A stretch of DNA of 64,000 bases. Origin: a virus. Position numbers and translations under genes: made by a program. The number at the start of each line of letters is the position of its first letter. Positions within the stretch are counted from its first letter, which is position 1. Below, piece by piece: positions 1 to 64,000 of the stretch. Where the stretch lies: positions 1 through 64,000 of the IMG/VR virus record IMGVR_UViG_3300010430_000022; one strand, given 5' to 3'. The notes below the pieces were generated by a model, which was given only the letters and a program-made list of their open reading frames with translations, ran no database searches and was not told the origin of the DNA.

Positions 1-114
1 GCGACGGTCATTACTAACAAGGGTCCTGTGCAAGCAGACCAAGTCGTTATTGGTGTCTACGTTCGATGTGGGACCGCGATGTTCTGCCGCGTTGACGACA
101 TCGCAGCACTCTAG
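1..114 (+). CDS. 5'-truncated small half-Hint-like protein (paralog of 6465, 11202, 1574)
   Basis: Frame 1 reads ATVITNKGPVQADQVVIGVYVRCGTAMFCRVDDIAAL*; matches the T/S-x-x-GP-x-x-AD-x-VV-x-G motif of the other small ORFs; followed by GGAG RBS of the next gene. Confidence 0.65.
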   Translation, partial: ATVITNKGPVQADQVVIGVYVRCGTAMFCRVDDIAAL

Positions 115-125
115 GAGTAGTCCGC

Positions 126-1574
126 ATGGCTAATACATTCCTCACTCTCCGAAACAGCGACACAAGCGTTCAGTTGTTCTTCCACGACGGGCAGAACATC
201 AGCCCCACCGGTCTGGGTGCGCTACCGGGTGCAATCCTAGAGCCGATCATCTCAGCGGACCGGGGTAACACAAAGCAGATCAATCGAACATGGGTGCTCC
301 TCGATTCGATCTTTGCTCTCAACAACGGGATCATCTACGAGAGTACCGACGAGGGGGCCACCTTCGCGGTCGATCACACCTTGGTCGATACCACGCCAGG
401 TGACGATCAGATGGCTCAGGGGGTGGGCCCCATTCCGGTCATGGTGCTAGGCGCCCTGAAGCTCATTGGTGCCTACATAACGGATACCACTGAAATTGGG
501 ATCATGACCTACGACGTCGCTGCCGGTACATGGGCTAGCGTGAATACGGGAATCTCATCCGTCAACGTCTCTCGTGGCAACACACTTCCTATCTTCTTCA
601 ACGGCCTGGTCTATTTCCGGTGTGGTCAGGTCTTTGGGGCCTACGATCCGGTTTCTACCGGAACCATCTCGCTTTCCTCCTCGCTTGTCGTTAACGCGTA
701 TGGATCCGATCAGATCATCGAGTGGAACGGAGCGCTGTGGTCTGGCCCACATCAAGAGGTCACCGCGAACGCAGGTATGGCGCGTCTCGTTGGATCAACA
801 TGGGACATCGACACCAATGGTGCTGATTTCAGCGTAGGCGCTACGCAGACCCCTCGACGCACCTCCAAGTCCGGGGTCTTCATCGATCCGGTTACGAACA
901 ACCTGATCGTGATGTGGACTTCGAACACACAGGTCTTCAGAGTGATGAGAATCACTCCTGGACTCGTGGTGACTGACATCACTGGCACCGTTGCCGGAGC
1001 CGGCTTGGCGGCGCTCGGCGCCTTTAGCCTCAATACTCGGTTCTGGCCGCACATCACGCGCTCCCCTGGTGGTGCCTACTCAGTTGTCATCTACGCCGCC
1101 CGTGGTGCTGATCCAACTGATCCCGTCGAGAAGTTTGAATGGGTCGATGACGCGACACAGATCACTGAAGATGGGATCGTCGGCGGCTCTGGAGAGATGG
1201 CTTTCCCTTACGCTATCGACGGCGGTGACCAGTATGGGTTCTTCGCTGCCGAGAAGCGCGTTGCTCAGACTGCGCAGGCTGCAAACCCCACCGGGATTAC
1301 GGTTACTTGCGAGGCTTTTCAGCAGGGCGGAACGACCCTCTCGGTACGCGGTCACTTCGACAAAGAAGGCGTTGACGCCAACAGCTTGACGCTGTCGCCC
1401 ATGACCTTGAGTAATCCCACAGGAACAGGTGGTCTTTCGGTGAGCGGCGTCAATCCAGGTGCGCAGATCGATGGTGTTCCTGCTGACCGGACTCCGATCA
1501 GCATGGACTGGAACCAGGTCACAGACGGCTTCGCCACAGGCGACAACTACAACTTCCAGCTTGAGGCGCTGTAG
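126..1574 (+). CDS. Virion beta-rich (putative propeller + C-terminal beta-sandwich) protein, paralog family A #1
   Basis: 482 aa, Gly/Thr/aromatic-rich; shares FEWV..GG...A.P...GG and C-terminal W...DG motifs with six other paralogs; RBS present. Confidence 0.7.
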   Translation: MANTFLTLRNSDTSVQLFFHDGQNISPTGLGALPGAILEPIISADRGNTKQINRTWVLLDSIFALNNGIIYESTDEGATFAVDHTLVDTTPGDDQMAQGVGPIPVMVLGALKLIGAYITDTTEIGIMTYDVAAGTWASVNTGISSVNVSRGNTLPIFFNGLVYFRCGQVFGAYDPVSTGTISLSSSLVVNAYGSDQIIEWNGALWSGPHQEVTANAGMARLVGSTWDIDTNGADFSVGATQTPRRTSKSGVFIDPVTNNLIVMWTSNTQVFRVMRITPGLVVTDITGTVAGAGLAALGAFSLNTRFWPHITRSPGGAYSVVIYAARGADPTDPVEKFEWVDDATQITEDGIVGGSGEMAFPYAIDGGDQYGFFAAEKRVAQTAQAANPTGITVTCEAFQQGGTTLSVRGHFDKEGVDANSLTLSPMTLSNPTGTGGLSVSGVNPGAQIDGVPADRTPISMDWNQVTDGFATGDNYNFQLEAL

Positions 1575-1774
1575 TGGCGAAGATCCTGGAACTACGCACC
1601 GATCAAGGTGAGTTCGTGACGCGGAGCTTTCAGGATCCTGCGCCGGTTTTCTACATCGAACACGATCCCAGTGTTCCAGTCGTCCGAAGGAGCTTCGCTG
1701 ACCTTCGGATTGGTGATCGCGTCGCCACAGAGCCGCACCACTTCATGGAACTCCTGAACATGAGGGTGACCTAA
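1574..1774 (+). CDS. Small half-Hint-like protein
   Basis: 66 aa, start and stop overlap both neighbours; ADLRIGDRV motif. Confidence 0.6.
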   Translation: MAKILELRTDQGEFVTRSFQDPAPVFYIEHDPSVPVVRRSFADLRIGDRVATEPHHFMELLNMRVT

Positions 1775-3312
1775 TGCCTCAAATGCTCGCCTGCCGTTGG
1801 AACGCCTATGGCGGAAATACTCAAATCCAACCGTTGCGGAACAACAACGGCTCTTTCACTGCGTTTGGGAATCCTTACACCCCGGCTAGCCTTGGAACCA
1901 ACGTGACCGGCCACGTCAAGCAAAACTTGGTGGTGCAGTTCGGTGACGAGTTCTACTGCTCTGGTGGTCGCGAGATTCGCGTCTACAACCCATCAACCGG
2001 CAACTGGGACGTCGACGTCGCCAACACAGGTGTCCACGGAAATAACGATGCAGGGCTTTATATCGGACGTGGGCCTACAGGAGCACCTAGGCTTGCGCTG
2101 CTCAATCGGAACGTCTCCAACCGACTCCACGTTCATACACTCGACACGCCGGGCGGTGCTTGGAACGCACCCGTTGATTCCGGTATCGGCGCCAGTTCCC
2201 AGACATGGCCCGGCATTAGCGGCTTGGTCTACAACAACACGCTCTTCTTGGGAGACCGAGGATACGTGGTCTCATACGGGTTCGCCTCGGAGGCGTTCGC
2301 GCGACAACAAATCGTCACCACTGTCTCCCATGACGGCCCCCAGGCATTCTGTCGTGCCGGTGCCAGACTGTTCATGTACAGCTACCCCACGTCTTCGGCA
2401 GCCAATTACGGAAGGATCTACGAGTACATCGGCGGCAGCTTCGTCATAGTTTTTGACGGCACCGCCACCCAAGTATTGCCGAGGCTCGGTAGTGCTGGAG
2501 CAAACTCACAATGTGAGGTGATGTTCTTCGACGAGGCCAGCGCTTCGCTGATCGTTGTGGCGTATCAAGACACGGCGACGGTGAGCACCATCAGCCCCGG
2601 TACTGGTCCAGGAGACTCGAACCCCGGCGGCAATGGTCTGCACATCGTTCAGGTGCCCATCGCAACATTTACTGAAGTCAATCTCACAGGAACGGTTCCG
2701 CCTATCGGGACGAGAAGTCCGGGAGCACTCGATCCTGTCGGAGACGTACGCCTGTGCGTCGAAGTCGACACCGATACGAATCCTCTCGTCCCTGTGACCT
2801 ACATCTGGTACTGCGTTGCTCACGGTGCGTGGGCTCGATTCCAATGGAACGGCGTCGGCTCTATCATGACCGTGCTCGGCTCGGGGGGTGATCGTGGTAT
2901 CGCGCTCTCACACAACCCGAACGGTGGTGGGCAATACTTCTTGGATCCGACGACGACGATCAGTCCGACCTATCACATCGAGGAGGTCCAGGCGCGGGTG
3001 CCGATCACAAACGGCACGCGGGTCTTCTTGCGCGGCTACCAGATCGACGAGACTGGTGGTGTTCCAACACCGTCTGACGAGACCGTTGGTCTCTACTGGG
3101 GGCTCGCTGACCAGACCCCCAACAACCTCGCTACGATCAGTAACGCTGTGAAGGTGAGCGGTCCCGGAACTGCTCCCATCCTCGCAGGCAACAAGTTCAC
3201 CAACTTCACCTTCGACGGCACCACGATCTACTCCGTCGATTGGGACGCCGTTGGAAGCGATGGGCTCGCCAACCAACAGCAGCACATGCTGATGCCGCAT
3301 GTTGAGGTCTAG
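1774..3312 (+). CDS. Virion beta-rich protein, family A #2
   Basis: 512 aa; VVQFGDEFY, FQWNG..GGD, YSVDWDA..DG family motifs. Confidence 0.7.
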   Translation: MPQMLACRWNAYGGNTQIQPLRNNNGSFTAFGNPYTPASLGTNVTGHVKQNLVVQFGDEFYCSGGREIRVYNPSTGNWDVDVANTGVHGNNDAGLYIGRGPTGAPRLALLNRNVSNRLHVHTLDTPGGAWNAPVDSGIGASSQTWPGISGLVYNNTLFLGDRGYVVSYGFASEAFARQQIVTTVSHDGPQAFCRAGARLFMYSYPTSSAANYGRIYEYIGGSFVIVFDGTATQVLPRLGSAGANSQCEVMFFDEASASLIVVAYQDTATVSTISPGTGPGDSNPGGNGLHIVQVPIATFTEVNLTGTVPPIGTRSPGALDPVGDVRLCVEVDTDTNPLVPVTYIWYCVAHGAWARFQWNGVGSIMTVLGSGGDRGIALSHNPNGGGQYFLDPTTTISPTYHIEEVQARVPITNGTRVFLRGYQIDETGGVPTPSDETVGLYWGLADQTPNNLATISNAVKVSGPGTAPILAGNKFTNFTFDGTTIYSVDWDAVGSDGLANQQQHMLMPHVEV

Positions 3313-3317
3313 TTCTC

Positions 3318-4265
3318 GTGCCCCACGCCGGTCCAGTCACAGAACAATCGTTGGCGGTGCTCCAGCATAATCACGCTGGGGCCGTTGTACAAGAGGCGCT
3401 CGCTGTAACGCCGACGACGTTCGCTGGTCCGGTTCTGATAGAAAACCTCGACGCGTTGGCAACTGCCTTCGCTGGTCCGATTCAAGATGGAATCTTGGAC
3501 GCGCCTCCGCCCTACTTCGGCGCCCCCACAGGTGGGCCTCAAACACTTCTGGCCGCCACTCAGACCTATTCAGGGCCGACGTCCGGGCAGGCCAGTATCC
3601 CCCCACCTCGTGGATTCGGAGGAACAACTGAGGGGGCGTTCCCTCCGGCCCCGGGCGGCTCGTTCTCGGGCACTACAGCAGGTAGCGCGGCTATTCCCCC
3701 AAATCAGACCTTCTCAGGCCCTACAGAAGGTCGCGCGGTCGTCACCGTTCGAGGCTATTCGGGCCCTACAGCAGGCCGCTCGTCGAACATTCCGCCTGTT
3801 AGAGGATTCGGCGCGGCAACAGGTGGCGTCGTCGCTGGCATCCCTCAGCCTGAGAATTTGACGGCCACTGTGGTCGACGCCGGCTGTATTCGTCTGGACT
3901 GGGTTGATCCCAGTGACGAAGAGACGGGCTACAGGCTAGAGCGCTCTCTAGAGAACGCGAACGATTGGGAAACCATTGCTGATCTCCCAGAGGACGCAGA
4001 GACCTTCCTTGATCGTTTTGCCGTTCCGCTCACGGTTTACGACTATCGGGTGATTGGCTTCAACGAAGTCAGAGAGTCGGTGCCGTCGAACATCGCGACT
4101 GCGGTGACGCCTCTTCCTCCGGACATCTCTACAGGTCCCCCTCCTTCAGCACCCGTCGATCCTCCGAGGAACCAGATCGAACCCGATGTCGTCGAGTTCA
4201 AGAGTCCAGGGAGCTACGGACTGGAGAAGGACGAAGACGGGAACGTGACCGGCTTCAAGTTCTAA
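3318..4265 (+). CDS. Pro/Gly-rich repeat protein with fibronectin type III domain and GFKF C-terminal tail (family B #1)
   Basis: [FY][SG]GxTxG repeats; FN3 pattern P.NL.A...I.L.W.D....ETGY.LER...Y.YRV...N; ends SPGSYGLEKDEDGNVTGFKF. Confidence 0.75.
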   Translation: MPHAGPVTEQSLAVLQHNHAGAVVQEALAVTPTTFAGPVLIENLDALATAFAGPIQDGILDAPPPYFGAPTGGPQTLLAATQTYSGPTSGQASIPPPRGFGGTTEGAFPPAPGGSFSGTTAGSAAIPPNQTFSGPTEGRAVVTVRGYSGPTAGRSSNIPPVRGFGAATGGVVAGIPQPENLTATVVDAGCIRLDWVDPSDEETGYRLERSLENANDWETIADLPEDAETFLDRFAVPLTVYDYRVIGFNEVRESVPSNIATAVTPLPPDISTGPPPSAPVDPPRNQIEPDVVEFKSPGSYGLEKDEDGNVTGFKF

Positions 4266-4330
4266 AGGGTGATAGGGGGTAAGAGCGGGCAAGCGTAGAG
4301 GTTAAGATCGGGGATTAGCGGAGGTGAAAC

Positions 4331-5770
4331 ATGCCGAACTTCTTGTTCATGGACAATAAGACTGGGGCTGGGGGCGTCGTCTGCGCCGCGTTCCAGTACG
4401 TCAACAGCAGCCCCACGCAAATCGGCGACACGTTCGGACAAGAGATCGGTGGATTGGTCAACGGGTGCGACCGGAACGCGATCATCCAGTTCCAGGGTGA
4501 ACTCTACGCCCTTGCCAAGGACGGGGTGTACAAGAAGGACGACCCGACGGTTCTCGCGGGCCCTTGGACGATCCAGGTCACGTTCGCGTTCGGTGTCAGT
4601 GGCCTCGCCACCGGCCTCTATCCGGTAGAGATCGCCGGGGTGGCGTACTTGGTGGCCGCTTTCCGGACGACTGATTCCTCCAACACCTGGCGCTGGGCGA
4701 AGTTCGACGGAACGACGTGGACGCAGCCTGCGTCGAGCGTCTTCCTTGGATTCGGTAACCTCTTGATCGACTCGCTCGTCTACCGGGGTGTGCTTCATAT
4801 CGTTTGTGCGAGCACCACCAACCCGTCGGCGTACACGTTTGACCCGGGGACCGAGAGTTTTGCCGTAATCGCAGACCCGTTCGCCAACAGCATGATGGAC
4901 CAGGGTTTGTGCATATTCGACGACAGGCTGTTCTGCTTCTTCAGGAACGCGTTCGGCGACATGAAGATCGCTGAGTTCGTCGGCGGGACTTGGTCTGAGG
5001 TCTTGACGCTCGTCTCCGGGAACTTGACGGCCAATGTCGACGAGGGCAAGTCGGCGCTGTTCACCGACGGCGTGAACATGTACGTGATCGGCCTCTGGAA
5101 TGCTCCCGCTGTTGGGTTCCGGGCCTATCAGATCGACAGCGCACTGGCGGTCACGGAGATCACGAACGCGATTCTGCCGAACTCGTTCAAGAGCACCAGC
5201 GACCCAGGAGGCTCCTTTGTAGCCGGGCTTGCCCAGGGGATCGAGTACAGGTGGCTTCCGGTCTACGACGCGGACACCGCACCTGCGTCGGCGGCGATCT
5301 ACATCTTCCAGGCGATTGACGCTGTTCTCGGCACCTCGTTCACCATGTGGCAGTGGAATGGTCCGGCGGCGCTGCTTACCTCGGTCGACTCTGGAGGAGA
5401 CGTCGGCCACGCTGTTCCGAGCAACCTGCCACAAGGAGGCTGCCGAATCTTCACCCCCGGAGAACTGGATGTGAAGATCGCGAGTCGTCAGGGAGTGCTC
5501 GGCGGCGAGGAGATCACTTTCCGCGCCTATGGAGGAGGCACCGGGCGGAAGTTCAAGATGTTCTACTCGATTGGTGGCGACCCTGACCTCATTGAGGCAA
5601 CACTCATCGCCCCGGTCACAGGTGGGAGCGCCACTTTCAACGTCGGCCTCAATCAGGTCGAAGGTATCGCTGCGGATGGTGCGACGGACTACACCATCAT
5701 CTGGGACATTGGCACCGACGGTGTGACGGCTGGGACAATCCTAGACCGCTTCCCGCAGATCACTGTGTGA
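4331..5770 (+). CDS. Virion beta-rich protein, family A #3
   Basis: 479 aa; IIQFQGELYAL, WQWNG, YTIIWD..DG; closest paralog of 8228..9661; GGAGG RBS. Confidence 0.75.
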   Translation: MPNFLFMDNKTGAGGVVCAAFQYVNSSPTQIGDTFGQEIGGLVNGCDRNAIIQFQGELYALAKDGVYKKDDPTVLAGPWTIQVTFAFGVSGLATGLYPVEIAGVAYLVAAFRTTDSSNTWRWAKFDGTTWTQPASSVFLGFGNLLIDSLVYRGVLHIVCASTTNPSAYTFDPGTESFAVIADPFANSMMDQGLCIFDDRLFCFFRNAFGDMKIAEFVGGTWSEVLTLVSGNLTANVDEGKSALFTDGVNMYVIGLWNAPAVGFRAYQIDSALAVTEITNAILPNSFKSTSDPGGSFVAGLAQGIEYRWLPVYDADTAPASAAIYIFQAIDAVLGTSFTMWQWNGPAALLTSVDSGGDVGHAVPSNLPQGGCRIFTPGELDVKIASRQGVLGGEEITFRAYGGGTGRKFKMFYSIGGDPDLIEATLIAPVTGGSATFNVGLNQVEGIAADGATDYTIIWDIGTDGVTAGTILDRFPQITV

Positions 5771-5778
5771 GCTAAGCG

Positions 5779-6456
5779 ATGCCTCTCGGACCTCCTAGCT
5801 CTGGCGCAGTTGCGAGCGTAGTCACAACCACGCTCGGACCGCCGTCGTCGAGTGCGGTTGCGGCAATTCCTCTGTCTACGCTCGGACCGCCGTCTAGTGG
5901 TCCGGCATTATTCATTCCCTCGGCGTCCTTCGGTCCTGTTGCCGATCAGTTCATCTCTGCTGACCCCGACGACTCGACCGGCCCCGTCTTCGATCACACA
6001 GTTGGGGCAGTACCTCTCTCCTCTTCTGGTCCTGTCTCGGACCAGGCCCTAGCGCACAGACCTCTCGATTCAGTGGGGCCTGTCTACGATCACACCATTC
6101 AAGCGCGCCCAGGAGCCTCTCTCGGCCCAGTCAATGACGACTGGCTCAGTCCGACTGCCAATAGCAATACCGGGCCTGTCTTCGATCACGATATTGAGGC
6201 CATCATTGGTGGGATCCCTGCTCATGGCCCGGTCGATGATAGTTTTGTATTCGCGGGGATCTCTGTTCACGGGCCCGTTTTCGATCACATCATCGCCGCC
6301 CCTCCGCCCCCTCTAGAGGTCAGGGACCCCGACGCTGCCACTGGTCCAGATCCGATCAGGAATCAGATCGTGCCGGATGAGTTGGAGATTCTCAGTCCTG
6401 GTATTTACGGAGTGGCGAAGGATGATGAAGGTGCTGTCACCGGGTTCAAGTTCTAG
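5779..6456 (+). CDS. Repeat protein (LGPPSS x3, GPVxD x8) with GFKF tail (family B #2)
   Basis: ~17-aa periodic GPVxD repeats; ends RNQIVPDELEILSPGIYGVAKDDEGAVTGFKF. Confidence 0.7.
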   Translation: MPLGPPSSGAVASVVTTTLGPPSSSAVAAIPLSTLGPPSSGPALFIPSASFGPVADQFISADPDDSTGPVFDHTVGAVPLSSSGPVSDQALAHRPLDSVGPVYDHTIQARPGASLGPVNDDWLSPTANSNTGPVFDHDIEAIIGGIPAHGPVDDSFVFAGISVHGPVFDHIIAAPPPPLEVRDPDAATGPDPIRNQIVPDELEILSPGIYGVAKDDEGAVTGFKF

Positions 6457-6464
6457 GAGGTTCC

Positions 6465-6641
6465 ATGGCTGTTACATTTGATCTAGGAAATGGAACTACC
6501 TGCTCTGTTCAGGACAACTCTCAGATCGTCCAGACTCACGATGGCCCAAAGCAGGCTGACCAAGTCGTGCAGGGTGATCGCATCTGTAACATCACCGGCG
6601 AGCCCTTTGTCGAGGTCGTCGCACCACCGGTCGTGTCCTAA
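6465..6641 (+). CDS. Small half-Hint-like protein (58 aa, absent from the ORF track)
   Basis: AGGAGG RBS; MAVTFDLGNGTTCSVQDNSQIVQTHDGPKQADQVVQGDRICNITGEPFVEVVAPPVVS*; TAATG overlap with the next gene. Confidence 0.75.
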   Translation: MAVTFDLGNGTTCSVQDNSQIVQTHDGPKQADQVVQGDRICNITGEPFVEVVAPPVVS

Positions 6642-8215
6642 TGGCTAACAGTCCTCCTACCGTCAATGTCCTCAAGTACAAGGGGGCCGGCAACATTCAG
6701 GTCTACCCATTGCTTCCGACGCAACTTGTAGGTACGCAAGACGGCTCAGACGTGGGTACCGGTGGCCCAGGACTCGCTTTCCTAGAAGTACCACCGGCTG
6801 GTACTTTCGTGCATAGCAGGCTCATTGAGTTTCTCGATGATCGCTTCGCTCTCACAAGAGCCAACACCATCGGCAACGCCGGTGTCTACAAGAAGGCCCA
6901 GGGCGGCGCCGGAGCCTGGGGAAGGGTGCAGGGCGGTGGTTCTAGCATCAGCGTTCCAAGTACTTGCACCGGGATGCACATCCTGCATCCTGCCGGCGTT
7001 CCTACACTCGCTCTCTTGATCCGCGATAACCTCCACGAGATGCGCTTGCACTCTACGGTTGATGGCACCACAGGAGCTAACTGGGGTGGGGCGGCCGGTC
7101 TTATAGTCGAGACAAACTCTAGTTCACCCGCCACTGTTGGGCAGTCTCTTGTGTTCCGCGACGCCATCGTGTGGGCACACCAGTCGTATACCGGGGGCGC
7201 CGGAACCGGCAGCATTACTCTCTACGACATCAATCTGGGAATTCTGACGCGCTACAGTCTTTCCGGGATCCAAACCAGTACGCTCGCCGCTTCTATGGCG
7301 CTGCACGTTCATGACAACGTGTTGTTCTATCTAGCTTGCACGACGGCGTCCGGGTCACCCTATCGAGTCTGGAGGCTACAAGGAGGTAGCTTCGTAACTG
7401 CCTATACCGACACGACACAGGGTGGTGGATTCATTCTTTCGTCTTCGCTCGGGCACAGCGCGATGTTCACCGACGCCGCTACCGGGGATTTGATTATTCT
7501 CATGACCGGGGTCACCCTCGCAGGTACGCCGACCGCAAAGGTAGTTCGGCTTCAGGATGCTACTGGATCACCGACTCCAACCGACATTACCTCAACGATC
7601 CTAGGCGCAACGGAGGGGGCCAATAAGTATCTGGTTGGTGGAGGGTCGGTTAGCGATGATCGTCGCTGGGTCGTCAACGTAGACAACGATACCGACCCTC
7701 TCAACCCACGCACCTTCCTGTGGACCTGGGACCCAACAGGGGCAGGAATTACGGAGTGCTGGGAGTGGAAGGGCGTCGGAGCAGAGATTGAAGCGGTTGC
7801 CCTGCTTCAAGGCGTCAGTGATGATTTCGCTTTGCCATATAACACCGTTGGAGGTGGTCACCGCTCTCCGCGCATCGCTGCTGTCGAGATCGGAGACATC
7901 GCCAACGACGTAGCAGAGGTCGTCGGCGGAACCAAGTTCTTCTTCCGAGGGCGCGGAAGCTCTTCTGCCGGGACAGTGACCTTCTACGGGACAGACACAG
8001 AAGGTACGCCCTCGACAATCGTGCCCATCGTGGCAGCTTCGCTGACGGTCGAGAGCGGCTCCCCTCCAACGACTCCCACGATCTCGGGCAACACGCTCAT
8101 CAACTTCACGCCGGACAACGGTGCCACGCTCTACTCCGTGATCCTCGACGTCGGCGCAGCAGGGGTCGACATCGGCGAGGGCGATGTCGGGCTTCTACTC
8201 GCGAAGCTCAGCTAA
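6641..8215 (+). CDS. Virion beta-rich protein, family A #4
   Basis: 524 aa; LIEFLDDRFAL, WEWKG, ALP...GGG, NFTPD.G.TLYSV motifs. Confidence 0.7.
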   Translation: MANSPPTVNVLKYKGAGNIQVYPLLPTQLVGTQDGSDVGTGGPGLAFLEVPPAGTFVHSRLIEFLDDRFALTRANTIGNAGVYKKAQGGAGAWGRVQGGGSSISVPSTCTGMHILHPAGVPTLALLIRDNLHEMRLHSTVDGTTGANWGGAAGLIVETNSSSPATVGQSLVFRDAIVWAHQSYTGGAGTGSITLYDINLGILTRYSLSGIQTSTLAASMALHVHDNVLFYLACTTASGSPYRVWRLQGGSFVTAYTDTTQGGGFILSSSLGHSAMFTDAATGDLIILMTGVTLAGTPTAKVVRLQDATGSPTPTDITSTILGATEGANKYLVGGGSVSDDRRWVVNVDNDTDPLNPRTFLWTWDPTGAGITECWEWKGVGAEIEAVALLQGVSDDFALPYNTVGGGHRSPRIAAVEIGDIANDVAEVVGGTKFFFRGRGSSSAGTVTFYGTDTEGTPSTIVPIVAASLTVESGSPPTTPTISGNTLINFTPDNGATLYSVILDVGAAGVDIGEGDVGLLLAKLS

Positions 8216-8227
8216 GGAGGGCCTGAT

Positions 8228-9661
8228 ATGCCTGCATTTCTCTTCGTGGACGCAAAGACCGGCGCTGGCGGCGCCACCAACGCAGCCTTCCGCTACGTCA
8301 ACGCTACCCCCCAGCAGATCGGCAATACCTTCGGCGCCGACTTCATTAGTCCTGACTCAATCAGCGCCCCCAGGAATGGGTTGATCCAGTTCCAAGGTGA
8401 GCTTTACGCCATGGTTCGCGACGGGATCTTTCAGAAGGACGATCCCACCTCTATGACCGGGGCCTGGTCATCCGCACTTGTGTTCACCTCAACTGACGCC
8501 AGCGACGTTAGGACGACTGGGCTTTACCCGATGGAGATTGCTGGGGTCCAGAATCTCGTCGGCGTCTTTGGGTCGGGATCAGATACCACCTGGAAGTGGG
8601 TCAAGTTCGACGGGACGACGTGGACCCAAGGTGGCGGTGTTGCTATCGGACTCTCGATCCAGAGGATCCACGACGTGGTGGTCTGGAATGGAGTCCTTTA
8701 CTGGGTTGGCAGCGCGGGCGGCACAGCCACCGTCACGTCGTTCGATCCAGGATCTGACAGCTTTTCGTCTAGCACCCCTTTTGGGGCGTCCAGTGTCTAC
8801 AACATTCACTGCTTCTGCATTTATCAGGGCCGCCTGTTCATGCTGGACTCCATAACCGGCGACGCTTACCTCACGGAGTTCGTCGGCGGTGTATGGGTGA
8901 ACGCCTACGGCATGACGTTCCTCAACAACGCCGGGTTCTCGCAGGCCAACACAAAGTGGTGCCTATTCACCGACGGCACGAACATGTACGCGTTCGTCAT
9001 GCGCGACAATACAGCGGGCTGGAAGGCGTATGAGTTCGACAGCAGCCTGGTGCTTACCGAGATCACCAACACGGTCCTTCCGGCAGCCCTCAAGTCTCCC
9101 ATTGACGGTGGGTCGTTCCCGAATCTTCCGAGCGGCCCCAGGTGCGTGGTCTGCTACGACGTGGACAGCGTCCCAGGCTCCACGTCGATCTACCTCTACT
9201 TCGCGGTCAACAGCAACACCGGCACCGCCCTCACCATGTTCCAGTGGAACGGAAATGCGGCTCTACTGACCTCAGTGGACACAGGAGGTGACGCTTGGCA
9301 TTCTCCGCCCAGTGGCTATTCGAACCACGGCGAGCGCATTTGGACTGCTGGTGAGCTAGACATTAGGATCACCTCGCGCATGTCTGTGTTAGGTGGCGAG
9401 CAGATCTTCTTCACTTGCTACGGCGGCGGCACTGGTCGAAAGATGAAGCTCTACTACTCGGTCGACGGCGAGCCGCTACTTACCGAGGCCGCGCTCATTG
9501 GACCGGTTACAGGCGGTTCGGCGACTCTCAATACTGGAATGAACCAGGTCGAAGACATCGACGCCGACGGCTCCACTATCTACTCGATCATCTGGGACGC
9601 GCCTACTGATGGAATCACCTTTGGGCAGAGGGTTAATCGCGCTCCCCAGGTCTTTGTGTAG
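8228..9661 (+). CDS. Virion beta-rich protein, family A #5
   Basis: 477 aa; LIQFQGELYAM; colinear with 4331..5770; AAGGAGG RBS. Confidence 0.75.
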   Translation: MPAFLFVDAKTGAGGATNAAFRYVNATPQQIGNTFGADFISPDSISAPRNGLIQFQGELYAMVRDGIFQKDDPTSMTGAWSSALVFTSTDASDVRTTGLYPMEIAGVQNLVGVFGSGSDTTWKWVKFDGTTWTQGGGVAIGLSIQRIHDVVVWNGVLYWVGSAGGTATVTSFDPGSDSFSSSTPFGASSVYNIHCFCIYQGRLFMLDSITGDAYLTEFVGGVWVNAYGMTFLNNAGFSQANTKWCLFTDGTNMYAFVMRDNTAGWKAYEFDSSLVLTEITNTVLPAALKSPIDGGSFPNLPSGPRCVVCYDVDSVPGSTSIYLYFAVNSNTGTALTMFQWNGNAALLTSVDTGGDAWHSPPSGYSNHGERIWTAGELDIRITSRMSVLGGEQIFFTCYGGGTGRKMKLYYSVDGEPLLTEAALIGPVTGGSATLNTGMNQVEDIDADGSTIYSIIWDAPTDGITFGQRVNRAPQVFV

Positions 9662-9669
9662 GAGGACTG

Positions 9670-11193
9670 ATGGCTATCTCACCACTCATGGCATGGCGTG
9701 CAGGCTACAGCGGATCCGTACAGGCGTTGCGTGTGCTGAATGGCACCACGTTGGAGACTACCCAGCTTGGAGCAGCTACCGGATTCACAGCCTCCGGTTG
9801 GGATACTGCTATCGCCGGATGCCCTAGGCACAATCGGATCGTCGAGTTTCGGGGCGACCTCTACGCTTACCACTCAGGGGGCGGACCAGCGATCTACAAG
9901 TTCGTGTTCGGCTCCAAAACGTGGTCGTCGGTGGATACGCTTCCGAACCCGCCGAACGCTGCCGATGACAACACGATCAGTGGTTTCGAAGTCATTGACG
10001 TCAATGGCGAGGCCAGGCTCTATCTCTTCTATCGCACGTCACTCAGCACGAACGCCCGTGTTCGCTGGTCCAACGACGGTACTACGTGGAACAGTGGGGC
10101 GACAACCGCAACCACGCCTAACTTTTATCGGACCTTGGTGTATCAAAAGAAGGTCTACGTCTTCGCCGGACCAAACGCGAATCCGGTGCTCTCCTACGAT
10201 CCGGCAGCAGATACATGGACTTCGGTGCCGGTGGTCGGAACGTCACTCGGACGACCAGCCCAAGTTCTCATCAACTTCAAAGGCAGACTCTTGCTGATCG
10301 GGGCCCAGAACGGTACTTGGGCTAGCATCATGACCTTCAAAGAGTTGGTTGGTGGTGGGTTCAACGACGTGTCCTACAGCGGAGGATCTGACCCTGGAGA
10401 CATGGTCACGGTGCGGGCGGCTGCCAATGGAACCCTTGCTGTGTTCGAGGAGAATGACAAGCTCTACGTCCTCTTCAATGAGAAGGCGGTAGACAACGCC
10501 AGCGTTGCAGCCGGACAGGTTCGCGTCTCAGAGTTCGTTCCGAACGGGGCAGCCGTGGGATCGTCTTGGCAAGAGAACGATCTTACCGCCACTGTGGTGC
10601 CCGCCGCATGGCGAACCGGCGGCGCGTTCGCAAACCTGTTCAGTCCGTACGCGGCCTTCAATGGCTACGTGGAGACGAGCACTCCAGGTGCGCCCGAGTT
10701 CTATGCTTGGCGCCACCACACCGTTAACGCAGTCGCGACGTCCACCTTCTGGACGTGGAACGGCAACGCCGCGCTTATGACAGTCGTCAATAGCGATGTG
10801 ACGTCCGAGGTTCAGATTGCGAGCGGGCCAAACACCACGGGTGAGCACATCTACACCGAAGGCGACTTCGACGTCACGCTAGAGAACGCAGCCGTTGAGC
10901 CTGGAAAGGTTCTCTTCGACTTTCAGGCGCACTCTCCGCTCGACGCCAGTTCGCCAACGAACAAGCAGGGCCGGCTCTACTACTCAATCGGTGGCTCGGA
11001 CTGGGCCGTGGCTACGCTGAGCACGGATGCGCCTACTGTCGTATCTGGCGGGGACGCTGCTCCGACGATCAGCGCCAACCTGCTTCAGGGAATCGTAGTT
11101 GGCTCCTCGAAGTTCCGCGCGACCTGGGACGCCATTGCTGACGGCTTCACGGACGCGGGCGAGCAGGTCGAACTCATGCTGAACGTCTTCTAG
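9670..11193 (+). CDS. Virion beta-rich protein, family A #6
   Basis: 507 aa; IVEFRGDLYAY, WTWNGNAALMT, WDAIADG. Confidence 0.7.
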   Translation: MAISPLMAWRAGYSGSVQALRVLNGTTLETTQLGAATGFTASGWDTAIAGCPRHNRIVEFRGDLYAYHSGGGPAIYKFVFGSKTWSSVDTLPNPPNAADDNTISGFEVIDVNGEARLYLFYRTSLSTNARVRWSNDGTTWNSGATTATTPNFYRTLVYQKKVYVFAGPNANPVLSYDPAADTWTSVPVVGTSLGRPAQVLINFKGRLLLIGAQNGTWASIMTFKELVGGGFNDVSYSGGSDPGDMVTVRAAANGTLAVFEENDKLYVLFNEKAVDNASVAAGQVRVSEFVPNGAAVGSSWQENDLTATVVPAAWRTGGAFANLFSPYAAFNGYVETSTPGAPEFYAWRHHTVNAVATSTFWTWNGNAALMTVVNSDVTSEVQIASGPNTTGEHIYTEGDFDVTLENAAVEPGKVLFDFQAHSPLDASSPTNKQGRLYYSIGGSDWAVATLSTDAPTVVSGGDAAPTISANLLQGIVVGSSKFRATWDAIADGFTDAGEQVELMLNVF

Positions 11194-11201
11194 GAGCGCT
11201 C

Positions 11202-11399
11202 ATGGCAACCACAGAAATTACCTACGAGCATCCACCTGGTAGTGGCTCTGAGGGCTGCAAGCGAATCTTCGATGACGCTTACGTTCTTCAGTCAGATCGG
11301 GGCCCTCTTCGTGCAGACGAGGTAGTGGTGGGAGACTGTCTCCAGACGACACCTCGTTACAAGACGCTGGTGCTCGCCGTCGCACCTGTGATGGAGTAA
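11202..11399 (+). CDS. Small half-Hint-like protein
   Basis: 65 aa; VLQSDRGPLRADEVVVGDCL; RBS present. Confidence 0.7.
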   Translation: MATTEITYEHPPGSGSEGCKRIFDDAYVLQSDRGPLRADEVVVGDCLQTTPRYKTLVLAVAPVME

Positions 11400-11403
11400 A
11401 CCC

Positions 11404-12864
11404 ATGCCAATTCCTGAGCTTCTAGTCGGAAACGTGTTCATCTCGGGCGCTCCACAGATTTCGGAGCTTGTCGGCGGCACATCGCTAAACGCTATTGGTT
11501 CCCTGTTGAGCGAGGCTGCTGCTGATACAGGTAGACCGAGCACCACTTGGGGCGACCCGACGAACCGTTGTATCGAATATCGCGGTGACATCTACGCGCT
11601 GTTCTACTTCGGCTCGAACACTTGTCGGATCCATCGCTACAACCGACCTGCCGGAACATGGGGCGTGGCCGCCGGAACGGGTTGCGTGTCTGGCAATCAG
11701 ACTGGTCTGTATATCGCCAACACCGGCTCAACGCAGCGGATCTTCTCGGTCAGCCGCAATCTCGGCGGGAGGTTTCAGATCGCCTGGGCAGACCTGGGAA
11801 CGGTTGCGTGGACGCACACGGACACTGGTACTTCCGAAGGCGGAACAGGGGTATCCCCGCCGTGCTTGTTCAACAACAAGCTCTACCAGCTTCATGATGG
11901 CGGGGCTTGGGAAGTAGATCCTGTTTCGCTCACAGCGGCGCAGGTGACCCAGGTCTGGGACACGCAGACGACAAACATCAGCGGTGATCTGTGTGTCTTC
12001 GACGACCGACTGTTCGCCCTTATCGCTGAGTCCGGGGGAACACGACAAGACTTCTCCCTCTGGGAGTTCACTGGAGGTGGCTGGACTCTGAATCTGGAGA
12101 TCACAACCGACGGTCGAATCAATGGCTACTCTCAAGTGGATGAGGGGCAGGTCTGCTTGTTCAAGGATCCAGGGGCGAACAAGCTGATTGCTATCTGCAA
12201 CGGATCGAACAATGGCGCCAATACGGGTGCAGGCTCAATGGCGTTCGAGTTGACGCCCTCGGGTTTGACCTTCACGCCGAATGAGATCACCAGCACCGTG
12301 ATCCCAGCCGCGTTCCGTCCAGGCGTCCGGGGAGCAAGCAACGACGCCACCGAAGATCGGTGGTACGGCTACTCGAACAATGACGTTCCCGGCTCACCGG
12401 AGTTCTTCCTGTTCTTCGCTCAAGGTCCCGCACCAGGCACCGCCTACACCGTCTACCAGTGGGTGGATACAAGCACGGTCATGACGTCGCTCGGCGCCGG
12501 ACCAAGCAAGATATTCACGATTCCGCACGGGAAGTTCGGAGGCGGGGCCAGGATCAACATCGCCAGCGGAAATCAGTGCGCAATCGAGTCAGGCACCGCC
12601 GTTCTAGGCGCCTACAGGATCAACTATCGCGTCTATGGGGCGGTTGCCTCTCAGAGTGTCAGGCTCTACTACGACGAGGAGCAGGAGTCTCCCGTGACAC
12701 AGGCGACGATCATCGCGCAAACCGGTGGATCCGGGATTACAGCCAACGCTGTGACTGGGGTCACTGGAGACGATGGTGTAACCCTGTTCACGGTGGATTG
12801 GGATCTCGCAGCAGACGGCGTAGCGAACGGTGACGCTGTCCACATCATGCTCGACATTTCCTAG
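11404..12864 (+). CDS. Virion beta-rich protein, family A #7
   Basis: 486 aa; CIEYRGDIYAL, LCVFDDRLF, VDWDLAADG. Confidence 0.7.
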   Translation: MPIPELLVGNVFISGAPQISELVGGTSLNAIGSLLSEAAADTGRPSTTWGDPTNRCIEYRGDIYALFYFGSNTCRIHRYNRPAGTWGVAAGTGCVSGNQTGLYIANTGSTQRIFSVSRNLGGRFQIAWADLGTVAWTHTDTGTSEGGTGVSPPCLFNNKLYQLHDGGAWEVDPVSLTAAQVTQVWDTQTTNISGDLCVFDDRLFALIAESGGTRQDFSLWEFTGGGWTLNLEITTDGRINGYSQVDEGQVCLFKDPGANKLIAICNGSNNGANTGAGSMAFELTPSGLTFTPNEITSTVIPAAFRPGVRGASNDATEDRWYGYSNNDVPGSPEFFLFFAQGPAPGTAYTVYQWVDTSTVMTSLGAGPSKIFTIPHGKFGGGARINIASGNQCAIESGTAVLGAYRINYRVYGAVASQSVRLYYDEEQESPVTQATIIAQTGGSGITANAVTGVTGDDGVTLFTVDWDLAADGVANGDAVHIMLDIS

Positions 12865-12880
12865 CTAAGGGTCTTTAGTC

Positions 12881-14071
12881 TTGTCCAAGCCCAGCGCAAT
12901 CTTCTCAGGTTCCGCATCTGCACTGCGAGTGCGATCTCCGAGTGGGATCGCTGCGGTCGCGGCACAGGCGCTCAGGGCTCGCGCACCCAGTGCGGTGAGC
13001 ACACCTACTGCTGGATCACTTGGCATTCTCGTCCCTACCATCAGCAACAAAGTCTCTACGTTCGCAACGGACTTTGCTGCTAGCTCTTCCACAGTCTCCA
13101 ACGGGATTCAGTTCTTCACCGAGACTCTCGGCGGTGTTGCTTCCACAAGTAACAAGACCGGGATCTTTGATTTCACCATTCCACCTTCGTCTGTATTAGG
13201 ACCAGGCGCCGATGGCTTCCTAGAGAACCCGGTCACAGCCTCGCTTGGACCTGGCACTGACGCACCAGTTGATTTCATCCCGAGCGCCTCGCTCGGGCCC
13301 GGCACCGATGGTGAGATCGGGTTCTATCTCTTCAATACCAGTGGTACTCCGTTTCGGTTTGTCCGTGACGTAGCCATTGAAGTTTCGCAAGGCGCTCCAT
13401 TTCGCTATACGCGCGGCGCCGGACTGGTCGCCCGAGTGGGTTCGCCTTTCCGTTGGGTGCGAGGAGCCCCGTTCCCGTTGTTCGGATTTAGTGGGACCAC
13501 AGGCGGTCAAGTCCCACCACCGGACCCCGTGCGCGGATTTGGAGGCGTCTCTGGCGATCTCGCCTTCCTTGCCCCGCCTCCAAACATCTACGGCGGTCTC
13601 ACCGGCGACATCGCGGCAGTAGGGCCTCAGAGAGGCTTTGGGGGCCTGACGGGGGGCTCTGTCGCTTTCACCGGTGTTGCTCCGGCGGTGCGACTCACTG
13701 CCGTAGGTGTTGCTCCTAGCGTCATTGAGCTTGCGTGGGTCATCATCGGCGGCGCTCAGACTGGATTTCGGATCGAGCGCTCTCCTAACGGACAGGGTAT
13801 GTGGACGGTGATCGGGTCCGTTCCTGCCGATTTCGTCCTCTTCCTCGATCTAAACGCGACCCCACTCGTGGTTTTCGACTACCGGGTGATCGCCTTCAAC
13901 CCCGCAGAAGACGCTCCGCCCTCGAATATCGCCTACGCCTACTCCCCAGCACCGGGTGGCCCACCGCCTTCTTCTACGCCCTTGCCCTCGCGTAACCTAG
14001 AATTTCTGAGCCCGGGTGCCTACGGACTCGAAAGAGACGTGGATGGAAACGTCGGGGGTAGTAAGTTCTAA
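12881..14071 (+). CDS. Multi-repeat protein with FN3 domain and GSKF tail (family B #3)
   Basis: LGPGxD x3, GxPFRxxR x3, [FY][SG]GxxG x4, FN3 (IELAW...TGFRIERS...DYRVIAFN); ends SPGAYGLERDVDGNVGGSKF; start codon uncertain. Confidence 0.7.
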   Translation: MSKPSAIFSGSASALRVRSPSGIAAVAAQALRARAPSAVSTPTAGSLGILVPTISNKVSTFATDFAASSSTVSNGIQFFTETLGGVASTSNKTGIFDFTIPPSSVLGPGADGFLENPVTASLGPGTDAPVDFIPSASLGPGTDGEIGFYLFNTSGTPFRFVRDVAIEVSQGAPFRYTRGAGLVARVGSPFRWVRGAPFPLFGFSGTTGGQVPPPDPVRGFGGVSGDLAFLAPPPNIYGGLTGDIAAVGPQRGFGGLTGGSVAFTGVAPAVRLTAVGVAPSVIELAWVIIGGAQTGFRIERSPNGQGMWTVIGSVPADFVLFLDLNATPLVVFDYRVIAFNPAEDAPPSNIAYAYSPAPGGPPPSSTPLPSRNLEFLSPGAYGLERDVDGNVGGSKF

Positions 14072-14090
14072 TGGGTGAGGAGATCTACTC

Positions 14091-15092
14091 ATGGCCTTCG
14101 TTTACGCTGACCGAGTCAAAGAACAATCGTCATCCGTTGGACTTGCGTCGATGGTGCTCTCCGGCACTCTGCCCGGGTTCCAGGATTTTGCCACCGGAAT
14201 TGGTGACGCCAACCAGACTTACTACACCATCGTCAACACGGCGGATAACACCTGGGAGGTAGGAACCGGGACCTATACGCTCGCTGGCACGTCTCTGAGT
14301 CGCGACACCGTCTTCGCCTCCTCTAACGCCAATAGCCCTGTAAGCTTCGCTGCTGGCACCAAGACGATCATCGCAACGGTAGCGGCCCAATTCTTTGGGG
14401 CCGCTCTCACGGCCTCCACTCATGCCGTACTGAACCACTCGGGCGTGCTTGGCGTTCCCGGCCCCGAGACCTTCACTGCCGGCGATCACGATGTGGTGGA
14501 TCACACTGGGCTCCCGTTCCAGCTTCTCGATGAGCCTGCTCATAACGCCATTGACCACACCATTGGTCAGGTCAAGAACCTGCTTGACGAACCTACCCAC
14601 GACGCTCTCGATCACACTGGATTGAACGGCGTTAACGCTTTCGACGCCGCAGCCCATGGACTAGAGAACCACGCCGGTATCCTGGGTGTCCCGGCTGCTG
14701 AAACCTTCACCTCGCCGGTTCATACAGCAACAGATCATGCCTTGATCCCCGGTGTCTTTGCGCAGGCTACACACGCTGTGGAGGATCACACGGGAATTAT
14801 GGGTGTCGGCGTCACCAACTACGCCTTCCAGATCAGCGCGGAGCTTGGGGGCGGCGCGGTCCACGCTCTTGGTCGTATTTACGACTTTCCAATGGGCATC
14901 GGCACTGTCAAATTTGCCGTCTGCGGGTTTGCTACCCACAACGACAACAGCGTCTTTCCAGATGATGGGGCGCTCATCACTAACACTCAGATCAACTTTC
15001 CGGTGGCCGGGACCGTTCGCGTCACCTTCAACACCGCAGGTCCCGGACTGTATGAGTCTTCCTTGCTCTTTTCCTGCACCGCCTACAGCTAA
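14091..15092 (+). CDS. Tail fibre-like protein with H-x3-[DN]H repeats
   Basis: N-terminal ADRVKE...WEVG.GT..LSRDTV..SSN domain typical of phage fibres; seven H-x3-[DN]-H repeats. Confidence 0.65.
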   Translation: MAFVYADRVKEQSSSVGLASMVLSGTLPGFQDFATGIGDANQTYYTIVNTADNTWEVGTGTYTLAGTSLSRDTVFASSNANSPVSFAAGTKTIIATVAAQFFGAALTASTHAVLNHSGVLGVPGPETFTAGDHDVVDHTGLPFQLLDEPAHNAIDHTIGQVKNLLDEPTHDALDHTGLNGVNAFDAAAHGLENHAGILGVPAAETFTSPVHTATDHALIPGVFAQATHAVEDHTGIMGVGVTNYAFQISAELGGGAVHALGRIYDFPMGIGTVKFAVCGFATHNDNSVFPDDGALITNTQINFPVAGTVRVTFNTAGPGLYESSLLFSCTAYS

Positions 15093-15105
15093 GAAGGGTT
15101 GATTC

Positions 15106-17064
15106 GTGCCAGGCGAGTTTTCGATCTCCGAATTTCCAATCAGCGACTCCGTTACCGGAGGCGCTACCAGTGGTCCTGCGTTCGTCTTCAGTCCGGAGAA
15201 CGTGAAGTACCGCTATGGGGAGCGTTATGCCTCGGAGTCGTCGAACCGCAAGTTCCTGGGTATCCCTCTTGGAACATACCTAGGGTTTACTCCGAGCTTC
15301 AGCAACGACATTCTGACCCTCTCAGCCGACGCTGAGTTCGGCTACTGCTTCGCCCGCATCGCCTCTCAAGACGATCCCCTCTACATCTTGGATGTCATCA
15401 TCCAAGACGACGGGATTCTTGACTTCACGAACCACAACAGCTTCCCCGTCAACGTGGTGCTCAAGGTCAATGGCAAGTTGGGATTTCCTCATTCTGCTGA
15501 GATCGTGACGCAGTCTGCTGCGCCTACTTATCCGACCGAGATCCTTCTGGGCGTTGTTACTGCTCCCAACACCATCGATGTTTCCGAGCCCTTCAATCGC
15601 GACACACCGTACGCCTACTCCGGAGCGCCTTTCGGCTACGGCTTCATGAAGAGCAATGCGGTTGAGGATCTTCTCGCGGCGATCTCCCTCAACACTGAAG
15701 TAGCGGCTGCTCGAACTGACTTGACCGGATTCACCCATCCGGATCTCAACGCCAGAATCGAGGCGGATGGCGCCCCCTCTGCTGTGGCTGATCGTCTTGG
15801 TAAGGAGATGCGGACGATCCTGGCAGACGATTTCGTTGTGGCGGCTCCGACCGATACGCTCAACGTCAGTCGAGCCTTCTCACGGTTCCATCGGAACATC
15901 TCTGGGATCACCCCGATCCAAGACTTCGATGGATTCGCCTCTGAGACACGAGTAGGCGCCATTACGTCAGGGACGGTGCAGGATCCGCCACCTGTCGGAG
16001 CTTTCACCGATCCAGAGCGCAACGTGTGCGCGATCATTGACGCTACGTCTGAGGCTCGTCTGACCGATTCGACGCGTCAGGTCGCCTATGGACGTCTCGT
16101 TCATGACGAGATCATCCTTTCGGGGACAGACATTACCTTCAACGCCGCCTCGACGACCGTGAACGGATCGGGCACCCTCTTCACGATGCAGGTTCAGATC
16201 GGGGACATCCTTCAAGACCCGATTAGTGGTGACTACTTCGAGGTTGCCGGCATTACCTCGGACGTGGCGCTTGATCTCTCGGTTCCCTTTCCGAACGCTA
16301 CTACGCCTCCAGCTACTCCTCCTGGTCTGCGGCGCCGATTTACGCTCAACGCCAGGACACGATCAGGTCCGGACACCGACGCGTTGTTCACCATGCCGGC
16401 GTCTACGGTTCGCGTCTACTTCAATGCCTGGTTCTCGGTCGAAGTTGCGCAATATGACTACTCGACCGACCTCTTGCGTGCGTTCGAGGAAGATCCGGTT
16501 ATCAGCGCGACCACCGGCGCGGCAGGTAAGGCCCTACTGATGTCTGGCCTGTCAGAGGGTAAGGCAGGCGCTATCTTCGCAACGCAACAGCTTGGGTTGC
16601 AGATTGGCTCGCCGCACATCTACTCAGTTGATTTCAATGGTGCTGCTAGTGGTGGCGTTGGCGTCGCCAACATCACTCAAAGAGGCCCTACCGGTGCAAC
16701 AGGTGCTCCTGGCGGCGCCGGTGTCCCAGGCCCTCCAGGTGCGCAGGGTCCACAAGGCCAAGGCTTCGACGCATTCTCCTCGTCTAATCTGTTTAGGGAA
16801 TCTCAGGTCTTTGACCACGGCGCACTGGGCTCCGGGGTGCAGTATTCATTCTCGGCGACCATGGATGGCGCGGAGCCCCTTTTCCTGACGGGCGGAAACT
16901 CGGAATGGTTTTCGCCATGGAGGTTCGATTCCGATGACCACTGGCAGATCGATGACATCGTGGTCGTGAGCGGAAATAACGTGCGGATGGACCTTCGTGT
17001 TCCAACCGGTGGATCAGTGGCCGCACATGTTCGGTTTTTCTTGAACGCGGCGACGACGAACTAA
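15106..17064 (+). CDS. Tail/baseplate-associated protein with collagen-like segment (family C #1)
   Basis: 652 aa; G.P.G.YLGF.PS N-terminal motif shared with 17067 and 20027; GPTGATGAPGGAGVPGPPGAQGPQGQG. Confidence 0.65.
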   Translation: MPGEFSISEFPISDSVTGGATSGPAFVFSPENVKYRYGERYASESSNRKFLGIPLGTYLGFTPSFSNDILTLSADAEFGYCFARIASQDDPLYILDVIIQDDGILDFTNHNSFPVNVVLKVNGKLGFPHSAEIVTQSAAPTYPTEILLGVVTAPNTIDVSEPFNRDTPYAYSGAPFGYGFMKSNAVEDLLAAISLNTEVAAARTDLTGFTHPDLNARIEADGAPSAVADRLGKEMRTILADDFVVAAPTDTLNVSRAFSRFHRNISGITPIQDFDGFASETRVGAITSGTVQDPPPVGAFTDPERNVCAIIDATSEARLTDSTRQVAYGRLVHDEIILSGTDITFNAASTTVNGSGTLFTMQVQIGDILQDPISGDYFEVAGITSDVALDLSVPFPNATTPPATPPGLRRRFTLNARTRSGPDTDALFTMPASTVRVYFNAWFSVEVAQYDYSTDLLRAFEEDPVISATTGAAGKALLMSGLSEGKAGAIFATQQLGLQIGSPHIYSVDFNGAASGGVGVANITQRGPTGATGAPGGAGVPGPPGAQGPQGQGFDAFSSSNLFRESQVFDHGALGSGVQYSFSATMDGAEPLFLTGGNSEWFSPWRFDSDDHWQIDDIVVVSGNNVRMDLRVPTGGSVAAHVRFFLNAATTN

Positions 17065-17066
17065 GC

Positions 17067-18929
17067 ATGGCAGTCTTTCCACTACAGGTCTTCACTCAGA
17101 ACGGCGCGCAGGCGGGCTTCAACGAAGACTACAAATCGTCCCCTCTGGGTGTTCGATACGCCGGGCAACCAAAGGGTGCCTATCTTGGGTTCACCCCATC
17201 CGTCCTCGGCTCGGAGCTTACGCTCGACGTTGACCCAACCTTCGGCTATTCCTTAGTCAAGGTGGGCTCAGACGTCAATCCGAGTGGTATGGATGTCTTC
17301 GTCACAGATCCGGTGGTCCTAGACTTCGTAGGTCAACCTAGCATTGACTTCCCGATGAACGTGATGGTGCGGGTCTCCTACTATGACGACGGTTCGGTTC
17401 CGACAACCGCAGAGGTGTTTTCTCGAAGTGCCACCGTGGCGGTGTCAGCAAACGAGGTGCTGCTCTGTGTTGTCGACGGCCCTGCTGCTGCGCTCACCTT
17501 TGCGGCTGATCCAACGCTAGAAGAGCGTGACGTTCCGCTGGCTTATGGGCACGTCAACTTTGGGTTCATGCCCGGTGGTTCGATTGAGAACCTTCAAGCG
17601 GCTGCGGACATCGTTAACGAAGTGATCGCTGCCCGTACCGGTCTCGATAGCACGGTCTACGCGGATCTAGCTGCGCGAATTGCAGGGGACTACAGCGCTG
17701 AGAAGATGGCCGAGCGACTCGCGCTAACCTTCCGTGCGTTGCGAAGCAACGACTACGTCGTCGCAGCAGGAGAAAGTAGCGTCAAGGTCTCTGGTTCATT
17801 CTCTGAAGTCGACCGCGCACACGAACCGATGCTCACTCTCGATGGAGACGGAGGCGAAACCACTGAGGGGGCGATTGCCGATCCAAACGATATCTCCCGC
17901 AACGTGGTCTTGGTTGTGGACGCGTCGACAGGTTATCGACCCATTGATGATGAGACAGAGCGCAGAACCATCTTCGGAAGAATCTCAGGACCCAATCAAA
18001 AGGTGGTTGGGGGAGAGTGGCAATTCCTAAATGCGTCCAAGGACGTCGCAGCGATTGATGAGAACGGTCAAGCGACCATCGAAATGGAGGCAGGAGACGC
18101 CATTCTCGGACCTGACGGGATCTACTACGAGGTCGAGACGGTTCTCACCAACAACAGCATTGAGCTTCGAACCGCGTTCCAAGGATCTTCCGATACCGTT
18201 TCGTCAGCGCAGATCAGGCGATGGGAGCTTGCACTCAAGAAGATCGTTGGAGGTGTAGAGATAGACGCGGAACTCCTGGCTAGCACCACGATCAGGTTCT
18301 TCTTTCCAGCCTTCCTCTCTATGGAGCAAAGCAACGCCGACTGGCGCATGGCGATGCATACATCGGCTGAGCGAAAACCTCTTCCTAGCGCGACTACTGC
18401 AATTCCAGGTCTGGTTCGTCTCGCCGAGACCGGTGCTCTTCTCGGGGCAGTGAACATTCAGAACGCGGGGGTCCCGCTTGGCGGTGGACCGTTCCATACC
18501 CTCAACTTCAACGCCGCTAACGCTTCGGTTGTCGCTGTACCAGGCAGTCCGCAAGAGGTTCAGGTTGTTGAGATCGGTCAAGTAGGCGCACCTGGTGCGG
18601 CAGGCGCAAGCGGCGGGCCTGGTAACCCAGGTGGTCCTGGTCCAGGCTTCAGCACTCTCAATCCATTCGAGATTAGTACCGAGCTTCCAGGTACACCAGG
18701 AATGATCGTCATGTGGTCTTTCACGAGGGATATGGGCCACAATGTTCGCTATATTCACGGCGGCATTGCTAAGTGGCGGGATGCTGGCTTCTTCTCTACC
18801 CCTGGTGACCGCCTCGACGTCTCTGACGTAGTGATCGCTAGTCCAACGGAAGGTCGCATCGAGGGCAGCATGGGTGGTGCCTTTGGTGACGTCTTCGTTA
18901 CCCCATTTCTTAGTTCTGCTGGTGATTAG
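17067..18929 (+). CDS. Tail/baseplate-associated protein with collagen-like segment (family C #2)
   Basis: 620 aa paralog; GQPKGAYLGFTPS, FGFMP.G.IE.L, Gly-X-Y run near the C-terminus. Confidence 0.65.
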   Translation: MAVFPLQVFTQNGAQAGFNEDYKSSPLGVRYAGQPKGAYLGFTPSVLGSELTLDVDPTFGYSLVKVGSDVNPSGMDVFVTDPVVLDFVGQPSIDFPMNVMVRVSYYDDGSVPTTAEVFSRSATVAVSANEVLLCVVDGPAAALTFAADPTLEERDVPLAYGHVNFGFMPGGSIENLQAAADIVNEVIAARTGLDSTVYADLAARIAGDYSAEKMAERLALTFRALRSNDYVVAAGESSVKVSGSFSEVDRAHEPMLTLDGDGGETTEGAIADPNDISRNVVLVVDASTGYRPIDDETERRTIFGRISGPNQKVVGGEWQFLNASKDVAAIDENGQATIEMEAGDAILGPDGIYYEVETVLTNNSIELRTAFQGSSDTVSSAQIRRWELALKKIVGGVEIDAELLASTTIRFFFPAFLSMEQSNADWRMAMHTSAERKPLPSATTAIPGLVRLAETGALLGAVNIQNAGVPLGGGPFHTLNFNAANASVVAVPGSPQEVQVVEIGQVGAPGAAGASGGPGNPGGPGPGFSTLNPFEISTELPGTPGMIVMWSFTRDMGHNVRYIHGGIAKWRDAGFFSTPGDRLDVSDVVIASPTEGRIEGSMGGAFGDVFVTPFLSSAGD

Positions 18930-18937
18930 GAGGAAAC

Positions 18938-20023
18938 ATGCCCCTTGTGTTCGGTGACAGGGTCAAAGAGACCTCTACCTCGGTCGGGCTTAGTAGCTTC
19001 GTTCTTGACGGAGCCACATCTGGGTTCCAATCGTTCGCCATCGGGATTGGCAACGGTAATCAGTGCTTCTACACCATCGAGAACGACACCGACGCCTCTT
19101 GGGAAGTCGGTATCGGGACCGTTAGTGGGACGAGCATTTCGCGTGACTCGGTCCTCAGTTCCTCGAATGGCGGCTCTCCTGTCAATTTCGCAGCCGGCAC
19201 TAAGCAGGTCTTTGCTACTGAGGCGGCCCAACACTTCAACAACACGCTCGATGTGGCGAACCACAACATTCTGGACCATACGGGCATTACGGGTGTTCCG
19301 GCTGCCGAGGTCTTCACAGGCGTCGTTCACCAGACACAAGACCACGCTGGAATCCTTGGTGTTCCGGCTGCTGAGGCTTACACGCAAGCGGCCCACGATG
19401 CTGACGATCACACTGGCGCCTCGTTGATCGCACCACCATCTACTGTTGAGGCGCAAGCTGGCGTCTCGACCACAGCGCGGCTGTGGACCGCCGAGCGGGT
19501 GAAGGACTCCATTGACGCCCTTGGCTCTGGCGCCGAGTCCTACGACCAGGCCGCTCACGACGCTGATGACCACACCGGAGCAACACTGATTGCCCCACCC
19601 TCTCAGGTTGAGGCTGAAACCGGTACTTCCACAACCGCACGACTGTGGACTGCGCTACGCGTGGCTCAGGCCATCGCGGCACAAACCGGGCTTCAGGTCG
19701 TGGCGTCCCATGTCGTTCTGACGAACACCATCACCATCGCAACTGGCTTTCTCCCAAGATTGGCCATCTTTGCGGGACGATACAACGGTCTTACAGCTAC
19801 ACCTACCATCGGATACGCCATTGGCGCTGGTGGAGGTAATCAGGGTTGTACCGTGGCCGGTGGGCTCGAATCGGTCCCTGGGTTTATCGCTGCGGACTCT
19901 GGTGGCGATGCGGTCGTTGACGAAGCGCACGAAGTTGTTCAATTCGACGCTACGCAGGTTCAAGCGACGCAGACCACAGGTACTACAACCTGGACCGGCA
20001 TCGTTTTCGTGCTGGGGGGTTAA
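18938..20023 (+). CDS. Tail fibre-like protein with His repeats (paralog of 14091)
   Basis: GDRVKET N-terminus; HxxxDHTG repeats; duplicated IAPPSxVEAxxGxSTTARLWTA units. Confidence 0.65.
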   Translation: MPLVFGDRVKETSTSVGLSSFVLDGATSGFQSFAIGIGNGNQCFYTIENDTDASWEVGIGTVSGTSISRDSVLSSSNGGSPVNFAAGTKQVFATEAAQHFNNTLDVANHNILDHTGITGVPAAEVFTGVVHQTQDHAGILGVPAAEAYTQAAHDADDHTGASLIAPPSTVEAQAGVSTTARLWTAERVKDSIDALGSGAESYDQAAHDADDHTGATLIAPPSQVEAETGTSTTARLWTALRVAQAIAAQTGLQVVASHVVLTNTITIATGFLPRLAIFAGRYNGLTATPTIGYAIGAGGGNQGCTVAGGLESVPGFIAADSGGDAVVDEAHEVVQFDATQVQATQTTGTTTWTGIVFVLGG

Positions 20024-20026
20024 TCT

Positions 20027-21958
20027 GTGGCCGGTGTCTTTCCTACTTCTGCGAGTCCCACCGCCTCAACGCCAGCGGTAGCTACACCTCCACCAGGTGT
20101 CGGAACCTTCCCTTCTATTGCGCTCTCGAATGAGTTCGTAAAGGTGCGGTGGTTTGAGCAGAACGTAGCTGAGGCAGTCAATCAACGCTGGATCGGTATG
20201 CCTCGGGGCGTCTATCTAGGGTTCATTCCGTCAACTACTCCTGGTTCCCGCGTTATCACGCTGGCTGTCGATCCAGAGCAGAACTTCTCACTACTGAAAG
20301 TGCCCTCTCGCGACGAGACGGTCATGGTCGACGTATTCACAGGTGAAAACATCGATCTCGACTTCACGGCACACAACGCTTGGCCTGTTTATGTACTCGC
20401 CTCGTCGTCCTACAAGATCGGATCACCGACGCAAGGCAAGATCTTCACTCGGGCCTCGAACGCGAACACGATTGACGAGATCGTAATCTGTCAGGTGAAC
20501 AAGGTCGGCGACGACCTGGTCATTGACATCACGGAGCCTACGAATCGACAAGAACCTGTGGCGTTCCAGGGGCAGCCTTACGGCTATATGCCTAATGGTT
20601 CCATCGATGATCTTGCGACAACGAATGCCACCGTGGCTGAGGTCATTGACGCGCGTTCGTCGACCTATACAGGTCCACACAGCGATCTCAAAGCACGTCT
20701 CGACTCAGATATGGGTGGGGCAGAAATAGCTGACCGCCTGGGTCTACGCCTCGTTCACTTGCTCTCGAACGTGCATCAAGACCGCAGTGGGACGTCCCTG
20801 AATGTATCCGGATCCTTCACGGAGACGGGTCGTGAGACAGCACCGCTCATTACCATTTCCGATAGTGGCACTGAGTTGGTCGAGGGGGCGATCACAGACG
20901 GCACTAGAGGCGTCTGCTTCCTTATCAACAGTACCACTGGACAGCGTCTTATCGACGAGGTGACTCGCGAGCCGGTCTACGGTCAACTTACCTTCTCAAC
21001 CGCCAGTATTGGAGGCGGTAAGGAAGTTCACTTCGTCAACGCCTCGACCAGCGTCAACGGAAACGGAACCAACCCCTTTGGTGCCCCACTCGTGGAAGGT
21101 GACATCGTTGAGGGACCGGATGGGTTGTTCTACGAAGTCGATACCATCGACGATCCAGACAACGCTATCCTTGGCGCAGCCTATCGCGGGCTCAACGACT
21201 TCATCTCGAACCCAGTGTTTCGACGCTGGCAGACCTTTCTGTTCACGGTGTCAGGCGGTGTCTTCAATCTCACCACTTCGACCAGCATTCAGTTCATCTT
21301 CCCGTCGTTCTTCCGTATCGATCAGGCGGTCTTCGATGGGCTTCTGCTTATCAAGCGAGACGGAGAACGTCCGCAACTTCCTGTCGCGACCGACGCAGCG
21401 GAGGGTAAAGCCCTCCTAGCTGTTGATGGTGGATTGGTCGGATCGTTCCGCACCATCAAGAACGCCGGATCTTCCATCGGCTCTGACATCCACACTCTAA
21501 ACTTCACTGTCGGTGGCGCGACAAACGCGGGGTCCGGTGTTGCTGCTGTATCTGTGGGCGGAGCACAAGGCCCTGCTGGAGCAGGCGCTAATCAAGGGCC
21601 TGACGGCCCAACTGGTGCCGCAGGATTTGGCTTCAGCCTCCAGAACACTTTTGAAGTTGGACCAGAATCCTCCGACACCAGCGGTCTTGGCGGTTCACCA
21701 GCTAGTGTGTCTTACACACACGACTGGACGGCCCCATCGTCAACACCTACCTTGGCTCCGGGATCACCACGATCCTATGCTCATGTCACCGGCGGCTGGA
21801 GCATTATCAACGGTTTTTGGCCGGGAGGCTTTGAGCGGATTCACATCGACTCCTTGACGATTGATGGTGCGAACAACACTCGAATCATCTATCGCGTGGA
21901 GCCCGCTCCTAACTTGAGCAACACGACCATTCAGTGTTATATGGGGGCGTCGCAGTGA
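20027..21958 (+). CDS. Tail/baseplate-associated protein with collagen-like segment (family C #3)
   Basis: 643 aa paralog; GMPRGVYLGFIPS; GAQGPAGAGANQGPDGPTGAAG. Confidence 0.65.
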   Translation: MAGVFPTSASPTASTPAVATPPPGVGTFPSIALSNEFVKVRWFEQNVAEAVNQRWIGMPRGVYLGFIPSTTPGSRVITLAVDPEQNFSLLKVPSRDETVMVDVFTGENIDLDFTAHNAWPVYVLASSSYKIGSPTQGKIFTRASNANTIDEIVICQVNKVGDDLVIDITEPTNRQEPVAFQGQPYGYMPNGSIDDLATTNATVAEVIDARSSTYTGPHSDLKARLDSDMGGAEIADRLGLRLVHLLSNVHQDRSGTSLNVSGSFTETGRETAPLITISDSGTELVEGAITDGTRGVCFLINSTTGQRLIDEVTREPVYGQLTFSTASIGGGKEVHFVNASTSVNGNGTNPFGAPLVEGDIVEGPDGLFYEVDTIDDPDNAILGAAYRGLNDFISNPVFRRWQTFLFTVSGGVFNLTTSTSIQFIFPSFFRIDQAVFDGLLLIKRDGERPQLPVATDAAEGKALLAVDGGLVGSFRTIKNAGSSIGSDIHTLNFTVGGATNAGSGVAAVSVGGAQGPAGAGANQGPDGPTGAAGFGFSLQNTFEVGPESSDTSGLGGSPASVSYTHDWTAPSSTPTLAPGSPRSYAHVTGGWSIINGFWPGGFERIHIDSLTIDGANNTRIIYRVEPAPNLSNTTIQCYMGASQ

Positions 21959-22554
21959 GACACTACTTTGGCTACGACATCAATGGCACTCTTCTCTCTG
22001 TTGAGGCTTACGGCCCCATCGGCTGGCCTGCTGATTACTGCATGGAAGACCCCGAGTGCCTCGCTGACTCGGTTGTCTCACTGCGCGAGAGTCGTGCCAG
22101 AAATTCCCCGGGTATCATCAATTGGGTACTCTATGACTGCCCCTGCGACCCAGGGCAGGGCGTTCTTCTGAAAGACTGCACCTGCGTCAACTCGACGTTT
22201 GGTGTGAGCTACGTGGACGTGCTGGGCAAGGCCATGCATCCCAAGCCGATGCAGACGGTCTACGTCGACACCACTGTGGTCAAGGCAGGTGACATCATCA
22301 CCAAATCCCCTGGAACTCAGATGATCCTCAAGATCACCGGTCAGGGCGTGCCGGACGGCACGATAGCTAGGTGTGCGCAGAAGGGGTCGGTTGATCTCAC
22401 GCTTGACGATGAGTGGGAGATGGTCTTTGAGCGCGGTGTTAGTACAACCAAGACGCTCACTGCCCCTGCGCAGGGGTCGCGCGGCATTGTTTCTATCTCG
22501 GGCACCTTGATCCGACCGATAACGTTCGCTGTTCGAGGGTTCGAGATGGCCTAA
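21955..22554 (+). CDS. Cys-rich hypothetical protein (possible fibre chaperone/tip)
   Basis: GTGA overlap with the upstream stop suggests a start at 21955; CPC/CTC motifs. Confidence 0.5.
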   Translation: MRHYFGYDINGTLLSVEAYGPIGWPADYCMEDPECLADSVVSLRESRARNSPGIINWVLYDCPCDPGQGVLLKDCTCVNSTFGVSYVDVLGKAMHPKPMQTVYVDTTVVKAGDIITKSPGTQMILKITGQGVPDGTIARCAQKGSVDLTLDDEWEMVFERGVSTTKTLTAPAQGSRGIVSISGTLIRPITFAVRGFEMA

Positions 22555-22556
22555 GT

Positions 22557-23381
22557 ATGAGCAATATCGACGACACGCTATCGTTGCCTGATGAAGTCGA
22601 AGTTCGGCTGTTGTCTCCTAACATGATGGTCTTGCGGAACGTCATTCCGGCGTGGCGCGACGAACTCATTCAGATCACCCAGAAACTCTCGTGCTGGAAG
22701 CACTCTGGGCAGATCCTTCCCAATGGAACGCAGAGCTACAAAGGTACGCATCGGACAAGTCGTAGTCTTATGCTCTCTTCGTCGCACCTAGATTACGGCG
22801 CGTGCTTTCGGCGTTTCGAGGAGGGGGTCTACAAGGCTTTCCTCACGGGTGTATCCGCCTACAAGCAATACAACCGGTTCCTGGACGTCACTCACGACTC
22901 AGGCTTCGAGATGCTGAGATACGAGGAGGGTCAGCACTTCGGGATGCATACCGATGCTATTTTGGGCCGACATGAGGGTTTACGGCAGCTTAGTGCTCTG
23001 ATCTACCTCAATGACGACTATGAGGGCGGTGAGACCTACTTCCCGCGTCAACAGATCAAGTTCAAGGCCAAGGCGGGGGACCTCCTGCTCTTCCCATCAA
23101 CTTTCTGCTACCCTCACGAAGCTCTACCGGTGACCAAAGGCGTAAAGTATGCCATCGTGACCTGGTTCATAGCCTATCCAAAGGTCCAAGAAGACTCTGT
23201 CGAGGAAGAACAACATGGTGAAGCAGAAGTTGACGGTGATTCTGGTCGGGCTGCTCCTGATGACGGGATGCGCCTGCACGAATCCCCCGGAAGCGGATCT
23301 CCTACGGGAGAACCGGAAGCATCTGATCGAGAGCATTCGACCAGCGCTGGTCGACTCGTTGAACAGGGCTCAGAAGCCTGA
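22557..23381 (+). CDS. 2OG-Fe(II) oxygenase, prolyl-4-hydroxylase-like
   Basis: LRYEEGQHFGMHTD (HxD), LIYLNDDYEGGETYF, PHEALPVTKGVKYAIVTW (distal His, 2OG-binding Lys). Confidence 0.9.
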   Translation: MSNIDDTLSLPDEVEVRLLSPNMMVLRNVIPAWRDELIQITQKLSCWKHSGQILPNGTQSYKGTHRTSRSLMLSSSHLDYGACFRRFEEGVYKAFLTGVSAYKQYNRFLDVTHDSGFEMLRYEEGQHFGMHTDAILGRHEGLRQLSALIYLNDDYEGGETYFPRQQIKFKAKAGDLLLFPSTFCYPHEALPVTKGVKYAIVTWFIAYPKVQEDSVEEEQHGEAEVDGDSGRAAPDDGMRLHESPGSGSPTGEPEASDREHSTSAGRLVEQGSEA

Positions 23382-23523
23382 CGGCACGCCTCTCTACATC
23401 GACGCGTTCAGGACCAAGAAGGTCGAGCTTCTAGACGAGATCATTCGTCAGAGCGCACGCGTCGCACCCACCGATGAGGATCAGGGCGAGTACGCAGCAG
23501 AGCCGCTCCCCTGGAAGGAGTAA
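23215..23523 (+). CDS. Lipoprotein
   Basis: Basic N-terminus, hydrophobic core, lipobox-like LMTG|C; own GAGG RBS; overlaps the oxygenase 3' end. Confidence 0.65.
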   Translation: MVKQKLTVILVGLLLMTGCACTNPPEADLLRENRKHLIESIRPALVDSLNRAQKPDGTPLYIDAFRTKKVELLDEIIRQSARVAPTDEDQGEYAAEPLPWKE

Positions 23524-23526
23524 AGC

Positions 23527-24012
23527 ATGGCCCTCGATGCCAAGAAGGTACTTGCTGATCTCAAGGCGGCTGCGAAGCCTGAGCTTGAGAAGCGAGCCGA
23601 GGAGCTTCGCTCCACGTTTCTGACGAACGTCGACGAGTTCGTCGATTCGTCCCGAGTCAAGGTGCTCGACGATCTCATCGCCGAAGCAGCCGAGCACGAG
23701 ATCTCAGCCGTCATGGCCGACGATCCGGATATCGCACGCCAATACGCAGAGGCCGCCGAGGACACGCTCAGGCAGGTCTCTGTGATCCTCGTCGCTGAGA
23801 AGGTCGTGGCTGAGAAGCAGATCGCAGCCATGATCCAGGCCGCTCTGCTCACCGTCTGGGACGGCTTCAAGTCCGTCGCGACCGGCATGCTCGGCGTCGC
23901 CGTCAAAGGCGTCATGACGGGGCTGCTCGGCCCGGCTGGAGGTGCTATTGCCGACGCGGCCGGGTCCTTTCTCGGAGACGCTGTCGAAGGTGACGACACC
24001 AAGCCAGCCTGA
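23527..24012 (+). CDS. Hypothetical helical protein with C-terminal Gly-rich hydrophobic segment
   Basis: 161 aa, phage-typical codon usage, RBS. Confidence 0.6.
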   Translation: MALDAKKVLADLKAAAKPELEKRAEELRSTFLTNVDEFVDSSRVKVLDDLIAEAAEHEISAVMADDPDIARQYAEAAEDTLRQVSVILVAEKVVAEKQIAAMIQAALLTVWDGFKSVATGMLGVAVKGVMTGLLGPAGGAIADAAGSFLGDAVEGDDTKPA

Positions 24013-24040
24013 TCCCATCGCAGGACACAAGGAGAGAATC

Positions 24041-24379
24041 ATGGCCAAGTTCACAGCAGCAGAGATCCAGGAGCACGCCGAGAAGGCGATGGAGGCGTTT
24101 GAGGACGGCTTCCAGTGGTCTGACGTCTTCACCCTCGTCCCTGAGGTCATGGAGATCGTCGAGAGCGTCAAGGAGATGACTGGTCCTGAGAAGGAAGAGT
24201 CGGCTCTGGCGATCATCGACTACGTGATCGACGAGACCGACACCCCCTGGATCCCGGACAACCTGACCGATCCCCTTCTCAAGAAGGGCGCCCGGTTCAT
24301 GATCCCCATGCTCATCAAGGCAACGAAGGGCGGGCTCAAGCTCAACCTTCCGTCTGGCGAAGAGACCGCCGACGCCTAA
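24041..24379 (+). CDS. Hypothetical acidic helical protein
   Basis: AAGGAGAG RBS before ATG 24041 (ORF-track start 23942 is probably too early). Confidence 0.6.
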   Translation: MAKFTAAEIQEHAEKAMEAFEDGFQWSDVFTLVPEVMEIVESVKEMTGPEKEESALAIIDYVIDETDTPWIPDNLTDPLLKKGARFMIPMLIKATKGGLKLNLPSGEETADA

Positions 24380-24411
24380 GTTCGAGAGCCTCCGCCCAAT
24401 AAGGCTCCGTT

Positions 24412-24437
24412 GAAGGCTCCGGGTAACCGGGGCCTTC
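24412..24437 (+). terminator. Stem-loop (possible terminator or processing site)
   Basis: GAAGGCTCCGG-GTAA-CCGGGGCCTTC, 11-bp stem with one G-U; weak U tail. Confidence 0.45.
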
Positions 24438-24455
24438 TGCGTGTACAATCCTTCC

Positions 24456-24905
24456 ATGACCTTGCGACGTAGATCCTTGCTTATCTTCGAGATGGATGAC
24501 CGTCTTCGAAGACAGCAACGTAACGCTGCCGCCAATCCAGGTGACGTAGACGCACAACGTGCTTTTGCGCAGAGTCGCAGGCGAGGTGCTACCACAGAGG
24601 TAAACAAGAAGCGTCCCATGCTTGGTCGAGGTCATACGGCTCGAACAGAACTACCTGACGGGGTAACGCTCTACTCCTCTTCGGTGCGACACGATGGTTG
24701 GTGGGGTGTTCATCACGGGCATCAGGAGCCTGACTCAAAGGATGTCTCAGATCACGGTCACGATCACGCACACAAGCTTGAATACGGCAAACAGGGCAAT
24801 ATCACTAAGGACGAGCCACCTCATCCCGATAAGGTGCGCGAGTTCCACGAGAAATACGTCGACCGCTTTCTAAACGGTCAAGCAAGTAGCAATCATGGAT
24901 CTTGA
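24456..24905 (+). CDS. His/Arg-rich putative internal head protein
   Basis: N-terminus MTLRRRSLLIFE; TACAAT 6 nt upstream of the ATG (leaderless-like). Confidence 0.55.
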   Translation: MTLRRRSLLIFEMDDRLRRQQRNAAANPGDVDAQRAFAQSRRRGATTEVNKKRPMLGRGHTARTELPDGVTLYSSSVRHDGWWGVHHGHQEPDSKDVSDHGHDHAHKLEYGKQGNITKDEPPHPDKVREFHEKYVDRFLNGQASSNHGS

Positions 24906-25137
24906 GCGTACCCCGTTGCTGCTCGAACGGCGCGGCCGTACCCGCCACGCGAGGCACAAGGCCGCCGATATCCTTCGGTCTCGCAGCGGTAGAACCAAGA
25001 AGCGCAAGAACCGTGGAAGGCTTTCGCGCCTGATTGCTCGTGAAATGGACACTCCACAGCGCTCTCCTCTCACTGGGCTAGCAATGGGTAACTTCACCGG
25101 AGGTATGCCTGGCGGCGGGATCATCAAGCACGCATGA
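24895..25137 (+). CDS. Basic putative internal head protein with RTPLLLE leader
   Basis: MDLERTPLLLE followed by an Arg/Lys-rich body. Confidence 0.65.
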   Translation: MDLERTPLLLERRGRTRHARHKAADILRSRSGRTKKRKNRGRLSRLIAREMDTPQRSPLTGLAMGNFTGGMPGGGIIKHA

Positions 25138-25490
25138 TCCGCCAGACGCTTCTAGTTGAGACCTTGGTCACCAGGACGATCACCCGTAGGGGCCCGGTGT
25201 TCATGTATCGCCGCCCCCAGGGCCCACCTGTCACTAGCGATGATTCGATTGATCGGTGGCTGCACAAGACCACTCAAGCCTTTGACTTCTCGCCGATGTT
25301 CAATGGGGATCAATATCAGTCGAGGATCGTCGCAGAGCGCTATCTAGCACACCTCAAGAAGGAATCTGCCCGAGAAGGCATGGACTGGGGAGAGGTTGCT
25401 AGTCGCCTCAAGCAGATCAGTCCTCACCTCCGCCGTGGCTTCCAGACCTTCTTCTCGTTCTTTGATGCGTCTGTTCGCACAAGCGGCTAA
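25134..25490 (+). CDS. Hypothetical protein with TLLVE leader
   Basis: ATGA/TAATG coupling to both neighbours; MIRQTLLVE. Confidence 0.55.
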   Translation: MIRQTLLVETLVTRTITRRGPVFMYRRPQGPPVTSDDSIDRWLHKTTQAFDFSPMFNGDQYQSRIVAERYLAHLKKESAREGMDWGEVASRLKQISPHLRRGFQTFFSFFDASVRTSG

Positions 25491-26179
25491 TGCTCGACGC
25501 TGAGACCCTTATCACCACGCTCGCCGGGCCACGTCCCATCAGCGATTTCATTGATAAGGGTCCAGTCCGAATCTTCACCTGGAATGGTGAACGGGTCACT
25601 GTCGGAGAGGTCGAGGTCAAGGACTCGACGCGTCTGGTCATTCCGTTCCGCGTAGAACTCGATGACGGCTCAAAGCTTGTGCTCTGCACCGAGACACTGG
25701 TCTTGCTCAGGAACGGGGCCCCTAGGTTCCCAGAGCAGCTTGTCTCTGAGACTTCGTTGCTCCCCCTCTACACGAAGAGCGATTCGTCGGGCTATCCGGT
25801 CTACCAAGAACCTGGCGAGTGGCACCGAGCAGCCTTGACGCCCAGCGACCGCAATCGTTGGCGACGCGTCAGCCGCATGGTGGCTGAATGGAAACTGGGA
25901 CGAAGATGCGCGCCAGGAGACGTAGTTTCCTACGTTTCAAAGGACCGAATGGACTGTTCTCCTGAGAACTTGAAGTTCCATCGGAAAGAACGAAAGAAGA
26001 CCGAGAAAAAGGTCGGGTTTGCCGAACCGCTCTTCGAAGCGCAGCGGTTTCTCGACAGGTACAATCACAAGGTAGTCCGCACCTACCTTGACACTAGCCG
26101 TAGTTTGCTGTCGATTAGAGGTTTAGGAACGGCTAACCTATCGGTTGGCGGAGTCTTCGTCTCCGTAGACCCGGAGTAA
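25490..26179 (+). CDS. Free-standing degenerate intein (Hint) protein with decayed HNH insert
   Basis: MLDAETLITTLAGPRPISDF (block A-like), FRVELDDGSKLVLCTET (block B-like, no His), RMVAEWKLGR...DCSPENL (HNH-like), NHKVV...ANLSVGGVFVS (block F/G-like, no HN). Confidence 0.7.
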   Translation: MLDAETLITTLAGPRPISDFIDKGPVRIFTWNGERVTVGEVEVKDSTRLVIPFRVELDDGSKLVLCTETLVLLRNGAPRFPEQLVSETSLLPLYTKSDSSGYPVYQEPGEWHRAALTPSDRNRWRRVSRMVAEWKLGRRCAPGDVVSYVSKDRMDCSPENLKFHRKERKKTEKKVGFAEPLFEAQRFLDRYNHKVVRTYLDTSRSLLSIRGLGTANLSVGGVFVSVDPE

Positions 26180-26182
26180 CCT

Positions 26183-28591
26183 GTGGCAATTCGAGATCGA
26201 GCACTTACCGCTCTCCGTCGCGTGTTTGGTGACGACAGAGATGAGCGGGAGCGCGCAGAGAGTCCTAGCGCCGACGCTCTACGTCACGCACCCTCCTCCA
26301 CCTACGCCATCTGGGGGCGTGAGGATATTGGCGGGCTTCTCTCGGTCTCCCAGAACCTCATGGATCGCTACGCGGACTACGAGGCAATGAATGACTACCC
26401 AGACATTCGTTGCTTCACCGGAGACATGAAGGTCTACGTTGTTGCCGACAACAACGTCATCGTGCCGACTCCGATCAAGACGATCTGCGAGAGCACCGAA
26501 ACCTTCGAGATCCTTGCCTACGACAAGAAGAAGAAGTGTTTGGTCCCGGTTACGGCTGAGCACCCTCGGATTTCAGGACGTAACGCCCCCATTCTTCGTC
26601 TCGAACTCAGCAACGGCGAAGTTCTCCGCGTTACCCCCAACCACAAAATCTTCTGCGTCGAGCCTCGTCCGGGCTACGTCGAGGCGAAAGACCTGAAGAA
26701 GGGCGCCTTCATTGTTGGTGCTCGTGCCGGCTTCGAGACTGAAGCCAAGAGCATGCTCACCGTCAAGACGGCTGGTGGTGTGTGGCTGAGCGAAGACCCA
26801 GTTCCGGACAGCTTCGCCCCCGAGGTCTATGACATCACGACCTCGACTCACAACCTCTTGGTCAACGGCGTCATTTGCCACAACTCGGCGTTCCACTACT
26901 TCGCCAACGACGCAACGCAGCCCAACATGGACAACGGGCGTGTCTGCTGGCTCCAGAGCCCAGACCAAGCGGTCGTGGACATGGGCGACACGCTCATCAA
27001 GCGCCGCCTCCGGCTTGAAGACGATCTGTTCTCCATCGCCTACTCGCTCTGCCAGTACGGGAACGACTTCGAAGAGGTGCTGGTCACTGAGAACGGCGTG
27101 GTCGGCCTCAACAACTTGGCAGCGCCCACCATGCGCCGAGTGGAGAAGCTCAACGGTAGCCTGATCGGCTACGTACAGGACGTCACAGGTCGCTTTACAG
27201 CCAACCAGGACGAATTGCGTCGGATGCTGGCGGGTGCGCTGACCATTCCCAAGCACGTCGCACTCTTCGAGGACTGGCAGGTCTGCCACTTCCGTTCGCG
27301 CTCAACGACTAGACGCTCACCCTATGGGGTGTCTGTTGGCGAAGGTGCGCGATGGATTTGGAAGCGTCTCGTCATGCTCGAAGACGCGGTCATGATCTAC
27401 AAGCTGACCCGTTCGCCGGCTCGTTACGCCTTCTACGTGGACGTCACGGACGTTCCACCGAACCGTGTCGAGTCTTTCTTGAAGCGCGCCAAGCGCGACC
27501 TCAAGAAGAAGAAGATGGTCAACCCCAACAACAACTTCCTCGACATGCGCTACAACCCGCTCAGCAACGATGAGGACTTCTTCATTGCTGTTCGCGACGG
27601 TCGTGCGCTCTCCCGTGTTGAAGTGCTCTCGGGCCCCGACTACCAGAACACAGACGACGTCGAGTATTTCCAGCGCAAGCTGCACGGCGCCCTCATGGTG
27701 CCTCGCGCCTACATGGGCCAAGACGCGCCAATTCAGGGTCGTGCAATTCTGTCCAACGAGGACGTTCGAGCCGCACGCGTCAGCCTTCAGATCCAAAAGG
27801 AACTGAAGAACGGCATCGAGAGCATCGTTCGCACCGATCTCGCAGCCCGAGGTCACGGTGCCCCGTGGAACGTAGATCTCGACGTCATGATGACCGTGCC
27901 CTCCAACATCTACGAGTTGGCAGCCATGGAGGTGAAGAACGCTCGCGCTGACTTTGCTGCCAGGATCCAGCCCTACGTCTCTATGCGCTGGCTGCTAGAG
28001 AATGTCTTCAAGCTCTCTGACGACGAGATCCGTGAGGTCGAGAAGCAGCGTCGACGCGAGGCCAATCTCGCCGATGCCATGGGTATGGACCCGTCCTTCT
28101 CCGCCTTTACGGGCGGGCGTCCTCCCGATCAGGATCCTGAGATGGACCCAGGAGCGGCAGGAGGAGACCCAGGAGCGGCAGCGCCTCCAGGTGGCGGTCT
28201 ACAAGAGGTTCCTGGTGCTGGTGGAGCCGGACTACAGGAAGTTCCTGGTGGTGGGCTGCAAGAAGTCCCTGGAGCAGGGCTGCAAGAGGTCCCAGGTAAC
28301 GGTCTCGAAGAAGTGCGTCCGGGTAGGAATGCCTCTCGTAATGAGTGGCGTGCTTACGACCGTCGTCGACGTCTTGAAGAGAATCGTTACCGCGAGTCGC
28401 GTCAAAACCACCAGAAGTTGGTGGATATGATCGGAAATCTCCAACAAAATGATGCGGGTTTTGCGCGCCGTTTGGACGAGACAACTTCCTTCTTGAAAGA
28501 GTTCAAGCAAGCGACCATGAAACGCGTCAATGGTCGATTGGTGGGCACTCCTTCAGCAGGAGCGGGTAGACCACAGGCTCGCGGTCACTAG
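26183..28591 (+). CDS. gp20: T4 gp20-like portal protein, intein-containing
   Basis: RYADYEAM, WKRLVMLEDAVMIYKLTRSPARYAFYVDV, EDFFI, DDVEYFQRKLHGALMVP motifs; position upstream of protease and MCP. Confidence 0.93.
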   Translation: MAIRDRALTALRRVFGDDRDERERAESPSADALRHAPSSTYAIWGREDIGGLLSVSQNLMDRYADYEAMNDYPDIRCFTGDMKVYVVADNNVIVPTPIKTICESTETFEILAYDKKKKCLVPVTAEHPRISGRNAPILRLELSNGEVLRVTPNHKIFCVEPRPGYVEAKDLKKGAFIVGARAGFETEAKSMLTVKTAGGVWLSEDPVPDSFAPEVYDITTSTHNLLVNGVICHNSAFHYFANDATQPNMDNGRVCWLQSPDQAVVDMGDTLIKRRLRLEDDLFSIAYSLCQYGNDFEEVLVTENGVVGLNNLAAPTMRRVEKLNGSLIGYVQDVTGRFTANQDELRRMLAGALTIPKHVALFEDWQVCHFRSRSTTRRSPYGVSVGEGARWIWKRLVMLEDAVMIYKLTRSPARYAFYVDVTDVPPNRVESFLKRAKRDLKKKKMVNPNNNFLDMRYNPLSNDEDFFIAVRDGRALSRVEVLSGPDYQNTDDVEYFQRKLHGALMVPRAYMGQDAPIQGRAILSNEDVRAARVSLQIQKELKNGIESIVRTDLAARGHGAPWNVDLDVMMTVPSNIYELAAMEVKNARADFAARIQPYVSMRWLLENVFKLSDDEIREVEKQRRREANLADAMGMDPSFSAFTGGRPPDQDPEMDPGAAGGDPGAAAPPGGGLQEVPGAGGAGLQEVPGGGLQEVPGAGLQEVPGNGLEEVRPGRNASRNEWRAYDRRRRLEENRYRESRQNHQKLVDMIGNLQQNDAGFARRLDETTSFLKEFKQATMKRVNGRLVGTPSAGAGRPQARGH
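26411..26884 (+). mobile_element. Mini-intein (158 aa, no homing endonuclease) in portal
   Basis: CFTGDMKV ... VTPNHKI (TxxH) ... VYDITTSTHNLLVNGVICHN|S with Ser +1. Confidence 0.92.
28196..28315 (+). repeat. Five GL[QE]EV(PG) tandem peptide repeats in the portal C-terminal tail
   Basis: GLQEVPG x4 plus GLEEV; synonymous codons differ between copies. Confidence 0.85.
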
Positions 28592-28652
28592 AGTTTCCGG
28601 CTGGAAACTCCGGGAAACTTCAAAGAAAGTTCGATCTTCCTGTCACAGGTAG

Positions 28653-28681
28653 TTGACGGGTATAGATATAGATTCTAAACC
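28653..28681 (+). promoter_or_regulatory. Possible sigma70-type promoter of the head operon
   Basis: TTGACG-17 nt-TAAACC in an AT-rich gap. Confidence 0.4.
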
Positions 28682-28709
28682 TAGGTATATCGAAGGTCAT
28701 AGGAAACCC

Positions 28710-29546
28710 ATGCCCGTTGTTCTCAAAAACGCAGTCGTCGACCAACTCCGCGCATCACGTTACGCGGACGATGCCATGTCGCGTCTCCGGGAGAACTCCT
28801 GGGAAGTGCAGCGCGGTGCGCTGGTGCGCATGGTCGAGTCGACTGAGTGGCGCTTCGGTCCTGCTGAGTTGATCGCCACCTTCGACCACCACGTCCTGGC
28901 CAAGTCGCCTAGCGGAGACATTGTTCAGGTCGAGTGGTCTACTGGTGATGAGGGTCAGATCTATCTGGGCCGCGCCGTTGTTCACGAGTCCACCACACCT
29001 GTGTCGGACCTGGGCTACGAAGTCATGGAGACCGCTCGCTCCGCTGTCGACAAGATCCTCGACGAGGACTACACAGCAGCCGGCCCCATGATCGCGTGCA
29101 TCACTGAGGCGCTTGACGTCGGCGGTGATCTTCAGCGCCAGATCGGCAACGAGGTGACTGTTCAGTCGCTCAGCCGCCGCGCCTGGTGGCACGACGTTGT
29201 TGGCCTCAACGAGGACACCGTCGAGAAGCTCCCAGAGGTGAATGTCGAAGACATTCAAAAGTCGGCTACCGACCTCCTTGCCTTCTTGAAGGAGCAAGCG
29301 TCCACGCTCTCAATTACTGCTCGTCAACTCGACGGCGGTAACGCAGGGCCAGAGATCGAATCTCTGGCTTCGGACGTCGTTGAGGATGTTCACCGAGCAA
29401 TCTCGGCGCTGATGAACCTCGACCGTCGCCGTACGGCCGAGGTGACCAAGATTTACGAAGCGGTCATGTCTGCGACGCCGCAGCTTCTCAGTGGGATCGC
29501 TTTCCTCTCACAGTTGTCCGAAGCCTCGGACGAGAACGTCAGCTAG
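28710..29546 (+). CDS. Hypothetical head-assembly/core protein
   Basis: AGGA RBS before ATG 28710; acidic; lies between portal and protease. Confidence 0.6.
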   Translation: MPVVLKNAVVDQLRASRYADDAMSRLRENSWEVQRGALVRMVESTEWRFGPAELIATFDHHVLAKSPSGDIVQVEWSTGDEGQIYLGRAVVHESTTPVSDLGYEVMETARSAVDKILDEDYTAAGPMIACITEALDVGGDLQRQIGNEVTVQSLSRRAWWHDVVGLNEDTVEKLPEVNVEDIQKSATDLLAFLKEQASTLSITARQLDGGNAGPEIESLASDVVEDVHRAISALMNLDRRRTAEVTKIYEAVMSATPQLLSGIAFLSQLSEASDENVS

Positions 29547-29575
29547 CCAGGTCGGAAGGCCCGAGGAGATTTCAC

Positions 29576-30727
29576 ATGATGCTTCCAGCTACAGGTCCGA
29601 CGACCTCCCTTATGGAAGACCTCCAGTCCCTCAACATGGTTGAGTCGAGTGGACCTTCTACAAAGGTCAAGCAGGTCAAGCAGTCTGACCCCGAAGGCGG
29701 AGACTACGCCGGCAAGCCTGGCAACAAGACCCCTGATCCGGGCGGTGACGTCGACCTGGAAACTGGTGACGCGGCTGCCGGTCACTACACCTACGTCCCC
29801 GGACGTGGTGACGAGAACGTCGGTCCCGACGGCAAGTACGGCAAGAGCCGTGGCGGCGCCAAGAACGAGGACTACGAGGACTCTTCGGGCAAGATGGTTC
29901 CGAGCTTCATGATTCCTCCCGCCGTCTCCGCTGACGAGATCGCCGAGGAGCAGGAGGCTCTGGCCGAGCAGGCTCGCGCTGGCCAACTGAACCGTGCTTG
30001 GGACGTCATCAACGCCTACTTCAGCGAGGACGACGACGGTCTCAACGAGGATGGCCTGCGCGGCGTCATCAACGCCATGGGCCACGCGATCAACGTCGCC
30101 GTCGAAGACATCGCCATGCTTCAGGGTGAGAACGTTCGCCTGACCGAGGCGGTCAACGACCTGAACCGGATCCTCAAGGAGTCCGAGCTTCACGAGGCAG
30201 CAATGCCCCCTGAGATGATGGCCAAGTACCAGGCCATGCAGGCCAAGGGCGACGACGACGACGAGGAAGAGGACGACGACGACGACGAAGACGACGAGAA
30301 GGGTTCGAAGCAGGCAGCTTCCTACCGCTCCCGTTCCAACCTTCACGAGGACGCTAGCCTCAACTCGATCCTCGACGAGGTTGCCTCCATTGGCGGCAGC
30401 CCTCGCCAGCAGGCGATCAGCGCCCAGAGCAAGCTGATCGAAGCCTTCGAGAGCGTGCTGGAGTCGGCCTCTGAAGTCGTCGACCGTGTTGTGGACGTGA
30501 TCCGTGACGACGAAGGTCTCGCTGAGGACGAGGAGATCGAGCTTCCCGAAGACGACGCGCGCCTCAAGGTCGCGAACTACTTCTACGGGATCGCCGAGGA
30601 CGCCCAGGGCTACCTCAACCGCCTGGCAGATGGCGACGTCGCCTTCCGCGTGGCCGAGGAAGACCTGAGCCGCTTGCACGCTGACATCCAGAACGGCATC
30701 GACGCGATGCACAAGATCCCCGCGTAA
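29576..30727 (+). CDS. Acidic prohead core/scaffolding protein
   Basis: Poly-Asp/Glu tract, helical, many hydrophobic-X-E sites (LMED, LNED, LTEA, LHEA, LHED, LIEA); position upstream of protease. Confidence 0.65.
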   Translation: MMLPATGPTTSLMEDLQSLNMVESSGPSTKVKQVKQSDPEGGDYAGKPGNKTPDPGGDVDLETGDAAAGHYTYVPGRGDENVGPDGKYGKSRGGAKNEDYEDSSGKMVPSFMIPPAVSADEIAEEQEALAEQARAGQLNRAWDVINAYFSEDDDGLNEDGLRGVINAMGHAINVAVEDIAMLQGENVRLTEAVNDLNRILKESELHEAAMPPEMMAKYQAMQAKGDDDDEEEDDDDDEDDEKGSKQAASYRSRSNLHEDASLNSILDEVASIGGSPRQQAISAQSKLIEAFESVLESASEVVDRVVDVIRDDEGLAEDEEIELPEDDARLKVANYFYGIAEDAQGYLNRLADGDVAFRVAEEDLSRLHADIQNGIDAMHKIPA

Positions 30728-30782
30728 GGAGACGTAGTCGAGGAACGGTTTCGGTAACCCACGACTAAGTCTGGAGACTTTC

Positions 30783-32654
30783 ATGACGACCAACACAATG
30801 AGCCCACAGGTAGAGCAGCGTTTCCGTGCAAACGCCAGCGCTACCCGTCGGCCTCTGGTCGACAACATGTTGGTGGAGTCTGAGGGCTTCACCAAGATGA
30901 CCGTCCTGGCCGAAGACTCTCAGAGCAAGGGCGCTCTGATTGTCGAAGGTCTGGTCGGTATCTGTGGAAAGGCGACGAAGAATCGTCGTCTCTACACAGA
31001 GTCGATCATGAAGCGAGAGATCAAGCGTCTTCAGGAACGGATCGATTCTCGGTCCCTCCTGGCTGCTGTGGATCACCCCACAGACGGCAAGTCGCGTATC
31101 CGTGAGGCTGGCGCCATCTGCGTTGGTCTCCGGTGCGAGGCCGACGGTCGGATCATCGGCAAGTACGAAATCGTCGAAGACTCGACCGGTGGTAAGGATC
31201 TCGCCGCATTCCTGCGTGCAGGTGCCTCCATTGGTATGTCCTCCCGTGGCCTGGGTTCGACCTCGGTCAACATGGAAGGCGTCCACGTTGTTGGCGAGGA
31301 CTTCAAGCTCCACGGCTTCGACTTCGTCGCTGATCCCGCTTGCGAGACGGCCTATCCCACACTGGTGTCTGAGGACGTCGACGCGGCACAGGTCGACGAG
31401 AACCAGCTTCGCGCAACCTTCGGCAACCTTGTCGAGCAGATCGAAGATCGCGCTCGCCAGGCTGGTGCCGAGATCGCTGAAGAAGAGGTTCGGGCTCAGG
31501 TCGAAGAGGAGTTCAAGTCGGCACTCGATGAGGCCGGTGGCAAGCTCCGTGAAGACATCAAGCTCCAGGTGGAGTCCGAGATCCGCGAACAGCTTCGCGA
31601 AGACTTCTCGGTCAAGCTCCTAAAGGCCCTCCAAGAGCAGCGGACTCAGATCGAGTCTGTTGTGCGCTCAGAGCTTCTCTCCGACCCCAAGGTCGGTGCC
31701 GCCAAGCGCTTCATGGAAGACCTCGCTCAGAAGCTCGTGCCCTTCGCACCGGCGCCCGACCAGCAAGTCGTCATGGACGATTACGAGGCCAAGCTGGCTT
31801 CGCTGCGTGAGGACGTCGAGAAGAACGAGGCTGCGGTCGGCGCCAAGGACAGCGTCATCAACGAGATGGCCGAGCGCGTTGAGGTCGCCGAACAGGCCGC
31901 TCGCTCGCTGGGCTACAAGCTCTACATCGAGCGCTGCCTTGAGGGTCGCGAGAACGCTGCTCACCTCCGTGAGATGATCGGCACCCCTGACGGCAGCGAG
32001 AGCGCCGACGATCTCCGTGATCGCGTCAGCGCAGTTCTGAACCAGGTCTCCGAGGCAGAGGATCAGGCCCAAGCGCAAGCTCAGTCCAAGATCAAGCTCA
32101 AGGAGCACAAGGCCGATCTGGCCCGCAGGAAGGCAGAGGTCGCAACCGAAGACTTCGACCGTTTCCGCTCTGAGATGGAAGGACGCTTCGAACGTCTCTC
32201 CACTCGCATGGGATCGCAAATCCGCGAGAAGGATCGTGCGCTCTCCGAGGCTCTCGGCCATATCGAGAACCTAGAGAGCACAGTGGGCCAGTCCCGTCGT
32301 CAGCTTCAAGAAGCTGACCTTCGCGCATACGCGGCCCGACGCGTTATCGGCCACCCCCGCGCAAACGACATTCTCTCCCTCGTTGAGAGTGGACGAGTGA
32401 CCTCGAAGGACCAAGTCCAGCAACTTGCCGAGCAGTGGGACAACACTGCAAGCGAGCCTGGCGGGGTCAGTGAGCGCATTCGTCGTTCACTTGGGCGAGG
32501 CCGTGAGGCCCCCACTGAGGACGACCAACAGCGGTTTACTCAACTAATGGAAGACCAGCAGACCATTCCCGGTCTTGAGGGCTTCGACACCACCATGGGA
32601 GAACTCCGCGCGCTGTCGGGGATCGATCATGACTCTTTCAATGGCAGATTCTAA
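30783..32654 (+). CDS. gp21: T4 gp21-like prohead protease fused to a coiled-coil scaffold
   Basis: NRRLY, VDHP (His), GMSSRGLGS (Ser), FDFVADPA; ~430 aa helical extension. Confidence 0.92.
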   Translation: MTTNTMSPQVEQRFRANASATRRPLVDNMLVESEGFTKMTVLAEDSQSKGALIVEGLVGICGKATKNRRLYTESIMKREIKRLQERIDSRSLLAAVDHPTDGKSRIREAGAICVGLRCEADGRIIGKYEIVEDSTGGKDLAAFLRAGASIGMSSRGLGSTSVNMEGVHVVGEDFKLHGFDFVADPACETAYPTLVSEDVDAAQVDENQLRATFGNLVEQIEDRARQAGAEIAEEEVRAQVEEEFKSALDEAGGKLREDIKLQVESEIREQLREDFSVKLLKALQEQRTQIESVVRSELLSDPKVGAAKRFMEDLAQKLVPFAPAPDQQVVMDDYEAKLASLREDVEKNEAAVGAKDSVINEMAERVEVAEQAARSLGYKLYIERCLEGRENAAHLREMIGTPDGSESADDLRDRVSAVLNQVSEAEDQAQAQAQSKIKLKEHKADLARRKAEVATEDFDRFRSEMEGRFERLSTRMGSQIREKDRALSEALGHIENLESTVGQSRRQLQEADLRAYAARRVIGHPRANDILSLVESGRVTSKDQVQQLAEQWDNTASEPGGVSERIRRSLGRGREAPTEDDQQRFTQLMEDQQTIPGLEGFDTTMGELRALSGIDHDSFNGRF

Positions 32655-32666
32655 GGAGGGACACCC

Positions 32667-34112
32667 ATGTTCCAGGCACGTTCAATGATTGCCGAGAGTG
32701 CAGAAGGGTGCGCCCTCGCCGATCACGGTATGGTTCGACAGTACGTCAACAAGTGGGCTCCCCTGCTTGAAGGCATCGAGTCCGAACTCGACAAGTTCAC
32801 CCCTCGTGGGCAGGCCCAGTATGTGAAGTCCGTCGCGGCCTTCATGCTGGAGAACCAGGCTCGACACCTCAAGCGGCTCTCTGAGGAGACTCGGGCGCTG
32901 TCGGTCGGCCCGTTCTTGAAGTTCGTCTTTCCCGTCATCCGACGCGCCGCCGTGCGGTTGGTTGCGACGCAGATTGCGTCCGTCCAGCCCATGACCGGTC
33001 CCATCGGTGGCGTGGCCTTCTACAGGCCACGTTATGCGACGGACAAGGGTCAGGTCGTCGCCGGCCAGGAGATGAACAAGACGTTCAACAAGTGGTACTC
33101 GTCGAACTTCATCGACGGCGAAGGCATTGGCACCGGCAACGGCACCAACACCGTCTTCTCCTCGAACCTGAAGTTCCCTCGGGTTCTCTCCGGCACCCTC
33201 CGGGTCCTGGTTCGCACGGCTGGCACGACCCAGACGGGCACCCTGGTCGGAACTGACAACGGCGCTGGCGGTCTGACCGCTGTTGCTGGCGGGCCTCTCG
33301 CTGGCGGCACGATCAACTACCAGGCTGGTCAGCTTCAGGTCAACTTCGCCGCCGCTCCGGCGACGACCGACGAAGTGCTCATTGAGTACAAGTACGACAA
33401 CGAACTGAACCCCCGGATCCCCGAAGTCCAGTTGGACATCGCGATCCAGGAGATCCGTGCGGAGTCGCGCAAGCTCAAGAGCCTGGCGTCCGTCGAGGCT
33501 GCGGACGACCTCCGCGCCCTCTGGGGACGTGACATCGACGCCGACCTCGTTGCTCACATGAGTGACGAAATGACGGCGGAGATCGACCGCGAGATCGCCG
33601 GCACGGCGCTGAACGCAGTCGAGGGTCTGGCCATGCTGGACTGGGACCGTGCGACTCCTTCGGGCGTCTCCGATCCTGAGCACCTCCAGTCGCTCGTGAT
33701 CCGCATGTCCGAGGCGAGCCACATCGTTCACCGTCGCACCCAGCGTGCGCCGACGAACTGGTGCATCACCTCGTCCGAGGTCGCTGCCCTCCTGGAGACC
33801 ATGCCCGGATTCGCTTCCGTGGACGATGGTCACGTCTACCAGGGAGGCATCATGAAGGGAGGTGTCCTCAACAGGAAGTGGGTTATCTACGTTGATCCCC
33901 TCTTCCCGCAGGACGAGATCCTCATGGGTTACCAGGGTCCTTCGATCCTGGACACCGGCATGATCTACTCGCCCTACGTGCCGATGGAGATCACGCCTAA
34001 CTTCGTTGACCCCAACGACTTCAGCCTCCGTCGCGCGATCCGCACGCGTCACAAGATCACCCTGATCCGGCCGGAGTTCTTCTCGAAGGTCAAGATCTCG
34101 AACCTCAACTAG
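32667..34112 (+). CDS. gp23: T4 gp23-like major capsid protein
   Basis: SVQPMTGPIG, AESRKLK, EIDREI, YSPYVP, DPNDFS..RAIRTR motifs; Gly/Thr-rich insertion domain; strong RBS. Confidence 0.95.
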   Translation: MFQARSMIAESAEGCALADHGMVRQYVNKWAPLLEGIESELDKFTPRGQAQYVKSVAAFMLENQARHLKRLSEETRALSVGPFLKFVFPVIRRAAVRLVATQIASVQPMTGPIGGVAFYRPRYATDKGQVVAGQEMNKTFNKWYSSNFIDGEGIGTGNGTNTVFSSNLKFPRVLSGTLRVLVRTAGTTQTGTLVGTDNGAGGLTAVAGGPLAGGTINYQAGQLQVNFAAAPATTDEVLIEYKYDNELNPRIPEVQLDIAIQEIRAESRKLKSLASVEAADDLRALWGRDIDADLVAHMSDEMTAEIDREIAGTALNAVEGLAMLDWDRATPSGVSDPEHLQSLVIRMSEASHIVHRRTQRAPTNWCITSSEVAALLETMPGFASVDDGHVYQGGIMKGGVLNRKWVIYVDPLFPQDEILMGYQGPSILDTGMIYSPYVPMEITPNFVDPNDFSLRRAIRTRHKITLIRPEFFSKVKISNLN

Positions 34113-34134
34113 GTTCGAACTCCCTTCGGCTTTG

Positions 34135-34170
34135 AAAGAGGGCGGCGGCAGATGCCGCCGCCCTTTTTCT
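34135..34170 (+). terminator. Rho-independent terminator after MCP
   Basis: AAAGAGGGCGGCGGCA-GA-TGCCGCCGCCCTTTTTCT. Confidence 0.9.
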
Positions 34171-34211
34171 ATGTCTAGACGTCCTTCCTTCGAGCTAACC
34201 GTGAGGTAACC

Positions 34212-35045
34212 GTGAGCACTCTCTTCGAACGAATCGGCCTCGCAGAAGGACGAGGACGAAACTTCCGGATTGCTGATCGCAGAGGTGACGCGGCGCGAGC
34301 AGACTGGTATTCCGATGACTCGGAGAGTCGTCGGAAGCGTAGTCAACGTCGTGCAATCGCCAAATTCCTCAAGCCAGCAGAGGATTGGGCTGACAAGGAA
34401 TCAGACAGTCTTGGGCACAACAAGAGGCAGCGAGAAGAGCACGCCCGCTATCACACCACGCTAGCTCTCAACCCCAGTCTGAAGGATGACGCAAGCTTCC
34501 ATCAGGACCACAAGGACCGTCTCTATAAGCATCAAGAGACGGCGCAGCGGAATCGCCCTGTCCGATCTAAGGATCAGAAGAAGCGTGGTGGTGTCGGAGC
34601 GCAATGGGACACCGTCGTCGGCGGTAAGCGCGCCAAGCGCTTTGAGGCTACGGAGTCGATGTTCGACCGTGTTTTCACCGAGGGCGTAAAGAAGCTCCAA
34701 CGTGCTGGTCAGGGCCTTGTAGCCTCTGGCACTGTGAGGAATGTCGCAAACCCTCGCTCTGGTCCGGACTACCCTTACACGCGCCCAGATCCAGATGAGG
34801 CCCGAACGGCGAAGGCGCTCTATAAGGCGCACTCTTCTGACGAGCGCGAGACAGCCAGCATCCGAGGCACTTCACGCAAAGAGGCGATGAAGAAAGCGAC
34901 CGACAAGACTAAGGCTGAGTTGGAGGACGATCCTCAGGACAGGTGGCGAGACGCCAACTGGAAGCCTAAGCGTCGCCCTCGTGTCAGCAGGCAAGAGCGC
35001 AAGGCTTACCACGACACGCGTGGTGGTGACCGAGAGACCCACTAA
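34212..35045 (+). CDS. Basic putative internal head protein (two modules)
   Basis: MSTLFERIGLAE N-terminus and internal ESMFDRVFTE; Arg/Lys-rich. Confidence 0.6.
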   Translation: MSTLFERIGLAEGRGRNFRIADRRGDAARADWYSDDSESRRKRSQRRAIAKFLKPAEDWADKESDSLGHNKRQREEHARYHTTLALNPSLKDDASFHQDHKDRLYKHQETAQRNRPVRSKDQKKRGGVGAQWDTVVGGKRAKRFEATESMFDRVFTEGVKKLQRAGQGLVASGTVRNVANPRSGPDYPYTRPDPDEARTAKALYKAHSSDERETASIRGTSRKEAMKKATDKTKAELEDDPQDRWRDANWKPKRRPRVSRQERKAYHDTRGGDRETH

Positions 35046-35056
35046 GGAGAAGCCGC

Positions 35057-36745
35057 GTGTATCAAGCACATACGCTACTGATCCTCGAAGACCTACTTGG
35101 GTCTCGGACCTTTCGTCGACTCATCGAGGGCAAAGACCCTGCGCCTGATCCCGAGCGCCAGTCGCGCCCGGTCATTCCTCCACATCTCCGCACGAGCCAT
35201 GAGGAGGACACGCACCCAGCGATGAAGCTGCCGGGCCACAAGTTCCCTCAAGCAGTGCATGACGTCGCGCACTCCATCAAGAAGGCTGGTGGACGCGCGA
35301 TGATGGTCGGCGGCTACGTCCGCGATACGCTGGAGAAGCATTTCCATGGAGGGGACGAGCCCTCCAAGGACTACGACATGGAAGTCCATGGGATGCACCC
35401 AGATCACCTGGATAAGCACTTGGACTCCATCGGACGAGTGGACAGAGTCGGCAAGGCTTTCGGGGTGATGAAGCTCACACACAAGAAGCACGACTTTGAC
35501 ATCTCGATCCCCCGCCGAGACAACAAGGTCGGTAAGGGGCACAAGGGCTTCATGCCCGAGCCTGATCCGCACATGACCATTGGCGAGGCTGGTCATCGTC
35601 GGGACTTCACCATGAACTCGGTGGCGATGGACCCACACACTGGGCATGTCTACGACCCGCACCACGGCATCAAGGACATCAAGAGTCGGACGCTACGGGC
35701 TACAGACCCCAAAGCGTTTGCTGAGGATCCTCTGCGTATTCTGCGTGGCGCTCAGTTTGCCGCCCGCAAGAAGATGACGGTTCACCCACACACCATGAAG
35801 CTGATGCAGAACGCCGGGCACGAGCTAAAGGATCTGCCTCGTGAGCGTGTTGGTGTCGAGTGGAAGAAGCTTCTCATGAAGGGCAAGCACCCTGAGCACG
35901 GCCTAAAGGTCTTGCACGACTCGGGTGCGCTGAAGCATCTTCACCCTGAGCTTCATGCACTGACAGACCACCAACACGATCCGCACGATCACACGAAGGG
36001 CACTTCGTTTGAGCACACAGGTCGGGCACTGAGCCATGTTGTGCATGCGACTAAGGGGCTGCCCGATGACTCTCGCGAATCGATCCACCACGCCACGCTG
36101 ATGCATAACGTAGGGCGACCGGCAGGTACGGATGACCACGCTTCGGCTGGCTCAGCTATCTCTCGTTCTACTGGCAAGAGCCAGTTTGATCTGGAGAAGA
36201 ACGTCGCCACCAAGACTCATAAGCTCGTAGGCGAGCACGGTGCTCCTCACGAGATTCACGAGGCACACAAGCGCGGCGAGAACACAGACGCGCACATTCG
36301 CCATCTCGCTCACCGCCTAGGACCGTCGAAGCCAACGGCCCACGACGGCTCGTCTATTGGTGATCTTCTACACGTCGCTCACGCGTCACATGTGGCAGAT
36401 GGTAGTGGTGACCCTCACCACGCTGGTGACTTCTTGCGCAAGCGTGCCAAGGCACTTGGGGTTCACGACGGGCCTCAAGAGCGGCTTGTTACCGGCAAGC
36501 ACCTGAAGGCAGATGGTGTCAAAGGCGGACGTCGTATGGGAAGAGCCTTGGACCACGCCCACCAGAGGCAGTTGGATGGTGATGTCACTACTCACGAGGA
36601 GGCGAAGAAGGCTGCACTCGATCACCTCGCACACCTCGAACGTGAAGAGGGGCCTGAACAAGGGAAGAAGCAGAAGGTCAATCGTCGTAAGAAGCCTCCA
36701 TTGGCGGAGAACTACTCGCTCTACGCACGCGTCTTTAGTGCTTAG
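35057..36745 (+). CDS. cca: tRNA nucleotidyltransferase (class II CCA-adding enzyme) with degenerate HD domain, His-rich
   Basis: VGGYVRD, KDYDME (DxD), VGKAFGV, RRDFTMN, EDPLRILRGAQFAAR, ERV..EW.K; HD motif reads LMHNVGRP. Confidence 0.92.
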   Translation: MYQAHTLLILEDLLGSRTFRRLIEGKDPAPDPERQSRPVIPPHLRTSHEEDTHPAMKLPGHKFPQAVHDVAHSIKKAGGRAMMVGGYVRDTLEKHFHGGDEPSKDYDMEVHGMHPDHLDKHLDSIGRVDRVGKAFGVMKLTHKKHDFDISIPRRDNKVGKGHKGFMPEPDPHMTIGEAGHRRDFTMNSVAMDPHTGHVYDPHHGIKDIKSRTLRATDPKAFAEDPLRILRGAQFAARKKMTVHPHTMKLMQNAGHELKDLPRERVGVEWKKLLMKGKHPEHGLKVLHDSGALKHLHPELHALTDHQHDPHDHTKGTSFEHTGRALSHVVHATKGLPDDSRESIHHATLMHNVGRPAGTDDHASAGSAISRSTGKSQFDLEKNVATKTHKLVGEHGAPHEIHEAHKRGENTDAHIRHLAHRLGPSKPTAHDGSSIGDLLHVAHASHVADGSGDPHHAGDFLRKRAKALGVHDGPQERLVTGKHLKADGVKGGRRMGRALDHAHQRQLDGDVTTHEEAKKAALDHLAHLEREEGPEQGKKQKVNRRKKPPLAENYSLYARVFSA

Positions 36746-36920
36746 ACGGAGGCGCTCTGCACTTGATGTACGCCTCGGCAACCTCGTGGTAAGTTGTAGG
36801 GTAACCACGGGGAGATCGCGCTATGATGCGCCCGTAAGCCTAGCCTTGTTGATTCTGGTCCCACCGAAGGGAGGTGCGGAGGAAACGGCGGCTTGCGGAG
36901 GTCGTCGTTTCTTTCGTTCT
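36746..36920 (+). ncRNA. Candidate structured RNA/terminator region after cca
   Basis: Consecutive hairpins GAGGCG..CGCCTC, CCTCGTGGT..ACCACGGGG, and GAAACGGCGGCTT-GCGG-AGGTCGTCGTTTC (three G-U pairs) followed by a T-rich tail. Confidence 0.35.
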
Positions 36921-36934
36921 CGTAAGGTCCCCTC

Positions 36935-37606
36935 ATGAGCCATATCCCTAGCCTGCACGACCGGATCTTTGAGGGATTCTCCGACGACGTCAAGCACGCA
37001 CTGGCCGTCGGAATGCAGACACCCGAACGATTCGGTGGTCCACCCGAGAAGCCCAAGGAGCGTAAGAAGCCCAAGCCGACTCTGAAGAAGCCGACTCTGA
37101 AGAAGCGGCTCAAGAGGTTTGCTACGGACGCCGGCCGAGTCATGTTCCCTCGCAGCGAGGACGTGACCCTCTTCGACCAAGTTTTCACGGAGTCCGACAA
37201 GAAAAAGCTAGGTTTCGTAGGAAGCGTCAAGAAGATCGCCAAGGACGCCCACGAGTATGCGGATGTTTCAGATCCCACACACCCTTGGAATAAGATCCTC
37301 GTCACAGCGAAGAAGTGGTCTGACCAGGGCGGCGCGCTCGCCGGGAAAGATCAGGCGAAACCTCAAGCCAAACTTGAGAAAAAGGCTGGGTGGGGGTCTG
37401 AAGCCCTGAAACGTAAGAGTTCTTCGAAGGACAAGAAAAGCTCTAAATCAAAACACCCCATGAAGGTGCTCAGGAAGAGCATGCGGGATGCTCAACGCGA
37501 CCGCGACCGCGTCAGCCGTGGGGCTCAGGCGCCTCAGGGTGTTGGTCGCTCGAACCTAGGGGCCCCCGCAAAGACCACCTCGAAGCAACCTTCTGCCAAG
37601 AGGTAG
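36935..37606 (+). CDS. Lys-rich putative internal head protein (two modules)
   Basis: SLHDRIFE N-terminal motif and internal TLFDQVFTE. Confidence 0.6.
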   Translation: MSHIPSLHDRIFEGFSDDVKHALAVGMQTPERFGGPPEKPKERKKPKPTLKKPTLKKRLKRFATDAGRVMFPRSEDVTLFDQVFTESDKKKLGFVGSVKKIAKDAHEYADVSDPTHPWNKILVTAKKWSDQGGALAGKDQAKPQAKLEKKAGWGSEALKRKSSSKDKKSSKSKHPMKVLRKSMRDAQRDRDRVSRGAQAPQGVGRSNLGAPAKTTSKQPSAKR

Positions 37607-37732
37607 CGGATCTTATTCCGATACCCCATAATCCACTTACTTTGGTGGCACTACTACTGATCCAATTCGGGTTCGTAACCTCTTTCCTCGCATGTAGAAT
37701 GAGGTAACCATCCGACTCGGCGGAGAGACCTC

Positions 37733-38101
37733 ATGGCGACAGGCAGCAAAACAGTCAAGTTTCAGGGCAGCTTCTCGGTGCATGACGCATCGAACGTCGC
37801 CTCTCCCAACAAGCCGATCAAGGATCTCACGCTCACCGTGGCGCAGGTTCAGTCGTCGGACCCGATGTGCATCGCTGGTGCTTCGGTGGACTTCCAAGTT
37901 CCGTTCGGTGCGATCACCGGCGCAAAGCGGATCTACATCAAGACTGACCAGTCGGTCACGATTAAGTTCAACCAGGACACTGATCTCGGGTTCTCCTGGA
38001 AGGGCGAAGGTGTGGTTCCTTCTGAGGACGGGATCACTGCGCTCTACATCACTACAGGTCCGAACGACACCAACGTCGAGATCGTTATCGCAGGAGACTA
38101 G
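37733..38101 (+). CDS. Hypothetical beta-rich virion protein
   Basis: GGAGAG RBS; TAGAAT at 37695. Confidence 0.6.
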   Translation: MATGSKTVKFQGSFSVHDASNVASPNKPIKDLTLTVAQVQSSDPMCIAGASVDFQVPFGAITGAKRIYIKTDQSVTIKFNQDTDLGFSWKGEGVVPSEDGITALYITTGPNDTNVEIVIAGD

Positions 38102-38103
38102 CC

Positions 38104-38469
38104 ATGGGCCCCACTCTCTACGTTGAACGCGAAACTATGCCCTCCGTCATTCCTGGCGAAGAGGTCATGGTCATTGCACGCAACAAGGGGTCGGAGAACG
38201 CGACGCCCAAGTTCTACATTGTGGGGCTGGCTCCTGGAACGACCTATGAGACGCGCACCGGTCAGGGTCCCATGGTCGACACGTTCCCGGCGACGCCCGG
38301 TTCGACCCTTGGTCGTGGTCAACGCCAGCACGTCGATTTTGGCGCGGCTGTCGCCGCCGATCACAACATCTACGTGCTGCGCTGCCTCACCGGGCGCCTT
38401 GCGGTGACCGTCGTGTCGCCGCATGAGGTTCAGATGCAGTTCCGCACCAGGGGGCGTGCAAGCGCATGA
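38104..38469 (+). CDS. Hypothetical protein (resembles the terminal parts of 38466..39149)
   Basis: LGRGQR...GRLAVTVVSP resembles VGRQER...GRLAVDLRSP in the next gene. Confidence 0.55.
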   Translation: MGPTLYVERETMPSVIPGEEVMVIARNKGSENATPKFYIVGLAPGTTYETRTGQGPMVDTFPATPGSTLGRGQRQHVDFGAAVAADHNIYVLRCLTGRLAVTVVSPHEVQMQFRTRGRASA

Positions 38470-39149
38470 CCGACCACCTTCATCCTCAGCGTGAGACCTA
38501 CCCGCTCGTCAACACAGACGACACGTTGGTCGCTGTATTCCGGCACCACATCGTGCCGGGCTCTCCGCCGGTTCTCTTTATGGAGGGCCTTGCGGCAACC
38601 GAAGCGCTCGTGAAGTGCAGTCGAACCCTCGACGACCGCTCTGGTCTTGTCGTGGTCGACTTCAGCAACGGTGCGCTCGCTACCATCACGATCATCGTGG
38701 ACGGTGGGGCGCCGACGGTGCTCACCGAGGGCACGGAATTCGACGCTGTGATCTCTAACGAGGAGACGGCCCTTCAGATCGCAGCCGCAATCAACACGGC
38801 GGCTGTCGGATTGACCGCCACCACCGAGACGGGTTCGCCGAACGTCTACATCACCCCAGACGCAAGCATCCGGACTTGGAGCGCTACCTCCAGCGACGCT
38901 ACGGCGTGGACCGAGTCCATCCTAGCTACACCAGGCACGTTGATCTCGGTAGGGCGCCAGGAGCGCACTGAGTTGGAGCTTCCCACTGGGACATCTGACG
39001 GCACCTTCCAGGTCGCGTTCCTTACGCTCTTCTCGGGCAGGCTCGCAGTGGACCTGCGCTCGCCCGTCGAGTGCCGCACTTACTTCCGCCAGCCGGCAAC
39101 GCTGAGCGGCAACACTGGTCACCCTGGCGGGTGGCCTACCACTCCGTAG
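38466..39149 (+). CDS. Hypothetical virion protein
   Basis: TA.QIAAAIN motif common in phage structural proteins. Confidence 0.55.
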   Translation: MTDHLHPQRETYPLVNTDDTLVAVFRHHIVPGSPPVLFMEGLAATEALVKCSRTLDDRSGLVVVDFSNGALATITIIVDGGAPTVLTEGTEFDAVISNEETALQIAAAINTAAVGLTATTETGSPNVYITPDASIRTWSATSSDATAWTESILATPGTLISVGRQERTELELPTGTSDGTFQVAFLTLFSGRLAVDLRSPVECRTYFRQPATLSGNTGHPGGWPTTP

Positions 39150-39164
39150 GTCTAGGGGAACGGC

Positions 39165-39998
39165 GTGACAATGGCGACTGAGTTTCAAACGTGGAAGAAG
39201 GCTGTAGAGATCCCTACGGATCGTCTCGTCTTCACTGACTGGAACTGTAACGAGATGAGCCAGGAGAAGCTGGCTCATCTCCAAGCAGAGATCGAGAACG
39301 ATGAGGATCCAGAGGATCCTCATTTCGACGAGCCACTTCAGGTGATTCCGATTGCGGAGTCCGAAGGAAAGTTCCTCGTCGTAGGTGGTGAGCACCGCAC
39401 CAAGATCGCTCGCTCGCTAGAGATGCCAGCAGTCCCATGCGTGATCCGCAACGATCTGTCGAAGATGTCCAGGAAGGATCTGATCCTCTGGTCGGTTCGT
39501 CGCAACAACCTTCGTGGTCGAATCAACGCAACCAAGTATGCCGAGATGGAAGCCGAACTGGTTAACCACCACGGCATGACCTCTGAGGCAGCGCGGCGGT
39601 CCATGCTGATCGACGGTGACCTGGCCAAGGCGCTTCGGGCGACTCTGGCAGTCCGGGCGAACGAGAACAACGAGTCAGACGATGGGCACGACGGTAAGCG
39701 CCAGTTCGGCGACGACGTGGCAGACGCTCGTGAGGATCGACGCTCCAAGGAGGAGCTTCTCTCGGCGCTCAAGATGGCCGAGCAGGACGTGCTCCTCGAC
39801 TCTGCCGATACCGTCAAGCATGGCTACCTGTTCTTCGCTCAGGGCAAGAACGGTCAGATGCATCTGGTCGTCGACGAATCCCTGGAGCTACACGCACTCA
39901 TCAAGCAGATGGTTTCCACCTGCAAAGGCAATGACGCGAAGGTCGACGACTTCTTGACCAACGCGATTAGCGCTCAACTGACCTCGGAGACAAAGTGA
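39165..39998 (+). CDS. ParB/Srx N-terminal domain protein
   Basis: WNCNEM, PLQV, VVGGEHR, VPCVI motifs. Confidence 0.8.
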   Translation: MTMATEFQTWKKAVEIPTDRLVFTDWNCNEMSQEKLAHLQAEIENDEDPEDPHFDEPLQVIPIAESEGKFLVVGGEHRTKIARSLEMPAVPCVIRNDLSKMSRKDLILWSVRRNNLRGRINATKYAEMEAELVNHHGMTSEAARRSMLIDGDLAKALRATLAVRANENNESDDGHDGKRQFGDDVADAREDRRSKEELLSALKMAEQDVLLDSADTVKHGYLFFAQGKNGQMHLVVDESLELHALIKQMVSTCKGNDAKVDDFLTNAISAQLTSETK

Positions 39999-42900
39999 TG
40001 CAGGCACAGATGAACAGAACCCGTGCTACTCACAGCCGCCCCTCGATGAACATGTGGGAGTGGTTCGACATGTGGGCCCTCTATGAGGAGGTCACGCGTC
40101 GCTTCGGTTCGAGGAACCTGTTCGAGGATGAGGACGAGGAGGATTACTCGGACGAGGAGAAAGCGAAGCATCACGACTTCTACGTGAAGCACTTCAATGA
40201 GGTGCTCCACAACCACAACAGGATGTCTGCCAAGGACAGCAAGGATCGCTTGGCGCAGGTTGGTCAGTGGGCGTCGGAGCCATCGTCGAAGGTCGACATC
40301 AGGGCCGGACTGCGTCCACGACAAGGACGAACCGAGCGGGGCAGGGTCGTCCCTGTGGGCAAGGACCCAGTAACCAAGAAGAAGCAATTCGTGAGCAGCG
40401 AAGCACCTGGCTTCGGCGAGAAGGCTCGCGACTTTCGTAAGCGTCGGAGCGAGTGGCACAAGGGTCTTCGCGCTGATGGTCACGATCTGAAGTCTGCTCA
40501 CTCGGCCGCCCAGATCGTGACCGCAGTGAGCGGTAGTAAGCACGGTCACATTCTGCTCAGGGCCGCGAAGTCTCTCGCAGGCGACCCGCACAAGTCACCT
40601 GAGCGTCACAGAGGCATTTCGAGCACGACGGCTAAGAGCGTGCCTGGTGGTGGCAAGACCTCGCCTGATGAAGATAAGCACTTCATCGGTGCCACGCTGA
40701 TGACGCGCCACGGAGAAGCGCAGTCGGCGCACACCAACGAAGAGACCAAGCGGCTCCACGCTCGGCTCAAGGCACGTCGCGATCACGCTGCTTCGAAGGT
40801 CGAACCACTGGAGCCACGCGGAGAGGAAGAAAGCGAAGAAGCCTGGGGGAAGCGTGCTAGCGCCCACGACTCCAAGGTCAATAAGGCTGAAAGTGATATC
40901 GAATCAAACGATAAGCACGGCTATGCCTCTATCTCGACCGATACGAATCACACAGAAGACCAGGTGAAGGCGCACCGCCAGCGCATCTACGGTAAGCGCG
41001 CTGGAGCACACCTCTCGCCGATTCGCGACCTGGCTAGACAGGCTATGGCTCACATCGAGCCTAAGAAGGACAAGGACGGGAACATCACTGGCCCCGGCGG
41101 CAAGCTGAGTCATGAGTGGGTTGCACGAGCAGCGAAGCAACTTGCGATTCAGCGTCGTAGCTCTCACGAGACAAGCAAGAAGGCGGACTCTTTCAGGAAG
41201 GCCGTCGACACCGGTCATCGTTTGGGCGGAGATGACGAAGACCAGGCGAAGGGGATGGCAGGGATCTCTCAGTCCTCCGGCAAGCTTGCCACTCGCGTGA
41301 AGACAGGTGAAACGGTCAATCCCAAGTGGCACCACCCTGCCTCAAAACGAGCCAAGGATACTGGCATCACCATGCGGGGGCGCGATGGTAGCCCGAGTGC
41401 CGAAGCGCACGAAGCAGCTAACAAGGCTCTAGGAGTAACAAGAAAGAGAGCAAGCATCGATATTGGAACGGCGATCAAGACGCTTACCGACAAGGGCCAC
41501 GACCCCAAGTCGATTGCCCGGTTGCTCCAACACCCACACGGACAAGTGATGCGGAGGCTGGCCGGCTTCTCACCTACTGGTGCCGAGAGAGGCGGCGGCG
41601 CGTCAGGCAAACGTGCTGGTGCGCGAGAGAAGCGCGATCAACAACCCGTCAAGTCTGCGATGCGCGCAGAGCGCGAGGCCAAGATCGCCAAGGGCAAGTC
41701 TCCTACTGAGGCCGTCAAGGCCGACCTTCACCGTCTCTATCCGAAGCGAGACGAGGTTGGAGAGGGGCAAGACGACGAGAATCCGACAGGATCCTTCGCA
41801 GGCCGCATCCACAAGATGTATCACGGCGAAAAGGACGCAAAGGGAAACTGGATCTCCCAGCCGATGCCTCACAAGAAGGATGTGCAGGCCGATGAGGAGC
41901 AGCCAGACAAGCTAGGCGTACGCATTACACCTGGCACGGCACGCGCTGGCTTCACCGCTGGCAGAAACATTTCAGGTGCGAGTCCTCTCGAACACCCTGG
42001 CAAGTTCGACGAAGAGGCCGCTCACAAGCAGCACGACGGAGACGAGAAGAAGATCGAGCACGCTCGTCGATCTCACGAGACGCGCCTGGACCGTTTCCAC
42101 GACAGGATGGCAGACAACCACGACGGTGTTCACAAGGCCATGGATAAGATCCTCGCGAACGTGAAGGATCGAAACCACCACCTGACTGTTCAGCATCGTG
42201 AACATCACGACGCACTCAAGCTCGCCAAAAACACAAACAACGAAAGGGATGTAGAGGAGCTAACGGCTCATGGCAAGAAGATGAACATCATGGATGACAT
42301 CATCGATCACCACATGAACCACGCTCAGCACGATCCTGACGTGAAGAAGGCTTTGGGCGGCTCTCTCGCTCGTGTTCGCTCAGGACTCACCAACATCCAG
42401 GCTCGTCTGCGAAAGCATGGTGAGCACTCTATGGCGGCTCGAATCCTTCGTGGGGGCGCATCGCAGAAGGCTCGTGGTGGTGAAGAGCGCGGTAAAGGTC
42501 GCCCAGGTGACCCACTTTCGCGTCAGCGCGTTCGCGTTCCCGGCAGCGAGTCTGGTGCCGGTGGTGACATCGAGTCTCCAACAAAGCACAAGCCTGAGCA
42601 GTACATCGAGCCGACTACACAAACCAGAAAGGTCAAAATGCGCACAGCGCGCGGCGAGCCTGCTGGTACCGCAAACAGGCCCGTGCCTTCCGTGGCGACG
42701 CGAATCCTCGACAAGAGAGCGCAGGCCGCTCGCACCGCCAGCGCTATGGCGAAGCATGCTGCGTCGAAGGCTGCTAAGGAAGCCGCGAAGAGTCGTGAGG
42801 ACGCCCAGGAGCGGGCAACTATGCAGCGACCTGGTGGCGCAGGTGGCCCAATTGGACCAAAGCCGATTCCTGGCGCCGATAAAGAGGCGGAGAGGCGACG

Positions 42901-43414
42901 AGCGCGCGGCGACGCTGCTATGGCGGCCAAGAAGTCTCTCGCTGATAAGGTTGCTGCTGCACCGTCTTCGAAGACGGGCAAAGTGGGAACACCAGAGACA
43001 AGCTCAACGAGTCCTGCAACCCAGGCTCGATACCGCACCTACCCTTCAAAGTCGACCCCAACAAGTCGCGCTCAGATCACACCAACAACCAGTGATTCAC
43101 CTCGGATTCAGGCGCCCTCCAGGCCGGAACCCGGAACACCAGGTGGTCGTAGGCCCGAGGGCGAGAAGAAGCTGGTTCGCGCCCGCCCAACGGGCAGAAA
43201 GGGCGAGTTCTACGTACAGCCCGCCTCGTCGCCGCGCAGCGCGCCTGGGCGTCTCGCTCGAAGGAAGAAAAAGAAGGAGAAGACTGAGGGAGAGAAGAAG
43301 ATGGACGCGCTCTTCAGGAAGCCTGACAACAGGGAAGAGTCTCTCTTCGTTCGTACGCGCCTCGTTATCAACGAGTCATCGTCGCTCCTCAATCGGACCC
43401 CTCTCTCCGTTTAG
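39995..43414 (+). CDS. Large basic His/Lys/Arg-rich putative internal head/ejection protein
   Basis: 1139 aa, low hydrophobicity; acidic N-terminal segment after NLFE; C-terminus SLFVRTRLVINESSSLLNRTPLSV. Confidence 0.65.
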   Translation: MMQAQMNRTRATHSRPSMNMWEWFDMWALYEEVTRRFGSRNLFEDEDEEDYSDEEKAKHHDFYVKHFNEVLHNHNRMSAKDSKDRLAQVGQWASEPSSKVDIRAGLRPRQGRTERGRVVPVGKDPVTKKKQFVSSEAPGFGEKARDFRKRRSEWHKGLRADGHDLKSAHSAAQIVTAVSGSKHGHILLRAAKSLAGDPHKSPERHRGISSTTAKSVPGGGKTSPDEDKHFIGATLMTRHGEAQSAHTNEETKRLHARLKARRDHAASKVEPLEPRGEEESEEAWGKRASAHDSKVNKAESDIESNDKHGYASISTDTNHTEDQVKAHRQRIYGKRAGAHLSPIRDLARQAMAHIEPKKDKDGNITGPGGKLSHEWVARAAKQLAIQRRSSHETSKKADSFRKAVDTGHRLGGDDEDQAKGMAGISQSSGKLATRVKTGETVNPKWHHPASKRAKDTGITMRGRDGSPSAEAHEAANKALGVTRKRASIDIGTAIKTLTDKGHDPKSIARLLQHPHGQVMRRLAGFSPTGAERGGGASGKRAGAREKRDQQPVKSAMRAEREAKIAKGKSPTEAVKADLHRLYPKRDEVGEGQDDENPTGSFAGRIHKMYHGEKDAKGNWISQPMPHKKDVQADEEQPDKLGVRITPGTARAGFTAGRNISGASPLEHPGKFDEEAAHKQHDGDEKKIEHARRSHETRLDRFHDRMADNHDGVHKAMDKILANVKDRNHHLTVQHREHHDALKLAKNTNNERDVEELTAHGKKMNIMDDIIDHHMNHAQHDPDVKKALGGSLARVRSGLTNIQARLRKHGEHSMAARILRGGASQKARGGEERGKGRPGDPLSRQRVRVPGSESGAGGDIESPTKHKPEQYIEPTTQTRKVKMRTARGEPAGTANRPVPSVATRILDKRAQAARTASAMAKHAASKAAKEAAKSREDAQERATMQRPGGAGGPIGPKPIPGADKEAERRRARGDAAMAAKKSLADKVAAAPSSKTGKVGTPETSSTSPATQARYRTYPSKSTPTSRAQITPTTSDSPRIQAPSRPEPGTPGGRRPEGEKKLVRARPTGRKGEFYVQPASSPRSAPGRLARRKKKKEKTEGEKKMDALFRKPDNREESLFVRTRLVINESSSLLNRTPLSV

Positions 43415-43423
43415 GAGCGAACT

Positions 43424-43801
43424 ATGGGCTATCTGACCGATAACATTCCGCTTGGAGAGAACTCTGCGTTCTGCCAAGACCTGTATGTCTATCGGATCAT
43501 CGTTCAGCCTGGCTCACTCTCTGACTCTGCGCTTTCATCCATCGTCAAAGACGAGATTCCTGACGTTGAGGAATGGCAATACTCTGGGCGACGTCGTTGT
43601 CCAATTGTTCCCAACCGAGGCAAGGCTAAGGGTATCCGGCGGGTGATCCATCCGGCTGGTTACGCACAGAACTCGCGCCGTGTTCGACCTTTCACTGAAG
43701 AGGTGACATACGCATTTCACACGAACGACCAGCGAAGTCAGATCGCTGCTCGTTTCGACGTGGAGCGCATCAGCTATAGGCTCGAAGATGAGCCGTCCTA
43801 A
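43424..43801 (+). CDS. Hypothetical protein
   Basis: AGGAG RBS, 125 aa. Confidence 0.55.
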   Translation: MGYLTDNIPLGENSAFCQDLYVYRIIVQPGSLSDSALSSIVKDEIPDVEEWQYSGRRRCPIVPNRGKAKGIRRVIHPAGYAQNSRRVRPFTEEVTYAFHTNDQRSQIAARFDVERISYRLEDEPS

Positions 43802-43890
43802 CCAGTGAGCTTGCTGTGATTCCATCACGGTTTGGCGTAAACTAGCTAGGATCAAGAGATTTGAGCCTTTAGGCTCTTGGGAGCAAAATC

Positions 43891-46473
43891 ATGGCGCAGG
43901 GATTCGACGAAATTCTCGGCCTTTACCAGGCATCCGTGAGGAAGAGCCCTGCCTTGATGATGGAGACGATCAACGTCGATTCCAATCGTGGTGTCACATC
44001 GCGCGGCAACTCTCCATACGACAAGTATGCGTCCCCTGCGACTCGGGCTAAAGTCCTTGAGTCTCGGATGCAGGAGATCGAGGCTTTTGCGCGCAGCCGC
44101 AGTCTCTCTGCGTCAGCTATCTACGCTCTTGCGGAAGCCGCGATGCGCACTGGAAAGATCCCTGATCTCGGTCAGTTCGGTCTGGCTGGTGACGACGCGG
44201 TCGCAACCAAGCAGTTCCTCATCTCCAACGTCCTGAACATCGCTGGTCTGGAATGGACTGACTACAAGGGCGATCCGGTTGTCGAGGACGACGAAGAGCC
44301 TGAGCACCACGGCGCGCACGTCGTGGGCGATGAGCCGATGCGCATAGCCCAGGAGCAGGAGCCTCCTAAGAAGCGTCGGCGCCCGAAGACTACTGCTGGC
44401 GGCTACCAGATGGCCGACACAAGCAATGATCCTGCACGATTCATGGCTGAGGGCGCCGAGGGTATGCAGTCCAGTGGACAGAAGCTCGGCTCCCACTGGG
44501 CGAAGCACACTCCAAATCGCGTCGGATCAGCAGGCGCCAAGCGTGAGCGCCGGGCTGCCCACAAGGCAGGACGTCGTGCCGGGCAGGCTGACGCCGAGCA
44601 GGGCATGTCTGACTACGAGCAGGATAAGGAGGAGCGCGAGGAGCATCTTGAAGTCGATCCGACTCGCTTCATGGCTGAGGCTCCCGAGGACTACTGGCAG
44701 CGCTCTCGCACAGATCGCAAGAAGTCACAGGCCAACTACGACGAGCGCGTGAAGCGCCGCGCTTCTCAGTTGGGGGGCACCGGCGAAACCGGCTCTCCTG
44801 AGGTTCAGGAACAGAAGGCCAAGTCGAGGGCTGCTACCGCTGCGCGCGAAGCTGCGAAGGCTGCAAAGGCGAAGAAGTTCGGTATCGACCGGAAGCCCAA
44901 GATGGATAGCGTCGAATTCGATCCCATGACCTTCATGGGTGAGGGTGTGAAGCCAAAGCCGCAGGCCGGCTTCACCGAGAAGCAGGTCCGCAAGTTCACC
45001 GGCAGGAACCGCAAGGGTGCGCGCCGTCGCGAAGTTGGCGATGGTTACGGCCGATACGGTCGCCCGGTTGCTGGTGGCGGTCGCGGAAAGAAGGGCGTCC
45101 AAGGTGGCTGGGGACCAACCGACGAGCGGAAGGAGCCTCAAGACGTTGACGTTCAGGCTGACTCTGTTTTTGTCGATCCCTCCCGCTTCATGGCTGAAGG
45201 AGATGATCCCTACGACCGAATCGTGACCGCTGCTGGACATAGACGGCGGCCACACGAGCTTCAAGGCGAGGAGTTGAAGCGCGCCAAGGCAGAGAGTCAG
45301 CGTCGTCGTGAGTCTCCCGAACGTCGGGAGCAGGTGAAGCAGTGGAAGAAGTCTCGTAAGGATCGAGAGTCCCGCAAGGCGGCACGAGCAAAGGAAATGG
45401 GCGTCGAGCGCAAGCCGCAGATGAACAGTCTTGAGTTCGATCCCTTTCAGTTCATGGCTGAGGAGAAGGACACTGTCGGTGGACCTTCGAACGCGACCCT
45501 CTCGCCCAACCGCATGTCCGATGGTGGCGACACGCCCCACAAGCTCCAGGACTACGAGCGGAATGACCTTCTCTCGAAAGAGGTCATGGCGAAGCTGAGG
45601 AAGATTGCCGGAGACGGCGTCTACGGCTACTCCCGTGAGGATCTCTTCCGGCTCGCCCGCGAGCGCGGTCTGCTCGGGACCGAGGAGGCTGTCGAAGAGG
45701 CCGCCCATCTTGGTGCTGCCGGAAACGACCGTAGCGCCGGCAGCGCTGGTCTCGGCAACTACCCCGGCCCCACCACAGTTCCCTGGGAAGAGGACGAGAA
45801 GGAGAAGCGACGTCGGAAGCAGGAAGAAGACGCTCGTTCTGAGGTCGACAAAATCCTTGGGATTGAGCAAGGTGATCCGCGTGGCGACTCCTGGCCCAAG
45901 CTTGGTGGCGAGATGGCTCGCCTCATGGGTGTTCAGGAAAGCGTAGGCACTCCGGTCCATACCTACATGACCCAAGAGGAGGTTGCGGCCGAGGAGAAGG
46001 CTCTTCGCGAGCGTTCTGAGACCGACAAGATCCTTGGGATCATGCCTGGTGACCCCCGTGGCGACGCCTGGCCCAAGCTCGGCGGTGAGATGGCGCGTCT
46101 CATGAATCTGGAGGATCAAGGCGTTTTCCGGGCCCCGCGTGGCATCAACATGGACGAGCCGGCCGAAGATCAGATCGACGAGATGACCACTTCGGGCGGT
46201 CTAGGTGGCTTCATTGGTGGAGGCATGATGGGCGGCGGCATGATGGGCCGCACCTGCGCTATGCCCTCCTACGACGCGTCCTATCAGCTTCCGGAGGATC
46301 CGGACGAGCGCGTCAAGGCCCTCAACAAGCTGCTCAACAAGGGCAAGAAGAAGGGCAAGAAGGTTCAGGAGAGCGAGGAGATCTACGAGCCGGCACCGAA
46401 CTCAACTGAGGTCCCGACTGTTCGTGACGAAGCCTACGACGCTCATCCTTCGCGCTTCATGAAGCGCCGCTAG
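43891..46473 (+). CDS. Putative head polyprotein with periodic DPxxFM[AG]E motifs
   Basis: Five DPxxFM[AG]E motifs at 76-88 aa spacing; duplicated DKILGI..GDPRGD.WPKLGGEMARLM. Confidence 0.7.
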   Translation: MAQGFDEILGLYQASVRKSPALMMETINVDSNRGVTSRGNSPYDKYASPATRAKVLESRMQEIEAFARSRSLSASAIYALAEAAMRTGKIPDLGQFGLAGDDAVATKQFLISNVLNIAGLEWTDYKGDPVVEDDEEPEHHGAHVVGDEPMRIAQEQEPPKKRRRPKTTAGGYQMADTSNDPARFMAEGAEGMQSSGQKLGSHWAKHTPNRVGSAGAKRERRAAHKAGRRAGQADAEQGMSDYEQDKEEREEHLEVDPTRFMAEAPEDYWQRSRTDRKKSQANYDERVKRRASQLGGTGETGSPEVQEQKAKSRAATAAREAAKAAKAKKFGIDRKPKMDSVEFDPMTFMGEGVKPKPQAGFTEKQVRKFTGRNRKGARRREVGDGYGRYGRPVAGGGRGKKGVQGGWGPTDERKEPQDVDVQADSVFVDPSRFMAEGDDPYDRIVTAAGHRRRPHELQGEELKRAKAESQRRRESPERREQVKQWKKSRKDRESRKAARAKEMGVERKPQMNSLEFDPFQFMAEEKDTVGGPSNATLSPNRMSDGGDTPHKLQDYERNDLLSKEVMAKLRKIAGDGVYGYSREDLFRLARERGLLGTEEAVEEAAHLGAAGNDRSAGSAGLGNYPGPTTVPWEEDEKEKRRRKQEEDARSEVDKILGIEQGDPRGDSWPKLGGEMARLMGVQESVGTPVHTYMTQEEVAAEEKALRERSETDKILGIMPGDPRGDAWPKLGGEMARLMNLEDQGVFRAPRGINMDEPAEDQIDEMTTSGGLGGFIGGGMMGGGMMGRTCAMPSYDASYQLPEDPDERVKALNKLLNKGKKKGKKVQESEEIYEPAPNSTEVPTVRDEAYDAHPSRFMKRR

Positions 46474-46481
46474 AGGTCTAC

Positions 46482-46766
46482 GTGACGCTCGAACGCACCA
46501 ACCTCATCATGGAGACCGGCCCCTACGGGGGCGGGGGCGGTGGTCGTTCGGCTGGTGGATTCGCTACGCCTGTTTCGGGCCGGCGGTTCAATACCTGGCC
46601 GTTCGTCCCCAACGCTAAGCTTCTGATGCAGAAGGATCAGGAGGCTCAGCGCCGCCGCGAACGTCTTCGCGAATTGGCGTTAGGATGGTTCATGCACGGT
46701 GGCATGGGGACCGCCGGCTCGACGAACGGTGCGTCTAGTGGCTCAGCCCCAGGATCAATCTTCTAG
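46482..46766 (+). CDS. Small protein with ERTNLIME leader
   Basis: MTLERTNLIME variant of the shared leader; GAGG RBS. Confidence 0.6.
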   Translation: MTLERTNLIMETGPYGGGGGGRSAGGFATPVSGRRFNTWPFVPNAKLLMQKDQEAQRRRERLRELALGWFMHGGMGTAGSTNGASSGSAPGSIF

Positions 46767-46806
46767 CGACAGCACGAAATGGTGCAGGTGCGAACAGCGC
46801 CCACCA

Positions 46807-47007
46807 ATGCCTGGCTCAGATCTTTGCCTCCCGTGCTCAAAGAAAGATCTCGAATCCCCTCAAGAGTGTGGTGCTGAGGGTCCGATAGAGGATCAAAGAG
46901 ATCGCCTTGGGGCTCTACGGGCCCTAGTCTGGTCACTGATACTTAGCTGCCTGGCGTTCGTGCTAGGAATCGGTATCTTCGTGGGCTGGATTATCTGGGG
47001 CAAGTGA
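46807..47007 (+). CDS. Small membrane protein
   Basis: C-terminal hydrophobic helix; start uncertain. Confidence 0.35.
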   Translation: MPGSDLCLPCSKKDLESPQECGAEGPIEDQRDRLGALRALVWSLILSCLAFVLGIGIFVGWIIWGK

Positions 47008-47041
47008 AGCGACAGCCCGCGGGGCGAGGTGAGGTGAAATC

Positions 47042-47593
47042 GTGGCCAAAAACATGGCTGATCTAGGGTGCAAGTCGACTATCTACATCACACCACCGAA
47101 GATTGCGGACCCGGTACGGTCCTACTTTGCTTCGGGTGTGATTCCGCTCGATCCGGCGACGGAACCGAACAACCCGTTGAAGGCAACGAACTTCTGCACG
47201 GGCCCTGGCTCGAATGGTGGCTCTCTTGGAGATGGGCTTACCGTCTCTTGGTCAGACCACGGTGGCGTCTTCGTCAATCCTCCCTACGGCAAAGGCATGA
47301 AGGATTGGTGCGCCAAGATCCACGAGGAGACGGTCGCCGGAACTGAGATTCTGGCCCTCCTTCCCTGCGGTGCTCGGTTCGCCACCAAGTATTGGCAAGA
47401 CCACATCTTCAATTCCGGACTGGACGTCACACTGTTCGTGCGTGGACGGGTACAGTTCCTTCGTCCGGACGGCTCGGGGACGCAGGGCTCAAACCCCTAC
47501 GACTCGCAACTGCTTGGGTTCAATGTGGACATCGACAAGTTCGTCAAGTGCTTCGGCCACCTTGGGTCGGTCGTGAAGATGGAAGTTGCATGA
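47042..47593 (+). CDS. Phage DNA N6-adenine methyltransferase (Dam-like family)
   Basis: TP..I, LDPAT, DGL..SW, VFVNPPYG, RGRVQF. Confidence 0.85.
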   Translation: MAKNMADLGCKSTIYITPPKIADPVRSYFASGVIPLDPATEPNNPLKATNFCTGPGSNGGSLGDGLTVSWSDHGGVFVNPPYGKGMKDWCAKIHEETVAGTEILALLPCGARFATKYWQDHIFNSGLDVTLFVRGRVQFLRPDGSGTQGSNPYDSQLLGFNVDIDKFVKCFGHLGSVVKMEVA

Positions 47594-47853
47594 GCGGATT
47601 CCAGATCGGTGTTCTGATCTGGCTCGTCTTTCTCACTATCCGGAGCTTCACGGCGCAGGCCAGAACCGCGAAGGTCGTTGACCTACTGGTGGAGATGGAC
47701 GTTCTGAAGCGCGTTGAGACGCCGACGAAGAAGACTAGCTCTACGACGACTTATGTGCCGCCAGACCGATCTGATCCCGACAACAACCCGTTCCTGAAGG
47801 CGGGAATCGAAGCAATCAGGCAGAGCAAGAAGAAAGGCAGCCAGGATGGGTGA
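47590..47853 (+). CDS. Small membrane-anchored protein
   Basis: ATGA coupling; N-terminal hydrophobic helix FQIGVLIWLVFLTI. Confidence 0.55.
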   Translation: MSGFQIGVLIWLVFLTIRSFTAQARTAKVVDLLVEMDVLKRVETPTKKTSSTTTYVPPDRSDPDNNPFLKAGIEAIRQSKKKGSQDG

Positions 47854-48658
47854 GCAGCCGAACAAGATCCTGTTCCTGATCGGAGGGAACGCGGGCCACG
47901 GGAAGGACACCTTCGCGGACTACTTGAAGGAGGTCACAACACTCTGGACGGGGACCTACTCAACCGCCTACGCCTATGGGATCAAGAAGATCGTTCACGA
48001 GACCTACGGAACCCCGTGGGAGATCCTGAACGGGAACAAGGACGTCAAGGAGTCCTCCTTCATCTATCTGGGGGGCCAGAAGACCGAAGTCACGGTTCGT
48101 CGTGCGCTCCAGAACATCGGCCAGTTCCACAGGGAGACTTTCGGTCCGACCTGCTGGGCAGCCGCGACGCTTACGCGCTGCAAGCAGTCCAACGAGCGTG
48201 TCTGCATCGTGACCGATGCCCGTCACCCAGCCGAAGAGATCCACTGGATCGGCGACGAGGCGGCCTCGGCTGGCTTCGTGGTGGTCCCAGTGAAGATTCG
48301 TAGGGAATCGGTCCCGGTCAACCCAGACCACCCCTCAGAGAGCCTCATTCTGGCTGAGCCGGATGGCTCCTTCTCGTTCATCATCAAGAACGACAGCACG
48401 CTGGAGGATCTGCGGCGCGCTGCTGAGCAAGTCGCCTGCGCTGCTGTGCTTCTCCAGAAAGCTGGTAAGAAGAAGCTCCCTGGGAAGCTCATGGCCTTCG
48501 GAGTCCGCGCTGAGCCGGGACACATGCCCTACGAGCCTACGCTCTCTGCTGAGAGCGCCGACCTGCTCGCCAACAGGATGACGGATGAGACTGGGATACA
48601 CCACACGGCCGAGCTACTCAAGTTCGACCTCCTGACGGGGGTTGCGAGTGGTCACTAG
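47846..48658 (+). CDS. Deoxynucleoside monophosphate kinase
   Basis: P-loop GNAGHGKDT, RRALQNIG, IVTDAR, HPSE, NDSTLEDL. Confidence 0.85.
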   Translation: MGEQPNKILFLIGGNAGHGKDTFADYLKEVTTLWTGTYSTAYAYGIKKIVHETYGTPWEILNGNKDVKESSFIYLGGQKTEVTVRRALQNIGQFHRETFGPTCWAAATLTRCKQSNERVCIVTDARHPAEEIHWIGDEAASAGFVVVPVKIRRESVPVNPDHPSESLILAEPDGSFSFIIKNDSTLEDLRRAAEQVACAAVLLQKAGKKKLPGKLMAFGVRAEPGHMPYEPTLSAESADLLANRMTDETGIHHTAELLKFDLLTGVASGH

Positions 48659-48702
48659 AACTCAGCCGCACCCCGCGGGCTCCTCTTCCAAGGACAGAAC
48701 CA

Positions 48703-49563
48703 ATGTTTGATCGCTTCACCGACCGCGCACGCAAGGTCATGGGCTTGGCTCGTACCGAGGCTCAGACGTTCAACCACCAGTACATCGGGACCGAGCACAT
48801 CCTGCTTGGTCTGATCGAAGAGGGCTCTGGGATCGCTGCCAACGTGCTTCGCAATCTCGATGTCGGGTCGCTGGTAGTGCGTCACGAAGTCGAGAAGATG
48901 CTCCAGGATGGCCCGACCATGGTCACTATGGGTCAGCTTCCGTTCACTCCGCGTGCAAAGCGACTGCTGGAGCTAGCTGGCGGTGCAGCGAACGAAATGC
49001 ACCACGGCTACATCGGCACTGAGCACCTTCTCCTAGGAGTCCTTCTCGAAGACGAAGGCACAGCCGCTAAGGCGCTGAAGAACCTCGGGCTGAACTCGGA
49101 CAACGTTCGCGCCGAGGTCATGGAGTTGCTCGGCCCCCTGGCAAACAGGCCCATTACGGAGGCGACGACTAACGATGTAGGGTTCGACGACTACCAAGCG
49201 TTCACGCGCACGACCGCCGTCTACCCCGGCTGCGACGAGCAGGGCTTCCACAGCGCCTCTTACTGCACCTTCGGCCTTACCGGCGAGGCCGGCGAGGTCG
49301 CCGAGAAGATGAAGAAGCGCTACCGCCTGGGCGGCCCCAATGCTTTCCTTCCCGGCTCGGTTGTGGACTACAAGGGCAACCCTGAGACCTACGAGGAGTT
49401 CGTGGAGGGCGTTAAGAAGGAACTCGGAGACGTGCTTTGGTACGTCGCGGGCCTCGCTGCTGAACTCGGAATCTCGCTCTCTGACGTTGCTGACGCCAAC
49501 ATCGTGAAGCTCTCGTCGCGCAAAGAACGCGGTGTGCTCAAGGGCAAGGGCGACGATAGGTAA
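48703..49563 (+). CDS. Fusion of ClpC-type N-terminal (Clp_N) domain and MazG-like nucleotide pyrophosphohydrolase
   Basis: MFDRFTDRARKV...YIGTEHILLGL...PFTPRAK...YIGTEHLLLG, then FDDYQ...GLTGEAGEVAEKMKK...KELGDVLWY...NIVKL..R. Confidence 0.9.
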   Translation: MFDRFTDRARKVMGLARTEAQTFNHQYIGTEHILLGLIEEGSGIAANVLRNLDVGSLVVRHEVEKMLQDGPTMVTMGQLPFTPRAKRLLELAGGAANEMHHGYIGTEHLLLGVLLEDEGTAAKALKNLGLNSDNVRAEVMELLGPLANRPITEATTNDVGFDDYQAFTRTTAVYPGCDEQGFHSASYCTFGLTGEAGEVAEKMKKRYRLGGPNAFLPGSVVDYKGNPETYEEFVEGVKKELGDVLWYVAGLAAELGISLSDVADANIVKLSSRKERGVLKGKGDDR

Positions 49564-49894
49564 CCGCGCGCTCACGCGCCGTGTCTGTCAAGTCCTAAGA
49601 CCGAATAATCGGTAAGTCTCGGTCTATTCGTTGCATTCGACCGCTACTGCAAGACCTACGTCGTGTCACACGAATAGGTCTCGCAGTCCCCGAGCGCGAT
49701 GCGCTATGGTGGCTAACCTGGGTCGCACAGACGAAGCCTCGAATGGTATGTAACGTCTACTGGTCCAGTAAAAGAAACACGAGTTGTTGGGCGCGAGGTG
49801 AGCAGGGGCTTGGGACGTATTACGGCTGAACGCCGATACCCCACAGACCTCTCTCCGGTGAATACGTACCCACAGCTTACAAGGAGGTAACTAC

Positions 49895-52339
49895 GTGGCA
49901 GGCTCCGCTACCCGCTCGGCATCTGACGATCTTTCCAAGTCCATTGCGTTCTTCAGTGGCGCTGAGATGCCTGCTCGGGTGTGGAATCGAAAGTACCGGT
50001 TGCGCGACAAGGTCGACAACTACCTGGAGGAGTCGCCCCTTCAGACCTTCTGCCGCATGGCCGACGCCGTTCACGCCCCGACCGACTCGTCGATGCGGCA
50101 GAACCTCGTCGAGAGGCGCTTCATTCCCGCCGGCCGGATCCTCTTCGCCCTCGGAAACCCCTACTTCAGCGCAACCCTAAAGAACTGCTATGTACTGGGC
50201 CTGGAGGGAGACTCGTTGGAGTCAATCTCCGAGCTTCGTGGGCAGATGGCACGCACTTACGCCATGGGCGGGGGTGTCGGGATCGATCTCTCGGCTCTGC
50301 GTCCTGCTGGCGCTCCTGTGAAGAACTGCGCAATCACGTCCTCGGGCGCTGCGAGCTTCGCTGACGGCTTCTCGCACCTGACAGGTGAGATTGGTCAGAA
50401 TGGTCGTCGCGGCGCGCTCATGATCTCTCTGAGCGTCGACCACCCCGACATTCAGCGCTTCGTGCAGGCCAAGAACGACTTCAACCACGACCTCGCGACC
50501 AAGATCCGTGAGAAGCTCCCCCGCAAGCTATACAAGCAACTGAACGAAGAGGTCATCGAGCCTCGTCGTGCGTGCGGTAACGCCAACATGAGCGTTCGCA
50601 TCACCGACCGCTTCATGAAGGCTGTGAAGGACGGCAAGCACCACATCACGCGCTTCATCATGGACGACGGGCAGGAGATCACCGAGGTCTTCGACGCCAA
50701 GAAGCTGTTCCGTGACATCGTAATGGGTGCTTGGAGCCACGGCTGCCCTGGCTGCCTGTTCTGGGACACCATGGCGCGCGAGGACAACCGCAATTACCTC
50801 GCACCTAGGTGGCACATTGTTACCACCAACCCATGCGGAGAGCAGCCTCTCAGCGATGGCGGGTCGTGCAACCTCGGAGCGGTCAATCTCGCTCGGTTCA
50901 CCAAGCACCCTTACACAGACCGTGCTGAGTTCGACTGGGATGGCTTCAAGCAAGCGATCCGTGACGGTGTTTGCTTCCTCGATGAGGTCAACACTATCGA
51001 ACTCGAAGAAAACCGCGCTCCGATCTCGAAGCAGGCCGAGGTCACCGAAGGTCTGCGCCAGGTCGGGCTGGGTGTCATGGGCTATGGCGATCTGTTGCTT
51101 CAGCACCAGATCAAGTACGGCTCGGACGAGGCGCTGGCCTTCACCGACAAGCTGTTCCGCTGCCTCCGCGACACGGCCTATCACGAATCGATCATGCTCG
51201 CGAAGGAGAAGGGTCCGTTCCCTGCCTTCAACTGGGAGCAGATCAAGCGCTCGCCGTTCATCGACCGTCTGCCTGGTGAACTGAAGAAGCTGATGGCGAA
51301 GCACGGTCTTCGCAACAGCAACGTCCTGAGCATCGCACCCACTGGCACTATCGCCATCATGGGTGAGACCACTGGTGGGATCGAGCCGGAGTTCGCTTAC
51401 CAACTTACCCGTGCGGCTCAACTCGGTACCGGCAAGCGGACCAAGTTCACCTTCCTCACGCCTACCGCACAGCGGATCGCCAAGGCGCTCGGTAAGAGCG
51501 TGCCTCAGGGTGAGATCGAAGGCGCGGTCGACATGTCGTGGCTGCCCGAGTGGGCCGTGGCTAGTCACCAGATCGATCCCAAGCGTCGAGTTCTGGTGCA
51601 AGGCACCATTCAGCAGTACATCGACACGGCGATCTCGTCGACGGTGAACCTGCCGGAGACGGCCACAGTCGAGGACGTGATGGACATCTACTGGACTGCT
51701 TACGAGGCAGGCTGCAAGGGTGTCACCGTCTACCGTGAAGGGTCGCGTGAGGGCATTCTTCAGACGCTCCAAGAAGCAGAGCGCCTTGAGTATCCCATCG
51801 AGCCTCCGCTCCAGATCAAGTCCAAGCGGCTGTCGTTCAAGGGGCAGAACGGACTTCAGCGCATCCTCATCAACGTAGGCGACTACCGTCCTGGTGTGCC
51901 ATGCGAGGTCTCGGTCATCCACGGCAAGTCCGGAACTGAGGTCGCGTCCTACGCGTCTGCACTCGGGATCGTCATCTCCATCGCTCTCCAGAACGGCGTC
52001 CACCCGATCAAGCTCGCTCGGGCGATGGAAGGCATCAGCGCTGGCTGGGCAACACGTCTTCCTCTTGACGGCAAGGGCAACAAGCCCACGACCGTTCAGA
52101 GCGTGCCCGACAGCGTGGCTGCCGCGCTGCGGAAGTTCTACGGCAACGGGATCTACGAGAAGGGCCTCGCCGGCAAGCCGATCAACGGCGAGACCAACAA
52201 GACCGGCTGGGAACTCACGGCTGAGGAGCGCAACCGGGCTCAGAACTGCCCGAAGTGCGGCAAGCAGACCTACATTCCAGACTCCTCATGCTGGAAGTGC
52301 ATCAATCCGGCCTGCGACGTCGATGGGATCTGTGGCTAA
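49895..52339 (+). CDS. nrdJ: Ribonucleotide reductase, class II (adenosylcobalamin-dependent) type
   Basis: PAGRIL, NCYV, GGGVGID, TNPCGEQPL, SIAPTGT, KGVTVYR; TSCPD-like domain and C-terminal Cys cluster; no beta-subunit gene adjacent. Confidence 0.88.
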   Translation: MAGSATRSASDDLSKSIAFFSGAEMPARVWNRKYRLRDKVDNYLEESPLQTFCRMADAVHAPTDSSMRQNLVERRFIPAGRILFALGNPYFSATLKNCYVLGLEGDSLESISELRGQMARTYAMGGGVGIDLSALRPAGAPVKNCAITSSGAASFADGFSHLTGEIGQNGRRGALMISLSVDHPDIQRFVQAKNDFNHDLATKIREKLPRKLYKQLNEEVIEPRRACGNANMSVRITDRFMKAVKDGKHHITRFIMDDGQEITEVFDAKKLFRDIVMGAWSHGCPGCLFWDTMAREDNRNYLAPRWHIVTTNPCGEQPLSDGGSCNLGAVNLARFTKHPYTDRAEFDWDGFKQAIRDGVCFLDEVNTIELEENRAPISKQAEVTEGLRQVGLGVMGYGDLLLQHQIKYGSDEALAFTDKLFRCLRDTAYHESIMLAKEKGPFPAFNWEQIKRSPFIDRLPGELKKLMAKHGLRNSNVLSIAPTGTIAIMGETTGGIEPEFAYQLTRAAQLGTGKRTKFTFLTPTAQRIAKALGKSVPQGEIEGAVDMSWLPEWAVASHQIDPKRRVLVQGTIQQYIDTAISSTVNLPETATVEDVMDIYWTAYEAGCKGVTVYREGSREGILQTLQEAERLEYPIEPPLQIKSKRLSFKGQNGLQRILINVGDYRPGVPCEVSVIHGKSGTEVASYASALGIVISIALQNGVHPIKLARAMEGISAGWATRLPLDGKGNKPTTVQSVPDSVAAALRKFYGNGIYEKGLAGKPINGETNKTGWELTAEERNRAQNCPKCGKQTYIPDSSCWKCINPACDVDGICG

Positions 52340-52427
52340 GGGAAGCTAACCCGAGTCAAACAGGTTGGTAACCCAGCCCTCGTGATAGGATCGCCAGATA
52401 CGGTAAGCCTGTTACGAGGGTCGTCTT

Positions 52428-53033
52428 TTGAGGTTTTCATCGCTCCGACTCCTGCCTCTGGCGTTGCTCCTCTTGGTAGGAGTGGCGCTCGCTCAAGGCG
52501 CACCGTCCCCTACCCCACAAGTCCCCGGTAACACGGTTCCGGCTTGGGTCTTCTATTGGGTACTCGGTCTAGTCACCGCAGGAGCCGTAGTCTGGACGGG
52601 CGTCACTAAGATCCTTTGGGATCGAGGTAGCGAGGCCCAGAAGGCGACCATTGCGGCCCAACAAAGGGCTAGTGTTCTCACTGACGAGGAGAAGGGCTGG
52701 CTCCGACAGCTTTACCACTGGCACAAAGCGGTCGACGACGATCAGGTCCCGCTTTGGTATATCCCTCGCTCTTGGCTAGAGCACATCAAGGGACTCAAGG
52801 ACGACCACGCCGCCGTGAAGGGTCTCCTTACCAAGCTCGTCGAGTGGAACGAAGAAATCATCTCTGACCTCCGTGAGCAACTCAAGGAAAGCCGAGGGTT
52901 GCAAGCTCAACAGCAGACAAAGATGTTGAAGCTGGCGGTTCGAGTTCAACGCGCCGTCGAGGCCCTTGCCGGCATGGAGACGCCTCCCGCCATTGAGACG
53001 GATCTCGACGATGACGACGAGGAGACTTCGTGA
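52428..53033 (+). CDS. Membrane protein: signal peptide, TM helix, coiled coil
   Basis: LLPLALLLLVGVALA|Q; WVFYWVLGLVTAGAVVWTGV. Confidence 0.6.
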   Translation: MRFSSLRLLPLALLLLVGVALAQGAPSPTPQVPGNTVPAWVFYWVLGLVTAGAVVWTGVTKILWDRGSEAQKATIAAQQRASVLTDEEKGWLRQLYHWHKAVDDDQVPLWYIPRSWLEHIKGLKDDHAAVKGLLTKLVEWNEEIISDLREQLKESRGLQAQQQTKMLKLAVRVQRAVEALAGMETPPAIETDLDDDDEETS

Positions 53034-53323
53034 CAGCGATGAGACCAGCACCGAAGCCGGTGAGTAGCCAAGAAGTGGAGGAGCCCGTGCTCGACGATGT
53101 CATTCAACGGATCGATCAGTCCCTACCGATCATCCACAAACGGATTGCAGACGGTGAACCCGAGAAGCCTACGACAAGGCTGTCTCGGGAGCAGGCTGTT
53201 CGTGCGCAGGCCGTCTTTCAGGACATGAAGGACAATCCCATCCTCAATGAGGAGGGAGATGACATCTGCCTCAAGAAAAAGAAGAAGAAACGGGTGCGAC
53301 GCGTCAATGGACATTTGGGGTAG
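53030..53323 (+). CDS. Hypothetical protein
   Basis: GTGA coupling, GAGGAG RBS; poly-Lys C-terminus. Confidence 0.5.
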   Translation: MTAMRPAPKPVSSQEVEEPVLDDVIQRIDQSLPIIHKRIADGEPEKPTTRLSREQAVRAQAVFQDMKDNPILNEEGDDICLKKKKKKRVRRVNGHLG

Positions 53324-53402
53324 CACAACCAACCCCGTATGCTCCTGTAAGGTAAAATAAGTGCTTCTCCGCAGGAGAAGAAAGATCGTTAGGTAGTCGT
53401 TC

Positions 53403-54071
53403 ATGGCAACGAACGTCGACAAATTCGTAGAGCCGAGTGAGATCCCGGGATCCGTCGCCGTTCCGGTCGGCGGCGTCATCATGTGGATGAACACTGCCGC
53501 TGCTTCTATGAATCCGACCCCTCCCGCAGGCTTCGAGTTCTGTGATGGAACAGCGGTCGTAACGGTCGGCTCTCCTCTCCTTGGCGAGATCAAGCCCAAC
53601 TTGATGATTACCAGTGCTGGTGGCGCGAAGGGTGTGGCGCGCGGCGCCGATGTAAACACCGCTCCTTACGGTGTCGGCACCCCTCTTGTCCAAGGGGGCA
53701 ATGATCTTCACAACCACACCGCAAATTCCGTTAGCAACCACAACCATGGAATGAAGAACCACTCTCATTCCATGCAGAACCATACTCACGCTAGCGGAGG
53801 GGGAGGAAACCACACCCACTCCACAAGTGATGCAGTCCAGCCGACTGGTGGTGGCGCCACTTACCAGGGCGGCATCTTTGCGCACTTCCACACCATTTCG
53901 AGTAGTGGCTCCCACACTCATTTTGGATCGGGCACGCCAAGCTCCGCCAGCACTGGTAGTCCAAACGACAACACCTCTGACGGCGCAGGCAGTCACGGTC
54001 ACTCGATCAACAACAACACGGTCTTCCCTGTATTCCACACAGAGATCGCGTTCATCGTGAGAGTGCTCTAG
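53403..54071 (+). CDS. Tail collar domain fibre protein with HxH metal-binding repeats
   Basis: VPVGGVIMW...PPAGFEFCDG collar motif; HNH/HSH/HTH repeats; ends AFIVRV. Confidence 0.8.
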   Translation: MATNVDKFVEPSEIPGSVAVPVGGVIMWMNTAAASMNPTPPAGFEFCDGTAVVTVGSPLLGEIKPNLMITSAGGAKGVARGADVNTAPYGVGTPLVQGGNDLHNHTANSVSNHNHGMKNHSHSMQNHTHASGGGGNHTHSTSDAVQPTGGGATYQGGIFAHFHTISSSGSHTHFGSGTPSSASTGSPNDNTSDGAGSHGHSINNNTVFPVFHTEIAFIVRVL

Positions 54072-54556
54072 TGCCGTCAACGCACTCATACACTCCTGGT
54101 GAACTACCGGCGATGTATTCCCCTTGGGGATACGCATGGCTGCGCGAGCGATTGCTTGCTGCCGGACGAACGAACCCAACTGTCTACGAAGACGCCGCCG
54201 TTCCCGGCAACGTCGTTTTGTGGATAGGTGAGGCGAACGTCTCCAAGAACCAACTCGCTTTTGAGTGTCAGGCACCGGTCGCCGAGTTGGCCGCGAACCA
54301 GTCGGACATGAACGTCCCGCCTATGTCCACACAGATGGTGACAATCACCGGTCCCATTGGGGCTCTCGTTAAGGTCCGTTTCGAAGGAATTGCCTTCGTC
54401 TCGGAGACCGAGTTCACGATCCCCGGCAACAGCAATTACGATTTCCAGGTCGGACCGTGTCCGGCCGGGCAACGTCTTGTTATCCCTCAGATGCTCGATT
54501 TCTACGTTGAGGACGGTTCGTGCTCACCCGTAGCGGTCATGGTTACTTTCAAATGA
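54071..54556 (+). CDS. Hypothetical protein (possible fibre partner)
   Basis: TAGTG coupling with the collar gene. Confidence 0.5.
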   Translation: MPSTHSYTPGELPAMYSPWGYAWLRERLLAAGRTNPTVYEDAAVPGNVVLWIGEANVSKNQLAFECQAPVAELAANQSDMNVPPMSTQMVTITGPIGALVKVRFEGIAFVSETEFTIPGNSNYDFQVGPCPAGQRLVIPQMLDFYVEDGSCSPVAVMVTFK

Positions 54557-54622
54557 ACGGGAGCGGCACAGCAACAGCGTTAAGGGCTAGGGAGATTGGT
54601 CCCATTTACCCCGTATCACCGT

Positions 54623-54651
54623 TTGACTTTGCGTTTCCACAGGCTTAGACT
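54623..54651 (+). promoter_or_regulatory. sigma70-type promoter
   Basis: TTGACT-17 nt-TAGACT upstream of 54689. Confidence 0.65.
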
Positions 54652-54688
54652 CTGGGGAGTTAGATAGATCTCCCCTGGGAGGAAGAAC

Positions 54689-55234
54689 ATGTCAGTCCTT
54701 CGTCAGCAATTCGCTCAGACTCTCGTGGCAAGCGTTCCCGACGCTACCACGCTGGAGTTCGATCTCTTCGGCCCGGAGTCGCCCCTCGCGCCTCCCTACG
54801 CAGAGAACACCGATCACGTCACCGAGCCCCGTCAAGTTCGTCAGAACGAGGCAGGCTGGGTCGTCATCGATGGTCTCTCCAACCTCGCTGTCCCGACTGT
54901 CACCTTCGACGTCGAGATCTGGCAGCGTGGTGCAGCTTCCGCTCAGCGGAACTTGCAGGCACCTCTCTTCCCCTCGGGCGCGGCTCCTGCTGCTGACCCC
55001 AGCCTGAAGCGCGCAGTCGCTACGGGTTTGGTCGGCGACTCGACTCTGCTTCCGAGCATTCTCGGTGGCGGCCTCGGCGGTGTCGACACCAAGGACGTGC
55101 CGGCTCTGCACCTGCGCGCCGACGAGTTCGTGAAGCTTCGCATCACGAACGGTTCGGGTGGTCTGCTCGCCGACACGTTCCTCGCCAAGTATGACCTTGG
55201 TGGCAGCCCCGGCGACACCCACCGGTTGGCCTAA
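54689..55234 (+). CDS. Hypothetical virion protein
   Basis: GGAGG RBS; codon bias like MCP. Confidence 0.6.
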   Translation: MSVLRQQFAQTLVASVPDATTLEFDLFGPESPLAPPYAENTDHVTEPRQVRQNEAGWVVIDGLSNLAVPTVTFDVEIWQRGAASAQRNLQAPLFPSGAAPAADPSLKRAVATGLVGDSTLLPSILGGGLGGVDTKDVPALHLRADEFVKLRITNGSGGLLADTFLAKYDLGGSPGDTHRLA

Positions 55235-55266
55235 CGGTCCGCTAGAAAGACACAGGAGAATTCAAC

Positions 55267-55722
55267 ATGCTTGGTCGCAAGACTCTCGCTGCGGACGCCA
55301 CGCTTGCCGCAGCCCCCACCGACTTCGACACCAACCAGCTTGCTGCTGGCGAACTCGAACTCGGTTTCACGGTCGAGGAAGACGAGATGCTCGTCGACCT
55401 CGAATCGCGCCTCGTTTGGGCGAACTCGGTTGCCGAGGCAACCTCGTTCACCTACTACATCGACGGCGCCGCGTCGCCTGATCTGGCAGCAGCCGGTCTC
55501 GTGCTGGAGACCCCGGCTGCTGGTGTCCTCACCACGAGCTACATGCGGACGACGCTGCGGCTCGACAAGGGCTACCACACTGTCGCGGTCCGCGCACTCG
55601 CGGCCACTGGTGCGGTGACTATCGGTGGCGCAACGATGCCCAGCGAAGTGGTTGCTCGCCGCCAGAGCCACCCGGCTACGCTGGGTCACGGCGTCGACTC
55701 TAAGGCGCAGTTGATCCAGTAG
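55267..55722 (+). CDS. Hypothetical virion protein
   Basis: AGGAG RBS; beta-rich; followed by a terminator. Confidence 0.6.
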   Translation: MLGRKTLAADATLAAAPTDFDTNQLAAGELELGFTVEEDEMLVDLESRLVWANSVAEATSFTYYIDGAASPDLAAAGLVLETPAAGVLTTSYMRTTLRLDKGYHTVAVRALAATGAVTIGGATMPSEVVARRQSHPATLGHGVDSKAQLIQ

Positions 55723-55755
55723 GGTCACTGACCAGAGGGTCATCTAACTTCAAGG

Positions 55756-55785
55756 AAAGAGCCTGGCAACTGCCAGGCTTTTTCT
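55756..55785 (+). terminator. Rho-independent terminator
   Basis: AAAGAGCCTGGCA-AC-TGCCAGGCTTTTTCT. Confidence 0.88.
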
Positions 55786-55844
55786 ATGTACTGCGGTAAG
55801 ATAGGGACTCAACTCCAGAACCCGGATTGATAGGGGTAAAGACC

Positions 55845-56141
55845 ATGGCTTCTCAACTCTCAGTCACGTTTGCTGCTGGCGCCAACCGCGAGTTCGCGCT
55901 GCGTAAGCTTCAGACCATCGTCGACGGTGCTGTTGCGCCTCTCACCACCATTCGCGCCCTGGAGCACGGCGATCACGCTGATCTGGACTTCCCGGACGAG
56001 GTCGCGTCGGAGCAGGTTCTCGCTTGCTTCGAGGCCGCCGTCAACATGGCTGGGCTGCCTGAGTCTGGCTACGTCGCCGGCTCCGCACTGCTCACCGGCG
56101 ACGTCCTGAGCGGTTCCCGCCAGCGCGTCTACTCGGTCTAG
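55845..56141 (+). CDS. Small hypothetical protein (paralog of 56155)
   Basis: ATG 55845; ends SGSRQRVYSV. Confidence 0.55.
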   Translation: MASQLSVTFAAGANREFALRKLQTIVDGAVAPLTTIRALEHGDHADLDFPDEVASEQVLACFEAAVNMAGLPESGYVAGSALLTGDVLSGSRQRVYSV

Positions 56142-56154
56142 GTAGGAGAACAGC

Positions 56155-56448
56155 ATGACTACCCTAATCACCGTCACCATCGATCCGGCACAGCGCCGTA
56201 ACGCTCGTCTGGAACTCCAGAACCGTGTTGAGGGTTGCGTCACCCTGCTGGACGACCCCGTTGTGATCCGCAACGTCGACGAGAGCACCCTGGAGTTGCA
56301 GCTTCCGGAGGCGCTCCCTGCCGAGGAGCTTAGCTCGATCATCCGAACTCTGGCCAATCTCGTGCGTCGTCCCGAGTCCGGGATCCTCAGCAACGTGGTC
56401 GTCAGCCCCGAAGACGTCTCTGGCGCTCAGCGACAGTACTCGGTCTAG
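56155..56448 (+). CDS. Small hypothetical protein (paralog of 55845)
   Basis: AGGAG RBS; ends SGAQRQYSV. Confidence 0.6.
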   Translation: MTTLITVTIDPAQRRNARLELQNRVEGCVTLLDDPVVIRNVDESTLELQLPEALPAEELSSIIRTLANLVRRPESGILSNVVVSPEDVSGAQRQYSV

Positions 56449-56599
56449 TACAACCACCCCGGATTCCGAGTGCGGCAAGCCCAGGAATGTTTCCTGGGCT
56501 TGCTTCTTGTACGCCTTCGCACAACTTGCGAGCATGCTGGTAGACGAGTCGTAGCGTTCGTGTGCTTCATGCGGTAAAACAGGCGGATCGGGGTCGGGT

Positions 56600-58825
56600 A
56601 TGGGTGCATCCCCTCTAAAAGTCGAGACTTACGAGCTACGCTCCGGGGATGCGCTTCAGCAGCTACGGCTGCTTCCTGACGCGTCTGTCCAGACATGCCT
56701 GACGAGTCCGCCCTACTTCGCGTTGCGCAAATACAACACGGCGCCGCAAGTTTGGGGAGGGGACGCAAACTGTACCCACGAGTGGGGTCCTGAGATCCCT
56801 GGTGACTCCCGTGGAGGATCGGGCCCCAGAGCCAAGGGGAAGCGCTCAGGCGACGCCAAGTCTTCATACGGTAGGAACGCCACCCGAGGCCGTTTCTGTA
56901 GCTCCTGCGACGCCTGGGAGGGCGAGCTAGGGCTTGAGCCGACTCCCGACCTGTTCGTCAAGCATTTGGTGTTGATCTGCCGCGAGATCAGACGCGTTCT
57001 GCGCGATGACGGCACCTTCTTCTTGAACATTGCCGACACCTTCTTCGGTGGCTCTCCGAAAGGGATCAAGGATCCCTGGGGACTCAAGAAGAAGGATCTC
57101 TGCGGTGTCCCGCAGCGACTTGTTCTCGCCCTTCAAGAGGACGGCTGGTATTGGCGAACGGATGGTGTCTGGTCTAAGGCCGGAGGAAACTGCCCGCGAT
57201 GCCATTTCCGGATCGAGAAGGGCTCCACCAAACCTGAGTCAGTCCGTGATCGCTTCACACGCTCCCACGAGTATCTCTACCTGCTCGCCAAGAAGCCGAA
57301 GTACTACTTCGACGTTGAGGCAGTCAAGGCAGAGCACACCACCTCCTGCCGGCGAGACGTCTTCCACATCTCCTCACAGAACTTCCGTGGCGCTCACTAC
57401 GCGACGATGCCGGAGAACCTGGCCAAGGTAGGGATCCTGGGGGGAACCTCAGAGCATGGTGCGTGCGCCAAGTGTCATGCTCCCTACAAGCGGATCACCC
57501 AGAAGGGTGAAGTTGACCGCAAGAAGCAGAAGGAGATGGGCAGCGACGCCAGTGGTGACTACAAGGGCGAGAACCTAAAGGACTACGATGGGGCTGGTGC
57601 TGAGAAGGCCAGCGATCTCAAGCGTAGGATCCTGGCAGGCGCTAAGAAGATCACGACTGTTGGGTGGGCTCAGACCTGCAAGTGCGTTGATCCAGGCGAT
57701 CCTGTTCCGTGCTTGGTGCTTGATCCGTTCTCTGGTGCCGCCACAACCGGAGCAGTGGCTCTTGGATACGGTCGGACCTACCTTGGACTGGAGCTTCTGG
57801 AAGAGAACAACACTGAGATCGCGCAGCCACGTCTAGACGCTGTTCTCGAATCGCTCAAGGCGCCAGTTGAGATCGACTACCTTCCTCTGACGTCGGGGAT
57901 CTACCAAGGTAACTCCGAGATCCTGCTGCATCGCGTTCAGCCTGGCTCTGTTCGATTGATCCTGACGGACCCGCCCTACAACGTGTCCCGAGAGAACAAC
58001 TTCCACACCATGGGTCGAGGTGGCATCGACTTCTCGTGGGACGGCAACTTCGACCAGGAGCTTTGGGTTCGCCTCGCCGACAAGGCGCTCATGGTCGGCG
58101 GCAACCTCGTGATCTGGAACGACTGGAAGGTGCTGGGCCTGATTGCCCACCTTCTGCTCGATCTGGGATACGAGGTGAAGCGAAACCTCGTCTGGTACAA
58201 GACGAACCCCTTCCCTCGGAACATCCAGTCCAGTCCGGTTCAGCGCACCGAGATTGGACTCTGGGCAGTCAAGCGGACGAAGAAATCCACCAAGTGGCGT
58301 CACAACCTTCGTCCGCATCAGCACTACGAAGACCTGGTGTTCCGCTACCCGATCCCGTCTTCAAAGAAGGGCCGCCCTCGACACGAGACCAAGAAGCCAG
58401 ACGACATGTTCCGGGAGATCATCCAGATCTTCTCCGACCCTGGTGATCTGATTCTCGACCCCTTCTCTGGTGGTGGGACCACAGCCTTCGCGGCCGAGGC
58501 CGAGGGCCGGCGCCATATCTCCTTCGAGCTAGAGCCGAAGTGGTATCAGGAGGCGTGCCTCCATTGGGAAGAAGGGAAATCTGCAAATCCCCTCAAGTTC
58601 CCAATGACACCTGTCGAAAAGGCTAGAGCGGCACAGAAGGAATATCGCGAGATCTGCAAGAAGCTTCGGGTTCACCCGGTGACGTTCGAGGAGATCCCCA
58701 AGAAGAAGCGTGTCGTGAAACCCGACATGGGTGTCGAGAAAACCGTCTTACATCAAGTCCTGCGCCCACCGGCTGATGCAGGTCCACGAGACTACAAGCA
58801 CATCGCGAAGTTGAAGGAAATCTAA
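56600..58825 (+). CDS. Tandem double amino-DNA methyltransferase (N4-C/N6-A, beta class)
   Basis: Domain 1 TSPPY...LDPFSG; domain 2 TDPPY...HETKKP...LDPFSGGGTT. Confidence 0.9.
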   Translation: MGASPLKVETYELRSGDALQQLRLLPDASVQTCLTSPPYFALRKYNTAPQVWGGDANCTHEWGPEIPGDSRGGSGPRAKGKRSGDAKSSYGRNATRGRFCSSCDAWEGELGLEPTPDLFVKHLVLICREIRRVLRDDGTFFLNIADTFFGGSPKGIKDPWGLKKKDLCGVPQRLVLALQEDGWYWRTDGVWSKAGGNCPRCHFRIEKGSTKPESVRDRFTRSHEYLYLLAKKPKYYFDVEAVKAEHTTSCRRDVFHISSQNFRGAHYATMPENLAKVGILGGTSEHGACAKCHAPYKRITQKGEVDRKKQKEMGSDASGDYKGENLKDYDGAGAEKASDLKRRILAGAKKITTVGWAQTCKCVDPGDPVPCLVLDPFSGAATTGAVALGYGRTYLGLELLEENNTEIAQPRLDAVLESLKAPVEIDYLPLTSGIYQGNSEILLHRVQPGSVRLILTDPPYNVSRENNFHTMGRGGIDFSWDGNFDQELWVRLADKALMVGGNLVIWNDWKVLGLIAHLLLDLGYEVKRNLVWYKTNPFPRNIQSSPVQRTEIGLWAVKRTKKSTKWRHNLRPHQHYEDLVFRYPIPSSKKGRPRHETKKPDDMFREIIQIFSDPGDLILDPFSGGGTTAFAAEAEGRRHISFELEPKWYQEACLHWEEGKSANPLKFPMTPVEKARAAQKEYREICKKLRVHPVTFEEIPKKKRVVKPDMGVEKTVLHQVLRPPADAGPRDYKHIAKLKEI

Positions 58826-59202
58826 TGGGATCGAATCGGGAAGACCTAGAAGCACGCCTCGACAGGGCCAAGACAAAGATCAAGCCGCAGCACTGCGCTG
58901 ACTGCGGTGGTCTGAACGCTCACGTCCCCATGGCTTGCGTTCTGAATATGAACACCCATGTTCTCGATACCTATCGCCTTCAGCTTCCGCCGGTCTGCGA
59001 CGACTGCGCGAAGGCACGCGGTATCTCGCGACGCGGAGTGCTTGCCCCCAAAGCTGAAATGCAGAACGCCTCTGAAGCGCTCAACGCACTGGTAGAGAAG
59101 ATCCCAGCCTGGTCAAAAACGTTGCTGGAGAAGCAACTAGTAGAACTCGTGTCGCAAGGCATGCCCGAGCAAGAAGCCAAAGACTTCTTGGGGGTCAAAT
59201 GA
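58825..59202 (+). CDS. Zn-finger hypothetical protein
   Basis: CADC...CDDC; translational coupling on both sides. Confidence 0.55.
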   Translation: MGSNREDLEARLDRAKTKIKPQHCADCGGLNAHVPMACVLNMNTHVLDTYRLQLPPVCDDCAKARGISRRGVLAPKAEMQNASEALNALVEKIPAWSKTLLEKQLVELVSQGMPEQEAKDFLGVK

Positions 59203-59885
59203 GCGATCCGAGGTTCATCGTTATCTCCGGCCTGATCGGTGTTGGTAAGAGCACGCTCTGTAAGAAGCTGGCAGAGCTTCTCGACTACGAACCGATCTTC
59301 GAGCCCGTCGAGGACAACCCCTACCTGGAGAAGTTCTACAAGGACCCCAACAAGTGGGCCTACCCGATGCAGGAGTTCCTCAAGCATCGGCGCTTCGCGG
59401 CCTATCAGTACGCCGCCTGGGGGATCAAGCACGGAGCCTTCAAGGGTGTGGTCCTCGACAGGTCTATCCACGAAGACACCGTCTTTGCAGAGATCAACGC
59501 CAAGATCGGTACCATCGACGCTCTCAACTGGAAGACCTATCTCCAGGGCTTCAACGACTTCCAGACGTTCCTGCCTGAGCCAGACGTTTACATCTATCTC
59601 GACGCCAGCCCAGAGACCTGTCACGCTCGGATCCTGGAGCGCGCTCGGCCGGCAGAGCAGCAGACCGGCTTCGAGGGTGATCCCGAAGACGCGCCGAAGG
59701 GAATCCCTCTCGACTACCTCCGGACCTTGCACCAGGGCTACCAGGACTGGCTGAAAGAGATCGCGCCTCGGATCCCCACAGTCAAGCTCGACTGGACGCG
59801 CTTCAAGACCACTGAGGACGCTTGGAAGTGGGTCAACGGTCAGATCGACGAGCGCAGTCGCTTCACACGGAGCTTGGTGGTCTAG
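59199..59885 (+). CDS. Deoxynucleoside kinase (dNK family)
   Basis: GLIGVGKST, EPVEDNPYLEKFY, DRSIHED..F, PDVYIYL, IPLDYL..L. Confidence 0.92.
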   Translation: MSDPRFIVISGLIGVGKSTLCKKLAELLDYEPIFEPVEDNPYLEKFYKDPNKWAYPMQEFLKHRRFAAYQYAAWGIKHGAFKGVVLDRSIHEDTVFAEINAKIGTIDALNWKTYLQGFNDFQTFLPEPDVYIYLDASPETCHARILERARPAEQQTGFEGDPEDAPKGIPLDYLRTLHQGYQDWLKEIAPRIPTVKLDWTRFKTTEDAWKWVNGQIDERSRFTRSLVV

Positions 59886-60442
59886 TAGCCACGCTTTGGC
59901 AACGCCCTAATCGTTCCGGTTAGGGGCAGGTGTCCGTGTTTGATCTTGCCTCCGACCTTACGAGGCACCGCAACACGATCTCCACGCTGCTGGGCCAGCA
60001 GATCGTTGCTCTGCACCGGCTTAGCTCCCGGCGCGTGCGAGATCGTGATGTGTGGGTGCTCCTTCTTCGTGAGGTGTTCGACACCTGAGACGCGAACAGC
60101 GTGGATCCCCATCTTCTCATCGTCAGCATGATGCGTCGCGTGGAGGTTCACTGTCTTCTTATGTTCCGGTGTGTTGTGGAACCGGTCGAGATCCTCTTGG
60201 GATGGGTCGTAGTTCAGCGTGACGTGATCGGCGGTTCGCGACTTGTACTTCGACGGGAAGTGCTGCGCCAACGCCTTCTTAGAGCCGTGGCTCAGTTCAA
60301 GCGCAAGATAGTGGCTGTCTGGGGAGTAGGGCGTTCCGCTAGCCGGCGCCGACTGTCGGTCAGACTTCGTTCGACGCTCACGGGGCGTAGGCGTTCCGGT
60401 CCCAAAGCCTTCGATCAAGAGAGGTGTTCGGCGAAGATTCAT
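59882..60442 (-). CDS. 2H phosphoesterase (2',3'-cyclic phosphodiesterase-like) with RTPLLIE leader
   Basis: Two HxT motifs: DHVTL and PHITIS, followed by KPVQSNDLL as in tRNA-ligase-type CPDase domains. Confidence 0.8.
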   Translation of the reverse strand: MNLRRTPLLIEGFGTGTPTPRERRTKSDRQSAPASGTPYSPDSHYLALELSHGSKKALAQHFPSKYKSRTADHVTLNYDPSQEDLDRFHNTPEHKKTVNLHATHHADDEKMGIHAVRVSGVEHLTKKEHPHITISHAPGAKPVQSNDLLAQQRGDRVAVPRKVGGKIKHGHLPLTGTIRALPKRGY

Positions 60443-61107
60443 GAGGTTTTTGGCATCGATCCGGCAGATCCCCAGTGCTCGTCGTCGACGTGATGCAGCG
60501 TGTGCTTCACTCCGAGGTCACTGAGAACCTTCCTGAAGTGTTCAATGTGCTCGGGACGGTCGTCCCACATGTGAACGTGTTTGAGATGTGGGTGCTCTGA
60601 ATGGAAACGCTTGAGCATGTGCCCCTTCCACTCAGCAGTCTTCATAGGCTTCTTCTTACCGTCCTGCGGAGGCTTCAGGAAGAGGTCGTGACCGTGCTTG
60701 TGTCCCCTCACCCCGAGCTTGTGCAGGGTATGAGACACAGCGTCTTGCATATCCGGCTTGGCGACGCGTCCGGTCATGACCACGACTCTGCTATGCGGAG
60801 ATGCTTTAGCGGCGTGATAGTTCTTGAGCGTGTGCTCGATTGGGTGCGTCTCGAACGGGTGACGAAGCGTCTTGTGGTCCCCCCACCAGTCACCAGGCTT
60901 GCTGCCTCGTGGATTCGTCCTGCTACGTGAGTGGTAGCGATAGAGATCCTTGTTCTGCGATGTTGGCTCAGGCGTCCTGGCCAGGGTGCCGTCCATGTCG
61001 AAGATGTGGAGGTGTTTCGCATTGCGAGACTCAATGAGGAGCGCAACCTCCTCTGCTCGGATGGCCTCAAGAATCGGGCTGATTGCTCGAATGGTGCGAC
61101 TTCTCAT
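60439..61107 (-). CDS. HAD phosphatase, Swiss-Army-Knife RNA-repair-like
   Basis: IFDMDGTL..TP (motif I), WW, MTGR (motif II), K, WDDRPEH (motif IV); translationally coupled to the 2H gene. Confidence 0.82.
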   Translation of the reverse strand: MRSRTIRAISPILEAIRAEEVALLIESRNAKHLHIFDMDGTLARTPEPTSQNKDLYRYHSRSRTNPRGSKPGDWWGDHKTLRHPFETHPIEHTLKNYHAAKASPHSRVVVMTGRVAKPDMQDAVSHTLHKLGVRGHKHGHDLFLKPPQDGKKKPMKTAEWKGHMLKRFHSEHPHLKHVHMWDDRPEHIEHFRKVLSDLGVKHTLHHVDDEHWGSAGSMPKTS

Positions 61108-61395
61108 CTATCCCTTATGCCCCGATCCTGGCAGCTTGGCACGTTTCACTACGCGGCCCTTGATCTTCGACTTCAACTGTCGCCTCTTCTCGGGTGGAAC
61201 GAAGATCAACTTTCCCTTACGGAAGATGTATTGGGGATGCTTCTTCGACCACCTTTTCCGCTCCTGTTGCCAGAGCCATTTAGCTGCTCGCTTAGCCCCA
61301 AAGGTGGCAGAGGGCCGTTTCTTGGACATCCGCTCCTTCGACGATTGGCGACGGACCTGTAGTGCCTCGCACAGAAGTGGTGTCCGGGTAAGCAT
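61108..61395 (-). CDS. Very basic small protein with RTPLLCE leader
   Basis: MLTRTPLLCE followed by a Lys/Arg-rich body; TAGACT 6 nt upstream of the ATG. Confidence 0.65.
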   Translation of the reverse strand: MLTRTPLLCEALQVRRQSSKERMSKKRPSATFGAKRAAKWLWQQERKRWSKKHPQYIFRKGKLIFVPPEKRRQLKSKIKGRVVKRAKLPGSGHKG

Positions 61396-61457
61396 GGACC
61401 CAGTCTACCTAACTACTTAGGTGCCAGCGACCATGTCTTTCGGCTAGAATCGGGAGG

Positions 61458-62726
61458 ATGACGCAAGGTAAACCGAAGATGAGTCGTGCGGCGCTACGAT
61501 GCGGCTCTGTAGCTGTGAGTGTGCTCAAGCCGGGCACTAAACGCTATGAGCGGTGGTTGGCCAGGCGAAACCGCCGCCGGGCTGCGACCATGCGGAAGAA
61601 GCAAGAAGAGGACACCATGTTCGAGGAGCGAGAAGCTGACAAGACCGGGGCGCTCACCTGCGGCGTCTTCCTCCCGCTCCCCTATGACCTCGCCAAGGAC
61701 TTCCCGGATAAGAGCGAGCACGACGACTCGGTGCCGCACTACACACTGCTCTTCGTGGGCCCTTGCACCCCTGCGCAGTTCAAGACGCTTGTCATGGTCA
61801 TTCGAGGTGTTGCGGTCAAGTTGAAGCCATTCCCTATGGACCTTGCCTCCTACGGCGAGTTCATGAACAAGGAGGGAATGAAGATCTCCAACATGGGGCC
61901 TAGCTTGATCGCTCGATTCCGAATGGCGGCTCTTCACGGCATACTCCGACGCGCCGTCGAGTCGCTGGCTAAAGGGGTCACGGTGAAGCACACCTACGGA
62001 CCTGGAGAGTCGAAGTCGATCCCATACGAAGCCCAGTTCAAGCCTCACGCGACCCTGGCTTACCTTCCGCGCATGATGCCCTACCGAGGCCCGAAGCCAA
62101 CTGGTAGTTGGAACGTCACTGAGCTTGAGGTCTGGGGCCACGAGAAGGTCCGGATCCCGCTCGGCAAGACCCTAGCGCGCCAGCCTATTGGCCTGACGCG
62201 TGATCCCATCAAGTTCGATTACCCCATGGCCGTCCCTGAGGTCTCGACTGGCAAAGGCAAGGGCAAGCCCAAGCTGGAGGACAGGATTCCTGGTGGTCTG
62301 GCCGATAATTCCGGCCCCGACGATTTCGACCCCAAGCAACTCGCGAAGGGCGTCAAGGTCGAGTTGGAGCACACCAGCAGCCGCGCCATTGCTACAGAGA
62401 TCGCCATGGATCATCTGAAGGAGGACCCTCGCTACTACTCCAAGTTGGAGAAGATCCATACCGAAAGCACGTCGTCGGGCAACATCGCTGCGCCAAACGT
62501 GAAGAAGTGGGGAGAGGCGTTCTTGCGCGAACCGCTGCACCTGCGAGCACGCAGCGGAGATCCATTCCTCCAGGGAGAGGATGTGGTCGGCGGCTCCATG
62601 GGTGCCATGGGTAAGGGGGTCGGTGGCTCCAGTGGGGATATCGGTCTCGACGGATCTCTGCCCTACCTAGAGGTGCAGAAGCAGATCGACAAGAAGCTGC
62701 GCCGGAAGAAGCTCAAGGGCCTGTAG
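61458..62726 (+). CDS. 2H phosphoesterase (LigT/Acb1-like) fused to a DUF5661-like domain
   Basis: PHYTL and KPHATLAY; then IPGGLAD...QLAKGVKVELEHT...EIAMDHLKEDPRYYSKL. Confidence 0.75.
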   Translation: MTQGKPKMSRAALRCGSVAVSVLKPGTKRYERWLARRNRRRAATMRKKQEEDTMFEEREADKTGALTCGVFLPLPYDLAKDFPDKSEHDDSVPHYTLLFVGPCTPAQFKTLVMVIRGVAVKLKPFPMDLASYGEFMNKEGMKISNMGPSLIARFRMAALHGILRRAVESLAKGVTVKHTYGPGESKSIPYEAQFKPHATLAYLPRMMPYRGPKPTGSWNVTELEVWGHEKVRIPLGKTLARQPIGLTRDPIKFDYPMAVPEVSTGKGKGKPKLEDRIPGGLADNSGPDDFDPKQLAKGVKVELEHTSSRAIATEIAMDHLKEDPRYYSKLEKIHTESTSSGNIAAPNVKKWGEAFLREPLHLRARSGDPFLQGEDVVGGSMGAMGKGVGGSSGDIGLDGSLPYLEVQKQIDKKLRRKKLKGL

Positions 62727-63043
62727 TGCTAGAGCGTACCCCCCTGCTCCTTGAACGAGACAAGAAGCTCGCCTTCCACGGCGGTTCACTCAACCGACAC
62801 ACCCCGCGGGAGAGAGCCTGGCTCCCAAAGCGCTATCGTGCGAAGCACAAGGATGGGCATTTCCGTCGGAACCCTAAGGGGAAGCTCAAGAAGCGCGCCG
62901 GTGATCCTTTGCGGGATGAGCCGCTTCGCCACGACATCGAGAAGCGCGCCAGAAACCGCCACAGGCACTCTCACGTTCACTCCGACGTCTCCCTAGACCT
63001 TATGCGGACTGAACTTCTGCTGGATCACGACAAGAAGACGTGA
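62726..63043 (+). CDS. Basic His/Arg-rich protein with RTPLLLE leader
   Basis: MLERTPLLLE; second degenerate copy LMRTELLLD near the C-terminus. Confidence 0.65.
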   Translation: MLERTPLLLERDKKLAFHGGSLNRHTPRERAWLPKRYRAKHKDGHFRRNPKGKLKKRAGDPLRDEPLRHDIEKRARNRHRHSHVHSDVSLDLMRTELLLDHDKKT

Positions 63044-63053
63044 CCGAAAAAGA

Positions 63054-63241
63054 GCTTTCCGCCGGGCCGGTGGAAAAAAGGAAAGCCAGACTCTAACGCT
63101 GAGATTGCTAGCGCAGTCTCGACGGTTAAGTCTGACGACGCACTTGCTTTAGGCGCAGACGAGTAGATTCTCAGTTCTTCGCGACAGCCGATGCCCCCTG
63201 CTTGGTAAATGAACCTGAACACAGGTAAGCCCAAGCGCAGG
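63054..63241 (+). ncRNA. Structured RNA candidate upstream of TROVE/Ro60 gene
   Basis: Long interrupted hairpin 63087-63134 and bulged hairpin 63197-63241 overlapping the AGGAGG RBS. Confidence 0.4.
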
Positions 63242-63251
63242 AGGTGGTGCA

Positions 63252-64000
63252 ATGGCTAACAAGGCAGTTTTCGGTAGCGCACAGCGTGGCCGCAAGGTCC
63301 CCGAGACCGACACCAAGAACAAGGCCGGTGGCGTCGCGTACGCATTCGGTCCCCAGCACGCCCTGGCGCAGCTTGCCTGCACCGGAACCTTCAACGACAC
63401 GTTCTACGGCAAGGCCGTCGACCAACTGGAGGGCATCCGCAAGGCCGCCGACCAGTGCTCGCCGGAGTTCATCGCTAAGTGTGCCGTCTACGCCCGTGAG
63501 CGTGGCTACATGAAGGACATGCCGGCCGCTCTGGCCGTCATCCTGTCCAAGGCCGATCCGGTTCTGTTGGACAAGGTCTTCGACCGGACCATCGACAACG
63601 GCAAGCAACTTCGGAACTTCGTCCAGTTCATCCGTTCGGGCGCCTTCGGGCGTAAGAGCTTCGGCTCCGGCCCGAAGCGGCTGATCGCACGCTGGTTCAA
63701 CCAGCGCTCGGACGAGGCGATCTTCCGCGCTTCCGTCGGGAACTCCCCGTCGCTCGGTGACGTCCTCAAGCTGGCTCGCGTTTCGGGTAAGGCCGTTTCG
63801 CCACAGCGTCGTGCTCTCTACGGTTACCTGATCGGTTGTCGCGCTGCGGCTCTTGGTGAGGAACTGGAGCAGGTCACCAAGACCGAGGACGGCAAGACTC
63901 GTCGCACCAACCGCTTCAATCCAGCCGATCTCCCTGAGATCGTCAAGGGCTACGAGGCGTGGAAGCGCGGCGAGCGGACCGGCGAGGTCCCGAACGTCGA
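63252..64000 (+). CDS. rsr: TROVE-domain (Ro60/Rsr-like) RNA-binding protein, runs off the window (absent from the ORF track)
   Basis: MANKAVF...NKAGGVAYAFGPQHALAQLACTGTFNDTFY...FIAKCAVYARERGYMKDMPAAL...IDNGKQLRNFVQFIRSG..GRKSFGS.PKRL; AGGAGG RBS. Confidence 0.88.
   Translation, partial: MANKAVFGSAQRGRKVPETDTKNKAGGVAYAFGPQHALAQLACTGTFNDTFYGKAVDQLEGIRKAADQCSPEFIAKCAVYARERGYMKDMPAALAVILSKADPVLLDKVFDRTIDNGKQLRNFVQFIRSGAFGRKSFGSGPKRLIARWFNQRSDEAIFRASVGNSPSLGDVLKLARVSGKAVSPQRRALYGYLIGCRAAALGEELEQVTKTEDGKTRRTNRFNPADLPEIVKGYEAWKRGERTGEVPNV

Follow-up and report, generated by a model that had tools for sequence, protein, structure and literature searches.

The question raised by this locus is why, in a giant phage that is uncultured and has a head of the T4 type, about ten unrelated proteins, several of which are tRNA-repair enzymes, open with one common tag of 9-17 residues. 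The window, meaning the whole stretch of DNA, comprises 64,000 nucleotides, and the sequence covered amounts to 26% of the genome. The tag follows the consensus M-x-L-x-R-T-P-L-L-x-E, whereby the variants [RHQ]-T-L-L-[IV]-L-E and R-x-T-L-P-L-V-E also occur. It ends at residue 9-17 of the bearer ORFs and thus sits at the extreme N-terminus, with a length close to the 10-20 residues of a capsid-targeting sequence (CTS). All clear tags end in [LI]-x-E with an invariant Glu, which agrees with the L/I-x-E site cleaved by gp21 of T4 (PMC9026906). The tag was found in none of the cultured phages or cultured relatives. A first-pass annotation had read the peptide as an address for head cargo combined with a protease site and had listed eight N-terminal peptides, all eight of which were confirmed at the coordinates given.

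In the six-frame translation of 74 kb, the string RTPLL occurs five times, in four cases within 6 residues of an ORF start. The regular expression [RHQ][TSQ].L[LIVM].E matched 7 of 680 N-terminal positions compared to 1 of 20,614 internal positions (Fisher p = 2.6e-10), and seven of its eight matches are found within 16 residues of the start, in seven called proteins. The terminal enrichment over shuffled controls that the annotation had anticipated was observed for the N-termini: among residue-shuffled proteins, a mean of 0.009 (maximum 1; 2000 shuffles) carried an N-terminal match, compared to seven in the phage. A motif-free all-against-all comparison of N-terminal 16-mers yielded a clique of four proteins (24895, 62726, and the minus-strand 59882 and 61395) with pair scores of 29-34, whereas control windows gave at most one pair scoring >=28. 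When the pattern was relaxed to a pair of hydrophobic residues followed by any residue and E, no N-terminal enrichment was left beyond the tag class itself, which speaks against a capsid-targeting signal. The annotation had also claimed a constraint at protein level and unrelated bodies behind the tag, and both claims held. Over 25 leader-like sites selected by the regular expression from the phage and its relatives, three of which are spurious internal matches, codon entropy was 1.8-2.0 bits at third positions and 0-0.6 bits at the first two positions of the codons for R, L, L, and E. The wobble bases thus vary while positions 1 and 2 are fixed; moreover, the genes lie on both strands and their start codons differ. 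Pairwise BLASTP of the mature bodies of 11 bearers gave nothing better than E = 0.3, and the Pfam families differ. The mature pI of all 12 bearers is 9.0-12.0 at a genome median of 5.5, but RNA-binding enzymes would be expected to be basic as well.

Within the structural region, three tagged genes lie shortly before the portal gene, at a position where the relatives have 0, 2, or 3 of them and where one insertion falls exactly at the tag. The ORF at 24456..24905 (+, 149 aa), which scores weakly as coding sequence and gave no Pfam or PHROG match, occurs in this genome only. It opens with the looser tag MTLRRRSLLIFE (24456-24491), and its start is the exact place of the canonical tag in relatives, directly behind a conserved hairpin and GTGTACAATCC element. 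The following gene (24895..25137, +) encodes a small, very basic protein of 80 aa (mature pI 12.0) with the tag MDLERTPLLLE (24895-24927). Both ends of this protein, namely the tag and a C-terminal GGI[IM][KR]H[AS], are retained by its orthologues in the related genomes G001, G002, G005, and L059, in which the middle part has diverged. The third gene (25134..25490, +) encodes a 118-aa protein, in which the tag MIRQTLLVE (25134-25160) is followed by a helical domain (residues 36-116 in the AF2 model, with low confidence for residues 1-26). The orthologous tags read MNRTPLLLE, MRRSTLLLE, and MRRQSLLVE, and distant homologues start with MKRRPLKTLDE, MQRRPLRLVE, MDREPLLIE, or MTRTPLLLE. In other phages, the domain of this family is fused to a 2H phosphoesterase.

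Further bearers include several enzymes. The CCA-adding tRNA nucleotidyltransferase (35057..36745, +; PF01743, PF12627, PHROG 2244) begins at a GTG codon, 7 nt downstream of AAGGAG, with the tag (M)YQAHTLLILE (35057-35089), which is separated from the catalytic domain by a linker of about 70 aa. Its homologue in G001 reads MFTPRTLLILE, and many metagenomic homologues begin with ...LYRTPLLLE. A 2H phosphoesterase of the CPDase/CNPase-like type (59882..60442, -; PF08302 weak; top Foldseek matches CNPase and LigT) carries MNLRRTPLLIE (60410-60442) and a basic linker. In its AF2 model, almost every residue from 1 to 36 has a pLDDT below 50, and the domain spans residues 44-186. Next to it lies a HAD phosphatase of the RNA-repair type (60439..61107, -; PF10307 E = 1.4e-13), whose looser extension MRSRTIRAISPILE (61066-61107), followed by ...ALLIE, is also present in the L069 orthologue. 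A polynucleotide-kinase-like protein (AAA_33 kinase) just outside the window is a tag bearer, too. The remaining bearers are small and basic: a 94-aa Gly-rich protein (46482..46766, +) with a GTG start and the tag (M)TLERTNLIME (46482-46514), which is identical in G001; a very basic 95-aa protein (61108..61395, -; mature pI 12.0) with MLTRTPLLCE (61366-61395), whose L069/L070 orthologue reads MLTRTPLLVE; and a 105-aa protein (62726..63043, +) with a GTG start and (M)LERTPLLLE (62726-62755). Three tagged genes and one more form a cluster adjoining the gene for a phage Ro60, in which the MIDAS motif DTSGS is intact, as well as tRNA genes and a tmRNA gene. In L072, a related tag and module are located beside Ro60 and HAD genes.

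In five families, the tag is retained by orthologues with 38-79% identity, and the remote homologues of the 25134 family have it, too; its conservation is as strong as that of catalytic motifs. For the 2H phosphoesterase, this applies to orthologues over the same identity range, while one distant homologue is without it. In this distant 2H homologue, the G003 CCA enzyme, and distant kinases, the tag and its extension are absent together. In the AF2 models of the 2H phosphoesterase and the 25134 protein, tag and linker lie in low-confidence tails; the tag is thus an N-terminal add-on module on a tail predicted to be disordered. The comparison with relatives also divides the less regular instances that the first-pass annotation had included. 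In this genome alone, the looser cases at 24456, 25134, and 35057 could not be separated from background, but those at 25134 and 35057 gain support from the orthologous sequences MNRTPLLLE and MFTPRTLLILE. C-terminal copies had been proposed as well, of which RTRLVINE and RTELLLD turned out to be conserved, whereas LLNRTPLSV did not. RTRLVINE (43352-43375) lies 12 residues before the stop of a 1139-aa basic protein (39995..43414, +), which gave no family match. The site reads LFVRTRLVINE|S in this phage, follows LF[VL]RTRLV[IV]NE|[ST] in G001, and is looser in G003, while the final LLNRTPLSV probably arose by chance. RTELLLD (63005-63025) is the second copy in the 62726 protein and differs from the N-terminal one at the DNA level. 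The C-terminus DLMRTELLLDHDK is conserved in the only orthologue found, which reads MKRTPLLFE...DLMRTELLLDHDKPT.

A head module of the T4 type is present in the window, comprising genes for a gp20 portal, a protease of the S77/gp21 kind, and a capsid protein related to gp23. The portal gene (26183..28591, +; PF07230 E = 8e-48) contains an intein (PF14890 E = 1e-10). It is followed by a candidate prohead core protein (28653..29546, +) without family match, which has 4.0 [LIVMF]xE sites per 100 aa compared to a genome mean of 1.6 and whose true start, judged from the starts of orthologues, is probably an internal Met (MPVVLK...). The next gene encodes an acidic candidate scaffold protein (29576..30727, +) with 4.4 hydrophobic-x-E sites per 100 aa and the conserved N-terminus MMLPATGPTTSLME. 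Since it has no detectable homology to T4 gp22, this assignment was made only from position and composition; the gene positions at which a gp22-like scaffolding core is expected are occupied by acidic proteins with many hydrophobic-x-E sites. The gp21 homologue postulated at 30783 was confirmed as a prohead protease of the S77 family (30783..32654, +; PF03420 E = 6e-14, PHROG 207, T4 gp21 structure 5JBL E = 3e-11). The catalytic His and Ser align, with VDHP and SSRGLGS in register, and the protease thus appears to be active. A C-terminal extension of about 400 aa is rich in hydrophobic-x-E sites, whereby the protease tail and the two protease neighbours together range from 4.0 to 5.3 sites per 100 aa, similar to gp22, gp68, and gp21 of T4 (3.3-6.0). 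The gp23-type major capsid protein (32667..34112, +; PF07068 E = 5.5e-55) starts with MFQARSMIAE (32667-32696), and these 10 residues are identical in G001, G002, G003, and G005 except for one S/Q change. Capsid protein and scaffold candidate thus both have short conserved N-terminal peptides that end in hydrophobic-x-E. The protease itself contains the related element RRPLVDNMLVE (30846-30878, residues 22-32), conserved across four relatives. With a single exception, an internal match in the G002 portal ORF, all occurrences of R[RTSK]PL[LVI] in the called proteomes belong to tags or to the protease N-terminus. Beyond the tagged proteins, a polyprotein-like basic protein of 860 aa (43891..46473, +) has the N-terminal peptide ...SPALMME and five DPxxFM[AG]E sites, which are conserved in G001 (four sites) and G003; this protein is a candidate substrate that the protease may cut many times.

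We consider the tag to be a lineage-specific version of the T4 capsid-targeting propeptide, with a probability of roughly two in three. According to this model, the tag would bind the scaffolding core of the assembling T4-type prohead late in infection, and the attached protein would be enclosed by the shell. The S77 protease would then cut after the invariant Glu of the tag, and the mature basic protein would stay with the DNA and be injected into the next host. The cargo predicted in this way comprises the small, very basic proteins and a set for RNA-end repair, namely the CCA-adding enzyme, the 2H phosphoesterase, the HAD phosphatase, and the AAA_33 kinase. The tag-related RRPLV...MLVE in the protease's own N-terminus supports a role in the head. 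For the original idea of a head-cargo address with a protease site, every prediction that could be computed came out in favour.

The tag might instead be a docking peptide that assembles RNA-repair proteins in a cytoplasmic complex and has nothing to do with the capsid. All bearers that can be identified (CCA enzyme, 2H esterase, HAD phosphatase, kinase) would suit this explanation, and the gene cluster beside Ro60, the tRNA genes, and the tmRNA gene, as well as the arrangement in L072, point in the same direction. Because most of the identifiable bearers are RNA-repair enzymes and other phages have a fusion of the 25134-family domain to a 2H enzyme, the bearers share a function as well as the tag, which equally fits such a repair complex. 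The hub could be Ro60, whose intact MIDAS motif in the vWA domain could bind an acidic ligand residue, or an untagged 422-aa LigT-like protein. However, docking would not explain why the tag has to be at the extreme N-terminus, why its end is the site of the S77 protease that the phage itself encodes, why RxPL[LV] recurs in the protease N-terminus, or why three tagged genes are located in the structural block beside the portal gene. To our knowledge, peptide docking on Ro60 has no precedent, and we regard this explanation as unlikely.

Rather improbable, too, is that the tag serves as a removable pro-sequence or timing device only, without targeting function. It could, for example, keep enzymes inactive or unstable until cut, or act as a degron for an AAA+ protease of host or phage. 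The L/I-x-E ending would be in line with this, as would the position on a disordered tail, which is typical for degrons, and the Clp_N-domain protein fused to MazG that the phage encodes at 48703-49563. Yet conservation extends to five to six positions (L, R, T, P, L) ahead of L-x-E, which is far more than a gp21-type cleavage needs (PMC9026906), and gp21-type proteases work inside the prohead, so that a substrate must first get there. Moreover, no known degron resembles the tag. It is very improbable that the tag is a Tat- or Sec-like export signal: although starts of the type RR-x-hydrophobic, such as RRTPLL or RRRSLL, superficially recall a twin-arginine motif, the hydrophobic h-region that would precede an AxA cleavage site in a Tat signal is absent, the next 20-30 residues are charged or basic (e.g., ERRGRTRHARHK), the tag ends in Glu, and the cargo consists of nucleic-acid enzymes. 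Chance, or a ribosome-binding or regulatory element at nucleotide level that overlaps the start codons, could account for a short motif with three individually weak looser cases, but is effectively refuted by the N-terminal enrichment, the shuffles (0.009 compared to 7), the codon entropy with free wobble and fixed first two positions, and the occurrence on both strands behind different start codons.

What distinguishes the capsid-targeting model from the known cases is the cargo, i.e., a CCA-adding enzyme, a 2H phosphoesterase, a HAD phosphatase, a polynucleotide-kinase-like protein, and small, very basic proteins. Against the model, a literature search found no published example of RNA-repair enzymes as virion cargo. 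Tentatively, and with less confidence than for capsid targeting as such, we suggest that the tag may mark a virion-delivered kit for RNA-end repair and counter-defence, which would be packed in the head with small basic partners and injected with the DNA. If so, damage to tRNA ends or cyclic-nucleotide alarm signals could be countered before any phage gene is expressed, and R-x-P-L-hydrophobic-x-E would present a readable code for the injected proteome in a broader range of uncultured phages from soil and sediment.

The closest known counterpart is the T4 CTS, which is formed by the ten N-terminal residues of head proteins that are unrelated to each other (PMC9026906, PMC5694885). The T4 genome has N-termini of the same type in gp24 (MAKINELLRE), gp21 (MNEPQLLIE), gp22 (MLKEQLIAE), and IPII/IPIII (MKTYQEFIAE), and the CTS of IPI, IPII, IPIII, and Alt as well as the propeptides of gp24, gp21, and gp22 are all removed by the gp21 protease. 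Both systems have a short N-terminal peptide on unrelated proteins (9-17 residues here, 10-20 in T4) that ends in L/I-x-E, together with an S77 protease, a head of the gp20/gp23 type, cargo of basic pI, which is predicted here, and one locus at which the number of tagged genes varies, as in the polymorphic ip loci of T-even phages. They differ in the consensus, RTPLLxE compared to MKTYQEFIAE, and in their DNA, since the copies differ at wobble positions here, whereas those of ipII and ipIII are identical. Furthermore, the cargo predicted here includes large RNA-repair enzymes, while that of T4 consists of anti-restriction or ADP-ribosylating proteins. For the phage studied here, targeting and cleavage are predictions from the sequence.

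In the giant phages phiKZ, 201phi2-1, and SPN3US, ejection and inner-body proteins have long N-terminal propeptides that are cut by gp21-like proteases after S/A/G-x-E (PMC9026906, PMC5694885). These jumbo phages use a gp21-type protease to trim numerous proteins of the head interior after Glu, as is predicted for our phage, and conserved N-termini on diverged paralogues of SPN3US have been noted as CTS-like. Their propeptides, however, mostly exceed 100 residues and have other P3 residues, a gp23-type head module is missing at Pfam level, and the processing is backed by mass spectrometry, while the present tag was deduced from genome data. In phage P1, whose head lineage is another one, the Dar proteins have no common consensus, and no protease-site ending has been described for them; nevertheless, the N-terminal packaging signal of DarB suffices to bring both a large enzyme and a reporter into the head of a myovirus, from which they are delivered.

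All eight N-terminal peptides that the first-pass annotation had assigned to the tag, a leader of 9–17 residues of the type M-x-L-x-R-T-P-L-L-x-E, were recovered where it had placed them, three of them (62726, 46482, and 35057) beginning with GTG, and an AAGGAG sequence is located 7 nt upstream of the 35057 start. In the six-frame translation RTPLL occurs five times, in four cases at most six residues from an ORF start. A degenerate regular expression matched 7 of 680 N-terminal positions compared to 1 of 20,614 internal ones (p = 2.6e-10), and when residues were shuffled within each protein, as the annotation had proposed for a control, the seven N-terminal matches compared with a mean of 0.009. 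All-against-all comparison of N-terminal 16-mers, carried out with no motif given, yielded a clique of 24895, 62726, 59882(-), and 61395(-), whose pair scores far exceed those of control windows, true paralogues excepted. The protein bodies had been described as unrelated, and indeed no similarity was detected among the mature sequences of the tag bearers. Beyond the tag class itself there is no generic N-terminal excess of two hydrophobic residues, x, and Glu, and IMG/VR pattern scans returned the exact tag for this clade only, plus chance matches away from N-termini. The codon differences reported between copies were also seen at 25 leader-like sites in the phage and in related genomes, picked by regular expression and including three spurious internal matches: third positions have an entropy of 1.8–2.0 bits, and the first two positions of the codons for Arg, Leu, Leu, and Glu one of 0–0.6 bits. 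Since the third positions vary and the first two are fixed, selection acts on the peptide and not on the DNA. For the suggested C-terminal copies the outcome was mixed: two orthologues of the protein encoded at 40–43 kb (1139 aa) keep RTRLVINE, and the sole orthologue of the 62726 protein keeps RTELLLD, but LLNRTPLSV is not conserved.

The analyzed region (59% GC) comprises the initial 64 kb of an IMG/VR viral contig of 74,465 bp, which is 26% complete according to CheckV; therefore, the whole genome probably belongs to a jumbo phage and measures roughly 280 kb. Genes were called by codon-usage log-odds, the model being trained on long plus-strand ORFs. The head region had no megablast match among 50,697 phage records, and the top tblastn match of the capsid protein, only 33% identical, came from an unannotated 595-kb metagenomic phage, whereby no cultured relative was found. 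The region from 26 to 34 kb is a T4-type head module, which encodes a portal protein (26183-28591, PF07230) with an intein inside, an S77 prohead protease (30783), two unassigned proteins between these two, and a gp23-type major capsid protein (PF07068). The claim of a gp21 homologue at 30783 held, as the product belongs to PF03420 and PHROG 207 and aligns with the T4 gp21 structure 5JBL (E = 3e-11) with His (VDHP) and Ser (SSRGLGS) in register. BLASTP of the scaffold candidate (29576) against T4 gp22 gave no match. The portal gene including its intein encodes 802 aa here and 1230, over 2123, and 2599 aa in relatives (L014-L016, G001 18798-26597; L020, G002 65887-69579; L059 3453-9821), and these much longer genes suggest that intein number or size differs. 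Upstream of the head module, positions 126-22554 hold a long array of paralogous 480–650-aa proteins with interleaved proteins of roughly 60 aa and Pro/Gly-rich proteins, presumably fibre or decoration proteins. At 48703-49563 two Clp_N repeats are fused to a MazG pyrophosphohydrolase domain, which is an unusual pairing.

In T4, gp21 cleaves after L/I-X-E, gp24, the internal proteins, and Alt carry short N-terminal propeptides of 10–20 residues, and residues 1–10 of IPIII constitute the capsid targeting sequence (CTS), whereby the upstream residues serve targeting and residues 8 and 10 processing (PMC9026906, PMC5694885, PMC3012670). The N-termini encoded in the T4 genome (gp24 MAKINELLRE, gp21 MNEPQLLIE, gp22 MLKEQLIAE, IPII/IPIII MKTYQEFIAE) equal the tags in length and likewise end in hydrophobic, hydrophobic, x, Glu. 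The capsid protein of our phage has the conserved N-terminus MFQARSMIAE, the scaffold candidate has ...TTSLME, and protease residues 22–32 read RRPLVDNMLVE. Across the approximately 84,000 residues of the called proteins, R[RTSK]PL[LVI] is almost confined to the tags and this protease segment. Both proteins between portal and protease, as well as the 400-residue tail of the protease, contain 4.0–5.3 hydrophobic-x-E sites per 100 residues, compared to 1.6 genome-wide and 3.3–6.0 in T4 gp22, gp68, and gp21. An 860-aa basic protein (43891-46473) has five DPxxFM[AG]E sites spaced by about 76–88 residues and ends in ...PSRFMKRR; in relatives these sites are kept in varying number (five, four, or at least one). 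It has the appearance of a polyprotein, which would be cut into basic peptides by the head protease.

The bearers with a family assignment are a CCA-adding enzyme (35057; PF01743, PF12627, PHROG 2244), a 2H phosphoesterase (59882-60442(-)) with two HxT/S motifs, a weak PF08302 match, and an AlphaFold2 model that matches CNPase and LigT, an RNA-repair-type HAD phosphatase (60439-61107(-), PF10307) with a looser N-terminal extension and, past the window end, an AAA_33 kinase (73232(-), tag MNLHDRIRRSRTLPLVE). The latter two and a further bearer past the window end (68348, tag MALYTAQTLLVLE) were absent from the first-pass list. The other bearers are basic proteins of 80–150 residues without family assignment, three with a mature pI of 11–12; the mature pI is at least 9.0 in 12 of 12 bearers, the genome median being 5.5. 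Three tagged genes (24456, 24895, and 25134) belong to the structural block directly upstream of the portal gene, and four bearer genes cluster beside a Ro60 gene, downstream of which come about 20 tRNA genes and a tmRNA gene. This RNA-repair neighbourhood (59199-63043 and L025 5252-6994, i.e., 63252-64994 of the parent contig G000) comprises genes for a deoxynucleoside kinase, the 2H esterase, the HAD phosphatase, a 422-aa protein composed of a LigT-like 2H domain and DUF5661, and Ro60 (TROVE and vWA, MIDAS DTSGS); a Sir2-family gene is also found downstream of Ro60. Searches for related loci with the 422-aa protein gave matches confined to the DUF5661 part, from unrelated jumbo phages, and those with the 161-aa neighbour gene led to no contigs beyond the ones already known. 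A protein-atlas search with the 118-aa (25134) and 1139-aa proteins returned nothing informative, and the 118-aa model had zero Foldseek matches in BFVD. In the CCA enzyme (35057-36745) the HD domain (PF01966) present in most homologues is not detectable. The public gene call of this CCA enzyme (P0074, 507 aa) begins at Met56 and therefore misses the tag.

Depending on the relative, zero, two, or three tagged genes are located upstream of the portal gene, and in our phage the start of the additional ORF 24456 coincides with the site of the ancestral tag and is preceded by a conserved hairpin plus the element GTGTACAATCC, which together suggest cassette exchange at the tag. The element at 24400-24455, located 7 nt in front of the first tagged gene and kept in five relatives, is made up of the hairpin GGCTCCGGGTAACCGGGGCC and, after it, GCGTGTACAATCC; TACAAT has only two occurrences in 74 kb. 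By analogy to the PeSLs of T4-type phages it may be a terminator-promoter cassette; a scan for sigma-70 promoters and terminators near the tag locus gave no signal above the shuffle control. A small ORF with a lipoprotein-type signal (…LLLMTGC…), conserved in relatives, lies directly upstream of the locus (23215-23523).

For comparison with relatives, we used 12 IMG/VR loci whose capsid protein is 76–98% identical to that of our phage, four parent contigs in their entirety, and two metagenome contigs with the repair cluster. Orthologues keep the tag though their bodies drift, for example the small basic protein (MNLERTPLLLE, MIPERTPLLLE, MILERTTLLLE), the 118-aa protein (MNRTPLLLE, MRRSTLLLE, MRRQSLLVE), and the repair cluster proteins (MLTRTPLLVE, MKRTPLLIE, MKRTPLLFE). 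In a collection of 5.8 billion proteins, 2H orthologues of 38–79% identity start with MTLQRKPLLTE, MRRTPLLIE, or MRLRRIPLLIE, and one distant homologue starts with the domain itself, without a leader. Kinase orthologues retain R[RK]S[RK]TLP[LM][VI]E, and distant kinases lack the entire extension of about 45 residues. Contig G003, whose capsid protein is 92% identical, encodes a CCA enzyme that lacks both the tag and the extension. Many metagenomic CCA enzymes of 40–56% identity possess a 100–130-residue extension starting ...LYRTPLLLE, in which the tag residues L, R, P, L, and L are invariant; in tblastn searches of cultured phages every match to a tagged CCA enzyme began past the extension, and no CCA enzyme with the extension was found. 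A profile of the 118-aa family yielded 23 clusters among 1.84 billion representatives, with N-termini such as MKRRPLKTLDE, MQRRPLRLVE, MDREPLLIE, and MTRTPLLLE, from which it follows that the R-x-P-L-hydrophobic-x-E core is old and extends past this clade. The AlphaFold2 models have pLDDT < 50 for almost all of residues 1–36 of the 2H enzyme and 1–26 of the 118-aa protein, each followed by a confident domain; judged by these values over tag and linker, the tag is an appended, unstructured module. In more distant phages (P0080-P0105, alignment A3; L072 8654-9781; P0007) the tag is followed by a conserved module, SWDLGYHHAxRGK...EPDNP...AYxAGY, which is found on CCA enzymes and on another protein, of 375 aa, whose gene neighbours Ro60 and HAD genes; a looser form of the module occurs on a 2H esterase. 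Proteins P0212 and P0214 consist of a 2H phosphoesterase (PF13563) as the N-terminal half and the 118-aa family as the C-terminal domain, and one such fusion protein begins MIFKPLLIE. The fused 2H enzymes have a weak Pfam similarity to anti-CBASS Acb1, so the tagged 2H enzyme may either mend RNA ends or degrade signalling nucleotides.

We favor, with a probability of roughly 65%, that the tag is a lineage-specific capsid-targeting propeptide. What the data show directly is the anatomy of the tag, the selection on it, and the family of the protease; we infer that it would bind the prohead core and be cut off after its Glu by the S77 protease, whereby the basic cargo would be left in the head and then injected. 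It is unlikely that the tag is instead a docking signal for a cytoplasmic RNA-repair assembly: the function common to the bearers, the fusion, in other phages, of the 118-aa domain with a 2H phosphoesterase, and the intact MIDAS motif of the phage Ro60 would fit, but this reading does not explain why the tag is strictly N-terminal and ends in L/I-x-E, why the protease itself has an RxPLV element, and why tagged genes lie close to the portal gene. Slightly less probable again is a pro-sequence or degron without a targeting role, which fits poorly with the conservation of five or six positions ahead of the cleavage motif. A Tat/Sec export signal (no h-region) and a DNA-level element (varying wobble bases) are excluded by the sequence, and a chance origin by the enrichment statistics.

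If the tag indeed loads proteins into the head, the injected proteome of an uncultured giant-phage clade could be listed from sequence alone. The predicted cargo is unusual in that it comprises enzymes mending tRNA 3' ends and 2',3'-cyclic phosphate ends and not anti-restriction proteins; no paper on tRNA nucleotidyltransferase packaged in virions, or on RNA-repair enzymes in virions, turned up in a literature search. We tentatively propose, at somewhat under even odds, that the tag marks a virion-delivered RNA repair and counter-defence kit. Such phages would bring RNA repair or cyclic-nucleotide hydrolysis into the cell ready for use as infection begins, which would bear on phage escape from tRNA-cleaving and nucleotide-signalling defences. 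The ‘package and clip' system of T4 would then also operate in a distant lineage of high GC content, with another, well-defined consensus, and this second consensus would offer a basis for comparing cargo recognition by scaffolds.

Judged by sequence, the tag is of the same kind as the T4 CTS system, as the defining sequence-level features that could be tested were found here. It differs in its consensus sequence, in its old copies, which have diverged at wobble positions, and in its phage lineage, which is GC-rich and uncultured. The chief difference, however, lies in the cargo, which is predicted to be RNA-repair enzymes.

What the first reader, a model, noticed from the sequence alone, without database searches (positions are those of the whole stretch)
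35057..61107. Putative virion-packaged tRNA 3'-end repair kit: CCA-adding enzyme + 2H cyclic phosphodiesterase + HAD phosphatase, all with capsid-targeting-like leaders
Seen: a class II CCA-adding enzyme (35057-36745) sits two genes after the major capsid gene. A coupled pair of HAD phosphatase (60439-61107) and 2H phosphoesterase (59882-60442) lies 23 kb away. All three begin with a short non-catalytic extension ending in hydrophobic-X-Glu (TLLILE|...RRLIE|, SPILE|...ALLIE|, RTPLLIE|) and all three are abnormally His-rich. Established: many anti-phage and toxin RNases leave 2',3'-cyclic phosphate ends; 2H CPDases open them, HAD phosphatases remove the phosphate, and CCA enzymes rebuild the acceptor end. 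T4 internal proteins carry an N-terminal capsid-targeting sequence removed by gp21 after Glu. Inference: the phage loads a three-step tRNA healing pathway into its head and injects it, so translation can be rescued before any phage gene is expressed. I know of no described pre-packaged tRNA-repair system.
Basis: partly seen in the sequence, partly recalled or inferred. Interest (0 to 1): 0.93.

Follow-up and report, generated by a model that had tools for sequence, protein, structure and literature searches.

The report
Capsid-tagged RNA repair enzymes in phage
An uncultured jumbo phage with a T4-type head puts the same short, Glu-ended leader peptide on four RNA-end repair enzymes and on several small basic proteins. 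This looks like the T4 signal for loading proteins into the capsid, so the phage may inject ready-made RNA repair enzymes, but no virion data exist yet.

Summary
The window is 64 kb of a 74.5-kb fragment (about 26% complete) of a jumbo phage. It has a T4-like portal, an S77 (gp21-type) prohead protease and a Gp23 capsid protein.

- **Enzyme identities.** The CCA-adding enzyme, a CNPase/Trl1-type 2H phosphodiesterase and a "Swiss-army-knife" HAD phosphatase are real.
- **Shared leaders.** All three carry 10-27-residue N-terminal leaders ending in hydrophobic-x-Glu. So do a P-loop polynucleotide-kinase-like enzyme just outside the window and at least seven small basic proteins.
- **Protein-level conservation.** Synonymous codons vary inside the leader. 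Metagenomic homologues of all four enzymes keep a leader, and more distant homologues lack it.
- **Second tag on the CCA enzyme.** It also has a conserved C-terminal tail after Leu-Ala-Glu, as T4 Alt does.
- **Composition.** The tagged enzymes are 8.6-11.7% His with pI 9.4-10. Most other genes are 1-3% His.

The best reading (about 50%) is a T4-CTS-like cargo signal that loads an RNA end-healing kit into the head. Cleavage, encapsidation and ejection are untested. One close relative has an untagged CCA gene in the same slot. The RNA-repair gene set is already known from jumbo phages; packaging it would be new. Other first-stage notes on this same genome reported the shared peptide, the kinase and the degenerate HD motif.

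The parts
24441..24905 (+). Tagged small basic protein (154 aa; MYNPSMTLRRRSLLIFE|..), upstream of the portal gene
   Evidence: pI 9.5, His 7.8%. Orthologous tagged ORFs are found in relatives L146 and L156.
24895..25131 (+). Tagged small basic protein (MDLERTPLLLE|RRG..)
   Evidence: pI 12. L146 and L156 carry ..ERT[TP]LLLE|RRHR.
25134..25490 (+). Tagged small basic protein (MIRQTLLVE|TLV..)
   Evidence: Orthologues VRRSTLLLE|TL (L146) and MNRTPLLLE|TL (L156).
26183..28591 (+). T4 Gp20-type portal protein interrupted by an intein
   Evidence: Pfam Portal_T4 7.9e-48 and Intein_splicing 1.3e-10; phrog_213.
29576..30727 (+). Acidic scaffold-like protein (pI 4.2, 22.5% D+E) with N-terminal SLME / NMVE sites
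   Evidence: it sits where T4 has its core and scaffold genes. The role is inferred.
30783..32654 (+). S77 (T4 gp21-type) prohead serine protease with a long coiled C-terminal extension
   Evidence: Pfam Peptidase_S77 6.4e-14; phrog_207 4e-32. The alignment to PDB 5jbl conserves the His98 / Ser154 / Asp180 positions.
32667..34112 (+). Gp23-type major capsid protein
   Evidence: Pfam Gp23 5.5e-55; 28% identity to T6 gp23 over 95% of its length.
34212..35045 (+). Basic internal-protein-like ORF (277 aa, pI 10.1) with an N-terminal TLFERIGLAE| and an internal SMFDRVFTE| motif
35057..36745 (+). Class II CCA-adding enzyme (562 aa) with a degenerate HD motif, 11.2% His and pI 9.4
   Evidence: Motifs GGYVRD, DYD, RRDFT and EDPLR are present; the HD signature reads LMHNVGRP.
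35057..35128 (+). N-terminal leader of the CCA enzyme: VYQAHTLLILE| then ..RRLIE|
   Evidence: AAGGAG lies 7 nt upstream of the GTG. The leader is conserved in P0010, P0028 and P0032.
36710..36742 (+). C-terminal tail of the CCA enzyme, ..PLAE|NYSLYARVFSA
   Evidence: Conserved in P0032 (LSE|SNSFYNRIFSS) and P0028. The same SL[FY]xR[IV]F motif occurs in the neighbouring genes.
36935..37606 (+). Basic internal-protein-like ORF (223 aa, pI 10.4) with an N-terminal SLHDRIFE| and an internal TLFDQVFTE|
   Evidence: Orthologues in L145-L148 keep the tag while the body diverges.
39995..43414 (+). 1139-aa basic protein (5.2% His) ending ..REE|SLFVRTRLVINE|SSSLLNRTPLSV
   Evidence: no Pfam family.
43891..46473 (+). 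860-aa polyprotein-like ORF with five DPxxFM[AG]E sites about 85 aa apart
   Evidence: That these are protease sites is inferred.
46482..46766 (+). Tagged small basic protein (MTLERTNLIME|TGP..)
59882..60442 (-). 2H phosphoesterase of the CNPase/Trl1 CPDase type (186 aa). The leader MNLRRTPLLIE| is followed by a disordered basic linker (residues 1-43)
60439..61107 (-). HAD_SAK_1 phosphatase (222 aa) with a double leader ..SPILE|..ALLIE|. Motifs DMDGT, MTGR, K and WDDR are intact
61108..61395 (-). Tagged 95-aa very basic protein (MLTRTPLLCE|; pI 12), first gene of the three-gene minus-strand operon
61458..62726 (+). Second, untagged 2H protein (LigT-like, HYTL / HATL) fused to DUF5661
62726..63043 (+). 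Tagged 105-aa basic protein with 9.5% His (VLERTPLLLE|RDK..)
63252..64000 (+). Start of an untagged Ro60/Rsr-like TROVE + vWA protein (it runs to 64994, beyond the window)

Best explanation
The short N-terminal peptides are capsid-targeting propeptides of the T4 kind. The peptide forms are L-x-R-T-P-L-L-x-E, x-T-L-L-[IV]-L-E and S-L-[FY]-x-R-[IV]-F-x-E.

**Proposed mechanism.** A targeting part docks the protein onto the assembling prohead core. After shell assembly, the S77 prohead protease cuts behind the Glu. The mature protein then stays in the DNA-filled head and is ejected with the genome.

**Cargo.**
- Small, very basic internal proteins.
- An RNA end-healing set: a CNPase/Trl1-type 2H cyclic phosphodiesterase (2',3'-cyclic phosphate to a monoester), a HAD_SAK_1 phosphatase (removes the phosphate), a P-loop polynucleotide-kinase-like enzyme (5'-OH to 5'-phosphate) and a CCA-adding enzyme whose own HD phosphohydrolase motif has decayed.

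Delivered ready-made, these enzymes could restore host or phage tRNA ends cut by defence RNases before any phage protein is made.

**Shown here.** The enzyme families and their catalytic motifs; the existence, protein-level conservation and terminal position of the tags; the T4-type head machinery.

**Inferred.** Cleavage, encapsidation, ejection, the substrates and the timing.
For: 1. **T4-type head module.** Portal_T4, Peptidase_S77 with its triad aligned to 5jbl, and Gp23.

2. **What is known of the T4 system.** T4 gp21 and its giant-phage relatives cut C-terminal to Glu in a short motif. In T4, 10-19-residue N-terminal propeptides target unrelated basic proteins and the enzyme Alt into the core. 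Alt is trimmed at both ends, at ITE-6 and LTE-619 (PMC9026906, PMC5694885, PMC3012670).

3. **Eleven tagged ORFs.** Eleven ORFs of the 74-kb record start with a 9-27-residue tag ending hydrophobic-x-Glu. All are basic, pI 9.4-12. Five of them lie in the head module.

4. **Untagged controls.** The enzymes that should work in the cytoplasm have no clear tag: ribonucleotide reductase, dNK, dNMP kinase, Dam and Sir2. The large methylase at 56600 has only an ambiguous SPLKVE.

5. **Selection on the peptide.** Synonymous sites vary inside the tag. Homologues keep a tag while the linker diverges: HAD at 45-80% identity, 2H at 38-79% and CCA at 41-56%. More distant homologues start directly at the catalytic domain.

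6. **C-terminal tag on the CCA enzyme.** It has a conserved C-terminal tail behind L-A-E / L-S-E. The tail shares the SL[FY]xR[IV]F motif with the two flanking basic proteins and the 1139-aa protein. Relatives end in ..E|SLYVRSPLNLI or ..GGLYRTPLIS. The targeting motif therefore works on either side of a Glu, which separates targeting from cutting.

7. **Composition tracks the tag, with one exception.** Tagged HAD and 2H homologues are 6.4-12% His with pI mostly 9.5-11 (one at 8.0). Untagged ones are 3.6-4.5% His in three of four cases (the fourth is 7.7%). Two of the four have pI about 6; the other two are basic (pI 8.9 and 9.2). The untagged CCA in the same slot of a close relative is 3.9% His, pI 7.3. 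The exception is that tagged CCA homologues of the more distant LYRTPL clade are only about 3% His, pI about 6.

8. **Variable cargo locus.** The slot after the capsid gene varies between phages whose capsid proteins are 89-98% identical, while the N-terminal tag of its occupants is kept. This resembles the T-even internal-protein loci.

9. **Flexible leader.** The 2H leader and linker (residues 1-43) are predicted disordered, as expected for a removable propeptide.
Against: - There are no proteomic or biochemical data for this phage or any close relative. No cultured relative was found.
- The specificity of this protease is unknown. The capsid protein's own cleavage site could not be placed by alignment to T6 gp23.
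- A relative with a 92%-identical capsid protein carries an untagged CCA enzyme in the same slot. Packaging the CCA enzyme is therefore at best optional.
- In the more distant relatives L060 and L061 the tagged CCA gene is not next to head genes.
- The record's roughly two dozen tRNA genes almost all lack an encoded CCA. The CCA enzyme therefore has an obvious cytoplasmic job.
- No RNA ligase was found in the 74 kb. Only about 26% of the genome is available, so this says little.
- The public gene call starts the CCA ORF after the leader.
Confidence: 0.5

Rival explanations
1. The enzymes are ordinary cytoplasmic tRNA-maturation and RNA-repair enzymes, as in other jumbo phages. The shared peptide then serves some other purpose: a pro-sequence that keeps RNA-modifying enzymes inactive until a protease removes it, a degron or chaperone handle (the phage encodes a Clp_N-MazG protein), or a docking motif for a cytoplasmic complex.
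For: - The combination of 2H, SAK-type HAD, polynucleotide kinase, CCA enzyme, TROVE protein and many tRNAs is described for jumbo phages with no reference to packaging (PMC7824862).
- Almost none of the phage tRNA genes encodes CCA.
- An untagged CCA gene occupies the same slot in a close relative.
- The untagged LigT-like 2H and the Rsr-like protein sit in the same neighbourhood.
Against: - The same tags sit on small, very basic proteins and on large low-complexity basic proteins inside the head module.
- The tags end in the residue that S77/S80 proteases cut after.
- The tags correlate with a strongly basic, His-rich composition. That composition is hard to explain for a cytoplasmic tRNA enzyme.
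Confidence: 0.3
2. The tags do load the proteins into the prohead, but the cargo does not act on host tRNA. It may serve as structural or charge-neutralising inner-body material, or it may work on nucleic-acid ends of the phage itself. For example, kinase, phosphatase and nucleotidyltransferase activities could act on genome ends or nicks at ejection.
For: - The tagged proteins are basic and His-rich, like DNA-associated internal proteins.
- Polynucleotide kinase/phosphatases are known to act on DNA as well as RNA (established for T4 Pnkp).
- Many of the tagged proteins have no enzymatic domain at all.
Against: - All catalytic motifs of the four enzymes are kept under selection across homologues.
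- The 2H protein is closest to the RNA-specific CNPase/Trl1 branch.
- The CCA enzyme keeps the EDxxR template motif, which is specific for tRNA 3' ends.
Confidence: 0.1
3. The 2H/HAD pair is an anti-signalling device that destroys cyclic-oligonucleotide or 2'-5' second messengers of CBASS, type III CRISPR or similar systems. On this reading it is not an RNA end-healing pair.
For: Phage 2H enzymes such as Acb1 degrade cyclic nucleotides. Acb1 and a Burkholderia phage phosphodiesterase appear among the structural matches (Z 7.7). The jumbo-phage review raises this dual role (PMC7824862).
Against: - The CNPase and Trl1 CPDase matches are much stronger (Z 12.8 and 10.8, against 7.7).
- Pfam's only hit is the fungal tRNA ligase CPD domain.
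- The gene is translationally coupled to an RNA-repair-type HAD.
- A polynucleotide-kinase-like enzyme and a CCA enzyme carry the same tag.
Confidence: 0.07
4. The leaders are annotation artefacts. True starts would lie downstream, and the apparent peptides would be translated from conserved untranslated or regulatory sequence.
For: The public gene call for the CCA enzyme begins at Met56. Several tagged ORFs have only weak Shine-Dalgarno sequences.
Against: - Third codon positions vary while the amino acids are kept.
- A strong AAGGAG precedes the GTG of the CCA ORF.
- In HAD the tag lies only about 10 residues before the catalytic DMDGT, with no alternative start between them.
- The tags are conserved in homologues at 40-60% identity.
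Confidence: 0.03

Closest known systems
T4 internal proteins IPI/IPII/IPIII and Alt, with their capsid targeting sequence (CTS) and gp21 processing
   Same: - T4-type portal, S77 protease and Gp23 shell.
- Short N-terminal propeptides ending hydrophobic-x-Glu, shared by otherwise unrelated basic proteins.
- An enzyme among the cargo.
- Both N- and C-terminal propeptides on one enzyme, as in Alt.
- Variable cargo loci that keep a conserved tag.
   Different: - The tag sequence is different (LxRTPLLxE and SLYxRVFxE families).
- The same targeting motif is also used at C-termini and inside polyproteins.
- The cargo would be RNA end-healing enzymes, not restriction inhibitors or an ADP-ribosyltransferase.
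- Nothing has been shown experimentally here.
Ejection / inner-body proteins of giant phages phiKZ, 201phi2-1 and SPN3US, processed by S80 prohead proteases
   Same: Many head-internal proteins, including enzymes (virion RNA polymerase), are cut after Glu in a short motif and are ejected into the host.
   Different: Those phages have a different protease family (S80), an A/S/G-x-E motif, long propeptides and no RNA-repair cargo. This phage has an S77 protease and short tags.
Jumbo-phage RNA repair systems (Iyer, Anantharaman, Krishnan, Burroughs and Aravind 2021, PMC7824862)
   Same: The same parts list: 2H phosphoesterase, standalone 'Swiss-army-knife' HAD, polynucleotide kinase, CCA-adding enzyme, TROVE/Ro protein and many tRNAs.
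   Different: That work treats them as enzymes expressed after infection. No shared terminal tag or virion association is described. No RNA ligase has yet been seen in this fragment.
Healing domains of fungal/plant tRNA ligase Trl1 (kinase + CPDase) and T4 Pnkp
   Same: - CPDase of the CNPase/Trl1 2H branch (Z 10.8 to 6u05).
- A P-loop kinase with a weak match to the Pnkp kinase domain.
- A HAD phosphatase, as in T4 Pnkp.
   Different: The domains are separate proteins here rather than one polypeptide. No sealing ligase was found in the available 26% of the genome.
E. coli-type multifunctional CCA-adding enzyme with an HD phosphohydrolase domain
   Same: Class II head, neck and body. Relatives of this enzyme keep an intact HD domain (PF01966).
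   Different: Here the HD signature is HN and the distal Asp is Ser. The closest relatives have HK. The phosphoesterase activities are probably lost and may be supplied by the separate 2H and HAD enzymes; that is an inference.
Encapsulin cargo-loading peptides
   Same: This is an analogy only: a short terminal peptide, usable at either end, directs unrelated enzymes into an HK97-fold shell.
   Different: Encapsulin peptides are not removed by a maturation protease, and the shells carry no genome. No homology is implied.

Membership tests
Class II CCA-adding enzyme (tRNA nucleotidyltransferase) | Pol-beta head domain with GGxVRD and the DxD catalytic carboxylates | tested here: met
   PF01743 1.8e-15. 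GGYVRD and D105-Y-D107 are invariant in alignments A1 and A4.
Class II CCA-adding enzyme (tRNA nucleotidyltransferase) | Motif B (RRD) and the motif D amino-acid template EDxxR | tested here: met
   RRDFT and E223-D224-P-L-R227 are conserved.
Class II CCA-adding enzyme (tRNA nucleotidyltransferase) | Adds C-C-A rather than only A, only CC, or poly(A) | not testable with these tools
   NCBIfam ranks the CCA models above PcnB, but all hits are below the curated cut-offs.
Multifunctional CCA/repair enzyme (HD phosphohydrolase type) | Intact H...HD...D metal-binding signature | tested here: not met
   LMHNVGRP and AHASH here, against LMHDIAKP and AHADH in relatives. No PF01966 hit.
2H phosphoesterase superfamily, CNPase/Trl1 CPDase branch | Two H-x-T/S motifs | tested here: met
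   HVTL (H73, T75) and HITI (H131, T133) are invariant in 11 homologues.
2H phosphoesterase superfamily, CNPase/Trl1 CPDase branch | 2H fold, closest to CNPase / Trl1 CPDase | tested here: met
   Model pLDDT 82. CNPase Z 12.8, rmsd 2.6 A over 131 aa; Trl1 (6u05) Z 10.8; LigT 7.2; Acb1 7.7. The Pfam tRNA_lig_CPD hit at 2.2e-4 is just below its cut-off.
2H phosphoesterase superfamily, CNPase/Trl1 CPDase branch | Hydrolyses RNA 2',3'-cyclic phosphate ends | not testable with these tools
   This needs an enzyme assay.
HAD_SAK_1 ('Swiss-army-knife' RNA-repair HAD phosphatase) | Profile match above the curated cut-off | tested here: met
   PF10307, 51.6 bits against a cut-off of 25.6. All 13 homologues carry PF10307.
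HAD_SAK_1 ('Swiss-army-knife' RNA-repair HAD phosphatase) | HAD motifs I (DxDGT), II (T/S), III (K) and IV (DD) | tested here: met
   FDMDGTL, MTGR, KT..WK and WDDR are invariant or nearly so in A2.
Polynucleotide 5'-kinase (Pnkp-type P-loop kinase) | Walker A P-loop and similarity to the Pnk kinase domain | tested here: inconclusive
   AAA_33 1.3e-16, with GSGKST and VVDNTN present. The NCBIfam Pnkp and PNK-3'Pase hits are only about 8e-4. The substrate is unknown.
T4-type capsid-targeting / gp21-processing system | S77 prohead protease with a His-Ser-Asp triad, plus Gp20 portal and Gp23 shell | tested here: met
T4-type capsid-targeting / gp21-processing system | A short (about 10-19 aa) N-terminal propeptide ending hydrophobic-x-Glu, shared by unrelated basic proteins | tested here: met
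   Eleven ORFs; conserved in homologues. The criteria come from PMC9026906.
T4-type capsid-targeting / gp21-processing system | The propeptide is cut by the prohead protease, and the mature protein is found in the head and ejected | not testable with these tools
Acb1-type anti-CBASS 2H nuclease | Closest structural and sequence similarity to Acb1 | tested here: inconclusive
   Acb1 (7t26) matches at Z 7.7, well below CNPase at 12.8. There is no sequence hit.

The most novel reading that the evidence does not exclude
A clade of uncultured T4-headed jumbo phages uses a portable terminal peptide to load a variable cargo into the capsid. The peptide (SLYRTPLxLxE and its derivatives) can sit at the N-terminus, at the C-terminus, or between the units of a polyprotein. 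The cargo includes a complete RNA end-healing set: CPDase, phosphatase, 5'-kinase and CCA-adding enzyme. The enzymes have been remodelled into basic, His-rich proteins to live among packaged DNA. They are injected with the genome, so that tRNA cut by host defence nucleases is mended before the first phage protein has to be translated.
Probability: 0.4. Interest if true: 0.85.

Novelty: new variant of a known kind. Interest (0 to 1): 0.72.

Why it matters
**A possible answer to a bootstrap problem.** Defence systems that cut tRNA stop a phage from translating the very enzymes that would repair the damage. Repair enzymes injected ready-made would get round this. Among known virion-delivered counter-defences are T4 IPI*, T4 Alt, P1 Dar and virion RNA polymerases. 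The literature searches run here found no description of virion-delivered RNA repair.

**A testable tag.** The tag is a simple, sequence-defined handle. It predicts which proteins of these uncultured phages are in the virion, and it can be tested by mass spectrometry or by tag-GFP fusions. It might also serve as a cargo-loading tool, as the T4 CTS does.

**The composition shift.** The basic, His-rich composition of the tagged enzymes is a possible signature of adaptation to the capsid interior. It could be searched for in other phages.

Tried and rejected
**Searches that found nothing useful**
- Megablast of 24 kb against GenBank phages gave no match.
- A single-protein scan of IMG/VR for the CCA enzyme found no relative.
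- A profile scan of IMG/VR for CCA found only untagged or distant enzymes.
It returned mostly bacterial CCA genes and missed the 88,875-bp contig. That contig appears to carry tagged CCA, HAD and 2H together; this is inferred from identical longest-contig lengths.
- HAD and 2H were not found in five related IMG/VR fragments. These fragments are 5-26% complete, so the result is uninformative.
- An IMG/VR scan for HAD found only about 28%-identical hits.
- tblastn of 2H against cultured phages gave nothing. HAD hit only huge uncultured phages.
- The HAD of LR756511 starts MNLNFRQYVEG, which may or may not be an analogous leader.
- Literature searches for packaged or injected tRNA repair returned only the general jumbo-phage review.
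- The Atu_ph07 and XacN1 proteome papers do not say whether their CCA enzymes are in the virion.

**Ideas tested and rejected**
- That the motif is a DNA or RNA element: rejected because synonymous positions vary.
- That 'APLLEG' in the capsid propeptide is a tag: rejected because it is the conserved NKWxPLLEG of all gp23 propeptides.

**Inconclusive attempts**
- Aligning to T6 gp23 to find the capsid protein's cleavage site did not work, because the region around the T4 site is deleted here.
- Inspecting upstream regions by eye gave no shared late-promoter motif.

Full report
**What the window is.** The window is the first 64 kb of a 74,465-bp IMG/VR virus record that CheckV rates as 26% complete, so the phage genome is probably near 280 kb. 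No cultured phage resembles it at the DNA level.

It has a T4-style head module:
- a Gp20-type portal interrupted by an intein (26183-28591);
- two acidic core/scaffold-like genes;
- an S77 (T4 gp21-type) prohead protease (30783-32654; Pfam 6.4e-14). Its His98, Ser154 and Asp180 align with the catalytic positions of the solved T4 enzyme 5jbl;
- a Gp23 major capsid protein (32667-34112; 5.5e-55; 28% identical to T6 gp23).

**The three enzymes.**
- *CCA enzyme.* The ORF at 35057-36745 has the class II CCA-adding head and RNA-binding domains. It carries the GGxVRD, DxD, RRD and EDxxR motifs. Its HD signature is degenerate: LMHNVGRP and AHASH, against LMHDIAKP and AHADH in relatives.
- *HAD phosphatase.* The ORF at 60439-61107 (-) is a HAD_SAK_1 phosphatase. 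It scores above the Pfam cut-off and has all four HAD motifs.
- *2H phosphoesterase.* The ORF at 59882-60442 (-) overlaps the HAD gene by 4 nt. It has two invariant HxT motifs. Its AlphaFold model (pLDDT 82) superposes on the CNPase catalytic domain at Z 12.8 (rmsd 2.6 A, 131 residues). It superposes on the CPDase domain of fungal tRNA ligase at Z 10.8. Both are well above LigT (7.2) and the anti-CBASS nuclease Acb1 (7.7).

The 2H enzyme belongs to the branch that opens RNA 2',3'-cyclic phosphates.

**The leaders are real, are peptides, and are many.** A six-frame search for T[PL]?[LI][LIV].E gave 15 matches. Seven lie within a dozen residues of the start of a substantial ORF. The codons differ at third positions between copies (ACC CCG TTG CTG CTC GAA, ACA CCT CTC TTG ATC GAA, ACC CCC CTG CTC CTT GAA ...). 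Selection is therefore on the peptide.

With the variants included, eleven ORFs of the record carry such a start:
- three small basic proteins just upstream of the portal (24441, 24895, 25134);
- the CCA enzyme;
- a small protein after the polyprotein (46482);
- the operon of a 95-aa basic protein, HAD and 2H (61395-59882, minus strand);
- a 105-aa basic protein (62726);
- beyond the window, a 116-aa protein (68348) and a P-loop AAA_33 kinase with weak Pnkp-kinase similarity (73232-73963, minus strand).

A second, related motif, S-L-[FYH]-x-R-[IV]-F-x-E, occurs seven times and only in a small set of proteins. It sits at the N-terminus and once internally in each of the two basic proteins flanking the CCA gene. 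It forms the C-terminal tail of the CCA enzyme and lies near the C-terminus of the 1139-aa basic protein. It also opens the kinase's N-terminus, directly ahead of that protein's RSRTLPLVE leader.

Ribonucleotide reductase, two nucleotide kinases, Dam, Sir2, the Clp_N-MazG protein, the Rsr/Ro-like protein and the second (LigT-like) 2H protein have no tag. The large methylase at 56600 has only an ambiguous SPLKVE.

**Start of the CCA gene.** The public gene call begins at Met56 (P0005), which would exclude the leader. Two things support the GTG at 35057. It is preceded by AAGGAG at 7 nt. The leader is also conserved in homologues at 45-49% identity:
- MYRPITLTILEQLCGPKFWGRL (P0010);
- MYDAQTLLVLEHLLDARTF (P0028);
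- MFTPRTLLILE (P0032).

**Comparative evidence.**
- *HAD.* Eleven of the 12 full-length HAD homologues, at 41-81% identity, carry a tag such as MLQRTPLLIE, MRPPRSPLLIE or MAMMNRRPLLVE about ten residues before the catalytic DMDGT. One (P0136) starts directly at the domain.
- *2H.* Seven of ten homologues carry M..RRTPLLIE-type tags. Three of them are degenerate, and in one the tag lies after a long N-terminal extension. The three most distant homologues have none.
- *CCA.* A larger clade starts with ..SLYRTPLRLTE. It often ends with ..E|SLYVRSPLNLI or ..GGLYRTPLIS. A leaderless clade (P0027, P0029, P0030, P0033) starts exactly at the conserved RPExxLEP.
- *Kinase.* One homologue starts MNLFERLFE and repeats SLFDRLFE near its C-terminus.
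- *Neighbours.* In the metagenomic contigs L060 and L061, the genes next to the tagged CCA gene also begin with ..LYR[VS]PL.L.E.

The same targeting-like motif therefore appears before a Glu at N-termini and after a Glu at C-termini. That pattern is expected if one part of the peptide docks and the Glu marks the cut.

**Close relatives.** Twelve IMG/VR contigs have capsid proteins 76-98% identical to this one. The stretch between the capsid gene and a conserved 122-aa structural gene varies between them:

| Contig | Capsid identity | Genes in the slot |
|---|---|---|
| This window | - | tagged basic protein, tagged CCA, tagged basic protein |
| L145 | 98% | two extra genes, tagged CCA, tagged protein |
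| L146 | 93% | tagged protein, one other gene; no CCA |
| L147 | 92% | extra genes, an untagged CCA enzyme of the leaderless clade (43% identical, 3.9% His, pI 7.3), tagged protein |

The occupants change but their N-terminal tag persists: MSLFARLFLDE, MSLYGHVFEAE, MNTPSLFDRVFTE. T-even internal-protein loci behave the same way. This comparison also shows that packaging the CCA enzyme, if it happens, is optional.

**Composition.** The tagged enzymes are 8.6-11.7% His with pI 9.4-10. Most other genes are 1-3% His, and the untagged dNK next door is 2.2% His with pI 5.6. Across homologues of HAD and 2H, tag presence mostly goes with a basic, His-rich composition. Untagged P0145 is an exception at 7.7% His and pI 9.2. 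For CCA the His-richness is confined to the sub-clade nearest this phage (P0001, P0028, P0032). The LYRTPL-tagged CCA clade is about 3% His with pI about 6, so tag and composition are not tied together there. Its meaning is open, and adaptation to the DNA-filled capsid is only an inference.

**How this fits what is known.**
- In T4, 10-19-residue N-terminal propeptides (CTS) target unrelated basic internal proteins and the enzyme Alt to the prohead core.
- Residues 4 and 7 of the CTS direct targeting, and residues 8 and 10 direct cleavage.
- gp21 cuts after Glu.
- Alt loses both an N-terminal (ITE-6) and a C-terminal (LTE-619) piece.
- The CTS can carry foreign proteins into the head and on into the host (PMC9026906, PMC5694885, PMC3012670).

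The present tags match this description in length, position, ending, the type of proteins they mark and the machinery encoded beside them.

The RNA-repair parts list is already described for jumbo phages as cytoplasmic counter-defence: 2H, SAK-type HAD, polynucleotide kinase, CCA enzyme, TROVE protein and many tRNAs (PMC7824862). What would be new is its delivery in the virion. My literature searches found no report of that.

**Mechanism proposed, and its status.**
- *Shown:* the families, the motifs, the tags and their conservation.
- *Inferred, step 1:* the tags dock the proteins to the core and the S77 protease removes them after Glu.
- *Inferred, step 2:* the mature basic enzymes stay in the head and are ejected.
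- *Inferred, step 3:* the CPDase converts 2',3'-cyclic phosphate ends to a monoester. The HAD enzyme then removes the phosphate, the kinase phosphorylates 5'-OH ends for a ligase not yet found, and the CCA enzyme rebuilds acceptor ends. The CCA enzyme's own HD phosphoesterase has decayed.

I put about 50% on packaging of the enzyme set. I put more on the narrower claim that the tags are protease/core-directed propeptides of head-internal proteins.

**Main doubts.**
- There are no virion data.
- The protease specificity is unknown, and the capsid cleavage site could not be located.
- A close relative has an untagged CCA gene in the same slot.
- In distant relatives the tagged CCA gene is not near head genes.
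- The roughly two dozen phage tRNA genes almost all lack an encoded CCA, which already gives the CCA enzyme an ordinary job.
- No ligase was found in the available quarter of the genome.

Noticed in passing
window 26183-28591: The T4-type portal gene is interrupted by an intein (Intein_splicing 1.3e-10, residues 97-234; CFTGD...HNS). In the 98%-capsid relative L145 the portal ORF is 1937 aa long, which suggests further insertions.
   Followed up: partly
window 43891-46473: An 860-aa basic ORF is punctuated by five DPxxFM[AG]E motifs about 85 residues apart and ends in HPSRFMKRR. It looks like a polyprotein cut by the prohead protease into basic peptides. A relative's protein (L061 1240-2109) ends ..SFMAEE.
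   Followed up: partly
window 63252-64000, continuing to 64994 of the record (L141 1333-3075): An untagged Ro60/Rsr-like protein: TROVE segments plus a vWA domain with a DxSxS MIDAS motif (NCBIfam Rsr 3.4e-14). It lies next to a tmRNA gene and a tRNA array, so a Y-RNA-like partner may be nearby.
   Followed up: partly
L056 1528-9234 (record 65.5-73.2 kb): A tmRNA gene and about 23 tRNA genes, including several tRNA-Met and tRNA-Leu copies. Almost none has an encoded 3' CCA.
   Followed up: partly
window 48703-49563: A fusion of two Clp_N domains with a MazG pyrophosphohydrolase domain. This is an unusual architecture, with no tag.
   Followed up: no
window 61458-62726: A second 2H protein (LigT-like, HYTL / HATL motifs) fused to DUF5661. 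It is divergently transcribed from the tagged HAD/2H operon and is untagged.
   Followed up: partly
window 34113-34211: A strong GC-rich hairpin followed by a T-run directly after the capsid gene (GGCGGCGGCAGATGCCGCCGCC TTTTT). It is a likely terminator or attenuator before the tagged cargo genes.
   Followed up: no
window 56600-58825: A 741-aa DNA methylase starts MGASPLKVE|TYEL. The start faintly resembles the tag but has Lys at the P3 position, so it is unclear whether it is one.
   Followed up: no
L145 11588-14355; L147 11589-15174; L148 5098-8641: In close relatives, the slot after the capsid gene holds extra genes absent from this window. Their products look like HTH or homing-type proteins. 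The slot is a hotspot for insertions.
   Followed up: no
L058 2953-3615 (LR756511, 595-kb uncultured phage): The only GenBank phage records with a HAD_SAK_1 relative are huge uncultured phages. The best capsid match comes from the same record. Its HAD starts MNLNFRQYVEG, possibly an analogous Glu-ended leader.
   Followed up: no

Follow-up and report, generated by a model that had tools for sequence, protein, structure and literature searches.

A modular 860-aa phage protein whose repeated motifs look like cutting and docking sites for a head-maturation protease

A gene from an uncultured T4-like phage encodes an 860-aa protein, P0001, in which five copies of a short motif, DPxxFM[AG]E, look like cutting and docking sites for the head-maturation protease. 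Our favoured reading, held tentatively, is that P0001 is a modular protein of the head interior, processed by the phage's own gp21-type (S77) prohead protease as the capsid matures. The gene lies on the plus strand of the window, the 64,000-nucleotide stretch analysed here (positions 1 to 64,000 of IMG/VR record IMGVR_UViG_3300010430_000022), and has an ATG start with a ribosome-binding site (GGGAG) 8 nt upstream. The motifs begin at aa 180, 256, 344, 429 and 517; their coordinates, and those of a terminal HPSRFMKRR, are exactly those given in a preliminary description of this DNA, and the recomputed motif-to-motif spacing (76, 88, 85 and 88 aa) is likewise the same. The protein is laid out as follows.

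43891–46473, + strand: whole gene P0001, 860 aa, metagenome-only phage protein family
43891–43965, + strand: candidate propeptide or targeting leader, 25 aa ending RKSPALMME; hydrophobic-x-E site, like the RTPLLxE leaders of other ORFs
43966–44295, + strand: conserved helical N-domain, aa 26–135 (core about aa 45–117), pLDDT 73, five helices
44428–44451, + strand: motif 1, DPARFMAE, aa 180–187, in a linker of pLDDT <50
44452–44679, + strand: module 1, aa 188–263, pI 6.5, long helix 214–250, ends in motif 2
44656–44679, + strand: motif 2, DPTRFMAE, aa 256, end of module 1
44680–44943, + strand: module 2, aa 264–351, pI 9.8, helices 267–293 and 303–329, ends in motif 3
44920–44943, + strand: motif 3, DPMTFMGE, aa 344, end of module 2
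44944–45198, + strand: module 3, aa 352–436, pI 10.3, Gly/Arg-rich, predicted disordered, ends in motif 4
45175–45198, + strand: motif 4, DPSRFMAE, aa 429, end of module 3
45199–45462, + strand: module 4, aa 437–524, pI 10.1, helices at 456–502, ends in motif 5
45439–45462, + strand: motif 5, DPFQFMAE, aa 517, end of module 4
45553–45687, + strand: conserved helical middle domain, ...DLLxKxVMxKL...GDGVYGYSREDLFRLARERGLLGTEE, aa 555–599, pLDDT ~88
45835–45938, + strand: RSExDKILGIxxGDPRGDxWPKLGGEMARLM unit, copy 1 (repeat family D2)
46012–46115, + strand: the same unit, copy 2, 80% DNA identity to copy 1
46174–46248, + strand: I-D-E764 followed by Gly/Met-rich TTSGGLGGFIGGGMMGGGMMG, a further candidate cut site
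46444–46470, + strand: C-terminal motif copy without Glu, HPSRFMKRR, aa 852–860, the C terminus of most family members

The motif is peculiar to this gene. A rough estimate from typical residue frequencies predicts far fewer than one full motif by chance in a protein of 860 aa; five are observed. Six-frame translation of the window confines DPxxFM to the 860-aa ORF and finds FMxE only twice outside it, at aa 59–62 of the major capsid protein and in the CCA enzyme. The full motif is absent from every other ORF of the 74-kb genome and of the related phages L002 and L003, and we therefore reject the idea of a motif common to other head proteins. The capsid FMLE is suggestive as a matching cut site, but we give it little weight because it may, we presume, simply align with the conserved '..FENQ' stretch of the T4 gp23 propeptide.

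Across relatives the consensus is [DS]-[VY]-x-[VFI]-D-P-S-R-[FY]-M-A-E. The octet first described is thus present but too short: conservation covers about 12 residues and includes hydrophobic residues at −3 and −1 relative to the Asp, and the most conserved dipeptide is Asp-Pro (or His-Pro, Asn-Pro). Among family members, about 50 of the 54 internal D-P copies retain Glu after M-x, and a few internal variants lack it (FMK.. and YMKRR in P0021 and P0022). Two members, P0012 and P0007, have further sequence beyond the usually terminal HPSRFMK copy, which there reads HPSRFMDEG and HPSRIMGEA and so regains x-E. That the C-terminal copy otherwise has no Glu suggests that PSRFM is also, or instead, a docking element. 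The constraint is on the protein and not on the DNA, since synonymous sites of the motif codons vary (GAC replaces GAT in L002 and L003) and these relatives do not preserve the GATC that each of the five window copies contains; a DNA-level signal (a GATC Dam site or a recombination site) is rejected on these grounds. Internal translation starts at the motif ATG are rejected too: the aligned bases upstream show no Shine-Dalgarno-like sequence, and what is constrained is the protein.

Structure prediction with AlphaFold2 (25-sequence alignment; mean pLDDT 56, pTM 0.24) presents a mostly disordered protein, with all five motifs in linkers of pLDDT <50 between helical segments. Given this placement, the motifs are predicted to form no folded repeat domain, the outcome that the preliminary description had set against its idea of a cut precursor, and such linkers are where a protease could reach. 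The ESM Atlas model (pLDDT 0.43) yielded no usable feature match, with structural rows all at TM <0.2, and Foldseek returned no PDB match to the N-domain at E≤0.001. Type III secretion gatekeepers (CopN, InvE, MxiC and BopN), the top four rows of a VIA wide search with the N-domain, were rejected because Z scores of 5.3–6.8 are too low for a helical bundle.

Relatives of P0001 are all metagenomic (24 at E≤1e-3; 37 at E≤1e-30 in a second search) and carry between zero and five motif copies by the strict pattern. Comparing them, as had been proposed at the outset, reveals module gain, loss and shuffling alike: modules are gained, lost, duplicated and reordered, and behave as orthologous units, with P0004 having a single motif and no extra module. 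Module 1 is orthologous to the first module in most homologues; the counterpart of module 3, by resemblance, comes first in P0010 and P0011, so that this module does not keep one position across phages. Modules 2 and 4 are paralogues (aa 264–351 against 437–524, 39% identity over 76 aa, E 1e-14), which qualifies the earlier view of the segments as mostly dissimilar. Nor are they uniformly basic: modules 2–4 are, and module 1 is not; each module closes with an acidic stretch, the N-terminal, middle and C-terminal regions flanking them are acidic as well as conserved, and the pI of the protein overall is 7.0. A 'library of basic peptides' was therefore an overstatement, three of the four inter-motif modules being basic, and 'variable spacers' a misnomer, as module types are conserved between phages and are not hypervariable. 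Stand-alone module genes were not found among 1.84 billion representatives, where short matches cover only the N-terminal, middle or C-terminal conserved parts and look like fragments.

Outside the modules, several further features recur in the family. The second repeated unit is duplicated as had been noticed (two 104-nt copies, ~35 aa), and homologues have one or two copies of it. Glu764 is invariant in 25 of 25 family members, inspected sequences reading [IVL]-x-E before [MAS]-T. Within the 25-aa N-terminal leader, which resembles but is longer than the ~10-aa RTPLLxE leaders of other ORFs, L22, M23 and E25 are invariant (family alignment A1). The N-domain is common to about 45 further proteins that have no motif array, and most of the 65 superfamily members have a hydrophobic-x-E just before it; the sequence of this site and the length preceding it (~15 to 580 aa) vary, with S-F-M-T-E in P0039 and P0041.

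Sequence searches place the family apart from characterized proteins. P0001 matches no Pfam or PHROGs family at E≤1, those of T4 IPI, IPII and IPIII included; a 10-homologue profile finds nothing among all PDB sequences at E≤10; and tblastn against 50,697 cultured phage records gives no match to the whole protein, the N-domain, the C-terminal region or two members of the wider family. Pfam applied to the long homologues matches only a weak winged helix (TrmB-like) in P0009, and Pfam and PHROGs applied to 45 wider-family members give only DUF1391 and phrog_751, in five members each and neither with a known function.

The same genome supplies a candidate enzyme, listed here with the major capsid protein and the neighbours of the 860-aa gene.

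30783–32654, + strand: prohead protease (Peptidase S77, T4 gp21 type; phrog_207) with a ~400-aa helical scaffold-like extension, the proposed processing enzyme
32667–34112, + strand: major capsid protein (T4 gp23-like), starting MFQARSMIAE, with FMLE at aa 59–62
39995–43414, + strand: basic low-complexity protein, 1139 aa, pI 10.1, ending ...RTRLVINESSSLLNRTPLSV; upstream syntenic neighbour
43424–43801, + strand: 125-aa gene whose pairing with the N-domain protein is conserved in the wider phage clade
46482–46766, + strand: Gly-rich 94-aa protein with leader (V/M)TLERTNLIME, directly downstream

Homologues of the protease carry PF03420, with D97-H98 and S153/S154 invariant, and its extension is coiled-coil and scaffold-like. 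At least ten ORFs of the 74-kb genome open with M-x(1-5)-[RQH]-[TS]-x(0,1)-L-[LIV]-x-E within 3–6 residues of the start codon, among them the ORFs of the major capsid protein and the CCA enzyme and the one immediately downstream of the 860-aa gene; 10 of the 20 matches to this pattern in the genome are N-terminal. These leaders are conserved in L002, have similar counterparts in related phages and end in hydrophobic-hydrophobic-x-E, like T4 capsid-targeting sequences. F-M-[AG]-E and L-M-M-E have Glu at P1 and Met at P3; Met would be compatible with the small or hydrophobic P3 of such cleavage sites (L/I-x-E in T4, A/S-x-E in giant phages), and L/I/V stands there in the leaders of this phage. 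Agreement with so short a consensus counts for little, because generic hydrophobic-hydrophobic-x-E occurs often, at 0.39 per 100 aa genome-wide and at 0.70 in the 860-aa protein. Genes for a ParB-like nuclease, Dam, dNMP kinase and RNR surround the 860-aa gene, which lies outside the head cluster, some 10 kb downstream from the capsid and head genes, in a synteny kept in distant relatives. Identity to L002 is 56% for the 860-aa protein and 51% for its large basic neighbour, in which no internal repeats were found, compared with 98% for the capsid protein; by this measure the two large proteins evolve fast, as T4 internal proteins do (PMC9026906).

In our proposed scheme the precursor would be taken up into the prohead, where the protease would cut after the Glu of hydrophobic-Met-x-Glu at LMME25, at the five F-M-[AG]-E sites and possibly at I-D-E764. 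The products would be a short leader, an N-domain piece of about 162 aa, four modules of 76–88 aa and a 336-aa C-terminal piece, all ending in a common tail. Three of the released modules would be basic, and most are predicted to be single long helices or Gly/Arg-rich disorder; the basic pieces would remain alongside the packaged DNA and may accompany it on ejection. The extended V-x-V-D-P-S-R-F-M probably docks or targets the chain to the prohead core or the protease, a function that the C-terminal copy would keep without its Glu. That the protein enters the capsid and is cut, and what then becomes of the pieces and what they do, is what we infer from this combination of features.

Characterized enzymes of this kind give the scheme its precedents: T4 gp21 cuts after L/I-x-E and breaks core proteins into multiple fragments (PMC9026906), and SPN3US gp245 cuts after A-x-E, with multiple cuts in long propeptides (PMC10052503). 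The original suggestion of a precursor cut after M-X-E agrees, circumstantially, with the S77 protease gene, the leaders, the linker position of the motifs and the turnover of modules, and sits less well with the Glu-less C-terminal copy and the few internal variants like it. Further points weigh against processing. Gp21-type sites need P3 and P1 only, whereas about 12 positions are conserved here, which suggests binding, more than or alongside cleavage; the P3 residue is Met and not the L/I of T4 or the L/I/V of the phage's own leaders; the gene lies among nucleotide-metabolism genes, ~10 kb from the head genes; and the protein as a whole is not basic.

Binding without any cleavage is somewhat unlikely in our estimation but a serious rival. 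P0001 would then be an uncleaved multivalent hub, its 12-residue docking motif binding, from five or six positions on one flexible chain, several copies of a single phage or host partner; it may act in the cytoplasm with the surrounding replication and nucleotide-metabolism genes, not in the capsid, and the old synteny of that neighbourhood fits such a role. The surplus of conserved positions, including the alternating hydrophobic V-x-V and the D-P, speaks for this reading, as do a conserved C terminus formed by a copy without Glu, the Glu-less variants of P0021 and P0022, the location of the motifs in disordered linkers (usual for docking motifs) and their changing number among relatives. Pure docking does not, however, predict that the Glu after M-x should be so widely kept in internal copies, or should return when the terminal copy becomes internal. 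In addition, the AlphaFold2 monomer shows no docking of the motifs onto the protein's own domains, and the hydrophobic-x-E before the N-domain, together with the leader-bearing neighbours, points to prohead processing. Were the hub to prove correct, P0001 would be an unusual multivalent disordered phage protein whose partner is worth finding.

The favoured processing reading can be carried further, to a cassette array at the protein level, in which interchangeable modules each bear a 12-residue tag that docks the chain in the prohead and directs a cut after its Glu; this stronger version we regard as doubtful. Under it, the capsid would be loaded with a phage-specific mix of basic helical or Gly/Arg-rich peptides sharing a ...DPSRFMAE tail and delivered with the DNA, and the gain, loss, duplication and reordering of modules would amount to fast change of the injected mix.

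That the protein is instead a disposable scaffold or core component, which builds or sizes the prohead, is chopped at the repeats and leaves as pieces, so that modules are not effectors, seems improbable. The model would be T4 gp22, gp67 and gp68, which are helical, as P0001 is in part, and which gp21 cuts into multiple fragments (PMC9026906); modules 1, 2 and 4 are predicted long single helices of a kind frequent in scaffolds, and the protease and leader evidence applies equally. The T4 proteins, however, are small and acidic, their genes lie within the head gene cluster, and most of their pieces leave the head, whereas the 860-aa protein is encoded outside the cluster, evolves much faster than head genes and combines conserved globular end domains with basic modules. 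The protease gene, moreover, already has its ~400-aa coiled-coil scaffold-like extension, and two more small genes lie between the portal and protease genes. Module types individually conserved across phages, three of them strongly basic, suggest pieces with roles of their own. Asp-Pro bonds are chemically labile and some self-processing modules use them, yet spontaneous or assisted scission at this most conserved dipeptide, or cutting by a host or other phage protease, is highly improbable given the disordered surroundings with no folded self-processing domain (AlphaFold2), the His-Pro of terminal copies and the lack of any other protease gene seen near the locus.

Returning to processing in the prohead, the closest parallels are T4 IPI, IPII, IPIII and Alt, whose targeting sequences are removed by gp21. 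Here too the capsid protein, portal and S77 protease are of T4 type, short leaders ending in hydrophobic-x-E occur on many proteins, and the 860-aa protein, like the internal proteins, is fast-evolving, partly basic and encoded away from the head genes. It differs from them in having no sequence similarity, in being ten times larger and in its proposed sites, which are internal, repeated five times and set within a 12-residue conserved motif with Met at P3. Large head proteins of the giant phages phiKZ, 201phi2-1 and SPN3US (gp53/gp54) are cut repeatedly after Glu by a gp21-like protease, as is proposed here, and some such proteins are DNA-associated and ejected (PMC10052503, PMC9026906). Their repeated cuts, however, fall in long N-terminal propeptides at a minimal A/S/G-x-E; they have no homology to P0001 and, unlike it, no conserved extended motif, regular 76–88-aa spacing or module shuffling.

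Polyvalent proteins of phages and conjugative elements (Iyer et al. 2017, PMC5512222) are similar in concept, in that a long polypeptide would be delivered with DNA and split into functional units, and module content varies between elements. They string together recognisable enzymatic or binding domains and include a peptidase (MPTase), whereas P0001 has no recognised domain (no Pfam domain), and its cutting, if any, would fall to the prohead protease acting in trans. Eukaryotic prohormone and neuropeptide precursors and viral polyproteins have a formally similar layout, with repeated processing motifs between peptide modules; this is an analogy only, as the proteases, site chemistry and biology are all different.

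If the processing reading holds, the T4 principle of a short targeting peptide and a cut after Glu would be extended from a single N-terminal tag to a repeated internal one, and one gene would give several packaged products, a compact way to load and vary capsid cargo. A portable short tag for targeting and release would be useful for loading proteins into phage capsids. The 860-aa protein is, in addition, a marker for a large clade of uncultured phages with T4-like capsids. Leaders resembling capsid-targeting sequences seem to be present there on many enzymes and on two very large disordered proteins, so that what these phages inject becomes a testable question.

The longest open frame of the region, ORF 43891–46473 (+), encodes the 860-aa protein P0001 from an ATG start codon with GGGAG eight bases upstream. 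Re-translation places the five copies of DPxxFM[AG]E (residues 180, 256, 344, 429 and 517) and the C-terminal HPSRFMKRR exactly where the preliminary description had put them, and the second repeat unit that it reported as duplicated does occur twice (45835–45938 and 46012–46115, 104 nt, 80% identical). Six-frame translation of both the window and the whole 74.5-kb record yields no DPxxFM outside P0001, and FMxE at only two further sites, in the capsid protein (residues 59–62) and the CCA enzyme. The DNA common to the motif copies is GATCC...TTCATGG; synonymous sites vary within the motif codons, and among relatives both GAC and GAT encode the Asp, which places the constraint at the protein level.

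P0001 has no match in Pfam, PHROG, PDB sequences or cultured phages. Metagenomic assemblies contain 24 homologues, and a profile searched against 1.84 billion representatives returned 85 proteins (37 at E<=1e-30). The family alignment reveals a very conserved N-terminal part (residues 1–130) and a conserved, helical middle domain (~555–599), with the motifs in a variable region between them. Past the middle domain lies another variable stretch, with an extra small domain in some members (HDYQ..HGGKF..TATPKV), then one or two copies per member of the RSExDKILGI..GDPRGE.WPKLG unit, a Gly/Met-rich stretch and a conserved C terminus ending HPSR[FW]MK. About 45 further proteins have only the N-domain core in common and carry other, mostly basic tails lacking the DPSRFM motif.

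Family members were split at the motifs and the pieces compared, alongside the family alignment, to place P0001 modules 1–4 (residues 188–263, 264–351, 352–436 and 437–524). Most relatives have an orthologue of module 1 in first place; in two metagenomic relatives, P0010 and P0011, the first module resembles module 3. Modules 2 and 4 are mutual paralogues (39% identity, E 1e-14). Several relatives contain module types absent from P0001 (GSGGRxSL..AAKKAHD; GSTKAGGYPF..HYQGHS), and in another, P0004 (539 aa), a single motif links the N-domain directly to the middle domain. By this orthology, paralogy, absence and shifting position, each module is a separate unit conserved in its own right, and modules are gained, lost, duplicated and moved; the module turnover for which the preliminary description proposed comparing homologues is thereby visible. 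In every P0001 module the core is basic and the end ahead of the motif acidic (pI 6.5, 9.8, 10.3 and 10.1 for modules 1–4; 7.0 for the whole protein).

The AlphaFold2 model of P0001 (25-sequence alignment) has a mean pLDDT of 56 and a pTM of 0.24. Confident parts are the N-domain (residues 45–117), long single helices in modules 1, 2 and 4 (214–250, 267–293, 303–329 and 456–502), the middle domain (555–595) and short helices in the C-terminal third; pLDDT falls below 50 for module 3 and for every motif. Lying in such segments, the motifs form no folded repeat domain, the arrangement that the preliminary description had named as incompatible with its cleaved precursor. Modelled alone (window 43966–44295), the N-domain forms five helices (pLDDT 73), with no significant PDB match and nothing from Foldseek at E<=0.001. 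Its top four VIA rows are the type III secretion gatekeepers CopN, InvE, MxiC and BopN; the four agree with one another, and we set this likeness aside because Z scores of 5.3–6.8 are too weak, and uninformative for helical bundles.

Synteny around the P0001 gene is conserved. The closely related locus L002 has, in order, a ParB-like nuclease, a ~1150-aa protein, a 125-aa protein, the P0001 homologue and a 94-aa protein. The 125-aa gene (MGYL[ST]DN...; window 43424–43801, ~9100–9950 in L006–L014) and the N-domain gene form a conserved gene pair, still together in nine more distant IMG/VR contigs (L006–L014, up to 275 kb), with the former directly upstream here and in most of the nine; these distant pairs are flanked by a ParB-like nuclease gene upstream or by dNMP kinase and RNR genes downstream. 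The nucleotide-metabolism surroundings of the P0001 gene are kept across the clade, which lowers our confidence in the protease-site reading set out below. The upstream neighbour P0028 (window 39995–43414) is a basic, low-complexity protein of 1139 aa (pI 10.1) that lacks internal repeats and matches no family; its C-terminal end, ...RTRLVINESSSLLNRTPLSV, resembles the N-terminal leader motif considered below, and its position is occupied by ORFs of 1308–2033 aa in related loci. By their identity to L002 (56% for P0001 and 51% for P0028, against 98% for capsid, 90% for protease and 93% for the ParB-like protein), both rank among the region's fastest-evolving genes. T4 internal proteins likewise evolve fast (PMC9026906).

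These T4 internal proteins with capsid-targeting sequences are among the nearest known systems, together with the head and ejection proteins that are cut several times in phiKZ-like phages and the T4 core proteins gp22, gp67 and gp68; the polyvalent proteins of Iyer et al. (PMC5512222) are near conceptually. Pfam, PHROG and phage-record searches make P0001 a sequence member of none of these groups. What is new is its layout, a regular array of interchangeable, individually conserved modules, every one closed by a single extended conserved motif, a copy of which forms the C-terminal tail.

The record (74.5 kb, with the window covering its first 64 kb; CheckV completeness 26%; window GC content 58.8%) encodes a T4-type portal, prohead protease and major capsid protein (phrog_213, phrog_207 and phrog_138, respectively), and the window also holds tail-fibre-like and many nucleotide-metabolism genes. 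The capsid protein is only ~33% identical to its best match among 50,697 phage records, placing this phage far from any cultured one. Its 623-aa protease (window 30783–32654) carries, after an S77 (PF03420) domain, a ~400-aa helical, Glu-rich, coiled-coil scaffold-like extension, a fused form (~600 aa) common among metagenomes. Five protease homologues (P0098, P0166, P0180, P0181 and P0186) match PF05204, PF05203 and PF14528, which we interpret as domains of inteins or homing endonucleases.

The T4 protease gp21 cleaves after the Glu of L/I-x-E, strips 10-residue capsid-targeting sequences off internal proteins and cuts core proteins to several fragments (PMC9026906); its SPN3US relative gp245 cleaves after A-x-E, with multiple cuts inside long propeptides (PMC10052503). 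Searching open frames of 60 codons or more for [RKQH][TS]x(0,1)-hydrophobic-hydrophobic-x-E gave 20 matches, half of them 3–6 residues past the start codon.

Leader-bearing ORFs, by position
24471, MTLRRRSLLIFE
24907, MDLERTPLLLE
25143, MIRQTLLVE
32679, MFQARSMIAE, major capsid protein
35069, MYQAHTLLILE, CCA enzyme
46494, (V/M)TLERTNLIME, ORF directly 3' of P0001
60430, minus strand, MNLRRTPLLIE
61386, minus strand, MLTRTPLLCE
62735, MLERTPLLLE
genome 68366 (74.5-kb record), MALYTAQTLLVLE

The resemblance of these ten leaders (~10 residues, ending L-[LIV]-x-E) to T4 capsid-targeting sequences suggests that the capsid takes up many enzymes. Looser versions are carried by three more genes, one of which lies between portal and protease (MMLPATGPTTSLME); the leaders are retained in L002, and related phages have their own (..RRPLLTLE in L010, MSLYDRV(T)LAE in L011). 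In P0001 itself, RKSPALMME ends at residue 25, an alignment position where most of 65 superfamily members keep hydrophobic-x-E in changing letters: LMME, LMNE, GLNE, RIDE or FMTE in the closer family, L-[AHVSG]-E ahead of [DN]SPLE more widely, preceded by ~15 to ~580 residues. F-M-A-E fits the same pattern with Met at P3. Another invariant Glu, E764, stands ahead of the Gly/Met-rich stretch ([IVL]-x-E before [MAS]-T in the sequences inspected). Such a short consensus is weak evidence, since hydrophobic-hydrophobic-x-E already occurs at 0.39 per 100 aa in the genome's open frames, against 0.70 in P0001. The capsid protein's F-M-L-E (window 32841) equals the F-M-x-E core of the repeated motif and stands at a possible place for the boundary of a gp23-like propeptide; it may reflect no more than '..FENQ', a stretch conserved in T4-like capsid proteins.

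The 25 family members supplied 74 instances of the motif; the internal consensus is [DS]-[VY]-x-[VFI]-D-P-S-R-[FY]-M-A-E-[EG] (0 to 5 copies per member by the strict pattern), and terminal copies read Y-D-x-H-P-S-R-[FW]-M-K(RR). Our leading idea is that the motif is a candidate prohead-protease cleavage site. An uncleaved, multivalent docking protein is the rival explanation and accounts for most of the same facts: some 12 conserved positions, far more than in any known gp21-type site, suggest a binding role, as does the PSRFM core recurring as a Glu-less C terminus. The main fact that it leaves unexplained is the behaviour of the Glu, which follows M-x in ~50 of 54 internal D-P copies and is present again where sequence continues past the usual terminal copy, in P0012 (HPSRFMDEG) and P0007 (HPSRIMGEA); a few distant members have Glu-less internal variants (for example, FMKFAKRR and YMKRRPQ). 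Keeping cleavage as the leading idea, our reading is that the motif may do two jobs, docking and then cutting, by analogy with the T4 targeting sequence that adjoins its cut site.

Among other features, GATC occurs 556 times in the window against ~234 expected from base composition, and the phage encodes a Dam-like methyltransferase (47042–47593). The RNR large-subunit ORF has 814 aa here (49895–52339) against 1188 aa in L002 (16541–20107); only residues 290–814 align in one piece, suggesting an insertion, possibly an intein, in the L002 ORF. A 286-aa protein (48703–49563) joins a MazG-like pyrophosphatase to an N-terminal part that weakly matches phrog_4871 ('ATP-dependent protease', E 3e-7) and, judged by its first residues, may be a Clp N-domain.
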